Assembly: GCA_950097015.1 (NCBI GenBank)
Contig: CATNEN010000008.1
Span: 4,464,001-4,528,000, forward strand
Source: Macrostomum hystrix
Taxonomy: Eukaryota > Animalia > Platyhelminthes
DNA length: 64,000 nt
Reading direction: 5' to 3'
In this document: piece by piece, positions 1-64,000 of the stretch
Numbering within the stretch: the first letter of the stretch is position 1
Layout: the number at the start of each line of letters is the position of its first letter
Notes under the pieces: generated by a model
Told to the model about the DNA's origin: nothing
The model's input: the letters and a program-made list of their open reading frames with translations, nothing else
The model's database searches: none
Program-made: the position numbers and the translations under genes

Positions 1-116
1 TACTTTTAGCGAGTGTCCGGGACTCCTCAAAAGTCTATTCTAAATTGCTTTAGTCTATGGTGATTCTTTCCTTTAATTTACTGTGACAGAAAGGATAATA
101 CATATAATGTATATAA

Positions 117-217
117 TAAAATCATAACAACTGTAGGAGGGCTTCGGGCAATGGCACATCATTTGGTGACACTCAATTTGGTGACAATCCGGTGTGTACA
201 TCCGCCCTGATTTTCTC
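117..217 (-). mobile_element. SINE family 1, internally deleted 3' fragment
   Basis: The reverse complement contains GAGAAAATCAGGGCGGATGTACACACC and AGTGTCACCAAATGATGTGCCATTGCCCGAAGCCCTCC, which match the 3' part of the full copies at 5827 and 44892. Confidence 0.7.
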
Positions 218-1481
218 AGGTTAACCGTTAACGCGTTAACCGCTTTGCCACTGACCCCCAGTAGACAGCAAGCAAGTGCGCTGGAGTGGTTGCTCTATCC
301 GACTATATTCTTCAATTATTGAAGCCATCTCTTAACTAGAGTCCCTATTGTGTAAAACTGGCACATTTCTCAAGATAATTAACAGTCTCTAATTACAATG
401 GTCCGACTTTATCGCTAGAGCGACGAAATTGCCGACTTACTCACAGGTGCGGCATTGATTAAAGTGCGTCTGAACTAAAATGAATTAGCTGCAGATTTTC
501 CCACTCGTGAAAGAATTCCTCTTAAATCCCCTTTCTTTGGGCCTGATTATCAACAGTGAGTAGGCAGGCAGGCAGGCAGGCAGTTCATCGCGAAATGAAC
601 CCCATGGAACATTGCTTTGAGTGTTACAGGGAATTCCAGGTAACTCATCAGGGAATAAGGCTATAAAGTAAGAAATGAGACACTTGTATTTGTGCTGCTA
701 TCCGCAATTGGACTGTGGGATTTGATGAGGGCTTATCGCGATCCCACTGCCACTCTCTCCCCCTCACTGCCTCGCCTCGTTCGCCCAACTCCCTATCTCT
801 GTCTCTGCTTTCAAGCAGCTGATTGTCTTCCTTTCTACCTTTGTTTGAGTCCAGAGTCTGAGGCCCCATTTCAACCGTTTTTATAATGGGACATCTCGCC
901 ATTCTTCTCATCATTGCCCCTCTCTGCTCTCTCACAAGTACTCAAGCTAGCTTCTGCTTATCAACCATACCAGTGCGTGCTCAGCGCGGCCTTAGCAACC
1001 GGCTGTGTACACTAGTTACCAAGCCGTCTGCCAGAGTACGAGGTCCGATTGAGAATGGAGAAGTTGCTTACTAGCTTTGTGGCATTGCATTTGTTTTTTT
1101 GCAATACCTGCTTTGCACCATCTCAGACTAGCCTGTTATTAACTGTAGTCGCTGAGCTTATATTAGTGCAAATAAAGTCTTATTCAAAAAACTAACAACT
1201 GCTACTATGAGCTACTTCTAACTCTTCAGCTAAACCAAAGATATAATTTACTAATTTAGTTTTTGTTTGCCTTGTTTTCTTCGCCTCTTGTTTTCGTTGT
1301 ATCTTTCGATTCGATTTGATTCGAAATTGTTATAATGAGATCTCATCCGCTTGATAGAGTTGCACTTTTGTAGTGCTCAACTCCGCAAGTCTGTGCTAAC
1401 CATCCATAGATTTGCGAGAAGCTATGAGGCTTTAAGCGTTATAACTTGCCAAAAATAAGTAATTTTTAATTGGATAAATCT

Positions 1482-1945
1482 CAAGTTGATGGATTTCAAA
1501 TTGATGGATTTCAAATTGATGGATTTCAAATTGATGGATTTCAAATTGATGGATTTCAAATTAATGGATCTCGAGTTGATGGATTTCAAATGGATGAATT
1601 TCAAGTTGATGGATTTCAAATTAATGGATTTCAAGTTAATGGATTTCAAGTTAATGGATTTCAAGTTGATGGATTTCAAATTGATGGATTTCAAATTGAT
1701 GGATTTTAAATTGATGGATTTCAATAGAATGAATTTCAAGTTGATGGATTTCAAATTAATGGATTTCAAACTGATGGATTGAAAGTTGATGGATTTCAAA
1801 TTAATGGATTTCAAACTGATGGATTTAAAGTTGATGGATTTCAAATTGATGGACCTCGAGTTGATGGATTTTAAATTGAGGGATTTCAAATTGATGGATT
1901 TCAAGTTGATAGATTTCAAATTGATGGATTTCAAGTTGATGGATT
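1482..1945. repeat. 15-bp minisatellite (GATGGATTTCAAATT)n, intronic
   Basis: About 30 tandem units, starting just downstream of the donor at 1962 (- strand). Source of the MDFKL and SINLK ORFs. Confidence 0.95.
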
Positions 1946-1962
1946 CTCAAAACAGAGTTCAC

Positions 1963-2601
1963 CTGAGCTCTGAGTTTGTTCTTGGCCTGGACCTCCTCTG
2001 CGCGGCCCTTGGCACCGTCGCCTCCCTCATCATCGTGATACAGTCGGCCCAGTCTACGGATGACCTCGTCGAAGTCCTGCGCCTCAGTGGACACGAATCG
2101 TTGAACATCGTCGATAAGGCGCTCCAGCTGCACGGAGCGGTGCATCATGAGCTGCGCGTACTCCCCGGACTGCAGCAGCTCGGCCAGCCGGTCTGACACG
2201 CTGAACAGCGGCTCCTCCAGCCGCCTTAGAAACTCTCGCATCAGCTCCATCAGCTCCTGGGCTGACAGCTCGTCCAGAATCCGGGCCACCCTGGGCCCCT
2301 GCTGCGCCGCGTACACTTCGTCAGCCGCCCGACCGATTCGAGCCTCGTCAACCTCGCCAGGAGCTTCAACGAACGTGTCGCCCTCTTTAATCTCCTGGTC
2401 GAATTTCTCGCGCAGCTTGGACACCACTGAGCCGATGAAGCTGGGCACGGGAGTCCACACCTCGCCCGGATCATCCTGGTTCATCGGCGACACGATCAGG
2501 TACTTCTCGAAGTTCTTCGTCGGCAGGGTGGCCAGCTCCGCGTAGGTGATGACGCGGCGCGTCCCGGTCTCCATGGCAACAGTGCTGAATGGCGGGGGTT
2601 T
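1963..2601 (-). CDS. Internal exon of a RhoGAP-like protein (rest of gene only partly resolved)
   Basis: Phase-0 exon with CAG|AAA at 2601 and CAG|GTGAAC at 1963. VPSFIGSVVSKL...LMREFLRRLEEPLF resembles the RhoGAP motifs IPxIV...LKxFLRELPEPLL. A probable upstream exon ends at 2715 (CAG|GTGAGC). First and last exons are uncertain. Confidence 0.45.
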
Positions 2602-3289
2602 CTGAGGGTCGGAATATTAATGGAAGCTGAGCTGCAGCTGGTCGCTCAGCGTGTTATTTTCCAATTCGGCGTTATATTTATATTTGAAATACAGAATAGC
2701 CTCACCTTGCTCACCTGCCTCTCTTCCAGTCTCTTAAAAGGCTTCTTCTCTGCCTCTTGAGCACTTTTAATAACTGGCCGACGGCGACCTCGCAACTGTC
2801 GCACTGCCAGCCGACGGGGCTTGGCGGCGGGGGGAGAATTCAATGGAGAACGAGAGAGAGAGAGAAACAGACAGATACAGCTATTGGGAGAGAGAAAGAC
2901 AAAAGCAATGGTTGCATAGAGACTCAGCTTGTTGCAGGCCATCCGAGCCACCCATTGGAGATGCAGTGAGAGACGGAGAGAGAGGGAGGGAGAGAGGAGG
3001 GGGGCAGACGGTGCTGGGGACTGGCGCCGATGCAGAGTTACAAAAAAATAACAGACCCACCGATGATGGCTGCAGCCCCCCGGCCTGGCTACAAAAGAAT
3101 TGTAGAGTGAAAAATAAACACCAGAGTAATGTATGCATTTAAAACGTTGAGATGGTAGAAAACACACCCCTGCAGTGTGAGTAGGGCAGCTCTGTCTGAC
3201 TGAGACAGAAAAATACAAATAGACAGACTGATAGGGCGAAAGGGCGATTTTCAAGCAAAGAAATGTTGCGAAAACTTAATACATTGGGT

Positions 3290-3337
3290 TTAGGGTTAGG
3301 GTTAGGGTTAGGGTTAGGGTTAGGGTTATGGTTTGGG
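3290..3337 (+). repeat. Interstitial telomeric repeat (TTAGGG)6 plus degenerate units
   Basis: Six perfect TTAGGG units at 3290-3325, followed by TTATGG and TTTGGG. Confidence 0.9.
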
Positions 3338-4989
3338 TTTTTGGCTGGACACGCCCCAGTGTCTTCTGTTAGATAAAAAAGTCTGTCTGGTTGTGTCTTC
3401 CTTTTTTGCCTGACAGCCTGACTAGGGCAAGGTTATTCTTGTAAATGACGCAAAACTTAGCAATTTCGCGATAGAAGGGCCTGGCATGATGCTCCCTCAC
3501 CATCAGACTTCCTGCACCTGCAATTCTGTTTTGTCTTTTGCCTTTAAGACTCCCATTTTAGGCGCCATCTCTAATGCTACTTGTGCCCTGTCGTTCCTCA
3601 TTCCTTTATGTGCTGACATTTGTCTCCTCTATGCTAGCAAAAGCCAAGAAATATTAGAATATTCTTCCCACCCCTGTTCTCTCGCCTTCATCTCTTTCTC
3701 TTTCTCCCCCCATTTCTCTCCCCCTTTCCCCCTTCTTTCTCTCCCCTATTTCTACATTTTTTCTCCCTTCTCTTCTCCCTCGTTCTCCCTCTTCTGTCCT
3801 TGAATGTCAGTTTCATCTCAGAATCCCGTATAAAAATGGACGGCTTTGGGAATTTATGTACGAGCTATGTTTTTGCCGAATGACACTTCGATCCTTCTTT
3901 CCTCGCGCCCTGCAGTCAACCTGAAATAATAACAACATCTCTCTATAGCCCGCGAATTTCTTTGCCCAAATCATTCATCCCAATCGGATCCATTCGATCG
4001 ACCAGTTTCTCTGCATTGCAGTTTCTGCTCCTGTTACCAGGCGTGGGTGGATGAAGGCATGGGATTTTTCCCAGGTGGCTGAAGACGAAATCCAACCGCT
4101 TTATATGGGATAAATGAGAAAACTAATTGTAAGTCAATAATCGAGAAAACTGTTTTTGTTTACGCCCAGGTGAATCTTTGGATGTCGATTGGGATTGGAA
4201 ACATCCCCAAGGTCGCTAGGGTCGAGATTCGAACTTCAGACCACCCAGTAAGTCGTTCAAAGCTCTTACCAATGGGCTGAAACCTTAGCTTAAACAATGA
4301 TTTGGTGGAAAAATAAATAAACGATTGTCAAAATTATGTTGAATAAGAACTTACCCGATGCCACTGAACTAAACAGGGCGGCACTTATGGAGAAAAAGTG
4401 TAAAATAGAATACAAGAACAGGCTCCTTCAGAATGCTTTTCTCCTCCTCATCAACTTAGGAAGTGAAGGCAAAACATTCAGCATTGCCTTTAGGGTTTAG
4501 CGTGGGAGGCGGGGGAAACAAGACTCAGGGCAGGGCGGCTGAGTGGATGAGGCAGAGCTTCATCAACTCAAAGTTTCTTCATCGGCGAATTCAAACAAAT
4601 TTGTTGCATATTTTCCAACTTTCTGTTTTTTTGTAGAACAGCTTAACAACATGGCAGCTTTATAGAACAATGGTCTTGCCTGATTATTTGGGGTGCCGGA
4701 TTGAAGTGCCTGGTGGAAAGCTGTCATTTAATGCCTCAGCGACCTACCTAGATCATTATATTCAGCCGAAGCAATCGAGCCGCCTTGGATTCGCCATCAA
4801 GCAGCGGCGCGCAGACAAGATGCTGTCACCGAGAAAAGCAGCTCAAACACGCACACCCTGCAAGCCACGGGAGATGGCGTCCAATGGCTGCCTAATTCCC
4901 AAAAAGGGATTTCGACGTCTGGGCGGGGTCTAGTTCCGCTGTGAGCCCAAGCGGACTCTCTCCAGCTCCCAACCCCACAAGCTCGTCAA

Positions 4990-5037
4990 TATAAGACGCG
5001 ATTATCAGGCGAGAGTCCCGTTTGCTCTGACTCAGTC
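4990..5037 (+). promoter_or_regulatory. TATA-like box and Inr of the small secreted protein gene
   Basis: TATAAG at 4990 and TCAGTC at 5032. Followed by donor GTGAGT at 5098 and acceptor CTTACAG at 5197, a 5'UTR intron. Confidence 0.5.
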
Positions 5038-5203
5038 TTGACACTCTGCTCAGCGGTACCAAGGCTCAAAGCCCACCGACTTCAATTTGAGAAGGCTGTG
5101 AGTGTCCTATCTGTTGTCGCTATCTGTCTGTGAAGTTTCAAGCATGCTCAGGCACTCACAGATTTCAATGCTAAATAAATTGCAACCCTCCTTACAGACA
5201 GCC

Positions 5204-5527
5204 ATGGACAAGCTCGTGCTCCTCCTACTCGCTGCCCTGCTGCTAGCTGCCGCCCCCGCAACTGCCGCCCCCACCGCCAATCGGCCGACACCCGCCGAAG
5301 CCCATCCGTCCAGTGGGCAACAAAAGCAGCAGCAGCAGCAGCAGCAGCGGCAACTCCTCTCAGAGCTGCAGTTTGAGCAGCTTTGGTCTGAGTTCCTCCA
5401 CAGTATGGAGCAGCCCGCAGCTCCGGCGAGGCCGGATCAGCAGCAGCAGACTGAGCTAGATGCCCAGTTCGTCACCGACCTGCTGCTGTCATCGCCCCGC
5501 TACCGAGCCGAGCTCCTTGGACACTGA
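5204..5527 (+). CDS. Small secreted orphan protein (107 aa, signal peptide, polyQ)
   Basis: GCCATGG start, signal peptide MDKLVLLLLAALLLAAAPATAA, GC-rich coding-like sequence, AATAAA at 5547-5552. Confidence 0.75.
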   Translation: MDKLVLLLLAALLLAAAPATAAPTANRPTPAEAHPSSGQQKQQQQQQQRQLLSELQFEQLWSEFLHSMEQPAAPARPDQQQQTELDAQFVTDLLLSSPRYRAELLGH

Positions 5528-5826
5528 GCTCGCTCTTGTGTACTAAAATAAACCCACATCCCGATGGCTCTCCTGACGGAACTGAATTTTCATGCGAATT
5601 CAAAATAAACTGTCGGTTCGTGGAACAAGCTTAAAGCCACGATACATTCCCGCCTCTCGCTACTGACGATGGCCGGCTTAAATAGTCAAGCTTGCGCATG
5701 AATAGTTTAAATATCAGTGCGTATTTATTTAAGTACAATTCAGTGTTTCAATGGAAGTTTCAGAACTATCAGCTTGGCTTGATACCCGGATGTGAAACTG
5801 GTGTAATTTAAGCTTCATCTGACTCA

Positions 5827-6198
5827 GGCGGTGTGTGCCAGAGCGGTTAATGCGTGTGCCTCTCGCACCAAGGTCCCTGAGCTCGATTCCGTGGCGAGGC
5901 CACATTAAATTGGAGTGCAGCCGCGGAGTGAAGGCTTGGGGTCTTGTCATGCAATTTATGCCATTGAGGGCCAACCTCCAAGGCACAGTGAAGTGTACAC
6001 TGCCTGACGATGAGAAAGTCAGGGCAGATGTACACACCTGTGTAAGCGTGTACCTGCGTACAGTATCTGTGTGCGTGTGTGTTCTGGAGTCAGCGAAATG
6101 GGGCAGAATTGCCTCCTCGCTGACTGCGGGCCTAGTGTCACTAAATGATGTGCCATTACCCGCAGGCCTCCTACAATTATTATTATTATTATTATAAT
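5827..6198 (+). mobile_element. tRNA-derived SINE family 1, full length
   Basis: A-box-like TGCCAGAGCGG, B-box-like GCTCGATTCC, body shared with 44892-45255, (ATT)n tail. Confidence 0.85.
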
Positions 6199-6653
6199 CA
6201 ACAGATAACACATAGCTTTAACAGATAACCAGCTGAAACTTCTAACTTGTGACACTACAGTGCGCACAAGTGTTGGCCCTTTGTCGATCTTGATAAGAGC
6301 GAATGCGCAACTTGTGATTTCTGTAGAAGTTTAGTAAAAACTTTTCACCCTTAATGGTATCGCTGGTACTTGTATAATTGTGTACACGCATAAACGGATG
6401 TAGTGAACAAGTTTGTAACACCGAGTATCGAGAAAATCAACGCTATATAATTATACATTGTGCAGATAGTAATCTATAGATTTTAAGTCGTTAAAAAATA
6501 TTTTTGTTGACAACTCCTGAACAGAAAATTGTTGAAAGAGAGGTCCATGTGGTTTGGTTTCTGACAAGCTAAAAATCTACAAGGAATTGGTGATGCAACA
6601 CTGTGGCTTGCTGTCTAGCTAATGGGTGCAAAAGTTAGTCCCACAGTTGAGAT

Positions 6654-7875
6654 TCACAGGTCGATGCGGGCCACCTGAAGAAAGCTGAGGTCCTGCCTAG
6701 CCGAGTAGATCACAAATCGGTCCTGGCCGGGCACTGAAACATCGCTGCGCAGTGTCACGCTGATCTGGCTGCCGGCATCCAGTGTGACCATGCCAACTGT
6801 CAGGCAGGTCAGCGGCCGCACTGTGCTCAGAACCCGGCCGGTGAACTTGGCCGAGCCGTCGACCTGTACGGTGCACTCGATACTCCGAGGCACGCTGACG
6901 TTGTGCATCCGGACCACCAGCTGGGCGGCCACATAGTACATGCCCGCCTGCAGCACCCGCACCGAGGTGTCGTCGGGCGTCACGGCGAAGGCGTCCTCTT
7001 GGTAGGCGTGCTTCGGCACCCAGGGCCGCACTGGGATGTCGTTTTTGTGCTCTGTAATAATGATAATAATAAATTATTACACCTGCCACAATCGGGCCAG
7101 ATGTGCTGCCGACTGAAGGCTGCGTACAGCTGTTCACGCAGGACGCCACACCCACCCTCCATCACCCCAGCTGATGCTGGTTCCCATTTAACAGCTGGGT
7201 GAACTGAAGCAAATCAGAGTTTGAGTGTCTTGCTAAAGGACGCAAATTGTTCCAGTGGAGTGGGGAATCGAACTCCCGACCTTCAAGTCGTGAGTCCAAC
7301 AGTCTAAACGCTAGGCTAAAATCCCCCTTGGGAAATTAATAAAAGGCAATTTCAGCACAAAAGTACATGCTTAATGATCAGAGCAGTTTTCGATGGCGCT
7401 AAATTAATTACCTCTGCTCACGATGGCTCCCTGTCTCACTGTGCAGAAGAGACCCTGGAAGTTGCCACCACACGCTGGCAACCTTTCTGAGCTCAGTCTC
7501 AGGGAGATCTGAAAATCAGATTTTTGAATCACTACAGATTGAGTCTAAATTATTGTAGGATTCCACACAGTTTTGAGTACTCCCATCTCAATCGCTCACC
7601 ATTCGAGTCTCATCGGCGAGATGCTCGGATGAGTTCAACCAGCTGCTATTCAGCTTCGGATCGAATCGCTTCAGCCCGACTGTTGTGCTGAAGGTGAGAA
7701 CGCCGAGGACGCAGGCGGCCACCGCTGCCGCAGCCAGAACTAGCCGGGAGTGCCTTCTCGCCTTGGACATGCGGACTTGACGACTGACTGTTGGCTTGGA
7801 TGCAGCTGCTGGAGGCTCAACAGACTGAGCTTCCACTTGGAGCAGATGAGCATCGGGACTCGCCTCTTGAGACAT
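6654..7875 (-). CDS. TNF-ligand-like gene A (type II membrane, 256 aa, 3 exons)
   Basis: Exons 7875-7600, 7508-7412 and 7051-6654 (phases 0, 1), all GT-AG and in frame. TM segment LVLAAAAVAACVLGVLTF. TNF-domain hallmarks VRVLQAGMYYVAAQL, GMVTLDAGSQISV and C-terminal SFLQVARI. Confidence 0.75.
7054..7327 (-). mobile_element. tRNA-headed CORE-like SINE family 2 in intron 2 of TNF-like gene A
   Basis: Minus-strand head with GTTCGATTCC B box. CORE-like segment CCTTTAGCAAGACACT...TGCTTCAGTTCACCCAGCTGTTAAATGGG. (ATT)-type tail. Homologous to 31398-31688. Confidence 0.8.
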
Positions 7876-8479
7876 GTTTGGTTGAGTTCAGTAGACTTGT
7901 TTCAATCGTTGATTTGCTTCTAGAATGGAAGCTTTTGTTAGCAAAATGAAGTCCCTGGCTTATTATAAAGCCTGGGCAACCCTTGGCCCGCGTTCCCTTG
8001 GCCATCATTCTAGCTAAAAATAGCAATTCTGAAGTGCTCCTTAGGCCTGCCGCCGACTGGTGTCGTTGCGATGAAATCTCTGCAGCAGTTAAAATTAGAA
8101 GCTCATTGTGCCAGTTAGTGGCAGAGAATTGTGACGCCTCATTATTTTGTTGCTTTTTGGCACAGCTTTCGCCGTTTAATTTTGCAACCCTCGAGATTAA
8201 ATTTAGGTCCAGTCGGCGGTTTTCGAATAAACGAAAATAAAACATCACAATAATTAATTATATTTAAACAAAGTTTATTTTTGACAGTTTTAGCATTCTA
8301 AAAAAATTATAACCGACCTGATAATCTTTTTATTTCTCAGGTTAATCAATCAATTTATAACTGATGTAATTGATCTAAAAGATAATTTATAAATTGATCT
8401 CGTATCTGAAAATCGATGTGTTGATCGATTTTATTTTTATGAATTGACGATTTGATAATCAATGAATTGACTTATCTGA

Positions 8480-10765
8480 TAAAAATGATCTCTCTTATAA
8501 TCTGTGGATTAATCTCTCTGATCATCTGTGGATTGAATTCTCTGATCATCTGTGGATTAATCTCTCTGATCATCTGTGGATTAATCTCGCTGATCATCTG
8601 TGGATTGAATTCTCTGATCATCTGTGGATTGAATTCTCTGATCATCTGTGGATTGAATTCTCTGATCATCTGTGGATTGAATTCTCTGATCATCTGTGGA
8701 TTGAATTCTCTGATCATCTGTGGATTGAATTCTCTGATCATCTGTGGATTAATCTCTCTGATCATCTGTGGATTAATCTCGCTGATCATCTGTGGATTGA
8801 ATTCTCTGATCATCTGTGGATTGAATTATCTGATCATCTGTGGATTGATCTCTCTGATCATCTGTGGATTAATCTCTCAAATCATCTGTGGATTGAATTC
8901 TCTGATCATCTGTGCATTAATCTCTCTAATCATCTGTGGATTAATCTCGCTGATCATCTGTGGATTGAATTCTCTGATCATCTGTGGATTAATCTCGCTA
9001 ATCATCTGTGGATTGAATTTACTGATCATCTGTGGATTAATCTCTCAGATCATCTGTGGATTGAATTCTCTGATCATCTGTGGATTGAATTCACTGATCA
9101 TCTGTGGATTGAATTATCTGATCATCTGTGGATTGAATTCACTGATCATCTGTGGATTGAATTATCTGATCATCTGTGGATTGAATTCACTGATCATCTG
9201 TGGATTGAATTATCTGATCATCTGTGGATTGAATTATCTGATCATCTGTGGATTGAATTCTCTGATCATCTGTGGATTAATCTCTCTGATCATCTGTGGA
9301 TTAATCTCGCTGATCATCTGTGGATTAATCTCTCAAATCATCTGTGGATTGAATTCTCTGATCATCTGTGGATTGAATTCACTGATCATCTGTGGATTGA
9401 ATTATCTGATCATCTGTGGATTGAATTCACTGATCATCTGTGGATTGAATTATCTGATCATCTGTGGATTGAATTCTCTGATCATCTGTGGATTAATCTC
9501 TCTGATCATCTGTGGATTGAATTATCTGATCATCTGTGGATTGAATTCACTGATCATCTGTGGATTGAATTATCTGATCATCTGTGGATTGAATTATCTG
9601 ATCATCTGTGGATTGAATTATCTGATCATCTGTGGATTGATCTCTCTGATCATCTGTGGATTAATCTCTCAAATCATCTGTGGATTGAATTCTCTGATCA
9701 TCTGTGGATTAATCTCGCTGATCATCTGTGGATTAATCTCTCAAATCATCTGTGGATTGAATTCTCTGATCATCTGTGGATTGAATTCACTGATCATCTG
9801 TGGATTGAATTATCTGATCATCTGTGGATTGAATTCACTGATCATCTGTGGATTGATCTCTCAAATCATCTGTGGATTGAATTCTCTGATCATCTGTGGA
9901 TTAATCTCTCTGATCATCTGTGGATTGAATTATCTGATCATCTGTGGATTGAATTCACTGATCATCTGTGGATTAATCTCTCTGATCATCTGTGGATTGA
10001 ATTATCTGATCATCTGTGGATTGAATTCACTGATCATCTGTGGATTGAATTATCTGATCATCTGTGGATTGAATTATCTGATCATCTGTGGATTGAATTA
10101 TCTGATCATCTGTGGATTGATCTCTCTGATCATCTGTGGATTAATCTCTCAAATCATCTGTGGATTGAATTCTCTGATCATCTGTGGATTAATCTCTCTG
10201 ATCATCTGTGGATTAATCTCGCTGATCATCTGTGGATTAATCTCGCTGATCATCTGTGGATTGAATTCTCTGATCATCTGTGGATTAATCTCTCTGATCA
10301 TCTGTGGATTAATCTCTCTGATCATCTGTGGATTGAATTCTCTGATCATCTGTGGATTAATCTCTCTGATCATCTGTGGATTAATCTCTCTGATCATCTG
10401 TGGATTAATCTCTCTGATCATCTGTGGATTAATCTCTCTAATCATCTGTGCATTAATCTCTCTGATCATCTGTGCATTAATCTCTCTAATCATCTGTGGA
10501 TTAATCTCTCAGATCATCTGTGGATTAATCTCTCAGATCATCTGTGCATTAATCTCTCTGATCATCTGTGGATTGATCTCTCTGATCATCTGTGGATTAA
10601 TCTCGCTGATCATCTGTGGATTGAATTCTCTGATCATCTGTGGATTAATCTCTCTGATCATCTGTGGATTAATCTCTCTGATCATCTGTGGATTGATCTC
10701 TCTGATCATCTGTGGATTGATCTCTCTGATCATCTGTGGATTGATCTCTCTGATCATCTGTGGAA
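8480..10765. repeat. 21-bp satellite (TGATCATCTGTGGATTAATCTCTC-type), about 108 units
   Basis: Tandem units with TTAATCTC/TTGAATTC/TTGAATTA variants. Source of the 775-aa IICGL ORF. Confidence 0.97.
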
Positions 10766-11028
10766 TAATGTACCCCTGAATCGAAGGACTTTAAAATGCG
10801 ATCGCCTGTCAACAATTGAGAACTTTGACTAAAAAAACTGATAAAAGAGTTGCGACTTTTGAAGAAATCAGACTTGGGTGGCAACAAAGTTTATAAAACT
10901 GCTAAACTATGGTTGATGAGTCAGTCAGGTCAGGTGACACAGAAGCATGTGCTATGACTTTAGAAAAATGCGAACAAGGATACAGAGCTAGAAATCTAAA
11001 TCAAATGCAGCACGCGGCACACTGCGTG

Positions 11029-11741
11029 AGTGTCAGAGTGTCAGAGTGTCAGAGTTTCAGAGTGTCAGAGTGTCAGAGTGTCAGAGTGTCAGAGTGTCAG
11101 AGTGTCAGAGTGTCAGAGTGTCAGAGTGTCAGAGTGTCAGAGTGTCAGAGTGTCAGAGTGTCAGAGTGTCAGAGTGTCAGAGTGTCAGAGTGTCAGAGTG
11201 TCAGAGTGTCAGAGTGTCAGAGTGTCAGAGTGTCAGAGTGTCAGAGTGTCAGAGTGTCAGAGTGTCAGAGTGTCAGAGTGTCAGAGTGTCAGAGTGTCAG
11301 AGTGTCAGAGTATCAAAGTGTTAGAGTGTCAGAGTGTCAGAGTGTCAGAGTGTCAGAGTGTCAGAGTGTCAGAGTGTCAGAGTGTCAGAGTATCAAAGTG
11401 TCAGAGTGTCAGAGTGTCAGAGTGTCAGAGTGTCAGAGTATCAAAGTGTCAGAGTGTCAGAGTATCAAAGTGTCAGGGTGTCAGAGTGTCAGAGTGTCAG
11501 AGTGTCAGAGTGTCAGAGTGTTGGAGTGTCAGAGTGTCAGAGTGTCAGAGTGTCAAAGTGTCAGAGTGTCAGGGTGTCAGAGTGTCAGAGTGTCAGAGTG
11601 TCAAAGTGTCAGAGTGTCAGAGTGTCAGAGTGTCAGAGTGTTGGAGTGTCAGAGTGTCAGAGTGTCAGAGTGTCAAAGTGTCAGAGTGTCAGAGTGTCAG
11701 AGTGTCAGAGTGTCAGAGTGTCAGAGTGTCAGAGTGTCAGT
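11029..11741. repeat. 8-bp satellite (GTGTCAGA)n
   Basis: Direct inspection; about 89 units. Confidence 0.97.
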
Positions 11742-12217
11742 GCAGTTTCATCATGTCAGTGGTAAGTAGCCAAGTCCTAAATATCCTGAATCAAGTTGTA
11801 ATGTTTGGCTGAGTAATTTGACTGGCAATTTCCGGTTTGATTTAGCAAGATTTCAGAAGTGCAAGTGTTCAGGAAGTGAATCGGAATGTTTAACAAGATC
11901 TCAGTCGATTGAATCCTTCCTAGAAGCTTCATCTTTTACTTGCTTGCACTTGCAATTGCAAAATCGTTTATTTGTCATCGTCTGTTACAGATGACGTGCA
12001 TTGATAAGTGTCCAGCAATTACATGCGAAACATGGACTTGTCAAGCTAAGCCAGGTTAAAAGTGTAACGAGTGACGGAGTGGGGTTGTAACCTGTACGAT
12101 GTATGCAATAATAAATAAATGTACATAGACGTACACTTTAATTTCGGGTCTTGAAGTTAAAATTAATCTAAAAACACCCTCACTCAACGACACAAACTTT
12201 TAGAAGTAAAAGGGAGC

Positions 12218-12830
12218 AAATTGTCCCCAGTCCGATTGTCCCCAGTCAAATTGTCCCCAGTCCGATTGTCCCCAGTCCGACTGTCCCCAGTCCGATTGTC
12301 CCCAGTCAAATTGTCCCTAGTCTAATTGTCCCCAGTCAAATTGTCCCCAGTCCAATTGTCCCCAGTCAAATTGTCCCCAGTCAAATTGTCCCCAGTCAAA
12401 TTGTCCCTAGTCTAATTGTCCCCAGTCAAATTGTCCCTAGTCTAATTGTCCCCAGTCAAATTGTCCCCAGTCCAATTGTCCCCAGTCAAATTGTCCCCAG
12501 TCAAATTGTCCCCAGTCAAATTGTCCCTAGTCTAATTGTCCCCAGTCAAATTGTCCCCAGTCCAATTGTCCCCAGTCAAATTGTCCCCAGTCAAATTGTC
12601 CCCAGTCAAATTGTCCCCAGTCAAATTGTCCCCAGTCAAATTTTCCCTAGTCCAATTGTCCCCAGTCCAATTGTCCCCAGTCCAATTGTCCCCAGTCCGA
12701 TTGTCCCCAGTCCGATTGTCCCCAGTCAAATTTTCCCTAGTCCAATTGTCCCCAGTCAAATTGTCCCTAGTCCAATTGTCCCCAGTCAAATTGTCCCCAG
12801 TCAAATTGTTCCCAGTCCAATTGTCCCCAG
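12218..12830. repeat. 15-bp minisatellite (AATTGTCCCCAGTCA)n
   Basis: Direct inspection; about 40 units. Confidence 0.97.
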
Positions 12831-13263
12831 TGAGTTAAATAATTAAAACCACAATGATTCACTGTTTGCGCAGTTGAAAAGCTACAAATTAATTTTCTAA
12901 AACAAAATTTCTCCTGTATTTTTGTCACTTTTTTATTTCATACAAAATGTACTTTTATTGGGTAAATATAGTTTGTGATTAGAACTTGTGACACTTCATT
13001 GTTATAAAAACGTGTTAAACAGCAAAAAGAATATTTTACTCGAAGTACCTGAAGTTTTTACTGAACAAAATTGTTTAAGAATTTAACTGTCCTGATTTTT
13101 TTCTGAGAAGCAGATAGCAATAATAAACTCTGAAAGTAAATTGTACAGTAACTCAAGAATGGGATGCTCATTCTCTATAGTGAAAGTCACAGCCATAACC
13201 TGGGCCTAAGAACATTGTCAACACCGAGGCCCAGATTTAGTTTATTCAGGAATCAAAGCATTG

Positions 13264-15027
13264 TCACTGGCCAATCCTCGTCACCTGCAGGAAGGTGAGT
13301 TCCTTCCTACAAACGTGCAGCCTGAACTGATCCTGCCTCTCTCTGATTCCGTCCAGACTTGTCAGACTGACCCGGATTCGAGCTCCGGCCCGCAGGTGCC
13401 GTATGCCGATCGTCATGCAGGTCAAGGGCCGGCTGACGCTCAGTGACCTGGCAGCCGAACTGGGATCACTGTCGTCGATGTGCAAGGCGCACTCGATGGT
13501 GCGGACTGAGCTGGCATCCACCAGCTGGGCCACGAGCTGCGTGGTCATGTGGTACAGGCCGGGGCGCAGTACAACCAGTGTGGAGCCGCCATCGGCCAGA
13601 GAGAAGGCACCGTCTGCGACGTTTCCACTGCTGCTGTCTGGAGTCCATGGCGCCACAGTCACTGAGCTCTTGCCAGCTGGAATGCAATTTTAAGGGGCTA
13701 AATGACTGCAGACCTATTGCGGTACCAACTACCAACTGCAGTACCAACTACAGAACCAACTACAGAACCAACTACAGAACCAACTACAGAACCAACTACA
13801 GAACCAACTACAGAACCAACTACTGCACCAACTACAGGACCAACTACAGAACCAACTACAGAACCAACTACAGTACCAACTACAGTACCAACTATGGTAC
13901 CAAAAGCAGTGCCAACTACAGTACCAACAACAGAACTAACTATGGTACCAACTACAGTACCAACTAAACCACCAACTACAGTACCAACTAAACCACCAAC
14001 TACAGGACCAACTACAGTACCAACAATTACTAACAGTTGTCTAATCGGTTACCTCTGCTCAGAATGTCCATGTCGCGGCACAGATTCCCATAGAACTTGC
14101 TTTGACACGATTCCAAGCGTTCGTAAGCGATCCGCAGAGTGATCTAGAATGCGTATTGAATTCGTTTGTCAGGATTCAGAAGGCCCATGTTGGTCAGTGA
14201 TTGAATACCCAGCCAGGATTTTGTAGGGCTTACATTATCAGCCAAGACGCTGTTCGCATTGTCCATGGTCCTGGCCACCTGCAGGTAGGTGCTCTCCGGC
14301 TTGAACACTTGGATCCTGAACTGGCTCTTGTCCAGAGAGTCGTCAAGGTTGCGCAACCGGACACCAATCACGTCACCACCCCGCAGCCTCAGAATGCTGA
14401 CCGCCAGGCAGCTGATTGGCCGGCCGGCGCTCACGGACCGACCAGAGAAGGCCGCCCGGCCGTTGATGGTGATGTCGCACACGACGTCCTTGGCTGCGCC
14501 GGCTTCCTCCAGCAGCAGCTGGGTGGTGAGCTGAGTTTTTATTTTATACAAACCAGGCCGCTGCACCTGCACCTGTGCCGCCTGATTGACCACCGCGAAG
14601 CTGCCAGCCTTGGCGGTGCCATCGACAATGGCCCAAGGTCCGAGCTCGACATTTTTCTGACCCTCTGAAGTTTAAAAGTCAGTCAGTCAACAAATTCTGG
14701 TTAATTCTCTAAATAACAAACCATTGGCATTTAAAAAATTTAGCTAATTTTCTCACTTTTGGTCAGCACGATGGAGTTGCGGCAGAGGCTGCCGTTAAAA
14801 ACTCCCTGGCACGATGTCAGTTGTTGGGAGTCGACTTTCATAAAAATCTGGAAGTTAACATTAAGAAATAGTTATTTGAGCCGTACAGTTAGGCGCGAAG
14901 GTTCACAAAGGTGCGCGAAATTTACCGTGTCGGGAAGTTGGGACGAGTTCCCGAAAGGCGCGCCTTGCGCCAGCGGTATTCCTCCTAGGAGCAGCAGAAT
15001 AGCGACCACGGCTCCGAAGCTGAGCAT
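13264..15027 (-). CDS. TNF-like gene B with two tandem TNF homology domains (375 aa, or 389 aa from ATG 15069; 5 exons)
   Basis: Exons 15027-14926, 14847-14757, 14664-14234, 14143-14053 and 13676-13264 (phases 0, 1, 0, 1), all GT-AG with an open frame. N-terminal hydrophobic segment MLSFGAVVAILLLLGGIPLAQGA. Both domains have PGLY...TQL, L(R/H)xxG and T(Y/F)LQVxR motifs. TATA-like TATAAAT near 15151-15157. Confidence 0.75.
13728..14020. repeat. 12-bp minisatellite (ACCAACTACAGA)n in intron 4 of gene B
   Basis: Tandem units lying between the exons ending at 14053 and starting at 13676. Confidence 0.92.
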
Positions 15028-15782
15028 TCTCAGATGAGAAGTAGATTGATTCTTGGCGCAACTGGGCATACTGGCGAAATTTGATCAGGAAGCCTCGGTG
15101 AGTTTCTCTTAGAAGACTCGTTAACTTTGTGGCAGAGAAATTTGCGCCTTATTTATAGGCAATTTTTTGTCAGGTCATCCGCGCACTTCAGTCTAAATTG
15201 TCACTTCCGTTGGTTTCGCCACAGGCTGTAAATAGCATCAGTTTAGCCTCGCCCTCGACCAAGCCCTTCTAAAAATAGCGCCCGCCAACTCGAAAAGCCG
15301 CCAATTTTTTCATTCGCCATTCCGCACCGCCATTGTGTGATTCTTCCTGAAAATAACCTCTCGCCTTTGTTGACCATTGCCAAAAATACCCATTGTGCAC
15401 CTGCCACAGTGGATGAAATTAGAAACCTGTTGTTTGTGTTATCAATAAACTTCGACCTAGAGATTAATCAGAACTTGAATAGTTTTTTAATTTCTCAATT
15501 TGGCAACATTTCTTAGAAACAAAGTTCACCATCGCATACATTTTTAGACGAAAACATATTTTAAAGAAATTTCCTAAATACAATGGCCTTTTAAACGCCC
15601 TAAAATTCTATGATTTTAGTATTTTAAAAATAAAATCACGAAAAAAGTACCGGTTTATTAAACAAATATTATGATTCTCAATAATTGTTGCCCATCTGAC
15701 GGACAGGCCCAAAATATTCCTTTAATTAATTCCCACTCCACTTAAATAATTTGCGCCATTTAGCAAGACAAACTGAATGCCA

Positions 15783-18700
15783 AAAGAGTGTCTCAGTATC
15801 CCTGAAGAGTGTCTCAGCATCCCTGAAGGGTGTCTTAGTATCCCTGAAGAGTGTCTAAGCATCCCTGAAGAGTGTCTCAGTATCCCTGAAGAGTGTCTAA
15901 GCATCCCTGAAGGGTGTCTTAGTATCCCTGAAGAGTGTCTAAGCATCCCTGAAGAGTGTCTAAGCATCCCTGAAGGGTGTCTTAGTATCCCTGAAGAGTG
16001 TCTAAGCATCCCTGTAGAGTGTCTCAGTATCCCTGAAGAGTGTCTCAGTATCCCTGAAGAGTGTCTAAGCATCCCTGAAGGGTGTCTCAGTATCCCTGAA
16101 GAGTGCCTCAGCATCCCTGAAGGGTGTCTCAGCATCCCTGAAGGGTGTCTCAGTATCCCTGAAGAGTGTCTCAGCATCCCTGAAGGGTGTCTCAGTATCC
16201 CTGAAGAGTGTCTAAGCATCCCTGAAGAGTGTCTCAGTATCACTGAAGAGTGTCTAAGCATCCCTGAAGAGTGTCTAAGCATCCCTGAAGAGTGTCTAAG
16301 CATCCCTGAAGAGTGTCTAAGCATCCCTGAAGGGTGTCTCAGCATCCCTGAAGAGTGTCTAAGCATCCCTGAAGAGTGTCTAAGCATCCCTGAAGAGTGT
16401 CTAAGCATCCCTGAAGAGTGTCTAAGCATCCCTGAAGGGTGTCTCAGCATCCCTGAAGGGTGTCTCAGTATCCCTGAAGAGTGTCTAAGCATCCCTGAAG
16501 GGTGTCTAAGCATCCCTGAAGGGTGTCTTAGTATCCCTGAAGGGTGTCTCAGCATCCCTGAAGGGTGTCTCAGCATCCCTGAAGGGTGTCTCAGTATCCC
16601 TGAAGAGTGTCTAAGCATCCCTGAAGAGTGTCTAATATCACTGAAGAGTGTCTCAGTATCCCTGAAGGGTGTCTCAGCATCCCTGAAGGGTGTCTCAGCA
16701 TCCCTGAAGGGTGTCTCAGTATCCCTGAAGAGTGTCTAAGCATCCCTGAAGAGTGTCTAATATCACTGAAGAGTGTATCAGTATCCCTGAAGAGTGTCTC
16801 AGTATCCCTGAAGAGTGTCTCAGCATCTCTGAAGAGTGTCTCAGTATCACTGAAGAGTGCCTCAGTATCCCTGAAGAGTGCCTCAGTATCCCTGAAGAGT
16901 GTCTAATATCACTGAAGAGTGTCTCAGTATCCCTGAAGAGTGTCTCAGCATCTCTGAAGAGTGTCTCAGTATCACTGAAGAGTGCCTCAGTATCCCTGAA
17001 GAGTGCCTCAGTATCCCTGAAGAGTGTCTAATATCACTGAAGAGTGTCTTAGTATCCCTGAAGAGTGTCTTAGTATCCCTGAAGAGTGTCTCAGTATCTC
17101 TGAAGAGTGTCTTAGTATCCCTGAAGAGTGTCTCAGTATCCCTGAAGAGTGTCTCAGTATCCCTGAAGAGTGCCTCAGTATCCCTGAAGAGTGTCTAATA
17201 TCACTGAAGAGTGTCTCAGTATCCCTGAAGAGTGTCTCAGTATCCCTGAAGAGTGTCTTAGTATCACTGAAGAGTGTCTCAGTATCCCTGAAGAGTGTCT
17301 CAGTATCCTGAAGAGTGTCTCAGTATCCCTGAAGAGTGTCTTAGTATCCCTGAAGAGTGTCTTAGTATCCCTGAAGAGTGTCTCAGCATCCCTGAAGAGT
17401 GTCTAATATCACTGAAGAGTGTCTCAGTATCCCTGAAGAGTGTCTCAGCATCCCTGAAGAGTGTCTAATATCACTGAAGAGTGTCTCAGTATCCCTGAAG
17501 AGTGTCTCAGCATCCCTGAAGAGTGTCTAATATCACTGAAGAGTGTCTCAGCATCCCTGAAGAGTGTCTAATATCACTGAAGAGTGTCTCAGTATCCCTG
17601 AAGAGTGTCTCAGCATCCCTGAAGAGTGTCTAATATCACTGAAGAGTGTCTCAGTATCCCTGAAGAGTGTCTCAGCATCCCTGAAGAGTGTCTAATATCA
17701 CTGAAGAGTGTCTCAGTATCCCTGAAGAGTGTCTCAGCATCCCTGAAGAGTGTCTAATATCACTGAAGAGTGTCTCAGTATCCCTGAAGAGTGTCTCAGC
17801 ATCCCTGAAGAGTGTCTAATATCACTGAAGAGTGTCTCAGTATCCCTGAAGAGTGTCTCAGCATCCCTGAAGAGTGTCTAATATCACTGAAGAGTGTCTC
17901 AGCATCCCTGAAGAGTGTCTAATATCACTGAAGAGTGTCTCAGTATCCCTGAAGAGTGTCTCAGCATCCCTGAAGAGTGTCTAATATCACTGAAGAGTGT
18001 CTCAGTATCCCTGAAGAGTGTCTCAGCATCCCTGAAGAGTGTCTAATATCACTGAAGAGTGTCTCAGTATCCCTGAAGAGTGTCTCAGCATCCCTGAAGA
18101 GTGTCTAATATCACTGAAGAGTGTCTCAGTATCCCTGAAGAGTGCCTCAGTATCCCTGAAGAGTGTCTAATATCACTGAAGAGTGTCTCAGTATCCCTGA
18201 AGAGTGTCTCAGTATCCCTGAAGAGTGTCTTAGTATCACTGAAGAGTGTCTCAGTATCCCTGAAGAGTGTCTCAGTATCCTGAAGAGTGTCTCAGTATCC
18301 CTGAAGAGTGTCTTAGTATCCCTGAAGAGTGTCTTAGTATCCCTGAAGAGTGTCTCAGCATCCCTGAAGAGTGTCTAATATCACTGAAGAGTGTCTCAGC
18401 ATCCCTGAAGAGTGTCTAATATCACTGAAGAGTGTCTCAGTATCCCTGAAGAGTGTCTCAGCATCCCTGAAGAGTGTCTAATATCACTGAAGAGTGTCTC
18501 AGTATCCCTGAAGAGTGCCTCAGTATCCCTGAAGAGTGTCTAATATCACTGAAGAGTGTCTCAGTATCCCTGAAGAGTGTCTCAGTATCCCTGAAGAGTG
18601 TCTTAGTATCACTGAAGAGTGTCTCAGTATCCCTGAAGAGTGTCTCAGTATCCTGAAGAGTGTCTCAGTATCCCTGAAGAGTGTCTTAGTATCCCTGAAG

Positions 18701-18963
18701 AGTGTCTTAGTATCCCTGAAGAGTGTCTCAGCATCCCTGAAGAGTGTCTAATATCACTGAAGAGTGTCTCAGCATCCCTGAAGAGTGTCTAATATCACTG
18801 AAGAGTGTCTCAGTATCCCTGAAGAGTGTCTCAGCATCCCTGAAGAGTGTCTAATATCACTGAAGAGTGTCTCAGTATCCCTGAAGAGTGTCTCAGCATC
18901 CCTGAAGAGTGTCTAATATCACTGAAGAGTGTCTCAATATCCCTGAAGGGTGTCTCAGTATGC
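15783..18963. repeat. 21-bp satellite (CCCTGAAGAGTGTCTCAGTAT)n, array 1
   Basis: About 150 units with 42/63-bp higher-order patterns. Confidence 0.97.
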
Positions 18964-19777
18964 CTAAAGTCTACTCCTAGGTGTCCTTAGTTTAACACAG
19001 TATAGTTTCAGTCCACCCAAAATGTGTACGGACCCAATTGAGGCAGGTGTAATAAATGAAGATCAAAATATTTTTCTCGTAGAGGCGAGAAAGAGAACTT
19101 CCACTCTCTAAATTCTCTACCTGTGACAGATTTCTTTTAATTCTCCTAATTTGTTCAGGTGTCCTTTTGTAGACAAGCGGAGAATGACTCAAGTACCTCG
19201 GCGTAGCTGTCATGCTGTCTGTGCGAACAACCTTGTTGTTGCCATTATAAACTATCCATAACTGACCTTGCAAGCACTGAAAATGAACAATTCTGCAAAG
19301 AAACTATTTTTTAAATTTTATTTGACGCTTTCAACGGATGAAAATATTTCAGTAGTATCGGCAGTACTACGGCAGTAGTATCTACAGTGAAAGCTGTAAT
19401 TTTTGTTGTGTAACTGCTAGTACTACAAAGCTACTGTTGTGCCATACGAAATTGACTTTGGATTGTCAAACCCGATTTGTTTCATTGATATCTAAAGCAA
19501 CCAAACTTGGGAATCGAAGGAGAAAAGCTTCGATGTTTTTGGAAGGAATGTTTTTGCATAGCTATTATATAAGCGTATATTTCATGCATAAGTAGTCATG
19601 AAAAGTAGGCGAACAAAGGCACAATAGAAAATTTCTTTATAACAAAAGTTTGGCAGTGGAATCAAAAGAGGCAAAGTTGAGAATTAGCTTTGCTTCGGTT
19701 AGAATGAATAAATGTGCAGCAGATGAGGGCTTATGTACATTATGCTGATCCCAAAGTCCCAAGGTCGCGTTGAAGAG

Positions 19778-20542
19778 TCACGGCAGCCGCACCGCACGAA
19801 TGTAGGTGCTGGCCTCAGTTGTCTGCAGCTCCTGCCGACTCAGCATCCGCAACTTCATCGTGACTTTGTCGCCAGCCCGCAGCGTCACCAGAATGTTCAG
19901 CTTGCAGACGAGGCTGACATCCGTGACAGCGGTGCCAGGCTCCGATTGCAACATCTCGTGCTCGCAGACGCGCCTACCGATCACACCGTTGATGGCCAAG
20001 CCGCCGGACAGGTGCAAGTCACCCGAGCTGAAGCGAACGCGCGCGGCTGCGTCAACGATGTAGACGCTGTCGCGAAGGGCACGGATGTGCCTCCGGTCGG
20101 GCGTCAGCTCAAAGTCCTCGGCCAGCTCGCCAAAATGCTTGAGTGGCCCCAGACTGCCAGCAGTCATGTATCGCCTGGCCTCCCAGCAGGGGTCGCCAGG
20201 GCATGCGCCGGTGTTGGACACGTCCAGAAAGAACTCTGACAGTCGGGCGCTCTGCGGCTTGTCCTGTCTGTGCGGGCTGCTCAATCGGCCGATCTGCTGC
20301 AAGTTTCGGACGCTGAGGGCCAGCGCAACGAGCGCGCAGGTCGCGAGGGCCACGCCAGCGACGACTCCAAGGCGGGGCCTCCAGCAGCTTTGAGATGATC
20401 GTAGCCTCGAGGATGTGACACCTTCTTCTAGTCGGCATAGCTCCGTCGGGGTGACGCACTTCGATTCAAGTTCGCTGAAATTATCCGTGATAGTTTCGGC
20501 TGAGCCATCCACTGCCTGGTGGGCCTTGTCGGTTACTCTCAT
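19778..20542 (-). CDS. TNF-ligand-like gene C (type II membrane, 254 aa, intronless)
   Basis: Single ORF with TM LGVVAGVALATCALVALALSV. TNF-like FELTPDRRHIRALRDSVYIVDA, LVTLRAGDKVTM and STYIRAVRL. TATAAG near 20672-20677. Confidence 0.75.
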   Translation of the reverse strand: MRVTDKAHQAVDGSAETITDNFSELESKCVTPTELCRLEEGVTSSRLRSSQSCWRPRLGVVAGVALATCALVALALSVRNLQQIGRLSSPHRQDKPQSARLSEFFLDVSNTGACPGDPCWEARRYMTAGSLGPLKHFGELAEDFELTPDRRHIRALRDSVYIVDAAARVRFSSGDLHLSGGLAINGVIGRRVCEHEMLQSEPGTAVTDVSLVCKLNILVTLRAGDKVTMKLRMLSRQELQTTEASTYIRAVRLP

Positions 20543-21002
20543 GGCTGTGGCTGAGTTCTTGTGAGTTTGAATTTTAGCTACCTTTTTTACGGCGCGTTTA
20601 AATTTTGTTTAAACGGACGCTTCCCCGATAAATCCCTGGATTGGCCCTGGCACAAGCCGTTGGCGACGTTCCTTATAGCTCGGTGCTGGCATGTACACGC
20701 GTACGTAATCTATTTTTAGTTTTTTAGCATTCGGAATTTCCCTGGGACTTCCAATGGCCTTCTTGACTTCCTTCTAGTGACTCAATTAAGAAGTACGTTT
20801 TTTATCACAAGGAAGTTTGCTTTGGTACAAGCAATGAGTCATGCTGATACTATTGCGAAAAAAATTCAAACAATTCTTTTTTGTAATAACAGCCTAGCAT
20901 TCTTATCTACCCTAAAAGTGCACTAAGGATTGTAAAGAGAGGTGAAGCCTTCGTGATTTCCTCTAAACAACTGTGCTTTAATGATCTCTGTATAGTATTT
21001 TG

Positions 21003-22700
21003 GAATGCCTGAAGAGTGTCTTAGTATCCCTGAAGAGTGTCTTAGTAGCCCTGAAGAGTGTCTTAGTATCACTGAAGAGTGTCTTAGTATCACTGAAGAG
21101 TGTCTTAGTATCCCTGAAGAGTGTCTCAGTATCACTGAAGAGTGTCTCAGTATCCCTGAAGAGTGTCTTAGTATCACTGAAGAGTGTCTTAGTATCACTG
21201 AAGAGTGTCTTAGTACCACTGAAGAGTGTCTAAGTATCCCTGAAGAGTGTCTTAGTACCACTGAAGAGTGTCTAAGACCACTAAGGAGTGTCTCAGCATC
21301 ACTGAAGGGTGTCTCAGTAACCCTGAAGAGTGTCTTAGTATCCCTGAAGAGTGTCTTAGTATCCCTGAAGAGTGTCTAAGTATCCCTGAAGAGTGTCTTA
21401 GTATCCCTGAAGAGTGTCTTAGTATCCCTGAAGAGTGTCTTAGCATCACTGAAGAGTGTCTCAGTATCACTGAAGAGTGTCTTAGTATCACTGAAGAGTG
21501 TCTTAGCATCACTGAAGAGTGTCTCAGTATCCCTGAAGAGTGTCTTAGCATCACTGAAGAGTGTCTTAGCATCACTGAAGAGTGTCTTAGTATCCCTGAA
21601 GAGTGTCTTAGTATCACTGAAGAGTGTCTTAGCATCACTGAAGAGTGTCTCAGTATCCCTGAAGAGTGTCTTAGTACCACTGAAGAGTGTCTAAGACCAC
21701 TAAGGAGTGTCTCAGCATCACTGAAGGGTGTCTCAGTAACCCTGAAGAGTGTCTTAGTATCCCTGAAGAGTGTCTTAGTATCCCTGAAGAGTGTCTAAGT
21801 ATCCCTGAAGAGTGTCTTAGTATCCCTGAAGAGTGTCTTAGTATCCCTGAAGAGTGTCTTAGCATCACTGAAGAGTGTCTTAGCATCACTGAAGAGTGTC
21901 TCAGTATCACTGAAGAGTGTCTTAGCATCACTGAAGAGTGTCTCAGTATCCCTGAAGAGTGTCTTAGCATCACTGAAGAGTGTCTTAGCATCACTGAAGA
22001 GTGTCTTAGTATCCCTGAAGAGTGTCTTAGTATCACTGAAGAGTGTCTTAGCATCACTGAAGAGTGTCTCAGTATCCCTGAAGAGTGTCTCAGTATCCCT
22101 GAAGAGTGTCTTAGTATCACTGAAGAGTGTCTTAGTATCCCTGAAGAGTGTCTTAGTATCCCTGAAGAGTGTCTTAGCATCACTGAAGAGTGTCTCAGTA
22201 TCACTGAAGAGTGTCTTAGCATCACTGAAGAGTGTCTCAGTATCACTGAAGAGTGTCTTAGCATCACTGAAGAGTGTCTCAGTATCCCTGAAGAGTGTCT
22301 TAGCATCACTGAAGAGTGTCTTAGCATCACTGAAGAGTGTCTCAGTATCCCTGAAGAGTGTCTTAATATCCCTGAAGAGTGTCTTAGCATCACTGAAGAG
22401 TGTCTTAGTATCCCTGAAGAGTGTCTCAGTATCACTGAAGAGTGTCTCAGTATCCCTGAAGAGTGTCTCAGTATCCCTGAAGAGTGTCTCAGCATCCCTG
22501 AAGAGTGTCTTAGCATCCCTGAAGAGTGTCTCAGTATCCCTGAAGAGTGTCTCAGTATCCCTGAAGAGTGTCTCAGTATCCCTGAAGAGTGTCTAAGTAT
22601 CACTGAAGACTGTCTCAGTATCCCTGAACAGTGTCTCAGCATCCCTGAAGAGTGTCTCAGCATCCCTGAAGAGTGTCTCAGCACTCCTGAAGAGTGTCAA
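21003..22700. repeat. 21-bp satellite, array 2 (same family and orientation as 15783-18963)
   Basis: Units CCCTGAAGAGTGTCTTAGTAT and CACTGAAGAGTGTCTTAGCAT. Contains a 419-bp internal duplication (21268 and 21687). Confidence 0.97.
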
Positions 22701-23245
22701 AGTACCATGTAGTTTGTCCACAAAGTTTTCACTAAATTGAAACCGTAGGGTCCCAGAAGAATGTGTGGGACATCCCTGAAGAGTATCGGGGAAGCCTGGA
22801 AGTGTCCTTTAGTCCCTGAAGGGTTTTTGCGTATCATTAAAGAGATTAGAAGACATCGAAATTTTTATGGCTAATAAGCTAGCAAAACTTTTCTGAATTT
22901 TCAGAATTCCGTGTATTGTAACACTAGATGACTGGTTGCACTTGCTAGTATATTTTGGCTAACAGAATGTGTTCCATTAAGAAAGTTTTAATGATGATAT
23001 ATACACGAAATATAAAGCTTTGGTATAAAACAGCTATGCTTTTATGCAGGACATGCAATTTTGTAATGTTGGACGATTAGCGTTAAATAATAAAAAGTAA
23101 CGAGATAGATGTTAATAAATGGAAGAGTAATGGAGCAGTAACAGCATGCCGCCAATTAGAACACTGCAGCTACATTGATTGAAGCAAATCGCACAATAAA
23201 CGGTCATTCGGTCATGTAATCCTGCAATGGATGCTCACAGTGTGC

Positions 23246-24043
23246 TCATCCGATGCGGACCAGCCTTAGAAATGTACTCCGGGATGATTTCTGAACCATC
23301 TGCCGATTGTGCAGGTTCAGTTTGATTGACAGCTCATCTCCGGCCAGCAGTTTGGCGTATCCGCTGAGCTGGCACTGCAGAGTCTCCGACTGCAGCCTCA
23401 GAGACTCTGCTGGCAGCACGGGGAGGCGCTGGAGACAGTTCAGCACATCCATTTTTTCCAGATTTTTGGAGCTGCCCGCTTGCTGTCTAATGACCTCGAT
23501 AGAGCCCTGCAGAGCCAGGCTGCCGGACTCGAAGGTCACGCGCACCTGAGCGTCAATGCCGAACACACCTGGACGCAGGATGCGAACCCGGCGTCGATCC
23601 TCGGTCAGCTGGAAGCAGCCAGCTTGGCTGGTTTGGTCTGTCTGGCGCAGCCGGCCCAGGCCAGTTTTGGTCATCATGTACTGCACGCCACTCAGGCACG
23701 GGTTTTCCAAGTTGCCTTCGTCCTCACATTTCTTCAAGGAAGATATGTCCAGAGCGAAAGCTGCGAATTGTGCCTGCGACTCGGCTGACTGCTGCTGCTG
23801 CTGCTGCATGGCCTGAAACAAGCGTCTTCTTCCGCTGATATTGCCGTTGAGCATCTCGTCTAGGCCAGCCGGTGAGTTCCGGTCTCCAATGACAACAAGG
23901 CAGATGGCAACGAGGCCTAGCAGCAAGCCGGACCCAGCAGCGGTGGCAAGGCAGGCTTTGCGGCACGAGCCGGATCGCCTAGGAGCAGCGGAATTCACTT
24001 CAATAGCTGACGGAGTCTGCACCAGAGGAAGTTCTTGAGACAT
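23246..24043 (-). CDS. TNF-ligand-like gene D (type II membrane, 265 aa, intronless)
   Basis: TM LLLGLVAICLVVIG and a basic stalk cluster GRRR. TNF motifs VRILRPGVFGIDAQV, YAKLLAGDELSI and STFLRLVRI. Confidence 0.8.
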   Translation of the reverse strand: MSQELPLVQTPSAIEVNSAAPRRSGSCRKACLATAAGSGLLLGLVAICLVVIGDRNSPAGLDEMLNGNISGRRRLFQAMQQQQQQSAESQAQFAAFALDISSLKKCEDEGNLENPCLSGVQYMMTKTGLGRLRQTDQTSQAGCFQLTEDRRRVRILRPGVFGIDAQVRVTFESGSLALQGSIEVIRQQAGSSKNLEKMDVLNCLQRLPVLPAESLRLQSETLQCQLSGYAKLLAGDELSIKLNLHNRQMVQKSSRSTFLRLVRIG

Positions 24044-24508
24044 GCCTGCTCTGATCTTATGCTCGTAGCAACAAAACTTGTCACGAATTACAGCATACTT
24101 TCACAGCACACACGCGCTTTTTATCTGTATGTATATATAGATTTGAGCGGAGTACCGTTAGACCACACAGTCTGGCCACTGTGCGACTAAAATTAGCTCG
24201 AGAGTAAGTTAAACGCGGTTGTCATTTACTTTGGTATGACCAGTGAAAAGCAGATTTGCGGTTTCAGACACCAGAGCCATTCTCTACTGTTTATTGAATT
24301 CAAAAGATATATGCCTAGTAAGCGCCACACTAGAATAAGCGAAACGACACTTTTTCACACTTTCATCATTTATTTTTAGCTGCAAAAACAAGCATTTTTT
24401 CTAAAATTAGAAGTTAATTCCTTGTGTGACGCGTCCGCAAAGATTTTACTTTAGATCTTCTTATGGCGGTATACAAATATAGCAATATTTTTAATTTTTT
24501 TTTACTTC

Positions 24509-24509
<1 letters not shown>

Positions 24510-24574
<65 letters not shown>

Positions 24575-24579
24575 CGTTC

Positions 24580-24628
<49 letters not shown>

Positions 24629-24702
24629 ATAGTTAGATAGATAGTTTAGTTTTTTTGTTTGTTTGGTAGTTTGTTTGTTTGTTTGTTTGTTTGTTTGTTT
24701 GT
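24510..24702. repeat. Microsatellites (TTAG)n and (GTTT)n
   Basis: Direct inspection. Confidence 0.95.
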
Positions 24703-25451
24703 TTCCTTAAACTGGGAATTTTTATATTTCTGCGAACTCCAAAGACGGTCATTTTCCGCTAATCCGGAAATTCCGTTGCAAAATTATTGGCGTCTTCCTT
24801 CACATCGTCATCTGGAAGTGCACATTGCGGATGTTTTTAAGAGTATGAAAATGTTTTCTGTTACTCTGTGTACCCATTTTACGCACGGAAATCTGAACTT
24901 AGATCATATAAGCAAGTCGCGAAGGTTTTTTTACTTGTAACACTGCAAAGCTTTACCAAATGAAATTGAATTTCTAGAATGTGCTGATAAAATTAGCATT
25001 CAACATTCTAAAATTAAACAAACAAGGTAGCGTTTAGCTTCTTAGCGAACTTGCTTAACTGCCTTTTTAACTACTCGCGCATCTTAATTTAGTCAGAAAG
25101 AATGCCGTGAATGCGGATTTGCCCTTTTGTTATCTAGCCTCAGGACGGAGCCCTTTACATTAACTGGGCGCAACGTACATACCCCCGTTAAACTGGCCTC
25201 GGACAGGTTAAAAAATGGAGCGAATGTACACTCCTAAGTGTACACTTAGTGAAGAGGTCCCGCGGAAAGCCCGCAAGCATTAGATTAGAGGCTAAAATTA
25301 GAAAGGGAAGTTCACCACCCACCCCCTTCCAGCTGCATAAATTTTTCGTTTTTCGCTTTCTTAGTTCTCAGAAATAAAAACGCTAAACGCAACTGTTTAT
25401 AATTCTGAATTGTGGACCAGCTGAAATCATCAAACTCAAACAGCCTGCAAC

Positions 25452-27998
25452 ATGAATGGACCGTACGAGAATCTGATCCAGTCGGGCCTCGATAACCCAG
25501 CATGTTTGGATCACGCGGAATATGGGCCAATTGAGAAGCGATTTGTCAAACGACCCGACGATGCTTATCGAGTTAAAAGTTTGACTGCCAAATTTTCTGT
25601 CATTTGCGCCGTGATCCTGCTGGTGGCAGCGGCCTCTACAACTGGCATGTCCGGCTGGGCCTATTATTCGATGCGGCAGAGAGCTGACAATAGTCCATGC
25701 GTGAGCACCGATATACTAAATATGAATTTTATATAAAAAACTAAATTCACTTGCACTGATTTTCATTGCAGACCTACACAGCCTTTGTCTTGGACACTGA
25801 TGCCATACAGTCATGCGGACTGCCTGCTATGCACCACCCACCGTGTCAGATTAACTCCACCGGGGCATTGTTGACCTCTGAGATGTGTAAGTTGTGGATT
25901 TGCTTCTAAATCTGCTTTGTAAAGCTAGATTATCAATCCATTCTGTCCTCCGAGGCTAGATTAACAAACCATTGTATTCTCCGAGGCTAGATTAGCAATC
26001 CATTCCATCCTCCGAGGCTAGATTAGCAATCCATTCTATCCTCCGAGGCTAGATTAGCAATCCATTCTTATCCTCCGAGGCTAGATTAGCAATCCATTCT
26101 TATCCTCCGAGGCTAGATTAGCAATCCATTCTTATCCTCCGAGGCTAGATTAGCAATCCATTGTATTCTCCGAGGCTAGATTAGCATCTATTCTATCCTC
26201 CGAGGCTAGATTAGCAATCTATTCTATCCTCCGAGGCTAGATTAGGAATCCATTCTATCCTCCGAGGCTAGATTAGCAATCCATTCTTATCCTCCGAGGC
26301 TAGACTAGCAATCCATTCTTATCCTCCGAGGCTAGATTAGCAATCCATTCTTATCCTCCGAGGCTAGATTAGCAATCCATTCTTATCCTCCGAGGCTAGA
26401 TTAGCAATCCATTCTTATCCTCCGAGGCTAGATTAGCATCTATTCTATCCTCCGAGGCTAGATTAGCAATCTATTCTATCCTCCGAGGCTAGATTAGGAA
26501 TCCATTCTATCCTCCGAGGCTAGATTAGCAATCCATTCTTATCCTCCGAGGCTAGACTAGCAATCCATTCTTATCCTCCAAGGCTAGATTAGCAATCCAT
26601 TCTTATCCTCCGAGGCTAGATTAGTAATCCATTCTTATCCTCCGAGGCTAGATTAGCAATCCATTCTTATCCTCCGAGGCTAGATTAGCAATCCATTCTG
26701 TCCTCCGAGGCTAGATTAACAAACCATTGTATTCTCCGAGGCTAGATTAGCAATCCATTATTATCCTCCGAGGCTAGATTAGCAATCCGTTCTTATCCTC
26801 CGAGGCTAGATTAGCAATCCATTATTATCCTCCGAGGCTAGATTAGCAATCCATTCTGTCCTCCGAGGCTAGATTAACAAACCATTGTATTCTCCGAGGC
26901 TAGATTAGCAATCGATGATAATCTCCTAAGCTAGACTATGTCTCTATATTAGTCATGCACCTATGACTCAAACGGCACAAACTTAATGAAGAAAAGAACA
27001 ATTTGGTGCGAAAGTTTATTTTAAGCAACACAAGGTAATTACTGCCCAACACTTAGAAAAAGGATGTGCAATTATACTGAATCTGTACGCGTGCTTCACT
27101 CATTGAAACTAACTAGGATGTCCCGCCTGTAACTTCTAAAAATGTTTTCTAAATGTATTACTATATTCAAATTACCCTACTATCAGTAGAGTAGGTAGTA
27201 GGTTCTTGCAATATTTAATTTAACGATATAGAGCTGCCATGTTTATTTGCACAGTCAACAACGCAGTGGGGCCCTGGAAATCTGGAGAGCTGGACGGTGT
27301 TGTCGACGGCGGCTACAGCGGCAGCGTCTGCGGCTTCGAGCTGGAGAGGTCTAGGACCCACCTGGTTGTGCGCCAGCCTGGCTTGTACCAGCTGACTGGC
27401 CAGGTGAGCTAGAGGGCGAGGTAGAACGATTCGGTCAATAAATCATAATTGATTAATCAATCCATCGATTAAACAAACATAAAATGACTAAATCATTCAA
27501 AAGATAAATCGATCTATAAATGGAATAACCGATGTATAAATAGAATAACCGATCTATAAATAGAATAACCGATCTATAAATAGAATAACCGATCTATAAA
27601 TAGAATAACCGATCTATAAATAGAATAATCGATCAATAAATAGAGTAATCGATCGAAAAATAAAATATTCGATCGATAAACTGCCGTATCGATCGACAAA
27701 GAGACTAAATCGATCGATACAAAATCGATCAATGAAAGAGTATATAAAACGACGAATTACTTGTTGCTAGGTAACCTTCACTGACGATGGCCCGGCCCAC
27801 CTGGAGTGGCAGGTGAATCACGCCGAGTGGATCGCCGTGAAGCGCGGCCGCGGCGATCGCGCCGGGCCAACTCAGGCCCGCCTGGAGGCCGTGCGCCGGC
27901 TGGCTGCCGGAGACAAGCTGTCGCTGCACCTGGACCGGGGCGAGAGGCGCCTAGCAACCCCTGCCCCGACTACCCACATCGGGCTTGTCCGCCTCTGA
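25452..27998 (+). CDS. TNF-ligand-like gene E (type II membrane, 246 aa, 4 exons)
   Basis: Exons 25452-25700, 25772-25886, 27255-27403 and 27771-27998 (phases 0, 1, 0), GT-AG and in frame. TM FSVICAVILLVAAASTTG. Motifs HLVVRQPGLYQLTGQVTF, VRRLAAGDKLSL and THIGLVRL. Confidence 0.78.
25928..26935. repeat. 31/32-bp minisatellite (ATCCTCCGAGGCTAGATTAGCAATCCATTCT)n in intron 2 of gene E
   Basis: About 32 tandem units with no unique spacers. Confidence 0.95.
27520..27730. repeat. 20-bp minisatellite (AAATAGAATAACCGATCTAT)n in intron 3 of gene E
   Basis: Direct inspection; degenerate toward the ends. Confidence 0.85.
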
Positions 27999-28597
27999 AC
28001 TGTCCTGACCGTGCTGAGGCAAGTGGACTACTAAATGGCCAATGTTTGATTTTTAGGTTTTTTATTGCAGCATAATGTAATAAGCTTGCACAAATTCATT
28101 GATCAATGCGCTCGAAAGCATGACTCACTCAGTCCATTGTTTTTTTACTTGCCTTTGCACATTCTAACTGTAAATGTATTTCCCGAAGTGATACTTTTGC
28201 CTTATAGCTAGCAGCTGACTGCTTAATTAATTATTTGGTGTAACAATGCTTTCTGATTTATTTTAATCTGCTTTACGGACATTAATAAATAACGACTAAA
28301 GACCAGCTTTTTAAACGTTTAAACAAAATTTCAAAATTCAAAACGACATTTATTTATATTAAACATTTTTTGATAATTATTGAAAACTGAAGCTTGAAAA
28401 TGATCAAACAAACACTCGAACAAAGAAACTTTAATTTCTGTTAGACTTTTCCAGTGTGCGATATTATGTATAAGCAACAAAAAATGGGAAGAGAAAACAA
28501 AAGCTGCAATTCTATTTTTGCTGGATAAATTATTTGAAAAATTACTAAAGTTTAGACACCCTAAAAATACTACTATTTCTTTTTTCAAGTCCTCCGA

Positions 28598-29018
28598 TCC
28601 ACTTGTTCACCCACCCTCCCAGTTCACACTTGTTCACCCACCCTTCCAGTTCACACTTGTTCACCCACCCTTCCAGTTCACACTTGTTCACCCACCCTTC
28701 CAGTTCACACTTGTTCACCCACCCTTCCAGTTCACACTTGTTCACCCACCCTTCCAGTTCACACTTGTTCACCCACCCTTCCAGTTCACACTTGTTCACC
28801 CACCCTTCCAGTTCACACTTGTTCACCCACCCTCCCAGTTCACACTTGTTCACCCACCCTTCCAGTTCACACTTGTTCACCCACCCTTCCAGTTCACACT
28901 TGTTCACCCACCCTTCCAGTTCACACTTGTTCACCCACCCTCCCAGTTCACACTTGTTCACCCACCCTTCCAGTTCACACTTGTTCACCCACCCTTCCAG
29001 TTCACACTTGTTCACCCA
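28598..29018. repeat. 27-bp minisatellite (CACTTGTTCACCCACCCTTCCAGTTCA)n
   Basis: About 15 units just downstream of the glycosyltransferase stop codon. Confidence 0.95.
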
Positions 29019-29032
29019 AAGTTCTCGTACAG

Positions 29033-32000
29033 TCAGGCGTAGCACAGTCTTGCAGCCAGCCTGGTGTTCTCAAGCTCCGCTGGTCCCAGAGGCCCGCCGC
29101 CCGCATTGTTAGGCCTGCCCAGCAGCAGTTCGCGGACTGGGAATCGCCGCAGGGGCCGCCGCCGTTCGTTCCGAGCGGCAGCCGGGTAGCCCAGGTGCAA
29201 GAACCGGTGAACGCCCAGCGTATTGGAGGTGAGCCACTTCTCAGCCAGCTGACTGTAGCCGGATTGGCTCAGCTTGCGACAGGCAGCGAGCTTCAGCGGA
29301 TTGTGTTCGCGGCTCTCTGACGCTCGGATGTGAAAATAATAGTTCTGACGCAACCGGTGGGATGCCGCTCGGCTTCCCTCCGGATTCAGGAGTCGCTCTG
29401 CGATGTGGTAATTTTACACATAACGAATTTCTAATTCGCGCACTTGAAGTCCAGCCGGTGGATATTTTTAGATCTGAGTGAGCGACTCTCAATGTACGTA
29501 GGTAATGTACGCTGACTATTTTCAAATATGAGAGTGCAAATGGTAGTGTACATAGATTATGTTCGTTTGTTAATTTTAGATCTCATAGTCTTACCCTCAT
29601 TGTACATAGGTAATGTACGCTGGCTATTTTTAGATCAGAGAGTGCAACTCGAAGTAAAGATAGATTATGTTCGTTGGCTTCTTTTAGATCTAGGAGTACA
29701 AATCCAATTTACCATAGGTAATGAACGCATACATATTCTTTGTTTTAATGAGTTGTAAACAGACTGTACAAATATGCGCTTATAGAACATTTGTGCGTAA
29801 AGCGGTGCTTAAAAAAGCAGTAAAAAACAATATAGTCTTTATACTGTTTATAATAAATTAAGCTACACTCGTAATATTTTATCTAGCAGTTGACGTAAGT
29901 TATTGGTGGGAAAAGTACATTTGTAAAGCTTTTTTTCTTTGAAGACACATGAGATGCATTCAAATGTTTGAACTTACCACAGACAGACTTCAATAACGCT
30001 GATCTATCCAACAATGGCGAGAACACACTCGGACTTAACAGTCTCAGGCGCTGACTCAAGTTGGGCGTCACGGAGCGGTACTGCTGGTACTGCTGAGTCA
30101 GGTAGATGGGCCCCGTGGAGCTGATTATGTCTTCAACTGTAAGGCAGGATAATTAACACGCGATAAAATCCATTATCTGCGTGACTTGTACAGAAAGATA
30201 TGCTATTAGCAGCGATGACTCATCGCCAGTCGATGGCGTGGGGTGGGTGTCGACGAAATCGTGATAAGGCATCAACCAATTGGAGAAAAGTGAGCTATTT
30301 TTAGACTGCTAAGTGCTAATTCATACCGTTTTTCTTGCTAGGCAGGTTCTGTATAACTTGCTCCAGAAACGGATGCCTCTTCGTACAGCCGAGGACAGAA
30401 TTCATGACCGAGTACTCGATGCCGTGCAGAATTTGAGTCTGCTCCGGGCGTTCTTGATCGAAGAAGCAGGTCTCAGTGGCCACAAGGGAGTCTAGCGGTT
30501 GTATGCAGTGCACGTCCATGTCTATGTACACACCTGCCATGGACAAGGAAACAACGAATCAAAGAAGGAAATTGACCATTAACTTCGCCGTGAAAGGTAG
30601 ATATTACTTTTAATTAAGTGTTTACCAAATCTACTTTTTATTAAGATTTGTAATGATTTAAAAAAACTAAATTTATTATTCGCAGTAACTGACAGTAAGA
30701 GATAACCCCAGAGATAAGGAGAAGGCTGAAGGGTAAAAGGAATGAGGACGGGTCAGAGGGTAAGAGCTGAAAAGGAGGGGGTGAGGAAAGAGAGACGAAC
30801 AGCTAGCCAATCAGAGGCGAGGGAGAGGAGAGAGGAGAAAGTACAATAAGAGGTCACGCGAGCGTGAACTAACACAGAGAGATCAAGGAAAAGTAATAAC
30901 AAGACTTAAAGCGCTACAAGACGCGTACATTTGAATGTACTTTAGTGTACATATTAACGCATCGAATGTTACATTGGAGTGTAAATTCGTGCAAAAAGTA
31001 ACTGAAATGTACATCACAATCACAATGAACATTTAAATGAATCAGCGCCATAACGCATGACTATTAAGAGTATTAAGAGTAAGGCACACACAGTTCATTT
31101 CTTCCTCAGCTGAAAAATGCATCAAATCTTGCTTTGCTATTCCACGCTCAACTCAAAGTTTTCGCGAAAGCAGTTTCTGTAAATATTTCATTCGACGCCT
31201 GGGAGGCAACTGTTTTCCGATGCAATTCTTTTGTTGTAGGAAAAATCAAAGAAAAAAGTTGTGGGTGGTGCCACATGCTAACAAGGGCCTCTGTCTACTA
31301 TACAAATCTACTGTGCAGCATGCAACACTTGCCACTGTAAATAAGGTAGAAATGGCAACAGAATATTTTATTGAATAATTCATGGAATGCTTCATTTCAG
31401 TACGCCTGCCCAATCGGGCCAGATGTGCAGCCGACAGCACAGCCGCAGCTACTGCGTGGCACATCTGAAGGCTGCGTACGGCTGTTCAGTCCATGGACTG
31501 GAAGGACGCCACACCCACCCTCAATTACACCCGCTGATGCTGGTACCCAATTAACAGCTGGGTGAATTAAAGCAATGTAGAATTAATTGTTTTGCTAAAA
31601 AGCATAAACCTTGACAGTGGAATCAGGATTCGAACCCCCGACCTACAATCCGTGAGTCTAAAGCTTCAGCCACTAGGCTACAACCTCCTTTGCCTGCATG
31701 AATCATTCACACAATGGCTCATACAATGGCTCATACAATGGTTCATACAATGGCTCATACAATGGCTCATACAATGGTTCATACAATGGCTCATACAATG
31801 GCTCATACAATGGCTCATACAATGGCTCATACAATGGCTCATACAATGGCTCATACAATGGCTCATACAATGGCTCATACAATGGCTCATACAATGGTTC
31901 ATACAATGGCTCATACAATGGCTCATACAATGGCTCATACAATGGTTCATACAATGGCTCATACAATGGCTCATACAATGGTTCATACAATGGCTCATAC

Positions 32001-32554
32001 AATGGCTCATACAATGGCTCATTGAACTCACCGCCGAAGTGGTGCAGTATGAAGTACCTCAGTGCATCTGACCTCTGCAGAGCCTTCTTATAGCCGTCAA
32101 ACATTGGCAGGAAGTCCGCATAGTTCGCTTCAACAAACTTCCTGGCCTCCGAGTCTGTCCACAGGACGTAGACAAAATCAGGATTTCGGCGAATGCAGGA
32201 GGCGATCGATTGGCGATACAGCTCCGGCACGATGTCGGTGGCATAGATCTGGTGCAGCAGCAGGGGAATCCTGCCATCGCACTGGCCCGTCAGGTTCAAC
32301 CGCCCGGTGGAGGCTCGCCTAGCCGCGGCCAGCTGTCGTATCCTGGCGTCGACATCCGGGTCTCCGGTCAGCTCGAGCCAGACCGGCTCGTCCCAGGTGA
32401 AGTAGATCCAGCCGCGGCTGACCGCGACCGTTAGGAGAAGCAGCAGAAGAGCGAGCAGCAGCGGCGGAAACAGAGAGACTGCGCAGGTCGGCTGGCCGAA
32501 ACCGGGGCCGCAGCAGCAGGCGCGACGATGGAGGCTGCGGCAGAGCAGCCGCAT
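29033..32554 (-). CDS. GT32 / DxD sugar-binding glycosyltransferase (SUR1/OCH1-like type; 390 aa, 4 exons)
   Basis: Exons 32554-32032, 30533-30327, 30136-29978 and 29316-29033, all joins phase 1 and in frame. N-terminal TM anchor. Motifs IPLLLHQIY, VLWTD, QRSDALRYFILHHFGGVYIDMD, HPFL and STGP. Confidence 0.88.
31398..31688 (-). mobile_element. CORE-like SINE family 2 in intron 1 of the glycosyltransferase
   Basis: tRNA-like head TAGCCTAGTGG...GGTTCGAATCC. Body homologous to 7054-7327. Confidence 0.8.
31707..32022. repeat. 12-bp minisatellite (CTCATACAATGG)n
   Basis: Starts about 10 nt inside intron 1 of the glycosyltransferase. Confidence 0.96.
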
Positions 32555-32619
32555 CCCGGATGGACTCCACTTGTGGCTGGCAGGGTCGGATATTGTTTTA
32601 TTAAAACTGCAGCAGCGAT

Positions 32620-32830
32620 TCTAGCTTCGATTCTAGCTTCGATTCTAGCTTCGATTCTATCTTCGATTCTAGCTTCGATTCTATCTTCGATTCTAGCTTC
32701 GATTCTTGCTTCGATTCTAGCTTCGATTCTAGCTTCGATTCTAGCTTCGATTCTAGCTTCGATTCTAGCTTCGATTCTTGCTTCGATTCTTGCATCGATT
32801 CTAGCTGCGATTCTAGCTACGGTTCCCACT
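32620..32830. repeat. 12-bp minisatellite (TTCTAGCTTCGA)n
   Basis: Direct inspection; just upstream of the glycosyltransferase ATG. Confidence 0.93.
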
Positions 32831-33235
32831 GCGATTCAAGGCAGAATGTAGGGCGGGTGAAGGAAAAAAATACTTCAATTTGTTCACCCGATAAGTACTC
32901 TGCAGGTTCACAAGGCTGTTAAGTGCATACTTCGACGTAAATAGAAGTCCTCTCACGTGACTCATTTCATCCCATCCCAAATAGATAACACTGAGACACG
33001 CGCATTGCACAGCTTTTAGTCGTCCCCACTAAGCCTGGTTTTCTCAAACTCTCCAAACCTCTTCTGCAAGCTTCTATTCGCTATTACGAGTTATTGAGAC
33101 TAAATTTCGATTGAGATCATTCCTACTTCATAGACTTCAAGGCCTCTCATTTTACGATTGTCTCACCTCTTTTTATTACGAAGATCAATAATTTTTCCCA
33201 CTTCTTTTTCCTCTCTTATCTTTCCTAACTCTTCC

Positions 33236-34120
33236 TATCCCATCTCTCCCTCACTTTCCTCTCCCATCTCTCCCTCACTTTCCTCTCCCATCTCTCCATC
33301 ACCTTCCTCTCCCATCTCTCCCTCACTTTCCTCTCTCATCTCTCACCCACTTTCCTCTCCCATCTCTCCATCACCTTCCTCTCCCATCTCTCCCTCACTT
33401 TCCTCTCCCATCTCTCCCCCACTTTCCTCTCCCATCTCTCCCTAACTTTCCTCTCCCATCTCTCCCTCACTTTCCTCTCCCATCTCTCCCTCACTTTCCT
33501 CTCCCATCTCTCCCTCACCTTCCTCTCCCATCTCTCCCTCACTTTCCTCTCCCATCTCTCCCCCACTTTCCTCTCCCATCTCTCCCTCACTTTCCTCTCC
33601 CATCTCTCCCTCACTTTCCTCTCCCATCTCTCCCTCACTTTCCTCTCCCATCTCTCCCTCACTTTCCTCTCCCATCTCTCCCTAACTTTCCTCTCCCATC
33701 TCTTCCTCACTTTCCTCTCCCATCTCTCCCTCACTTTCCTCTCCCATCTCTCCCTCACTTTCCTCTCCCATCTCTCCCTCACTTTCCTCTCCCATCTCTC
33801 CCTAACTTTCCTCTCCCATCTCTTCCTCACTTTCCTCTCCCATCTCTTCCTCACTTTCCTCTCCCATCTCTCCCTCACTTTCCTCTCCCATCTCTCCCCC
33901 ACTTTCCTCTCCCATCTCTCCCTCACTTTCCTCTCCCATCTCTCCCCCACTTTCCTCTCCCATCTCTCCCTCACTTTCCTCTCCCATCTCTCCCCCACTT
34001 TCCTCTCCCATCTCTCCCTCACTTTCCTCTCCCATCTCTCCCCCACTTTCCTCTCCCATCTCTCCCTCACTTTCCTCTCCCATCTCTCCCTCACTTTCCT
34101 CTCCTATCTCTCCCTCACCT
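33236..34120. repeat. 24-bp pyrimidine-rich minisatellite (CCCATCTCTCCCTCACTTTCCTCT)n
   Basis: Direct inspection; about 36 units. Confidence 0.96.
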
Positions 34121-34797
34121 TCTTACCGATCTTGTCTGTCCTTCGCCAGTTGATGATCCAGCACTCGCGTGTCAATGGTGAAGCAAACAATGCTGAAACT
34201 TTGTCGCGCAGTTGCCGGGCAAAGTCTATTTTTCAGCGGTCCTCTCAGCGCCTCTGCACCGTTAATTCTATCCCCAGTTAGCCCCAGTGGCGCTTTAGAA
34301 ACTGGTTTGCAGTGTTCGCCAGGACCCAAGCACTGTAATTGGCTAGCGTGGTGAAGGAGAGAGTTTTGACAAGAACTAAAAATTGGATTGGCAGCGGAGC
34401 AGGGGATAGGAGCAGCAATGACAGATGAGAGAGAAATATCCAACTGCATGTTAGACCTGTGAATTTGTATTTCGCTGTCTCCGGGCGCTGTGTCTGAAAG
34501 CCAAATAAGGAGGGGCTAGGGAGTGTCTACCTGTCAGCAATCGTCCCCAAGCGATGTCCTAAATATTTTATCATTTTATCCCCAATATTTTATTGCCGTT
34601 GTTTGCCTCGGAGCCAAAAGCACCCACCCCACTCCACGTCGGGCCATTGTGAGCAGCGGCAATGAAACGATGCTCATTATCATTTGAACAATTCATAGCT
34701 GCCAATTGATTATGCTATTCTGCATGCTTTCTGAATTTCGTTTTATGAACCTCTGGCTTTGATATTTCTTCCTCTGTATTAATATGCTTCTTATCCC

Positions 34798-36400
34798 ATA
34801 ATCTACCTCTCTCATCGCTAATCTACCTCTCTCATCGCTAATCTACCTCTCTCATCGTTAATCTACCTCTTTCATCGTTAATCTACCTCTCTCATCGTTA
34901 ATCTACCTCTCTCATCATTAATCTACCTTTCTCATCGTTAATCTACCTCTCTCATCGTTAATCTACCTCTCTCATCATTAATCTACCTTTCTCATCGTTA
35001 ATCTACATTTCTCATCGTTAATCTACCTTTCTCATCGTTAATCTATCTTTCTCACCGTTATCTACCTCTCTTATCGTTAATCTACCCCTACTCTCATAGT
35101 TAATATACATTTCTCATCGTTAATCTTCTATTCTCATCGTTATTCTACCTTTCTCGTCGTTAACCTACCTTTCTCATCGTTAATCTACCTCTCTCATCTT
35201 TAATCTACCTTTCTCGTCGTTAATCTAGTTTTCTCATAGTTAATCTTCCTTTCTCATCGTTAATCTACCTCTCTCATCGCTAATCTACCTCTCTCATCGC
35301 TAATCTACCTCTCTCATCGCTAATCTACCTCTCTCATCGCTAATCTACCTTTCTCGTCGTTAACCTACCGTTCTCATCGTTAATCTATCTTTCTCACCGT
35401 TATCTACCTCTCTTATCGTTAATCTACCCCTACTCTCATAGTTAATATACATTTCTCATCGTTAATCTTCTATACTCATTGCTAATCTTCCTTTCTTTCT
35501 TATTATTAATCTAGTTTTCTCATCATTAATCTACCACTCTCTTCTTTAATCCACCTTTCTCATCGTTAATCTTCCTTTCTCATCGTTAATCTAGTTTTCT
35601 CATCGTTAATCTACCACTCGCTTCGTTAATCCACCTTTCTCATCGTTAATCTACCACTCTCTTCTTTAATCCACCTTTCTCATCGTTAATCTACCACTCT
35701 CTTCTTTAATCCACCTTTCTCATCGTTAATCTTCCTTTCTCATCGTTAATCTAGTTTTCTCATCGTTAATCTACCACTCGCTTCGTTAATCCACCTTTCT
35801 CATCGTTAATCTACCACTCTCTTCTTTAATCCACCTTTCTCATCGTTAATCTACCACTCTCTTCTTTAATCCACCTTTCTCATCGTTAATCTACCACTCT
35901 CTTCTTTAATCCACCTTTCTCATCGTTAATCTACCACTCTCTTCTTTAATCCACCTTTCTCATCGTTAATCTACCACTCTCTTCTTTAATCCACCTTTCT
36001 CATCGTTAATCTTCCTTTCTCATCGTTAATCTATCTTTCTCACCGTTATCTACCTCTCTTATCGTTAATCTACCCCTACTCTCATAGTTAATATACATTT
36101 CTCATCGTTAATCTTCTATTCTCATTGTTAATCTTCCTGTCTTTCTTATCGTTAATCTAGTTTTCTCATCGTTAATCTACCACTCGCTTCGTTAATCCAC
36201 CTTTCTCATCGTTAATCTACCTTTCTCGTCGTTAATCCACCTTTCTCATCGTTAATCTTCCTTTCTCATCGTTAATCTATCTTTCTCACCGTTATCTACC
36301 TCTCTTATCGTTATTCTACCTCTCTTATCGTTAATCTACCCCTACTCTCATAGTTAATCTATATTTATCATCGTTAATCTAGTTTTCTCATCGTTAATCG
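34798..36400. repeat. About 20-bp degenerate satellite (TAATCTACCTCTCTCATCGT)n
   Basis: Direct inspection, with block-wise variant patterns. Confidence 0.93.
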
Positions 36401-37299
36401 AAACATTTTCTCCCAGTCCATCGAACTACTTTCAACTTTCTCTACCCAAGCACCTATTCCACCTGTACAACAGATGAGTACAACTCTTCAATGCCAATTC
36501 AGAGCTCATACAGATAGTATTAAGCAGCCAAAATGCAGCCATAGAGTGAAGGTGTGTCACAAGTAGCAGAACAATTCCCCTAAGGCAATCACCCCTTAAC
36601 GAAGCAGTTTTTTTCTGCATGGGGAGAATCAAAGTCTAAAATAGCTGCTCCTGACACATTCTGAAAGCGCCAGACTTCCCAGTGCGTGACTGGCTGGCTA
36701 TATTTAAACTGTTCCGCGTCAGAACCAGGCCTTGACGGAGGAGAAAGCAGAGTGGATTTTTTGGAAGGCTTGGGGGGAAATAGTGGCGGGGAAATGGGGA
36801 CGGGAATGGACAAAAGTGCATTGATGCCATTCTCTGGATAAGAAAGCTCCAGTTACAAGCGAGGAGAAGATGAAAAAACGTGGCCTCTGTTTTATTATTC
36901 TGAGCAACAATGCCGGCCAAGCGGGTGAAGCCAAAGCAGCCTCTAAACTATTTTATTTTTTTCGACGAAAAAAGACATGTCAATAAAAATTGCGCAAAGC
37001 TGAAAGATTAACATAAAAATGTTCCGCTTTTAGCGCGATATTGCCCGACTGCAAGCTAACAGGGATTGTATTGTGAGGCTGCTTCACACTCAGCAACCTA
37101 GGTAGACTAGTACTGCTCAATTTGGGCCCGGCAACTGGATACGGGCAGACAAGGCAGTGGGAAAATGAAGGGAGGAGGGGTAGAAGGAAAGGATGAGGAT
37201 AGGGGAAGAATGGAGGATGGTGCGATGGGAAAAATTGAGAATGGTGGGAGAGGAAAATAGGGGATGGGCGGGAAGGTAAGGATTATGGATGGGGCTAAG

Positions 37300-37862
37300 A
37301 TTTGAGGATGGGAAGAGTGGGAGATTTGAGGATGGGGAGAGTGGAGGATGGGGGAGAGTGGGAGATTTGAGGATGGCGAGAGTGGGAGATTTGAGGATGG
37401 GGAGAGTGAGAGATTTGAGGATGGGGAGAGTGGGAGATTTGAGGATGGGAGAGTGGGAGATTTGAGGATGGGAGAGTGGGAGATTTGAGGATGGGGAGAG
37501 TGGGAGATTTGAGGATGGGGAGAGTGGGAGATTTGAGGATGGGGAGCGTGGGAGATTTGAGGATGGGAGAGTGGGAGATTTGAGGATGGGCAGAGTGGAG
37601 GATGGGGGAGAGTGGGAGATTTGAGGATGGGGAGAGTGGGAGATTTAAGGATGGGGAGAGTGGGAGATTTGAAGATGGGGAGCGTGGGAGATTTGAGGAT
37701 GGGGGAGAGTGGGAGATTTGAGGATGGGGAGAGTGGGAGATTTGAGGATGGGCAGAGTGGAGGATGGGGGAGAGTGGGAGATTTGAGGATGGCGAGAGTG
37801 GGAGATTTGAGGATGGGGAGAGTGGGAGATTTGAAAATGGGGAGCGTGGGAGATTTGAGCAT
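37300..37862. repeat. About 24-bp G-rich minisatellite (ATGGGGAGAGTGGGAGATTTGAGG)n
   Basis: Direct inspection; unit length varies from 23 to 25 bp. Confidence 0.93.
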
Positions 37863-38215
37863 CTGGATAGGGGAGAGGGGGAGAGTTGGGGATTTGAGGA
37901 GGAGAGAGAAATAGGCAGAGAAGAATAAGAGAAGAATTAAGAACATATGGAAGGCGATAGAAACTAGAAAACTATAAATTAGGAAGCTAATTGCGTAGAT
38001 ACATTAAGAGAAGTGTAAACGATAGTGTAAAATATTCGTTGGTTATTAATAAAGGTACAGTAAACAATTAGAGATTGGAGATTAATTAAAATGAGTAAAG
38101 TGACATCCCGAATCAAGTACGCGACTGTTTAAGCTATTGTAACCGTGTTTTGTTGAGTCAATTGAGTGTTGCGTCATCCTTTAATTTATCCCCTAAGTGA
38201 ATTGTGATCAAATGA

Positions 38216-41031
38216 TCAAAGGTGCGACTCCACGGTTGAAATAGTCGATATGACGCAGCAGTTACAGCCGCTGCCTATCTCGCCTATGGGCCGCTGTCCT
38301 GCCGATCTGTTGCGCGACGCAACAAAGTCCGCGTAGAGAGCGCGCACAATCTCGCCGGTTACGATGTGGCCGCAATTCAGTCGGATCATCCACACAAAGA
38401 ACAGGCCGTCGATGCGGATAAAGTCGGATTCGAATTCGTTTAGGCTTTCCTGCGTGCGGTTTTATGAGTGAAGACATGTGCACTGAGGCAAGGGTAGGAA
38501 GGGAAAGGAATCGCTGGCTCCATGTACAAATGTACACTGAGGCAAGGGAAGGAAAGGAAAGGAATCGCTGGCTCAATGTACAAATGTACACTGAGGCAAG
38601 GGAAGGAAAGGAAAAGACTCGCTGGCTCCATGTACAAATGTACAAAGGGGCAAGGGAAGGAAAGGAAAATAATCGCTGGCTCTATGTACAAATGTACAAA
38701 GGGGCAAGGGAAGGAAAGGAAAATAATCGCTGGCTCCATGTACAAATGTACAAAGGGGCAAGGGAAGGAAAGGAAAATAATCGCTGGCTCCATGTACAAA
38801 TGTACAAAGGGGCAAGGGAAGGAAAGGAAAATAATCGCTGGCTCCATGTACAAATGTACAAAGGGGCAAGGGAAGGAAAGGAAAAGACTCGCTGGCTCCA
38901 TGTACAAATGTACACTAAGATCAGAGAAGAAAAGCAATCGGGGGTGGAGCCAGCCTGTGCCTACAAACCTCATTTTGTACGTTTTCCTGATAGCCACAGC
39001 CCTTGATGAGTGACCGTAGGCACTCGCGCCGACTGCAGGCCAGTGTGAATCTGCGCAGCCAGGTCAGAACGCTGGTGGCACTGACCACGGTCGCAATCGT
39101 AAAGTAGAACCACAGGATGATGTAGACCTTCTCAGTGAAGATGTTCGAACTCATGGTGCAGTAGGTTGTGGCGCTATTAACACTCGTGAGATCCTGATAT
39201 GACAGGTGACACACTCCGAGCCTAGATAAACATAGATTATAGATGACTGTGGAGCATTGTAACAGACCAGCGGTTAGAAGAAAGGAGAGCTGGAAAGCAG
39301 CAGAACTGAGGATGTCGGGAACTGGGAATAAGGAGAGGGAGGAGTCGAGAAAAAAATTGGTAAAATAAAAGAATGGAATTTTAAAAGAATGGAAGAAGGG
39401 AAAGAATTAAAGATGGGAGAGGGGAAGAATCGATAATGGGGAGAGGGGAAGAATTGATGATGGGGAGAGGGGAAGAATTGATGATGGGGAGAGGGGAAGA
39501 ATTGATGATGGGGAGAGGGGAAGAATTGATGATGGGGAGAGGGGAAGAATTGATCATGGGGAGAGGGGAAGAATTGATGATGGGGAGTGGGGAAGAACTG
39601 ATGATGGGGAGTGGGGAAGAACTGATGATGGGGAGAGGGGAAGAATTGATGATGGGACGAGGGGAAGAATTAGGGAATAAGAAGGATAGGGTAGAAGAGT
39701 GGAATGGGAAAGGGGAGTGCAGTATAACAGTCGGTGCATCTGTCTCACCTGGGCAGCACCATGGTAACTTCCCAGTCGAGTCCCGTGGTGATGTTTCTCA
39801 ACAGGTCAGCTCCAAAGGACAGCGAGTCGAAGCCGAGAAACTTTCTCATGAGCTCCAGCTGCAGCACCAGTACAGTCAAGCCGACTAGCTTTGTTGCCAG
39901 GTACATGACGAAGGTGTAGTTACCGAAGCGCTTGCTAACTGGGCACCATGGCAACCGCCGGTGCAGTGCCGTCGCCCAGTCCACCAGTTTGCCGCGCCGG
40001 TATTCGCGCGTAGCTAACAGCAGGTCCTTGAGGCAGCTGGTCAGCTCACCGACTCTCTCAGCCCGCTTGCCCGGCGGCAGAAGCGATGCCTCTCTAGCCG
40101 AAGCGGCGATGAAGGCCAGGTGAGAGGCCGGCCGACTGAAGCAGAGCAAGTCGAACAGGGCCTTCGGCAGGTAGGAGAGTAGAGCTTGGATGCCAAGCAG
40201 CAGGGGCACCCACAGGTAGTAGCCTGCGGTGTTCATTTAAAACAGCGTGGTCGCTTCAGTTCTCAACGATTCTCAATTTATATCGACAACCTGTCCATCT
40301 CACCTGTTCATTTCTGCTGTACTCTCAGTCTATCACACATTCGCTCTCACTATCCCTCATTTCACTCGTTATCCTAATTTATCCCATTATCCTCATCAGC
40401 TCCTTATCCTCAAATCTTCTCCATATCCCTCGTTTCACTCCTTATCCTCATTTCTCTCCTTATCCACCATGACTCTCCTTATCCCCCATTTCTCTCCTAA
40501 TTCTCAATTTCTCTCCTTATCCCCATTTCTCTCCTTATCCCCCATTTCTCTTCTTATCCCCATTTATCTCCTTATCCCCATTTCTCTCCTTATCCCCATT
40601 TCTCTTGATCCTCAATTTCTCTCCTTATCCCCATTTCTCTCCTTATCCCCATTTCTCTCCTTATCCCCATTTCTCTTAATCTTCAATTTCTCCTCACAAT
40701 CCCACTCACGAATGACAAAGTGGTTCTTTCTGAGCCATTGTTCATTCACATAGGGCAGTTCGTCGGTCATGCGGAGCGGGTAGACGCCGGTCACCCAGCA
40801 GTAGCTCTCGATCATCTGAGCGTCCATCATGGTCAGTGGCGTGAACGGCTTGTGCAGCAGCATGCAGGATATGGGCTTGGTGAAGTACTCCTTGGCGCCG
40901 ATGACCAGACTGCTGACCAGCAGAACAATGCCGCTTAGAAGGAATGTGACCCGATCGCCAAAGTCCAGCAAAGCGGCTGGTGCCAGCAGGCCGGAGCTGC
41001 GAACATAGTCGAAGAATTTGAAGATCGTCAT
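38216..41031 (-). CDS. inx: Innexin (gap-junction protein, 427 aa, 4 exons)
   Basis: Exons 41031-40710, 40223-39749, 39221-38969 and 38449-38216, in frame. Innexin motifs DFGDRV...AKEYFTKPISC, ESYCW, RYYLWVP, LPRLGVC, YCTM..N...EKVYIILWFY and DGLFFVWMIRLNCG. Confidence 0.93.
38484..38916. repeat. 63-bp tandem repeat in innexin intron 3
   Basis: About 7 units of GGCAAGGGAAGGAAAGGAAAATAATCGCTGGCTCCATGTACAAATGTACAAAGG-type sequence. Confidence 0.93.
39410..39670. repeat. 24-bp minisatellite (ATGGGGAGAGGGGAAGAATTGATG)n in innexin intron 2
   Basis: Direct inspection. Confidence 0.92.
40480..40680. repeat. 18-bp minisatellite (CTCCTTATCCCCATTTCT)n in innexin intron 1
   Basis: Direct inspection. 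Confidence 0.88.
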
Positions 41032-41571
41032 TAGCGTGAGTCAAGACCGGCTGGTCTTCTCCAGCCAGAGATCGGATCATTAGTTTAAATAAAATGAACC
41101 CAGGTGGCATACAGAGAACATGTAGCCGAGCACGCGTTCGTTTGTAGCGCTAAATGTTTTTTGAAGCGATACATCGAAAATAATTATTCCCATCCAAGTA
41201 AATTACAGTTTTCCGCCCTCTGTGTTTTTACAGGAATTCGGTAGAGTTTTAGCTTAGGCAAACATTGCGCACTATTCGGTACAATTTTGTTTAACAGAGC
41301 AGCACGACTGGCACTTGGCAGTCCAACAGTGCGCACAGCGCTGGGTGGAGGGAACAAGTAGGCTGGGTCCATTTGACTGCTCACGGCCGAGCTCGGGGGG
41401 AGGGAGGGCAAAACGGCACCGAAGGAGAGAGAAGAAATGCAGCGAGAGACTCAGATAAGAGAACAAATAAAAAGCATGACAGAAAGGACTGCCTGGGCTA
41501 GGCAAAACAAGTTGCCATAAATTTCTGAAACAGGAAAACTCGGCAAAAGCGCCAGCAGCGAAAGCGGCAAG

Positions 41572-43790
41572 ATGCAGCTAGCACAGCAGCCGAAGCAGCA
41601 GCCAAATGTGGTATCGAAACTAGTCGGAAAAATCAAAGACGAAGCCAGCTCACTGAAACAGCGACTGCACAATGGGGCCGCTGCAGAGAGCCCCGCGGCA
41701 GCGACAGCTCAGGAGGACGAAGACATTCGCGGAGATGCAGTCAGACAGGCGGCCAAGAGTCACGCCGCCCTGCTGCGCTTTTGCCAGCCCGGCCTCGGTC
41801 GCAGAATCTGCGCCAACTGCCAGGCCGAGGATGACGGCTGCCTTCGCTGGAACCTCGGCCCGCTGTTTCAGCAGCACAAGCAGCAGCAGGATCCGCAGCA
41901 GCAGCAAGATACAATGAGCAGCAGGGAGCAGGGCCGGCTGCTGGCGATGGCCTTCAATCCGATGCAGCCAGTTGTGCAGCGACTGCACGATCTGGCTAGC
42001 GGCGAGGGCGAACTCGGCTTCGACTCCAGCGACGAGACCTATGAGATGATCAACCTGGCCACTGAGTTTCTGCACGGGCTGTGCACCAATCATCTGGCTC
42101 CGATTATGCCTCTGCTGTTCAAGGTGAGCGGCGAGTTCTGCTCTACGCTGATTGGTTAAAAAATCGTATATATGAGTGGGGGAGTGAGGTTGTTAGTCTA
42201 ATTAAGGGCGGAGGGGTAGAGAGTGAATTGACTGGACCAATGAGGAAGGACGCAGAGGGGTAGGGAATGTGGCTGTCCTAGTAAATGAAAAGTGACGAAG
42301 ATATGCATACAACAATTTAACCTTTGGCACCATCGGAAGGACTCAAGTGTCACTCTGATTGGCAGCTGGGCCCAGGAGACGGCCCTCCGTTGCTTCCACC
42401 CCACTCTGGATTATGTCATCTCCATGCCAGCGTGGCTGCGGGCCAACAAGCTCTGCGTGTGCGACACGGCCGGCGTCACCCAGACAGTGCTGCGGCCGGC
42501 GGCCTCCTCCGGTTGGCTGCCGTTCGAGACCAGCGTGCACCAGGCCCTGGTGTGCGGAGTCGAGCGAGTCGTGGCCAACACGGCCGCCGCTGTGCTGCAA
42601 GACTCTGCTGAGTCGCCGGTGCGCCCGGACTCGAGCCGGCGCATCAGTTGCAACGCCGGCGCCGGCGACTCCACGCTGGCCTGGCTGCCGAAGAGGGCCA
42701 GCCTGCCGGTGCTCTGCCACACCAGCTCCGGGGGGGTGCGCGCCGCCACTCTGCGCCTGTTCTTCGGCGCCCCCTGCTGCCTGCTGGGCGGCGGCAGCGG
42801 AGAGCGCGGCCTGTTTGGCCACCTGCTGCTGGGCTTCAGTCAGCCAAGAATGCTCTGCTTGGCCAGGTGAGCGTAAAGGACGGAAAATTTTGATTCAGTT
42901 GGTGGAATTTCACGAAAACCGGTCATTCGTTTGGGGAGCTGTCGTGAAGAAGGCAGTGGAGTGGGTATTTGAAATACCCCGAGGTATTTCTCGATGGGTG
43001 AAATAGCTTGGTCTTTCAACTGTCAAGAGAGATGCGCGATGAGTGTCTGGGGGCTGAGAGACGGAGACGGTAAACGGGCTCTCGCAAATCCCAAATTATA
43101 TTATCGACGAGGCTTGTTGAGCGATTCGCACTTGTGAGGGCCACTAGAAAGTATGTTTACGTCAGTGGAGCTTGCTGCTGAATGGCGCAGGAGATGATGG
43201 TCTCATCATTGACGGGTGCGGTAAGTCCTATCTCTCTCGAATATTCTACTCGCAGGGAGGAGCAGGCCGCCTTGCTCTCTGGCGCTGACGGACCCGATCA
43301 TCCTCGACTGCGCATTCTGCGAATCCTGAAATTCCTCCTGACCGTCGGCCAGCAGCTCAGCCTGGAGAAGAGCGAGATCTCCCGGCCGGACAGTCAGCTC
43401 AGCTTTCAGGCGGTCTGCTCGGTGCGCGAGTCTCTGCGCCGATTCGAGTCCGACAACGACGGCACCGCCTTCTTCCGGGCAAACTTCTCCCGCAGACTAG
43501 AGGAGACAGTCGACCTGCTGCTGGACAAAAGCCGGCCGCTCACCTACTTCGGACCGGACTGGGCGTTCGCCGGAGTCAGCAAGAGGCCGCTGCCGCCGAC
43601 AACGCTCAGCCTGCTGGCCTGTATTCGCTCCAAGGGCCGGCAGCAGGAAGCCGACGCCCTGGTGGACCTGCTGCTGCAGTACCAGCGAATGAAGGAGGAC
43701 TCGCCCAACGGCAAGCAGGATAAGCTGCTGGGCAAGATCGACAAGGCAATGAAGGCTCTGCTAGCCGGGGTCGATGGAAGCTCGAAGTGA
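41572..43790 (+). CDS. Uncharacterised protein (about 525 aa, 3 exons)
   Basis: Exons 41572-42123 (AAG|GTGAGC), 42376-42866 (CAG|GAG ... AG|GTGAGC) and 43256-43790 (CGCAG|G). Phases 0 and 2 join in frame. GC-rich codon usage. No family recognised. Confidence 0.72.
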
Positions 43791-44891
43791 TCTGCGAGGT
43801 GGGACTTTTATCGCAGCTGAACTTTTTATGTACTGCTTTCCCTGGTTGCATCTTAATTGATGTTAGAGATAAAATACAATTGCACAATTGCTTGCACAAT
43901 GCCATGTACATCTAAATGTACACTAAAATGCACAACAGAATGTACATCTGAATGTGAAAATGGATGTACATTACAGTGTACATAGCAAAGTACGCCAGAA
44001 ATGTACGTAGCAGTGCACAAATGCATTGAGTGCATATTGACGCACTCAATTGCACAGGAATTCATAGATAACATCTGTTATCGAACTTCAGGAAGTAATC
44101 ATCTAAAAACCTTAGGTGCACACAGATGTATATTTTAGTGCAGCCTTTAAGAATGTGCTATTGTATCATGTCCTGAATATTCGCTTCAAATGAAGTGTTC
44201 CGAACGGAGAACATGCCTTAAATGCTAAGCTTAACACATTCTTACGCTTTGTTGTATCTATCCTAAAAACTATTTACAAAGCTTCCTTAAAACTGATCAT
44301 ATTTTACGAGTATTAATTGATATTTAGCCTATAGCAAAAACAGAAATGTTATACTGTTTATTCCACTTTTATCCTATTTTACAATTTCACAATAAATCGA
44401 GCATACTACTCAATAGAGGAGCACAGAAGTATCTTCCGCGAGGATAAAAAATGAACTCTTAAGCTTGAACTCGGTCGTGAAACAGTTTTTGGGTCATTTG
44501 CTTTGTCCACAACGGCGTTCCAAAAAGTTGGAAGCTGGGAAATGACAAGCCGGGTGCAAAAATGCGGACCAACTGGAACACATTTCATAGTTGTAATTGG
44601 TTGAATTTTCACTTGCTGCATTGCTTCAAACAGTGAAGGGACTGCGGGAAATAATACAAAATACCTGATCGTTTCCCAGTTTTTGCAACAGTATTTTGCA
44701 ACTCCTAAAATATTTAAGCAACTGGGCACAATATGACAAGGAAATATAATTGAATGGACACTGAGAACAAAAAGTATCATATCAAGCTAGGATTTAACAT
44801 TACCGAAGATATTAATGGTGCAACGACATGTTATAAAACATTGACACAAACTGACTACATGCTTAGAATAAGTAATTCTATGCAGCTTAAA

Positions 44892-45255
44892 GGGGGGTCG
44901 GTGGCAGAGCGGTTATCGCGCTTGCCACTCGCACCAAGGTCCCTAAGTTCGATTCCACGGCGAGGCCACATTTATGTGGGGCGCAGCCGCGGAGAGAAGG
45001 CTTGGTGGCTTGTGCAATTTACGCCCTTGAGGGCCAACCTCCAAGGCACAGTTCGAGTGTACGCTGCCTGACGATGAGAAAGTCAGGGCAGATGTACACA
45101 CCTGTGTGAGCGTATGCCTGCGTAGAGTATCTGTGTGTGTGTGTGCTCAGGAGTCAGCGAAATGGGCAGAATTGCCTCCTCGCTGGCTGCGGGTCTAGTG
45201 TCACCAAATGATGTGCCATTGCTCGCAGCCCTCCTGCAATTATTATTATTATTAT
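44892..45255 (+). mobile_element. SINE family 1, full length with 13-bp target-site duplication
   Basis: A box TGGCAGAGCGG, B box GTTCGATTCC, (ATT)n tail. TATGCAGCTTAAA at both 44879-44891 and 45256-45268. Confidence 0.92.
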
Positions 45256-45595
45256 TATGCAGCTTAAATGACAACTAGAATTCTAGGTATAAAATCAGGA
45301 AGGGGTGGGTAATCAGCAACCCAGAATGAGTGATTAACCAGTGCTTCAATTCACCCATCTGTGAAGCGAGCAGCTACTAGTATTCATCACACGGCCTAAT
45401 TGGGCTAGGTGAAAATATTACTACAGCAAACTAAGAATCAAAACAAAAATTTGGTGTACAAATCCTGCTGCAATTATTTGTTAAATAAATATAGCAAAAT
45501 TTCGATTAACTTTAATAAAATTTTGTTTGCAGCTAAAAAATTCAACAGATTAAGACAGAAATAGCAAACAAAAAACTGAAATTAACATCACTAGA

Positions 45596-48500
45596 TTAAG
45601 AAGCCTTTGACAAGTGCTGCTGCTGCTGCTGCTTGCTGATGAGGGCCAGGGGGGCCATGAGGCAGATGGCAGTAACCCGGTGGAAATAAGCCACGAAGGC
45701 AAACACCAGAGCCAGGTAGGCCGCAATGAGGCTAGCCAGGAACAGGTCAAACAGAGCCGGTTTAACAATGTGCACACTGAGCACAGAGTCCGCTGAGTCG
45801 TAGATCACAACCTCCGGCTCCTTCTTGTCCGGCCGAAACGTGGCCAGCCGGTAGTCTCGCACAAGCGGAGACAGCATGCTCTGCAGGGTCTGCACGTAGG
45901 CGTCCGAACGGCGCAAATTGTGATAAGCCCTATGATCGTGCTCAAGCAGTTGAGCATAGCTGCGCCAGTTCGATTCGGCATCTTCGGCTGAGCCAGCGGA
46001 GTCAATGTCAGCGTACACGTGCCGCATCATCTGTTCGTCGGTGACATTGGCCACCGGATTAAGCAGCAGATCCAGGAGAGACTTAGCCACGGCGCGATAG
46101 TTTGAGTCTAGCTGGCGCCAGTCGATCCGACGGTCGAGCAGGCTGAGCCGGTGCGAGCAGTCTGCGTGGGTGGGGCACTGGCTCAGTGTCAGGCCTGGCA
46201 GGCGCTTGATTGAGAATCTCTCGTGCTCCCAGGGCAGCCACTCGTTAGCCAGGTTAATCTTCTTCTGGCGCAATTGCACCTGTCACATGGAATATTGTTC
46301 ACAATTGATTCTTAACTATAATTTATAACTGCGTGTGAGATTCGAACTCGCGGACTGTCTTTTACTTATTTGCAGGAACGGCATGCCGACGAACTAGGCG
46401 GGAGTCGCCCATCGCGCCATCTGGACCCCTGGAAACAGGCACCTCACACAAGCAGCAAGCCAAGCGTGGAAGGGGCGGCAGCCGGAGTGCCTCTCACCCC
46501 AGGCCTCCACACGCACAGAGCTGACCAAACCAGGTGAGGACTTAGATGCCTGAAGGGTTGGGACGAGAGGACCAAGCCACGCGCGCAGACGGCTGGTGAA
46601 ACCTCGCCGCTCAGAGCACGCATGGCTGGTGCACACCCGCCCCACCCCCCATACAACGCCTCACACCCGGCCCAACGCACAAACACAAACACAAACAAGC
46701 AGGCATGCAGAAGGCAAGGGTTAAGCTATTTTTAATAAGCCTTGGTTGCACAAAATAAGGTGCATCTCCGCAAGTCACTACTTCGCAAACCTCAAACTAA
46801 GCCCCGAAATAATCGTGACTTGGAGGGAGGAACGAACCAGCGACCATTGGAAAGTGAGGCAGCGACACTAGCCGCCGACCCACTCACCCCCTTCCCGGAC
46901 TGTCACGGTTAGATAACAAAATTAAAATAAAAAAACATAACTAACGCGTTTGCCTCTCGCACTAAAGTCCCTGAACTCGATTCCGCGGCGAGGCCACATT
47001 TAACTTGCGCTGCTGCCTCGGAGAGAATTGGCTTGGGGGCTTGTAGCGCAATTTTATAGACCCTTAAAGGGGCCAACCTCCGAGGCCCAGCAAAAGTGCA
47101 CTCTGCCTGACGATGAGAAAGTCGGGTCAGATGTACACACCTGTATGTACACCTGGATGTACAGAACATGATGTACCAGTGCCCGGAGCCCTTCTGAAAA
47201 TATTATTATTATTATTACGCAACTAACGGGACATAAACTGAAGCTCGTAACATAGTGGGTAATAATGTTATAATAATTTGCAGGTGACACTAGACCCGCA
47301 GCCAGCGAGGAAGAATTTCTGCCTATTTCGCTGACTCCTGAGCACACACGCACACAGATACTGTACGCAGGCACACGCTCACACAAGTGTGTACATCTGC
47401 CCTGACTTTCTCATTGTCAGGCAGCGTACACTCTCACTGTGCCTTGGATGTTGGCCCTCAAGGGCTTAGATCGCACGACAAGCCCCCAAGCCTTCTCTCC
47501 GCTGCTGCGCCTCAAATAAATGCGGCCCCCAGCCTAGTGGTTAGATTTTTTAATACTCAAATTTGAGACGATGCTCACAGTATCGGGTTGGTCGGAGTGC
47601 CGACGCAATCTCTCGTAGAAGGAGTGCATCAAGCTACCCTCCTTGGGCAGTTTGCTGACGTGCAGATTAACAGCCGGCTGGAGGCCCACGGATTCCAGGC
47701 ACAGGGCCATGGCAACCCGGCTGAGCACAGCCGAATCGGCCGATTCCAGATTCTCTTCAATCCATCGCTTGGTGCCGAAATAGGACAGCTTGCCGCCGCT
47801 GCTGAGAAGGAACAGGACGCTGTACTTCGGCCTGACGCCCGGCATGCTGTAATAATAAGACAGCAGGCGAGCCAGCCGCAGCAATAGCAGCATGCCACTG
47901 CCGTTGCTGTCAAAGCCGCGGCCGAGGGTCGGCGCGGAGCCGAACCAATCAATGTAGGCCGATATCACTATAGTGCCATCGGCGCTTTGGTGCCCAGCTG
48001 AGCCAGCACCTCCAGCGGCTGCGGCGGCTGCAGCGGCGGCTTCATTGCCGGACGACATTGGCGAAGCTGGCTGAGGATGCAGAAATCCGTGCATAGCAAC
48101 AAACTCTAGGCTGTCAATCGGTTTGCTCTGGGCAGCCCTAGCAGCCAAATGGTAGGTATTGCCCAGCACGGAATTAACTATTAGACGAATTGGCGAATTG
48201 AAATCGTTCGACTGATCAATGCGACGCATGTCATCGAAGACTCGACCGAAATCTGGCGTCTCCACTAGGAAGTAGACAGGAATCGGGACATTGTCGCCCC
48301 ACAGATCCTGTTAGGTTGGGAATTACAAGTTCGAAGTGAAATCTTTGCCGTTCTGTTTCTTAGAATTCAAGCTTTTATTATAACAAAAATGGAATTTAAT
48401 TTCTCACCTGCTCCAGCGAGTGCAGCGCAGTACGCACTTCGTCCGTCTCGGCGCCGGCCGCGGCGGAGGAGCTGTTCAGCAGCTCCGGTGGCAGCAGGAT

Positions 48501-49102
48501 CAGAATAGCGCCGACATTGTCCTGGACTAGGCGCCTGATTACTGCGCCAGACAGCTCCTGCGGGTGGGGCGGATGCGTGAGATCCCGAAATGAGGATCTG
48601 CGAATGCCGAAATCTCAAAATCTCAGACCTGATAATTTAATTAGTACTCCCAACTTGAGGATCTGGGAACGTCTTAATCCCAATAAAAGGGTCTAAGAGT
48701 AGGGTTATCCCAACTTGAGGATCTGGGAATGTCTTAATCCCAATAAAAGGGTCTAAGAGTAGGGCCTCAATGCCCAACTTGAGGATCTGGGAACGTCTGA
48801 ATCCCAATATAGACTCCAAAAGGTAGTTAATCCAACCTATATTTTTCGGTTCGTAAAATGAGGGAGTCTATTCTAACCAGAGGATCCGTGATTATTGATA
48901 AGATTGATAATAGAACGCTTATCAAAGCTAGATACTGTGGCACGTCTCACCTGAACCCTAGCCACCACGCATTTTCTATTCAACTGTCCCGAGCCTATAG
49001 TCCTAGCTTCAAAGTTGAGTAGGGCGCTGCGACTTCCATAGCGGGAGCCAAACATGTCGAACTGGTGCAGACGGTAGATGGGCACATCGGAAACTGTAGC
49101 CA

Positions 49103-49133
<31 letters not shown>

Positions 49134-49268
49134 AGTGGCAGCTTCCTGACCGGCCAGTTGGCAGCGAGTGGGCGCCACCAGCAGCACAATCGATAGCACG
49201 CAGATGAGCGAAGCTGGCGTGAAACTGCGAGCCAGGTCTTCGCAGAGATTTGCCAAGTCGTGAATCAT
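45596..49268 (-). CDS. NCLN: Nicalin (inactive M28-like ER membrane protein, about 626 aa, 4 exons)
   Basis: Exons 49268-48951, 48557-48408, 48307-47579 and 46279-45596, all phase 0. Motifs YRLHQFD...YGSRSALLNFEAR, GAILILLP, PVYF, DSNGSG..LLxLARL, GGKLSYFGTKRWIE, KKINLA..WEHERFSIKRLP and a C-terminal TM. Confidence 0.95.
46943..47217 (+). mobile_element. SINE family 1 copy (5'-eroded, internally deleted) in nicalin intron 3
   Basis: CTCGATTCCGCGGCGAGGCCACATT and TGCCTGACGATGAGAAAGTC shared with other copies; (ATT)n tail. Confidence 0.8.
47262..47533 (-). mobile_element. SINE family 1 copy lacking the tRNA head, inverted relative to 46943-47217
   Basis: The reverse complement matches the body and 3' end of 44892-45255. 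Confidence 0.85.
48645..48815. repeat. About 60-bp tandem repeat x3 in nicalin intron 1
   Basis: CCCAACTTGAGGATCTGGGAACGTC at 60-64 bp spacing. A further short copy lies near 49343. Confidence 0.85.
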
Positions 49269-49383
49269 TATTGCTTTGCTTTTTGCACTGCTGTGTGGAA
49301 CTGTTATGGAACTGGAAATGTGCATAAAAAGTCGAAAGTCTCAACTTGAGGATCTGGGATTTTAAGTCTTGTGCTTTGTGAAA

Positions 49384-49530
49384 AATATGTAATTATGTAT
49401 GCATGTATGTATGTACATTATGTAAGATGAATATGTAATTATGTATGCATGTATGTATGTACATTATGTAAGATGAATAAGCAATTATGTATGCATGCAT
49501 GTATGTACATTATGTAAGATTAATATGTAC
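49384..49530. repeat. 46-bp AT-rich tandem repeat x3
   Basis: Units start at 49384 and 49430, with a third degenerate copy. Confidence 0.85.
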
Positions 49531-51159
49531 TTATCAGCTTTTTCAGCTTTTTGATGGAAAAAAATTAAATACATGATTTCAATTTTTTGACAGACTTTGC
49601 ACAAAAATGCTGCCAAATCGACAGTGTTTTATTTTATAACAAAAATAGATCAAAGGGGACAAGGCCCCGCCCATTCTCATTCTGGACAAGCAGTCTATAA
49701 ACCCCATTCTCCCTTTCAGTGTCATCGTGTTGATTTATTTACCAGGACAAGATAATCTACAAAAAATTGTCAAGCAGCAGCCACCCTTTTGTTGCTGTTT
49801 CTGACACCCCCAATTTTGTCTAACCTCCTATTTACAATAATCATAAATAAAACAGGAGAGCCTAGCTAACCCTGCTGGGTAATAAGATTGCTTGTTTGGT
49901 TTATGATGGCTATAAATGACATATTGGTGCATTACTTAATGGGGCAGTAGTGAGGCCACATAAAGCCCCTCACTTACAGTTTATTCAACATATTGTATGT
50001 CCAACATGTGAAATACTTAACAAAATTTCTTTTTAACAAAAACATACCCTAGTCAAGAAGGTGACACACAGACACATAGTGCATCTTAAATTTGTGCCTC
50101 TAAAATATTTTTTCAAGATACTGAATGTTTTGGTGAGAACCTTGCATTATCAGCACATGTAGAAGATAATGACAACTGTCAAATTTCATTCAAATTGAAT
50201 ATATACAATAAGATAACATTGTGATTTTTTCAAAAGTGCACTTTTTATAAACTTTAATCATAACTAATTTTCTCTTTTCATGTAGAAATTATACTTATGC
50301 TCAAATTTACTTTTGGCACAAATTTTGGTGCAAATGAAATTTTGTACATATGCTCTTTTTGGTACACACAATCTTTTAGGCAACATTGTCATATGGCACA
50401 TGGCATAGAACCAAAAAACTGATAGATAGGTTTTGTTTTAGTGCAAAAGCTACACCTTCCTGACTATGGCCAATATATAGACAATTTTCTTGCATACTAG
50501 CGCACAGTTTGGAGGACAAGATGTCAATTCGCTAAGTTGAGCATCTGGCATGCATGTCACACAAAGTGCACTCTGGGTTTGTGCCAGCTTGTGTTTATTT
50601 GCCAGTATAGGCCAATGAGTACTGAAATTTTTAAACTTAATTACAACCTTGACTAGGCCTTTGGTTTCTGTACTTAGGAAAACTTATTTTGGGTCAACAA
50701 CTACAACATAACAAATTATCATCACTTTCCTTTACCAAAAACTAAGAGATGCCAGGGTAAAGATAGACTAAAAATGCTGAATTTGGACTTTTTCAAGCCA
50801 TTCATACTCATTTATTTTTTGTGTATAAAAACTGAATAGTTAGAAATTAGAATGACAAAGTAATTGCAAAAAATACAATGATGGAGGCTGATCAGCTTTA
50901 GCTAGTCTTAGAAAATTCCTGATGCTCAATCATTTGTTGATTTTTTTTCTAATTATGTTTACAAAGCATGATACATCTTTATGCTTTGTAAGGGATTCAG
51001 GTATTTAGTAACAGTTTAATGAATTCCATAAATATGTTAAAGATTTTTTAGTAGGCCAAGTCATGTCACTTTATGTGGCTGTGCTAGCTTTCTATCAAAC
51101 TAAACAGGCAATCATATCATTCATCATGTAGCTAGTCAGTCCATGGGCAGTCTTAAGTA

Positions 51160-51355
51160 TAAATGTTTCTCATTGTTAGGCAGTGTACATTTCATTGTGC
51201 CTTGGAGGTTGGCCTTCAAGGGCATAGATTGCATGACAAGCCCGCAAGCCTTATCTCCACAGCTGCGCCCCAAATAAATGTGGCTTAGCCATGGAATTGA
51301 ACTTAGGGACCATGGTGCGAGAGGTAAATGCAATAACCACTCTGCCACCGACCTA
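51160..51355 (-). mobile_element. SINE family 1, 3'-truncated copy
   Basis: The reverse complement has the head GGTCGGTGGCAGAGTGG...AGTTCAATTCC and GAAGGCCAACCTCCAAGGCACAATG. Confidence 0.8.
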
Positions 51356-54133
51356 CCTAGCCATACATGATAGTTACAAATATTAGGGTCAGTAAAAACA
51401 TAAAAAATGACTACAATGGACCACAATAGACTACAGTGGGACCAAAGCATTAGTTCCATATGCTTAAGTTTTATACTATGCCTTAAAGAGCAACTGATCT
51501 GTAATTAAAAATCTTTAAATTATAACAAATAAATACAATTTCAGAAAAATGAAATTATTAGAATTCAAATAGCAGCAAGCTAGGCCTAGGGGGCCTATAG
51601 TTTTTCACTCCCAGAGCATCTTAGAGTTGGGACACTTTTAATAAGTTTTTTGTGTACATCTGTTTTCATACATGCGCAACCTCCCAAATCTTAGCTGGCC
51701 GTGCAACTTAGTTTTTGCTCTATTTATGACTTAGTTTGCTCTCATTTGCAACTTAGTTCGTTTCATTGATTAATTTATGACTTAGTTTGCTCTCTTTTTC
51801 TCTCCCTTTTTTCCTTTTCTTCACACTTTCCTTTTTTGTCCCTTGGTCTCCCTTTGATTTTTTTGCGCTTGGTTGATTGGTTTTTGCAACTTACCTTGCT
51901 TGGCCCTTGTTTTACCTGGCTGGTTCGGCCGGGTTGGCCGGGTGTTGCGCATGTATGTCTGTTTTTATTATACAGTTCTCATTTTGCTCACTATGCTAAG
52001 GTAATTTTGCTAGGGTAAAAGTTTACTAGGGTAAAAGTCTATGGCAAATATTAGCCACCAATATTTTGATAATCTCAGGGACAATATTTTTGTCTTAGTC
52101 TTGTTTTGAAAATAATAAATAAGTTTAATAACTAAAATATAAGCCAAAAAAATATGAACTTGTACAACTTTCACCAAGTAAATTATAAAGCAACACAGTT
52201 TTCATTTTAAGACTTCAGAATAACAACTAGACATCAGCAGCTCTTAAGGCCTTAATATAAACTAAAAGATTGCAGCTCCAAAAAGTTCAAGATATTCTAT
52301 TTGGACTAATTTCCAAATTTCCAAACCTGAAAACAAGCCATCAGCAACGTAAGTGGCATTGGCATATGGTGACTGTCTGTCATTGGGAAATAACATAAGA
52401 AGCCAATCAACACAGCAATATCTGAACAACTAAAGACTCTAACCACTTGAAAGCTTGAAATTGTTAATTTAATGGGAGATGAGTTAAAAAAAAATTGTGC
52501 CTATTTGTGTTAACTAGTAGGCCTATTAGCATTGATTAGGAATTAATTCAAAATTTAATTTCACTCTGTAGACTGTAGTTAGCCTTCTTAATCTGAATAC
52601 TGATAGTGAATTCGGAGGTTCGATCCTCATCTTCGTGTGGTGTGATGACGTAGATTAGCGAGCATTATAATTATTGTCGTTCTGTTCGGATGGAAAACTG
52701 ACCATGTCGTCGGTTGCAGCGGGAAAATAAGCTGATTAACGTAACTAGAGATTGGATAATAATATTAAAAAGCTTTATATAGTGGAATAGGCTTACTAAA
52801 AGTCAAGCTTCGTTGATTCAAAGCTCTGTGGTTCTCTAATTTCTTTCTAGTATTTTAACAATAGACACAATCACACTCAACTACACAACAAGAGAGCCAT
52901 GTAAGGGAGAGATCTTGGTCCGAATAACAAAATAAGTCGCAGCAGCAGTAACTAAAAATTAATTGGCAATTAATTAAAACAAGAGACACTCTCTCAAAGG
53001 TGTGCGCATGCAGTTAGCCTACCTAATAGTGTTTGCTCTATCTAATTTAGTTATAGACAAATTAAAAGTAAATAATAAAAATGACGCTACAGAAAGCGAA
53101 TTCCATAAACAACCCGCAAAATGACACAAAAGTTCCGATTCAACTGACTGTAAAAATTTCTGTTAACATGTTACATAATACAATATAATGGTACCAACAA
53201 CATTGCAAGGTCACTATATTATTACGAATAAAAAGCTGCTAGGCCTAATGCTAAATCCAAAATGTTTTTTTTTCGACGAGTCAGTCAGTCAGTTAGTTTT
53301 CCCTCTTTAAAAATCAAGCTTAGCAGAAGACAAAATGATGAGCCAAAAGCCTGATGTAACTAATTTTAGCTACCAAGCCCGTCACCAATCATGCGCTTTT
53401 TAACCTGATTGAGTGGTGCATCCTAGTAGCGAAATACGAAGCAAACAAAACTTGCATCACCAAAATGTAAAAAAATCGTATTGTAACTTTCAGCTGGTTA
53501 TCGAGCAATATTTGTCTAGGAACATATACTACATAACATTTATGTCTTGGTGAATAAAGACAAGGAATATTGTTATCGACTCATCATAAACTATCCATTA
53601 AGTTCTCGATACAGACTGGCTTCAAGGACGATATTAGTAGTTAGTAGTAGTGCAGTTCAGTAGTAGTACTTGGTATAGTTGAATAGTTAGTAGATGGGAA
53701 CACAAAGACACTTTCTTTGTCTTAGTCAGTCTATTATTTAATCAACTATAAATATAGCGAAATCATAATGCTCTTGCATACACATTACTGCATGCTTACT
53801 TAGATTTGTCTGCATCTATCAATCATGACAGGGAAACCTTATAAGCATGCTATTGATGTTAGCTTATTTCAAGCTTGTGTACCACTAAGGGCATGTAAAA
53901 TGCTTGCCTAGGCCTAATCGACACAAAATAGAGAAAACGAAATAATTCATTAAAATTTGGGCTTTTGTGATGCCTTCCTCAGAATTTATTTAGTTCAAAT
54001 TAGACAACGTGTGGATGCCATGATGAAATAATTAAGATCAAAAGCAAGTAGAACGTTTGAAGAATTGTCATTCTGTCGGCAGTCAAACAGAAAGTCTTCC
54101 ACTACCTTTTAACCCTTTCAATATTAGTAATTT

Positions 54134-54599
54134 TCACTCATCATCTTCATCCTCCTCATCGTCGTCGTCATCATCCTCATCCTCCTCCTCATCATCGTCG
54201 TCATCATCCTCATCCTCCTCATCATCGTCGTCATCATCCTCATCCTCCTCATCATCGTCGTCATCATCCTCATCCTCCTCATCATCATCGTCGTCATCAT
54301 CCTCATCCTCCTCATCATCGTCGTCATCATCCTCATCCTCCTCATCATCATCGTCTTCATCATCTTCATCCTCCTCCTCATCGTCGTCGTCATCATCCTC
54401 ATCCTCCTCATCGTCGTCGTCGTCATCTTCATCCTCCTCCTCATCGTCATCATCATCATCCTCATCCTCCTCATCATCGTCGTCATCATCCTCATCCTCC
54501 TCATCATCATCGTCGTCGTCATCCTCATCCTCCTCATCGTCATCGTCATCATCTTCATCCTCCTCCTCATCGTCGTCGTCTTCGGCTTCTCGTTCGTCC

Positions 54600-54634
<35 letters not shown>

Positions 54635-55710
54635 CTCATCATCATCATCATCATCCTCATCCTCCTCATCATCGTCTTCATCATCTTCATCCTCCTCCTC
54701 ATCGTCGTCGTCATCATCCTCATCCTCCTCATCGTCGTCGTCGTCATCTTCATCCTCCTCCTCATCGTCATCATCATCATCCTCATCCTCCTCATCATCG
54801 TCGTCATCATCCTCATCCTCCTCATCATCGTCGTCATCATCCTCATCCTCCTCCTCATCATCGTCGTCGTCATCCTCATCCTCCTCATCGTCATCGTCAT
54901 CATCTTCATCCTCCTCATCATCATCGTCGTCATCATCCTCATCCTCCTCCTCATCATCGTCGTCGTCATCTTCATCCTCCTCATCATCATCGTCGTCATC
55001 ATCCTCATCCTCCTCATCATCATCGTCGTCATCATCCTCATCCTCCTCCTCATCGTCGTCGTCGTCATCCTCATCCTCCTCATCATCGTCGTCATCGTCG
55101 TCATCATCCTCATCCTCCTCATTATCATCGTCGTCATCATCCTCATCCTCCTCATCATCATCGTCGTCATCATCCTCATCCTCCTCCTCATCGTCGTCGT
55201 CGTCATCCTCATCCTCCTCATCGTCGTCATCCTCGTCATCTTCTTCTTCTCGTTCGTCCTCGTCATCATCTTCATCCGCATCAGCTTCCCTGTCATCCTC
55301 GTCTTCGTCGGCGTCCCTGTCGTCCTCGTCGTCATTTGCGTCTGAATCGCGCGCCATCGCCTCCTCTTCGTCGTCGCTATCGTCACCCGCCGACCGCATC
55401 AGAGGAGCATCGTCGGTTTCCCGCTTGGAACTTAGAGCAGTCTCGGGCCTTTGGCCTTGGGGCAGCTGTCATGATGAATCAGGTAATAGGATGAAGGAGT
55501 AAATTTACACAAGACCACTACACATGCATCTCAACTCTGATCTGATCTCATTGGTTCAAACGCTATAATGCCTCGGTTTGACCTCCATGCCATCACTCGC
55601 AATCGTATTATTTGAAAATAAAAGTATGACAAATCAAAGTCTTGAGCATGAAAATAACTCACCGCCGAAGCGACCGCAATGGCCAGTAGCAGCAGAAGTA
55701 GAAGCCTCAT
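54134..55710 (-). CDS. Secreted hyperacidic Asp/Glu-rich protein (459 aa, 2 exons)
   Basis: Exon 1 (55710-55663) encodes MRLLLLLLLAIAVASA, then GCG|GTGAGT. Exon 2 (55465-54134) starts after GACAG in phase 0: LPQGQRPETALSSKRETDD... followed by about 400 nearly exclusively D/E codons. TGA at 54136-54134 and AATAAA at 53990-53985. Confidence 0.85.
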
Positions 55711-55812
55711 AGTGCAAACGTGTCGCTAAACTTGAAAATTATCTGTTGCTCAGAAGTGAACTCAGAAGGTCCAGAATTCTTGGTTGTTCCCTGACCAGAC
55801 TTGACAGTCGAG

Positions 55813-55820
55813 TTTATATA
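55813..55820 (-). promoter_or_regulatory. TATA box of the acidic protein gene
   Basis: TATATAAA on the minus strand, about 100 nt upstream of ATG 55710. Confidence 0.65.
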
Positions 55821-56479
55821 GGCTAGCGATCAGACTATCAGGCAGCGTGAGCCGACCCACCGCAGCTGCTGAGCTCTTCCACCTGCCGCTGTCGTCAGCG
55901 TCTTCTTACTTCGCCAACTCACAAGCTTTGGAGTCAAACGAGCAGTTCTTTATTGTTTGCGCATGACAACATTGAGCTGGCGAGCTGATCTGCTGACGTT
56001 ATTAACTTTGTCTATTATCCGGATTTGATTTTACAACCCTAGATAAGTTTTTTATTTTTAGAGAATGATTTAAACAAATATTTCTGATATTATAAGATTT
56101 CCAATATTTGTTTTGCCGTCGGCAAACCATGCCAATTTTCCTTGTTAAGGTAAATATAAATTGAGACACCTGCCGAAAAAGCAAATTTCACAATTTCTAC
56201 ATTGATTTTCGCCAAAGTGTTTTTGCAACGTCAGTAGCCAAGGAACTTTAATGTGTTCTTTCTTAGAATGTTCATTTTCTATCTGTTCCAATGCGCTTGA
56301 TGCGGTTCCTGACGTAGGCAGGCACCACCATCAATAGCCACATATGAACCATGGCTTGAAATTTCACACAAATTGCGTTTATCTCTGAAATTCAATGTGG
56401 CACATGTCCCTGTACATGTAGTTGAGTGATTTGGAACTAGCTCGCACCGGCGGGACACAATGACGGTGAGGTATGAGTA

Positions 56480-58470
56480 GACCAGGCCCATGAGCTAAGA
56501 TCTGCGATGCGTCACTCCTGCAGCCACCTTTTGAGCAGGTTTTTGCAGCTAGTAGGGTGCCTTGTGCCTCCCAGCGCAGAAATCCCTCAACGCTGTCCCT
56601 TCCAATGGGTACAAACTGGGTCAGTTTAAGCGCTTGATGGGCGTTGCCTCGGACCTCTCACCTGAGTCTTAAGGTACATCTGGCTACGGCTCTAAGGGAA
56701 AGGTATCACATTTCCACCTTAACAGTATATGCGACCAGTCCGCAGCGTTCGCCCTACCTGTGCGTGATCAGGTGCCTCTGGTTTCGGCTCTGAGGGAATG
56801 GTGTCACTTTCTGACCTTACAGGGTTAAAGTACAGGTTTTGACCTTACAGGTACAGGTACGCAGCTTGCTGCTGGTTTTCACCATACCTGGCTGGTCTCA
56901 TCATCTATGGCCTCTACTAATGCCAACTGTGAAACTGGTACTGAAGCTCCCTCCCCATGAACCCGGCCTCCTTCGGGAACCGCCACCGCGGTGGAGCACC
57001 TCGCGCCGAGCAGAAAGACGTCTGGACCCTCGGCAACAGACGCCTCTTCTTCTCGACACCGCAAGCAGGGCGCGCTGAGGATACGCCAACTGACAATGCG
57101 GCCGCTACCTAGGAAACGTCTGCACCTTCCACCAAGGCCAAGCTCCCAGCGCTCTAACCCGCCATTTATCATCTGCAGCCAAGAGCGCGATCTGACGGTC
57201 GAGCAAGTCGAGAGTGTGTGGTGCACTGTCGATGCCGGCCTCGTCGACGCATGACCAAAGAAGGCCACCTGGTTAATGTGGTCAAGTCGCACAAAGATGT
57301 GGGAGGGCTGCATCCTACTCAGGTGTCAGTCTGGTGCAACACTCGCTACACCTGGACTCTCACGATGTCTGAGTGAGTGCCAAGTGCTACCTGATGCCTC
57401 ACTCTCCGACCAAATTATGTTCATTTCCGCAGCACAGCTAAAATATCCTTGGAAGCGAAAAGCTAGGATCACTGATTGGGGGGGGATTTTAAAAGCTTCC
57501 TGGAAGAAACCCACGCTGTCACTATAGTCTTTACTCAAGTGCTCCAGTCTTTACAAGGCCACCACGTGCCTTGGGACAGAAGAACTCGCATCCGCTATCA
57601 CGGAATCGATTTCCACCGCCTTTGAGGCCGCCTGCCCCTTAACGCGCACAGAGGCAAATCACGAGCCCCGTGGTGGAACCTACAGCTTGGCGATCACCGT
57701 CGCAGGCGAAGAGGCTTTAAAACTACCGAAACTAAAAAAGCTGACCAAACTGCCCATCTCGAGACAATTCATGAGTTTAAAGGCAATGTGGGAATGCTAA
57801 ATCCAAAAAAATTGGCTCATTCGGAAAATCGGATCATTCTACTGGACGTCATGTACTGACGTCCAGCATCATCATGGAAGATAGAATAAAGAGCGCCGCG
57901 CTGACTTTCAAACATTTTAAGTCCCCAGGACCCGACGGCATTGTACCTGCCTCCCTCAGGGTGGCGGTTAAATGTCCTGGTTTCCTTAGGAATCTCTGTA
58001 AGATTCCTCTGCAAGGAATCTCACCAGCAGGAATGTCGAGTGGCTACTGCACCCGCTCACGCTGAACGGCAAGGATATTTCATTCCGCAAGCAAACAAAA
58101 AGTGTCTAGGAAGTCACCACAGGCAATTATCTGCAGGACAGCGCATGTTCAATCCAAAACTGAAAGGCCTTCGCAATCCTAGTGCAGCTGGCAGAACGTT
58201 AGGTATAACCTCACCCCAAAACGGCAATATTAGTAACACCATCCAGGTCGATCCTATTTCGCAGTACCGATCTTGATCAGTGCCTTGCAAGCTAAGACCT
58301 GCCCGAGCCTCTAATTGCGAGTGCAGGGGCGAGCATGCCGAATCTTCCTGAATACCTGCGTCCTTTGATGGCTTCAACGATTTTCTCGACCTAATGCCCT
58401 ACGGGCATCATATGGATGCATATTCGGAAACTGCCCTCCGCCTTCTGGATGTTGCATGGACTCCGTTAAG
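56480..58470 (+). mobile_element. Decayed non-LTR retrotransposon (APE endonuclease + RT, R1/LOA/I-like)
   Basis: Frameshifted, stop-ridden motifs in the expected order: SLSDQ (SDH-like end of APE), ITDWGG, ISTAFEAACP, PWWN, KSPGPDGI, FIPQANK (LIPKxGK-like). The boundaries are approximate. Confidence 0.75.
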
Positions 58471-58896
58471 TTTCAGGTTTCACAGCGAAAGCTTCTTCCG
58501 CACACAGACCTCTACCACTTTGGATATGGCAACAGTGTCATTTTGACGGTTAGCCGCGTACGCCCAACTACAAGTCCTGAGGTCCATGAGGTCCAATTAC
58601 GTAGCGGTCTTGTGCTTCATGTAAACAAAATACAAAGTTTCTATGCAGAAAAAATGAATAACACATATTACCTGAGAACCAACTTGTCTTTAAAAGACTT
58701 TTCTTTTAAAATATTTCTTGAAAAGAATACACCCGCATTATATTTGCATTGGAGTTTTCAAAGACCTGTCAACAGTCGAATAAAATTCCATTACAATTCG
58801 ACGAGTTAAAGGGAGCTGTGTAACGGAAGTCTTAGCAAATTGACTCTTCGTTTATCCTTTTTCCTTGAGCTTAATCAAAAGACTAATATATTCATC

Positions 58897-61800
58897 ATGC
58901 CGTGGGGTTTCCAAACGTGTGGTCCTAATGAGGCCCTTGTTATTTCAGGCAAGTACTAGCTATTTTTAAATGATTTACTGTTTAGCTACTGTCCTGAATG
59001 AAGTAGGCCCCTAGTTTTTTATTACCAATTTTTTTGATTTCGGCAAAAGTTTATTTAGATTAGGCCTCATTATCTAGCTATACTTGACTGTATAATACAT
59101 GTTCGTGCTGACAGTGGTTGTTTAGCTTGCTAGCTAGTCATTTTTTATTAATTTTAGTAGGGCCTAAACTATGTTGGCCTATCTAGTATTTACTATTCAG
59201 TGAGGGCCACTGCTTTCGCTGCGGTTCGATTGTCATCAATTACATTAGTATGTCAAAAGTAGGCATCATTAGCAATTTTTTCTGTTTCTTGTGCTTTGAT
59301 AATATAGCTCAAATAGTGTTGAGTGATTTGTAACTTTTTTCTCTTGTCAACAAGTTTACATACTATTAGCATTTTACATGTATATATTCTACCCACCTAC
59401 ATTGAGTATTAGGTATGCCAAGAATTCAGTGTGAGTTGTGACCAACCATGTACACCGAATTTGGCAGGCTGAATTTTGGGCATATAAAACAGATCCAAAC
59501 TATGGGCTAGAGTTGGCTAGAGTTTTAAGTAACATTTTAAGTAAATTTCTATAAGTAAGTAAAGAAATTTGGGACAGTTAGCTATTTAATGTGACATACT
59601 TATTATATAGCTTTACTCATTATCACATAGAAAAAATGATTTAATGGCTTAGGCTAGGAACTAATGAACACAATATATATTCATGATTATCTAAGACATT
59701 AATTATTGCTATATTTCTGTATTGCTTTTTGCTTTTGTGAATATTTCTGCTATACATGCATAGACCTCTATTTATTTTAATAATAAAAAAGAAAAATACA
59801 CTTAACCATAAGAATGTTTTGTATGTTAAATTTTCTACTAATCATTATATTATTTACATTGTTAGCACTTGTTTACATAGACTATAGTCACAATATTATT
59901 AGAAATTTCTTTTTTAGTATCTTATTGCTATGTTAAATTCAACTATATGTTGTGTGTTACATATGTTATAGTTATATGTGATTGATAACATGTGATTTTG
60001 TATTGTTATTAAGAAAATGATAATGGTAGTTATTTTTTAGTGTCTAACTATTCAGATCTGGTGATGTCATTTTTTGGGCTACATTTAATGAATGTTTATT
60101 ACAATTTAGTCAATTGACAATTATATACATTTATATTTCAATGTCTTTTTTTGCCTATCAAAAAACAGGCTGTTGCCATGGCAAGCCCATGTACATACCT
60201 GGCGGCAGGAAATTTGTTCTGCCTGGTATTCAACAGGTGCAACGCATCTCCCTGAACACCATGACCATCACAATTGAATCGCCAAGAATCTACACTCAGC
60301 TTGGCGTGCCAGTGACAGTCACCGGCGTGGCTCAGCTGCGCATCAAGGGCCAGAATCAGGACATGCTGGCGGCCGCCTGCGAACAGTTTCTAGGAAAAAC
60401 TGAGCACGAAATCACCGAGATTGCTCGAGAGACACTGGAAGGTCATCAGCGCGCCATTATGGGCAACATGACTGTGGAGGAAATCTACAAGGATAGAAAG
60501 AAGTTTAGCAAGGCCGTGTTTGAGGTGCGGTTTCTGCTGCTGTGTTTCTTTGTGTGTTTTTAGATTGATTAGATTCTGGTAGAAATTGATGGCGTGAAAT
60601 TTACACTGTTCTCACTGCAGGCATGTGCCTGCTTACACAGTCTCTGTGCTTGTGTGTGCTCAGGAGTCAGCGAAATAGGCAGAAATTCCTCCTCGCTACG
60701 GGAATTGTATCATATTGGTCAGGGGTTCGAATCCTGACTCACACTTAAATCTGCTTAGCTTCATCCCACCTCTTCCCGGTCCATGGACTGAACAGAGGTA
60801 CGCAACCTTCAGATGCGTTGCGCAATCGCTGCGGCTTTGCTAACGGCTGCAACATCTGGGCCAATCGGGGCAGGTGTAATCAATTATTGGCATATTCTGG
60901 TAGATTTTGTTTTAACTACTAACAAAATTGTGTGAAACTTTATAGGTAGCCTCATCCGACCTCGTCAACATGGGCATCAGCGTGGTGTCCTACACCCTGA
61001 AGGACATCAAAGACGACGAGGGCTACCTGAAGGCCCTGGGTCTGTCCCGAACCGCCCAGGTGAAGCGGGACGCTCGCATCGGCGAGGCCGAGGCCCAGAA
61101 GGAGTCGGGCATCAAGGAGGCCATGGCCGAGCAGGAGCGAATGGCCGCCAAGTACAAGAACGACATTGAGATCGCCAAGGCTCAGCGAGACTATGAGCTG
61201 AAGAAGGCCGCCTTCGATCAGGAGGTTCAGGCCAAGAAGGCCGAGTCAGACCTGGCCTACGAGCTGCAGGCCGCCAAGACCAGGCAGCAGATCAAGGAGG
61301 AGGAAATGCAGATCAAAGTTGTTGAGCGCACCCAGCAGATCAATGTGCAGGTCAGGCTTGGGTCTGCTGTGGTCTTCCCGTATCCTGCTTGTAGATAACT
61401 CAATTGGATTCTGTAGATTAGATTCTACCGAAGTCTGTAGATTAGAATCCAGTGGAGTCTGTAGATTAGAATCCTATGTAATCTGTAGATTAGAATCCAG
61501 TGAAGTCTGTAGATCAGAATCCAGTGGAGTCTGTAGATTAGAATCCAGTGGGATCTGTAGATAAGAATCCAGTGGAGTCTGTAGATTAGAATCCAGTGGA
61601 GTCCGTAGATTAGAATCCAGTGGAGTCTGTAGATTAGAATCCAGTGGGGTCTGTAGATTAGAATCAAGTGGAGTCTGTAGATTAGAATCCAGTGGAGTCT
61701 GTAGATTATAATCCAGTGGAGTCTGTAGATTAGAATCCAGTGGGGTCTGTAGATTAGAATTCAATGGAGTCTGTAGATTAGAATCCAGTGGGGTCTGTAG

Positions 61801-63079
61801 ATTAGATTCCAATGGAGTTTGTAGATAAGAATCCAATGAATCTGTAGATTAGAATCAACTGGAGTCTGTAGATTAGAATCCAGTGGGGTCTGTAGATTAT
61901 ATTCTAATGAAGTCTGTAGATTAGAATACAGTGGGGTCTGTAGATTATATTCTAATGAAGTCTGTAGATAAGAATCCAATGAATCTGTAGATTAGAACTC
62001 AGTGGATTCTGCAGATTATTATTCAGTGGATTGTGTAGATTAGAATTAAGTGGAGACTCTAGATTAGAATCCATAAGGGTTTGTAGATTAGAATCCAGTG
62101 GAGTCTGTAGATTAGAATCTAATGGAGTCTCTAGATTATAATCTAGTGGAGTCTGTAGATTAGAATCCAGTGGGGTCGGTAGATTAGAATACAGTAGGGT
62201 CTGTAGATTAGAATCAAATGAGGTCTGTAGATAGAATCCTATGGAGTCTGTAGATAAGAATCTTATAGAGTCTGCAAACAAGAATCCTATGGAATCTGTA
62301 GATTAGAATCCAGTGGGGTCTGTAGATTAGAATCCAGTGGAGTCCGTAGATTAGAATCCAGTGGAGTCTGTAGATTAGAATTCATTAGAGTCTGTAGATT
62401 CGAATCCAGGTAGCCGGGTAGTATTATGATAATTCTACTGAGGGATAACTAAGATAATTATTCTCTAAAGACAGCAATATAACTGTGTAAACAGAGTGCT
62501 TAGTAAGATCCCAAAAATGGCTAATTTCAGCTCGCCTATCATAACGCAAGCTCTCCCCACCCCCACAATTTCCAGGAGCTGGAGATCGTTCGCAAGGAGC
62601 GCCACCTGGACGCCAGCGTTCGCAAGCCAGCCGAGGCTGAGCGCTACCGCCTAGAGAAGCTGGCCGAAGCCGAGAACCAGAAGATTATACTGGAGGCCCA
62701 GGCCGAAGCCGAATCCATCCAGCTCAAGGGCGAGGCCGAGGCCTATGCCATCGAGGCCAGGGCCAAGGCTACGGCCGAGCAGATGGCCAAGAAGGCCGAC
62801 GCCTGGAAGGAATACGGCGAGGCGGCCAAGCTGGATCTGGTGCTGAAGACCCTGCCGAAACTGGCCGCCGAGGTGGCCCAACCGCTGGCCGGGGTGAAGA
62901 AGATAACAATGGTTAGCAACGGCGGCAAAGGCTCCGAACTGGGCGCCTCCAAGATCACCGGCGAAGTGATGGACATCATGGAGCGCCTGCCGCGCATTGT
63001 CAACAGCATGGCCGGTGTGGACATCGCCAAGACGATGGGCGGCGACGGCAGCGGAGGTGGCGGCAAGAGGCGCAACTAA
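58897..63079 (+). CDS. FLOT1: Flotillin-1 (reggie-2), 438 aa, 4 exons
   Basis: Exons 58897-58948, 60169-60524, 60946-61350 and 62576-63079. N-terminus [24 protein letters not shown] domain ([38 protein letters not shown]), EA-repeat flotillin domain and KITGEV. Confidence 0.97.
60604..60697 (+). mobile_element. SINE family 1 3' fragment in flotillin intron 2
   Basis: GTGTGTGCTCAGGAGTCAGCGAAATAGGCAGAAATTCCTCCTCGCT matches family 1. Confidence 0.7.
60715..60895 (+). mobile_element. SINE family 2 copy with most of the CORE-like segment deleted
   Basis: B box GGTTCGAATCC. The 3' part CCATGGACTGAACAG...CATCTGGGCCAATCGGGGCAGG is the reverse complement of 31400-31500. Confidence 0.7.
61415..62410. 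repeat. 24-bp minisatellite (CTGTAGATTAGAATCCAGTGGAGT)n in flotillin intron 3
   Basis: About 41 units. Confidence 0.96.
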
Positions 63080-64000
63080 ATACGGTGGATAAGGAATGAT
63101 TGATGGTTTTTGCTGTTCTGTTTTTGTTTTCGTTTAACTGACAGATGCACTATCTACAAATCTTCTATTTCTTAATTTATATTCGTTATCTGTCTACGCG
63201 ATCTTCACTGTCTCTTATGATAATTAACCATATGACTGTCGCTCATAAACTACCAAAAAACGCTGAAACGGAGTAACAATCAAATTGTTTTCTTTAATTT
63301 TATCTGAAATTCAATACTTTTAAAAAGTGATCGCAATTGTAAGAAACGGTTTTTGTTGTTGTTTTGTTTCTTCTTCAATAGCTACCCGTTTTCGCAATAC
63401 AAAAAACAATGCTTCTTGTTTTTTCTTTAAATTGAGGATTTTTATCCCGTAGGCAATCCCGCCTGTATCTCAGGAATTGGACTTGTCATCTCCAATTCTT
63501 TTTTGATTCTCTTCTTTTTTATCGCGTCTATGTGCAATAGTTGCTACTACATAGTTTACAGTAATATAGATGTTGTTGGCTAGCATTAACTTCGCGCAGT
63601 AATTATTCAAGCTTAAAAACTGTCGATTAATATATTTATTGACCAGGCTTTTTATTTTAAATTGTCCTCACAAAAAGTTTAGCTTTTATTAAACACTATT
63701 TATTTATTTCTTCTTCTGTAAATTTACAATTGAGTTTTAGAATCACTTCTCTTGCAGCCAGGTTTCTCAATTGTTTTATTTCTTTACATTTTTGTTGGGT
63801 TTGTTTGTTTTCACAATTCTAGAGCATACTTTAGATCCGGTTTAATTGAGGGGATAATCAATTACCATATTAAAATTGTTAACACCTTAATTTATTTTTT
63901 TAGTATATAGGACTAGCGAATTCAAACCCCCTTAGATCCCCAAATCAATTTGAATTTCATAAGCGCTACTTTCAGTAGTGCAGTATTAGTCCTTAAAATA

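Follow-up and report, generated by a model that had tools for sequence, protein, structure and literature searches.

A tandem cluster of probable, very divergent TNF-superfamily ligands in the flatworm Macrostomum hystrix

Five intact genes, which together encode six domains of 155-175 aa, occupy positions 6654-27998 of the window (the whole 64,000-nt stretch of Macrostomum hystrix DNA that was analyzed). We put the probability that they are very divergent but genuine TNF-superfamily ligands, arranged as a tandem cluster in a macrostomid flatworm, at about 0.85. What is added here is the tandem arrangement, the existence of three sub-threshold subfamilies, the shared intron positions, and a two-domain protein supported by transcripts. 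The general picture is unchanged; TNF ligand expansions and multi-domain TNF proteins have already been reported in invertebrates.

Gene Structure and Transcript Evidence

A preliminary description had placed five genes in this region, and we obtained a complete spliced ORF with canonical GT..AG introns for each of them (Table 1). Genes C and D have no introns. Two intron positions are common to genes A, B, and E: a phase-0 intron before a small exon encoding strand A and a Cys-bounded loop, and a phase-1 intron immediately ahead of the GPW motif. For A and E the splicing is predicted by analogy and from canonical sites. Exon 2 of gene A is the sole open AG..GT stretch that both contains two Cys and is similar to the confirmed 91-nt exons of gene B. 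No further domains of this kind, and no receptor gene, were found elsewhere in the window. Minisatellites densely fill the locus, and a flanking glycosyltransferase ORF has 77% identity to Macrostomum lignano.

Table 1. Positions of the five genes and their exons in the window.
Feature	Position	Strand	Product or content	Basis
Gene A	7875-7600, 7508-7412, 7051-6654	-	256 aa	
Gene A exon 1 (coding part)	7600..7875	-	Predicted cytoplasmic tail, hydrophobic anchor (aa 45-63), and stalk with two NxS/T sites	ATG at 7875; phase-0 donor GTGAGC after 7600; splice sites predicted
Gene A exon 2 (97 nt)	7412..7508	-	First beta-strand and Cys-x8-Cys loop	Family HMM against ORF piece, 9.6e-9
Gene A exon 3	6654..7051	-	Remainder of TNF homology domain, stop codon	Acceptor TTACAG; phase-1 intron at same position as in gene B
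Gene B	15069-14926, 14847-14757, 14664-14234, 14143-14053, 13676-13264	-	389 aa, two domains	
Gene B exon 1	14926..15108	-	5' UTR, ATG 15069, putative signal peptide or anchor (aa 15-33)	Contigs X5, X9
Gene B exon 2 (91 nt)	14757..14847	-	First strand and Cys loop of N-terminal domain B2	Joints in X5, X9, X10
Gene B exon 3	14234..14664	-	Remainder of domain B2, 12-aa linker	Contig pieces, joints, translation
Gene B exon 4 (91 nt)	14053..14143	-	First strand and Cys loop of C-terminal domain B1	Joints in X5, X9
Gene B exon 5 (coding part)	13264..13676	-	Remainder of domain B1, stop codon	Contigs
Gene C	20542-19778	-	254 aa, single exon; predicted type II membrane protein, C-terminal TNF homology domain aa ~98-254	ORF
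Gene D	24043-23246	-	265 aa, single exon; predicted type II membrane protein, C-terminal TNF homology domain aa ~89-265	ORF
Gene E	25452-25700, 25772-25886, 27255-27403, 27771-27998	+	246 aa	
Gene E exon 1	25452..25700	+	Predicted cytoplasmic tail and anchor	ATG 25452; phase-0 donor GTGAGC, predicted
Gene E exon 2 (115 nt)	25772..25886	+	First strand and Cys-x9-Cys loop	HMM 4.1e-9; splice sites predicted
Gene E exon 3	27255..27403	+	GPW motif through GLYQLTGQ strand	HMM 1.5e-13; splice sites predicted
Gene E exon 4	27771..27998	+	C-terminal half of domain, stop codon	HMM 8.2e-20

Gene B is transcribed and spliced as one two-domain mRNA. Three public runs supply spliced contigs that confirm all four of its GT..AG introns (X5 and X9 with contigs of 1.43 kb, X10 in part), and the spliced model of the only multi-exon gene that could be compared with transcripts is thus supported. 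The contigs from X5 and X9 span 14926-15108 and join exon 2. The joints 14847/14926 and 14664/14757 were seen in X5, X9, and X10, reading CT..AC on the plus strand (GT..AG on the minus strand), and the joints 14143/14234 and 13676/14053 in X5 and X9. Contigs cover 13100-13676, so that the 3' UTR extends to at least 13100. The gene had initially been ended at 15027, which is the second in-frame ATG on the minus strand; the first lies at 15069 and the contig reaches 15108. We had also considered a 12-bp repeat at 13730-14024 as a coding linker within gene B, and the transcript contigs show it to be spliced out within intron 4. For gene C, shares of 0.76-0.99 of its words were present in runs of the RNA-like study P2, and run X2 contained gene C while yielding no gene B contig.

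These data bear on whether some of the genes might be decaying pseudogenes, or their models artefactual. Read evidence is confined to B and C, with none for A, D, and E, and the locus is packed with minisatellites, as such a reading would have it. We nevertheless give it almost no credence: the five frames are all intact, their splice sites canonical and their intron phases conserved, the core motifs are kept in all six domains, gene B is transcribed and correctly spliced, and gene C is found almost whole in the RNA-like runs.

Sequence Relationships

Alignment showed the three strand motifs of the preliminary description in each of the six domains. Within subfamilies, phmmer gave values of 1e-16 to 1e-28 (Z=1e5). 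Across subfamilies, a leave-out profile made without E recovered the spliced E domain at 6e-7, a C/D/E profile recovered B2 at 6e-7, and an A/B/E profile recovered D at 2.6e-8. As judged by these sequence comparisons, the likeness among the six domains exceeds chance. Identity among neighboring genes is 14-37%, and the six domains form three ancient subfamilies (A/B1/B2, C/D, and E). The two domains of gene B share only 36% identity, and in the tree A groups with B1 while B2 falls outside, so a simple recent internal duplication is not the sole possible history of this gene. The expansion had been called lineage-specific, which is only partly borne out: M. lignano also carries a pair of such genes, separated by about 10 kb, and the tree does not resolve its deep nodes.

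None of the domains reached the Pfam TNF (PF00229) gathering score of 23 bits. The highest scores were 16.9 bits for A (E=0.0065) and 13.8 bits for B1 (E=0.059), and scans of B2, C, D, and the E exons gave no TNF match. Remote searches of A, B, and E were run exon by exon, with spliced proteins used only in local scripts, and the short loop exons were omitted from the remote-search profiles because MAFFT misplaced them. When the paralogue profile was compared with PDB sequences, all 40 matches were TNF ligands or C1q. Among them were single-chain APRIL-BAFF (4.5e-8), EDA (5e-4), APRIL (6e-4), and 4-1BBL (8e-4), with Spodoptera frugiperda Eiger at 0.011; the alignments extend to the C-terminus of the domain, and profile-level homology to proven TNF ligands was found over the whole domain. 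A profile of A and B only gave EDA at 0.0075, with 22 of 24 matches being TNF ligands. A profile of C and D only had no match in the PDB, so these two genes are assigned through the joint profile, the language-model neighbors, and the structure models. A word-based homologue search with full-length D also returned no match, whereas its language-model neighbors were TNF clusters in 40 of 40 cases (score 0.92). An exhaustive search of 1.8 billion proteins produced 28 matches at E <= 1e-3, only remote relatives; six of the 10 that we scanned pass the curated Pfam TNF cut-off, and a further two come from M. lignano, where the source of one of them names it "TNF_2 domain-containing". The profiles, the language-model neighbors, and these transitive Pfam matches favor the TNF homology domains originally proposed over C1q.

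Predicted Fold

We compared AlphaFold models with known structures. The model of D had a pLDDT of 76.9 and a pTM of 0.73, and a control model of C made with window paralogues only had a pLDDT of 75.8; both are of moderate confidence, with the loop after strand A at pLDDT 53-57. In Foldseek, D matched TNF, FasL, BAFF (TM 0.80), RANKL, and TWEAK at about 1e-8 with probability 1.00, and C matched EDA-A1, TWEAK, RANKL, BAFF, and Eiger at E of about 1e-8, also with probability 1.00. The top 50 places were all taken by TNF ligands for D, and all but two for C (Bacillus cereus ExsFA, ranks 25 and 28). In an ESM Atlas shape search the best match was an arthropod TNF cluster (TM 0.71). Both predicted structures are TNF-type jelly-rolls, and on the modeling evidence the domain of the cluster is a ten-strand jelly-roll of this type. 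With this fold in C and D and the transcript support for gene B, neither of the two outcomes that the preliminary description named as refuting it was observed.

A rival reading is that the proteins are C1q-like or BclA-like jelly-roll proteins outside the TNF family. Several weak signals point that way. The Pfam BclA_C family, below its cut-off on exon 3 of gene A (E=0.0012), is slightly ahead of TNF there and is the only match for B2; a C1q-related factor closes the PDB list at E=1.2, a value that no C1q chain betters; the remote matches P0004 and P0016 carry BclA_C or C1q signals; and bacterial C1q-like and phage proteins are among the shapes matched in the Atlas. Against this, TNF ligands lead C1q by at least three orders of magnitude in the profile search, they hold nearly all of the Foldseek places given above, the language-model neighbors are uniformly TNF clusters, and the proteins have an N-terminal anchor in four or five cases instead of a Gly-X-Y stalk. 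We rejected a C1q or BclA identity on these grounds and regard it as highly improbable.

Topology and Other Sequence Features

Four of the proteins had been described as type II membrane proteins. We found an N-terminal hydrophobic segment in all five, with 19-mer scores of 2.2-2.5 and more K/R before than after the segment. In gene B the segment (residues 15-33) is followed by AQG|AP, a possible cleavage site, and it may therefore be a cleaved signal peptide instead of an anchor. The domain ends 0-3 residues ahead of the stop codon in every case, such that the cluster proteins have a predicted type II membrane architecture with the domain at the extreme C-terminus. Sites for NxS/T lie C-terminal to the hydrophobic segment in A, D, and E without exception and in three of four cases in B; the single site of gene C (residue 21) precedes the anchor. 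Collagen-like Gly-X-Y repeats are absent from the five proteins.

Genes C and D share a Cys-x19/20-Cys pair, the second Cys of which falls on the conserved "SCYT"-strand Cys of the TNF-domain matches that pass Pfam (alignment A4). The first Cys is shifted in A and B, and E has no pair. No canonical furin site was found in the stalks, where only D has a tribasic GRRR, and an extra Cys-bounded loop follows strand A. Conservation in our alignments is highest in those strands from which known TNF ligands form their trimer core, which is no more than suggestive of trimer assembly by the cluster proteins.

Possible Function

In our reading, each protein begins with a short cytoplasmic part, followed by a signal-anchor and a stalk, and closes with its TNF homology domain. 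Knowledge of the family suggests how such proteins might act. They would form trimers via the conserved aromatic/hydrophobic strands (GLY..Q, LxxGD, TFLxVxRI). The proteins would be shown on the membrane or shed, and would engage receptors with cysteine-rich domains, leading to TRAF/JNK/NF-kB or death-domain signaling. A two-domain chain cannot close a trimer alone, so the gene B protein would have to borrow a third domain from another chain, such as that of its nearest paralogue A, to give a 2+1 assembly, or else assemble as 3x2. Going further, gene B may encode a "two-thirds single-chain" ligand of natural origin that forms a fixed 2+1 heterotrimer, most plausibly with A, and the three subfamilies may signal through an expanded set of minimal single-CRD receptors and not the one NGFR-like TNFR described for flatworms. 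This proposal is speculative and we think it rather unlikely to hold in full; if true, the heterotrimer and the single-CRD receptors together would give a regenerating flatworm a combinatorial ligand code.

Alternatively, the TNF fold and ancestry may have been kept while the receptor-ligand role was lost, the proteins having been recruited to adhesion, as a structural or secretory product, or as fast-evolving reproductive proteins. Other members of the C1q/TNF fold have been recruited to other extracellular jobs. The extreme divergence between neighboring genes and the absence of close relatives among the 1.8 billion proteins would fit such a history. So would run X2, in which the presence of gene C without a gene B contig could mean tissue- or sample-restricted expression, and the one canonical TNFR that the literature gives for flatworms. 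However, TNF ligands usually diverge fast, four or five of the proteins retain the type II membrane architecture typical of signaling ligands, and conservation is highest in the trimer-core strands. We therefore see the loss of the ligand role as improbable and prefer to view the cluster as encoding TNF ligands.

Comparison With Known TNF Systems

Model invertebrates such as Drosophila have a single TNF ligand, Eiger. The contrast drawn with this situation in the preliminary description overstates the novelty of the cluster, since multiple flatworm ligands have been published (PMC7519573) and a large TNF ligand expansion in the Pacific oyster is reported in a preprint's survey of earlier work (10.1101/2024.07.27.603686). 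Bertevello et al. (2020; PMC7519573) describe TNF ligands that have TM helices from M. lignano, M. tuba, and Microdalyellia, and report that repeated duplication produced multiple ligand paralogues in free-living flatworms. These ligands belong to the same phylum, and very probably to the same genus in the case of the Macrostomum ones, and share with our cluster a type II TM helix, a C-terminal TNF domain, and the presence of several paralogues. The same paper gives one NGFR-like TNFR per flatworm, with a TNFR in M. lignano. A single receptor of this kind is hard to square with so many divergent ligands.

Some of the best database matches to the cluster are the M. lignano proteins P0007/P0029 and P0017/P0030, and the M. 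lignano genome has another such ORF on the same strand, about 10 kb farther downstream. The similarity is only remote, the family profile giving E values of 3e-6 to 7e-5, and neither pairwise phmmer, with its weak scores, nor the tree gave clear one-to-one orthology. In PMC7519573, the four genome-predicted M. lignano proteins came from a Pfam TNF search at E<1e-10, whereas all six of our domains fall short of the Pfam cut-off; the available passages of that paper make no mention of five genes in tandem, of intron positions in common, or of a gene with two domains. If our reading is correct, Pfam-based censuses undercount TNF ligands in Platyhelminthes, which affects "ligand absent" statements for other flatworms. 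Parasitic flatworms are reported to have lost their own TNF ligand yet to respond to host TNF (PMC7519573). Flatworm TNF signaling thus bears on the origin of this response, as well as on the control of regeneration and cell death in free-living species.

Among characterized ligands, the EDA/APRIL/BAFF/TWEAK/Eiger branch is closest: EDA, APRIL, and single-chain APRIL-BAFF are the best profile matches, and EDA-A1, TWEAK, BAFF, and Eiger the best or near-best matches to the predicted structures. Unlike EDA, the cluster proteins have no collagen stalk. The Cys pair of this branch is matched in C and D only, and the cluster further differs in the extra loop after strand A and in the lack of a canonical furin site, the GRRR of D excepted.

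Natural multi-domain TNF proteins of invertebrates are described in a preprint (10.1101/2024.07.27.603686). Among our remote matches, P0001 (877 aa) has four stretches that match the family profile and thus several such domains, and the Hydractinia protein P0031 (1834 aa) belongs to the same cluster as P0001. Like these proteins and engineered single-chain ligands (e.g., PDB 4zch), gene B joins complete domains in one chain, although it has two and not the three that would close a trimer; its 12-aa linker bridges the final strand of B2 and the opening strand of B1, which is the connection used in single-chain designs.

Gene Models and Transcript Support

The region 6654-27998 contains five protein-coding genes (A to E), spaced and in places broken up by large minisatellite arrays. 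Genes C and D are uninterrupted ORFs, and genes A, B and E are divided into exons (see table). Splicing of gene B was assessed by placing contigs from four public sequencing runs on 13100-15250. Two runs, X5 and X9, each yielded one contig of ~1.43 kb, aligned as five blocks with four skipped intervals between them. Every interval is edged by CT..AC on the plus strand and therefore by GT..AG on the minus strand; two of the joints were also confirmed in run X10. The spliced contigs indicate that the runs of that study contain cDNA and that gene B is transcribed and spliced. Its translation has 389 aa, with a hydrophobic segment near the N-terminus followed by two complete domains (B2, N-terminal; B1, C-terminal).

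Gene B contains a 12-bp repeat (13730-14024) that, on the plus strand, would give an ORF rich in Pro and Thr. We rejected it as coding sequence because most of the repeat is spliced out within intron 4 in the transcript contigs. One 42-nt contig of X9 sits on this repeat.

The models of genes A and E were inferred using the confirmed structure of gene B as template; their predicted junctions lie at 7600/7508 and 7412/7051 in gene A, and at 25700/25772, 25886/27255 and 27403/27771 in gene E. Every final model is a complete ORF, splice sites are canonical throughout, and the six encoded domains could be aligned, in agreement with the preliminary description of five genes and six domains; its spliced models are borne out by the X5 and X9 contigs in the case of gene B. 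Genes A, B and E share a phase-0 intron ahead of a small exon for the first strand and a Cys-bounded loop, as well as a phase-1 intron 8 or 9 codons upstream of a conserved Pro-Trp, while gene E has one extra intron, placed after GLYQLTGQ.

Coordinates of gene models, minisatellite arrays and neighboring ORFs
Feature	Position	Strand	Details
Gene A, phase-0 donor of first exon	after 7600	minus	inferred
Gene A, small exon	7508-7412	minus	homologous to gene B small exon; inferred
Gene B, transcript blocks	15108-14926, 14847-14757, 14664-14234, 14143-14053, 13676-<13100	minus	transcript contigs
Gene C	20542-19778	minus	uninterrupted ORF, 254 aa
Gene D	24043-23246	minus	uninterrupted ORF, 265 aa
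Gene E, phase-0 donor of first exon	after 25700	plus	inferred
Gene E, small exon	25772-25886	plus	homologous to gene B small exon; inferred
Minisatellite array	8491-10764		period 24
Minisatellite array	11028-11740		period 8
Minisatellite array	12217-12831		period 15
Minisatellite array	25924-26913		period 32
Minisatellite array	28600-29018		period 27
Glycosyltransferase ORF	31703-32554	minus	283 aa; DXD region, Pfam PF04488 E=3.6e-9
Repetitive ORF	33336-34094	minus	matches Cornifin and other repeat families
Weak peptidase M28 ORF	47534-48265	minus	E=1.9e-4, just above cut-off

Relatedness of the Six Domains

The domains are 155-175 aa long, with pairwise identities of 14-37%, and fall into three groups: A/B1/B2 (phmmer 1e-18 to 1e-28 at Z=1e5), C/D (1e-16 at the same Z), and E alone. 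Single-sequence phmmer detected no significant similarity between groups. Profiles connected them: a leave-out profile built without E recovered E at 6e-7, the C/D/E profile recovered both B2 (6e-7) and A (2.5e-4), and the A/B/E profile recovered D at 2.6e-8. The three strand motifs noted earlier are present in all six aligned domains, and no further copy of the domain was found in the rest of the 64-kb window.

In a maximum-likelihood tree, (B2,(A,B1)) was recovered (support 99/97 and 95/93), as was (C,D) (support 93/90), every deeper node being unresolved. Gene A is thus nearer to the second domain of gene B than the two domains of gene B are to each other. On the basis of these sequences, we tentatively suggest that gene B may have arisen by fusion of two neighboring genes, or that gene A may descend from an ancestor with two domains, so that a recent internal duplication is not the sole option; identities of 36-37% keep this reading tentative.

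Assignment to the TNF Ligands

We considered the TNF homology domain (PF00229) alongside two rival jelly-roll families, C1q and BclA_C. The Pfam scan was run on single exons, and it gave TNF scores of 16.9 and 13.8 bits, both under the cut-off of 23; BclA_C matches were also sub-threshold. Remote searches with A, B and E were likewise made exon by exon. When a profile of the paralogues was compared with all PDB sequences, 40 of 40 matches were TNF ligands or C1q, among them single-chain APRIL-BAFF (4.5e-8), EDA (5e-4), APRIL (6e-4), 4-1BBL (8e-4) and Spodoptera frugiperda Eiger (0.011), with a C1q-related factor appearing at E>1 only; the alignments stop exactly at the domain C-terminus. A profile of A and B only reached EDA at 0.0075, TNF ligands making up 22 of its 24 matches, and one of C and D only had no match in the PDB.

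Among 1.8 billion representative proteins, the paralogue profile found 28 matches at E <= 1e-3 (top, 8.4e-11), so that the cluster family has no close relative in this library. The curated Pfam TNF cut-off was passed by 6 of the 10 remote matches scanned. Two further matches are Macrostomum lignano proteins, one named "TNF_2 domain-containing" by its source; every named flatworm relative comes from this species. The language-model neighbors of D were TNF clusters in 40 of 40 cases (score 0.92). The paralogue profile, the Pfam-passing relatives and the language-model neighbors of D agree with the TNF-homology-domain reading originally proposed.

Predicted structures point the same way. The AlphaFold model of the D domain, for which the input alignment combined paralogues and remote matches, has ten strands (mean pLDDT 76.9, pTM 0.73), and Foldseek matched it to TNF-alpha, FasL, BAFF, RANKL and TWEAK in the PDB at ~1e-8 with probability 1.00 (target TM 0.80 against BAFF). 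As a control against circularity, the C domain was folded from the window paralogues alone (pLDDT 75.8, pTM 0.72); its closest structures by Foldseek were EDA-A1, TWEAK, RANKL, BAFF and Eiger. The anticipated jelly-roll is therefore recovered in the predicted models of both C and D, which match TNF-ligand structures. In the ESM Atlas, the top match by shape was an arthropod TNF cluster (TM 0.71). Model confidence is low in the Cys-pair loop after the first strand (pLDDT 53-57).

Protein Architecture

Each of the five proteins carries a single, strongly hydrophobic stretch of 19 residues, with Lys/Arg richer before it than after. NxS/T sites lie C-terminal to this stretch in every case in A, D and E and in three of four cases in gene B; the sole site of gene C (residue 21) precedes it. 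The Lys/Arg bias and NxS/T placement are consistent with a type II orientation and an extracellular domain. In gene B, the hydrophobic segment starts with residue 15, has AQG|AP after it, and may instead be a cleaved signal peptide. Against the earlier count of four type II proteins, an anchor-like segment occurs in five of five, that of gene B being perhaps a signal peptide. None of the five proteins has a collagen-like stalk, and a basic cluster in the stalk (GRRR) is found in D only.

Repeats, Neighboring ORFs and Expression

The TNF-like locus is satellite for most of its length. The five arrays listed in the table occupy intergenic space and the second intron of gene E. A 21-bp minisatellite lies on either side of gene C, at 15784-18969 (~153 copies) and 21008-22698 (~81 copies); the units are one base apart after rotation, and the arrays yield long spurious ORFs on both strands. 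Beyond the cluster, the glycosyltransferase ORF has as its top match an M. lignano protein (77% identity across 42% of the query length). Together with the M. lignano relatives of the TNF-like genes, this match places the window in a macrostomid flatworm other than M. lignano. The peptidase M28 ORF probably represents a single exon within a larger gene, and the Cornifin-matching ORF is probably a low-complexity repeat rather than a true family member; very strong GC and AT skew was observed around the latter (32000-36000).

Expression of gene C was judged from the share of its words present in the RNA-like runs. Run X2 contains 0.99 of the gene C words but no gene B contig, an absence that can be false, unlike X5 and X9, where full-length gene B transcripts are present. 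Expression of the paralogues may be split between samples or body regions.

Comparison With Known TNF Systems

The gene of P0029, a TNF-like M. lignano protein of 268 aa, occurs on three contigs (NIVC01002249.1, NIVC01000017.1 and NIVC01001726.1), and in each case another ORF or called gene, also with TNF-like signal, follows ~10 kb downstream in the same orientation. The present genome is therefore not alone in having a tandem arrangement. Similar neighboring genes surround P0029 on all three contigs, so the M. lignano assembly contains three near-identical copies of the locus.

Bertevello et al. (2020; PMC7519573) report that M. lignano (four proteins predicted from the genome and six reconstructed from RNA-seq), M. 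tuba and Microdalyellia have TNF ligands bearing TM helices. They also report repeated duplications, one NGFR-like TNFR in each flatworm, and the absence of a ligand from parasitic species. In invertebrates, proteins that carry two or three TNF domains in tandem have also been described, and as many as 27 Eiger paralogues were counted in one mollusc (preprint 10.1101/2024.07.27.603686). The contrast initially drawn with Drosophila and its single ligand holds but leaves out these multi-ligand animals. To these published systems, the present locus adds a genomic tandem array with members under the Pfam threshold, intron positions in common, and a two-domain gene with transcript support.

By homology, each domain would form one wedge of a trimer, packed through conserved hydrophobic strands, and the ligand, shown on the membrane or shed, would cluster receptors bearing cysteine-rich domains. 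As gene B has two domains, a third would be needed from another chain. Its linker of 12 residues connects the final strand of the N-terminal domain with the opening strand of the C-terminal one, the same strand-to-strand connection as in engineered single-chain ligands (e.g., PDB 4zch).

Follow-up and report, generated by a model that had tools for sequence, protein, structure and literature searches.

An expressed gene of Macrostomum hystrix joins two TNF-like domains in one chain

TNF ligands signal as trimers, and a chain that carries two protomers therefore poses a stoichiometry problem, one that, to our knowledge, protein engineers have explored only through three-domain single chains. 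A locus of the flatworm Macrostomum hystrix raises this problem in a natural setting. The window analyzed here, 64,000 nt of contig CATNEN010000008.1 (positions 4,464,001 to 4,528,000, forward strand), contains a minus-strand gene, gene B, which a preliminary description made from the sequence had presented as a tandem two-domain TNF-like protein that arose by duplication of an exon pair. We asked whether both domains are encoded by one transcript, whether they belong to the TNF family, what a chain of this kind might assemble into, and how it could have originated.

From the sequence and its translations, gene B consists of five exons with one open frame running across all of them, and its four introns all begin with GT and end with AG. 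The features of the gene are the following (positions in the window).

13038..15108, minus strand: extent of the spliced mRNA covered by transcript contigs (X1, 13039-15106; X2, 13038-15108)
15150..15157, minus strand: TATAAATA, a putative TATA-like box recognized in the sequence about 42 nt before the 5' end of the contigs
15108-15070, minus strand: 5' UTR, without ATG (sequence reading)
14926..15069, minus strand: coding part of exon 1, 144 nt, 48 codons, ending in phase 0 (sequence, translation)
14757..14847, minus strand: exon 2 (91 nt; phase 0 at its start, phase 1 at its end), in which domain 1 begins, with strand A, the Cx8C loop and an NGS site (sequence, translation, contigs, alignment)
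14234..14664, minus strand: exon 3, 431 nt; remainder of TNF-like domain 1 and the linker (translation, AlphaFold2, Foldseek)
14234..14269, minus strand: linker TMDNANSVLADN, the last 12 codons of exon 3 (translation, alignment)
14144..14233, minus strand: intron 3 (90 nt), without an in-frame stop before the TAG of its acceptor (14146-14144) and removed in the contigs (translation, contigs)
14053..14143, minus strand: exon 4 (91 nt; phase 0 at its start, phase 1 at its end), in which domain 2 begins and which carries the second Cx8C loop (translation, contigs, alignment)
13730..14024, no strand: 12-nt minisatellite of 24.6 copies within intron 4 (repeat detection)
13264..13676, minus strand: coding part of exon 5, 413 nt including the stop TGA (13266-13264); remainder of TNF-like domain 2 (translation, AlphaFold2, Foldseek, VIA)
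13038..13263, minus strand: 3' UTR (contigs)

Exon arithmetic gives a protein of about 389 residues. The preliminary description had considered starts at 15027 and 15069; both ATGs are present, and the one at 15069, with an A at position -3, is the first AUG of the gene, given that the 5' UTR contains no ATG. As judged from its position, TATAAATA may act as the TATA-like box of this gene. Translation of exon 1 revealed a 15-residue N-terminal stretch with K, H and R, followed by the hydrophobic segment LSFGAVVAILLLL, which the preliminary description had already pointed out, and then by GGIPLAQG/AP. This segment, of 13-19 residues and with the AQG/AP site after it, fits a cleavable signal peptide, but may instead form a short type II anchor of the kind present in the paralogues described below; with either N-terminus, both domains of gene B would be extracellular. 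The Cx8C loops read SCQGVFNGSLC in exon 2 and SCQSKFYGNLC in exon 4. Introns 1 and 3 are both in phase 0.

The transcript data come from three small runs of one study (X1, X2 and X3), in which 20-55% of the words sampled from the stretch are present and whose contigs were aligned to positions 12800-15400. The runs lack a record as RNA; however, they behave as transcript assemblies, since the introns of gene B are uncovered, except for a 42-nt contig in the minisatellite of intron 4. Single contigs from X1 (1432 nt) and X2 (1435 nt) join all five exons at the predicted borders with zero mismatches. The covered blocks are 13038/9-13676, 14053-14143, 14234-14664, 14757-14847 and 14926-15106/8, and the four skipped parts show CT..AC on the plus strand, that is, GT..AG on the strand of gene B. 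X3 contains the joints between exons 1, 2 and 3. The presence of the joint between exons 3 and 4 places both domains on one pre-mRNA. Contigs of this type cannot phase distant junctions, and rare or minor isoforms are dropped from them. The preliminary description had named transcripts stopping near 14144 as the observation that would make the domains two separate genes; instead, spliced contigs cross from exon 3 to exon 4 and intron 3 is uncovered. Thus, gene B is a real, expressed gene that is spliced into one mRNA encoding two tandem TNF-like domains, and transcripts ending at the intron-3 stop are not its main form. Other elements of the preliminary description were borne out as well: the length of exactly 91 nt, the 0-to-1 phase and the Cx8C loop of exons 2 and 4 by sequence, translation and contigs, and the tandem two-domain architecture by a single spliced transcript in X1 and X2 together with TNF-ligand fold matches for both domains.

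The two domains, D1 (exons 2 and 3) and D2 (exons 4 and 5), are about 35% identical, and each one carries the four cysteines and the core strand motifs of the subfamily. Within the window, the internal repeat was detected between exons 3 and 5 (E=4e-21, 34% identity) and between exons 2 and 4 (E=2e-4); by this sequence comparison, it is not a product of chance. Four further genes of the window align with or resemble these domains.

6654..7875, minus strand: gene A, 5.2 kb downstream of gene B on the same strand, encoding a type II membrane paralogue with one domain (alignment, Pfam, translation)
7875-7600, 7508-7412 (97 nt, Cx8C) and 7051-6654, minus strand: exons of gene A
19778-20542: gene C, a single-exon type II gene
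23246-24043: gene D, a single-exon type II gene
27257-27997, plus strand: gene E, in which the domain is split differently

The first exon of gene A encodes a cytoplasmic tail and a membrane segment, and the positions and phases of its introns match those of gene B. In the products of genes A, C and D, an internal hydrophobic segment lies near the N-terminus, which is the arrangement of type II TNF ligands. Gene A had been proposed as the closest paralogue of gene B by motif; this is true for D2, with which it is 38% identical and has the PW, IEC, RPLTC and FLQV motifs in common, while its identity with D1 is about 28-30%. The window probably contains, gene B included, a cluster of TNF-superfamily ligand genes that have diverged strongly.

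To place the domains in a family, the large exons (3 and 5) were searched and folded singly, using one AlphaFold2 run per exon and a five-row alignment of the window paralogues; exons 2 and 4, and with them strand A, lie outside these models and were covered by a Pfam scan and the alignment, and exon 1 by its translation. In the Pfam scan, D2 (exon 5) reached 13.6 bits against the TNF family PF00229, below the cut-off of 23 (E=0.065), D1 gave no match to this family, and the last exon of gene A matched it with E=0.008 and 16.6 bits. A profile built from D1, D2 and the large exon of gene A found ectodysplasin (EDA) first in the PDB (E=0.008), and TNF ligands made up all but two of the 24 matches listed. 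The AlphaFold2 models are all-beta (pLDDT 80 for exon 5 and 77.4 for exon 3; pTM 0.75). With both of them, the top Foldseek matches were 4-1BBL, EDA, TRAIL, Eiger and APRIL, with E of about 3e-6 and TM scores of 0.53-0.68. VIA-align of D2 returned APRIL, EDA, TRAIL, BAFF, CD40L, TWEAK, RANKL and Eiger over 109-127 residues, with Z from 13.6 to 12. Each large exon is therefore predicted to fold as a TNF-ligand jelly roll, in line with the expectation that exons 3 and 5 (431 and 413 nt) each complete a domain; exons 2 and 4 belong to the same domains, since they encode strand A and the Cys loop. Neither domain looks decayed: both keep the core residues in the alignment and fold confidently.

The predicted fold places gene B in the C1q/TNF superfamily. 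Within it, three observations favor the TNF branch: TNF ligands rank ahead in the sequence and fold comparisons; paralogues A, C and D are built as type II membrane proteins; and gene B resembles, in its motifs, the TNF ligands published for the free-living flatworm Macrostomum, in which strand A is likewise followed by a Cys loop and then by an LGP[LW] motif, and the C-terminal strands are similar (PMC7519573). D2 and the window paralogues end one or two residues past the last strand; D1 alone extends beyond the family C-terminus, by about 10 residues, and this extension plus the two residues before it forms the linker of about 12 residues noted in the preliminary description. AlphaFold2 confidence is low in this region (pLDDT <50 at residues 136-143 of exon 3), and the linker is predicted to be disordered.

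From these results, we consider it probable (about 0.72) that this expressed five-exon gene directs into the secretory pathway a chain with two TNF-homology domains (THDs), which would act as an extracellular TNF-type ligand, one chain supplying two protomers. The chain would begin with a signal peptide or short anchor and continue with THD1 (exons 2 and 3), the disordered linker and THD2 (exons 4 and 5).

With only two protomers, this chain cannot close a trimer alone. The most likely form, although we give it somewhat less than an even chance, would be a closed homomer of three chains and six domains, arranged as two linked trimers or as one trimer with three pendant domains. Such a homomeric particle could act with higher valency or with two specificities. 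Measurements on the secreted vertebrate protein C1QTNF4 (CTRP4), which has two tandem C1q domains, offer a precedent: domain 2 drives its assembly into trimers, hexamers and larger species, while domain 1 alone is monomeric (PMC8042453).

A different arrangement, which we regard as distinctly less probable, is that D1 and D2 lie side by side in one trimer, the third place being taken by the membrane-anchored product of gene A or by an isoform of gene B with one domain only. With gene A, this would be a heterotrimer of fixed 2:1 make-up resembling that of lymphotoxin alpha and beta, in which a secreted protomer and a membrane paralogue encoded by neighboring genes come together; the analogy is functional, and the lymphotoxin protomers, unlike those of gene B, are separate chains. 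Engineered single-chain TNF ligands use short linkers, and the 12 residues found here are within the range used, although the engineered chains have three domains and fill a trimer, whereas the natural chain of gene B has two. The structure closest to D2 is of this kind: PDB 4zch (Z 13.6), a single-chain APRIL-BAFF-BAFF, has its protomers linked C- to N-terminus by short linkers. The arrangement is also favored by the location of gene A, the nearest paralogue of D2, 5.2 kb away on the same strand, and by the phase 0 of introns 1 and 3 together with the open intron 3, with which D1-only and D2-only products are possible on paper: retention of intron 3 or skipping from exon 1 to exon 4 would yield in-frame single-domain products. 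In addition, AlphaFold models in a preprint on invertebrate ligands show the two THDs of one gene packing together (10.1101/2024.07.27.603686). Against it, the contigs show only the full-length form of gene B, D2 and gene A are just 38% identical, and no interaction was detected between the two domains of C1QTNF4 (PMC8042453). The strict version, a "two-thirds single-chain" ligand in which D1-D2 occupies two trimer places and A or a single-domain splice form of B the third, as an obligate 2:1 heterotrimer, seems to us unlikely. If true, it would present three different receptor grooves and would be a hard-wired counterpart of lymphotoxin alpha/beta, which assembles by mass action.

We also weighed whether gene B functions as a C1q-like secreted recognition protein, comparable to the invertebrate C1qDC lectins and to CTRP4, rather than as a receptor-activating TNF ligand. 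The fold scores of the two branches are close, as C1q domains enter the VIA-align results of D2 at Z 12.0 (Caprin-2 C1q), about 1.5 Z below the TNF ligands at 13.6. Exon 3 gave a weak, below-cut-off match to Pfam BclA_C (E=0.017), and an ESM Atlas search by features returned only bacterial and phage clusters that are C1q/BclA_C-like. The layout of CTRP4 is likewise equal to that of gene B, with a signal-peptide-like N-terminus and two jelly rolls of the C1q/TNF superfamily; in CTRP4, a secreted protein without a collagen stalk, these are joined by a linker of about 10 residues. However, CTRP4 belongs to the C1q branch and goes back to an independent duplication, and its domain 2 alone drives oligomerization and receptor binding. 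The best sequence-profile and Foldseek matches of gene B are nearly all TNF ligands; its exons gave zero matches to Pfam C1q (PF00386) at E up to 10, and their translations are all free of Gly-X-Y repeats. The type II membrane topology of the proteins of genes A, C and D is a trait of TNF ligands, and the motifs that gene B has in common with the published Macrostomum TNF ligands point the same way. We consequently hold the C1q-like function to be improbable. The weakest alternative is that D1 and D2 are made separately, through the stop of a retained intron 3 or as two genes, the tandem chain being minor or artefactual; this is very improbable, because even though intron 3, a short one of 90 nt, stays open in frame as far as the TAG, and a retained-intron isoform could escape contigs that drop rare variants, the joint between exons 3 and 4 (90 nt skipped, GT..AG) is found in the sole covering contigs, from two runs, intron 3 is uncovered, and its 90 nt contain neither an exon 1 nor a signal sequence for a separate D2 gene.

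Regarding the origin of the two-domain chain, the module repeated in gene B comprises two exons, of 91 nt and roughly 420 nt, on either side of a phase-1 intron, with phase 0 at both ends, so that a second copy would be readable in frame after loss of the first stop. The chain could thus stem from an old tandem duplication, which would have copied either the exon pair or an entire gene that was then fused. In gene A, with its single domain, the introns lie at the same positions and in the same phases, and this makes the exon pattern a trait of the subfamily. In raw identity, D2 is nearer to A (38%) than to D1 (35%). A maximum-likelihood tree of five rows (D1, D2 and A, with C and D as outgroup) paired D1 with D2 weakly, at 79/82, the branch of D1 being the longest, and the AU test rejected neither D2 with A (p=0.19) nor D1 with A (p=0.13). 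Local alignments of the introns, of the end of D1 plus intron 3, and of the 3' UTRs of D2 and A did not rise above shuffled controls, with the one exception of a weak match between the UTRs of D2 and A (p about 0.01 against these controls). An 8-nt match, GACAATGC, picked out by eye as a remnant of the duplication, was not significant. The exon-pair duplication put forward in the preliminary description is thus compatible with the data, but it is not established: gene A has the same exon pattern, and the tree and the AU test leave room for other pairings. By the same comparisons, fusion of two tandem genes is equally possible. By either route, the duplication behind D1 and D2 is old.

Several genes with more than one THD have been described before, and the novelty that had been implied for a two-domain TNF chain was overstated. 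A preprint reports TNF genes of Cnidaria, Mollusca and Arthropoda (an ostracod) that encode two or three THDs, with three in Darwinula stevensoni A0A7R9A6L1 and two in Crassostrea virginica A0A8B8AD19, among others; ligands of Macrostomum lignano are mentioned in it only as a single cluster (10.1101/2024.07.27.603686). Like gene B, these genes have several THDs in one frame, a comparison of architecture and not of homology, and the preprint attributes them to in-frame duplication, with one case of two THDs fused outside the membrane (10.1101/2024.07.27.603686). They are predicted proteins, mostly with a transmembrane segment before each THD (10.1101/2024.07.27.603686), whereas gene B belongs to a flatworm, its chain carries a single hydrophobic segment, at the N-terminus, and a linker of 12 residues, and its splice joints are seen in transcript contigs. 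Since tandem THD genes and tandem C1q proteins had both been described, a tandem THD chain is not a new principle; the architecture of gene B is real but rare and already on record, and what is new is the flatworm phylum and the transcript support.

As for flatworms, the survey of Bertevello et al. 2020 lists 17 TNF ligands, all of them with a single TNF domain, and the motifs of genes A, B, C, D and E are absent from its files (PMC7519573). We also searched 1.84 billion proteins with the profile of D1, D2 and A, obtaining five matches below 1e-3, none below 1e-10, and no orthologue; from the lack of matches below 1e-10, we conclude that the collection lacks the proteins of this animal. The best match (P0001), considered as an orthologue, looks unrelated and is a tandem C1q/BclA_C-like protein.

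A natural two-domain ligand with transcript support would allow a test of how such a chain assembles, and of whether it brings raised valency or mixed specificities. RNAi and transgenesis exist in Macrostomum and would make such tests feasible. The genes of this window add to the set of flatworm TNF ligands beyond the published survey (PMC7519573), and these added ligands bear on what the TNF receptors of flatworms bind.

The full form of gene B, the five-exon gene with two TNF-like domains, was the only one observed in the transcript-like contigs of public runs. We noted that its 90-nt intron 3 (14144-14233) has a reading frame that is open until a TAG at the acceptor. Additionally, introns 1 and 3 are both in phase 0, so the frame would also be kept if exon 1 were joined directly to exon 4. 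Given these two features, secreted products containing only domain 1 (exons 2 and 3) or only domain 2 (exons 4 and 5) could, on paper, also be produced. At the 3' end, the AATAAA immediately following the stop codon (13241-13246) is passed over; the contigs stop about 200 nt beyond it, near 13038, and this end is preceded by an AGTAAA (about 13058-13063).

Domain 2 includes a fifth cysteine, located in the LHVCRK motif of exon 5 (codon 13297-13299), at a position occupied by Phe in domain 1 and by Ser in the single-domain paralogue, gene A. The mature chain therefore has an odd number of cysteines, which makes an inter-chain disulfide possible, with this residue as a candidate.

The window contains further TNF-like genes:

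19778-20542, gene C, intronless
23246-24043, gene D, intronless
27257-27997, plus strand, gene E

The domain of gene E is interrupted by an additional intron after the PGLYQLTGQ strand, and this intron carries an AT-rich tandem repeat. The window is also rich in long minisatellites, whose repeat units measure 12, 15 and 21 nt among other lengths, and these give rise to spurious long ORFs on both strands:

13730-14024, minisatellite within gene B intron 4
12217-12831 and 15784-17000, further minisatellites
8452-10779, 10909-11812, 20923-22712, 26400-26930 and 28518-29112, other minisatellites

When a profile of both gene B domains and gene A was searched against 1.84 billion proteins, the top match was P0001, a public protein of 451 aa in which a ubiquitin-like N-terminal part is followed by two nearly identical tandem C1q/BclA_C-like domains. 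Among published ligands, the C-terminus of M. tuba comp64136 (STFLQIARLSD) resembles the ends of gene A and of gene B domain 2 (PMC7519573 Data S3). The Cys loop directly following strand A is also common to the published Macrostomum TNF ligands (PMC7519573 Data S3), and for this reason it looks like a family trait in macrostomids.
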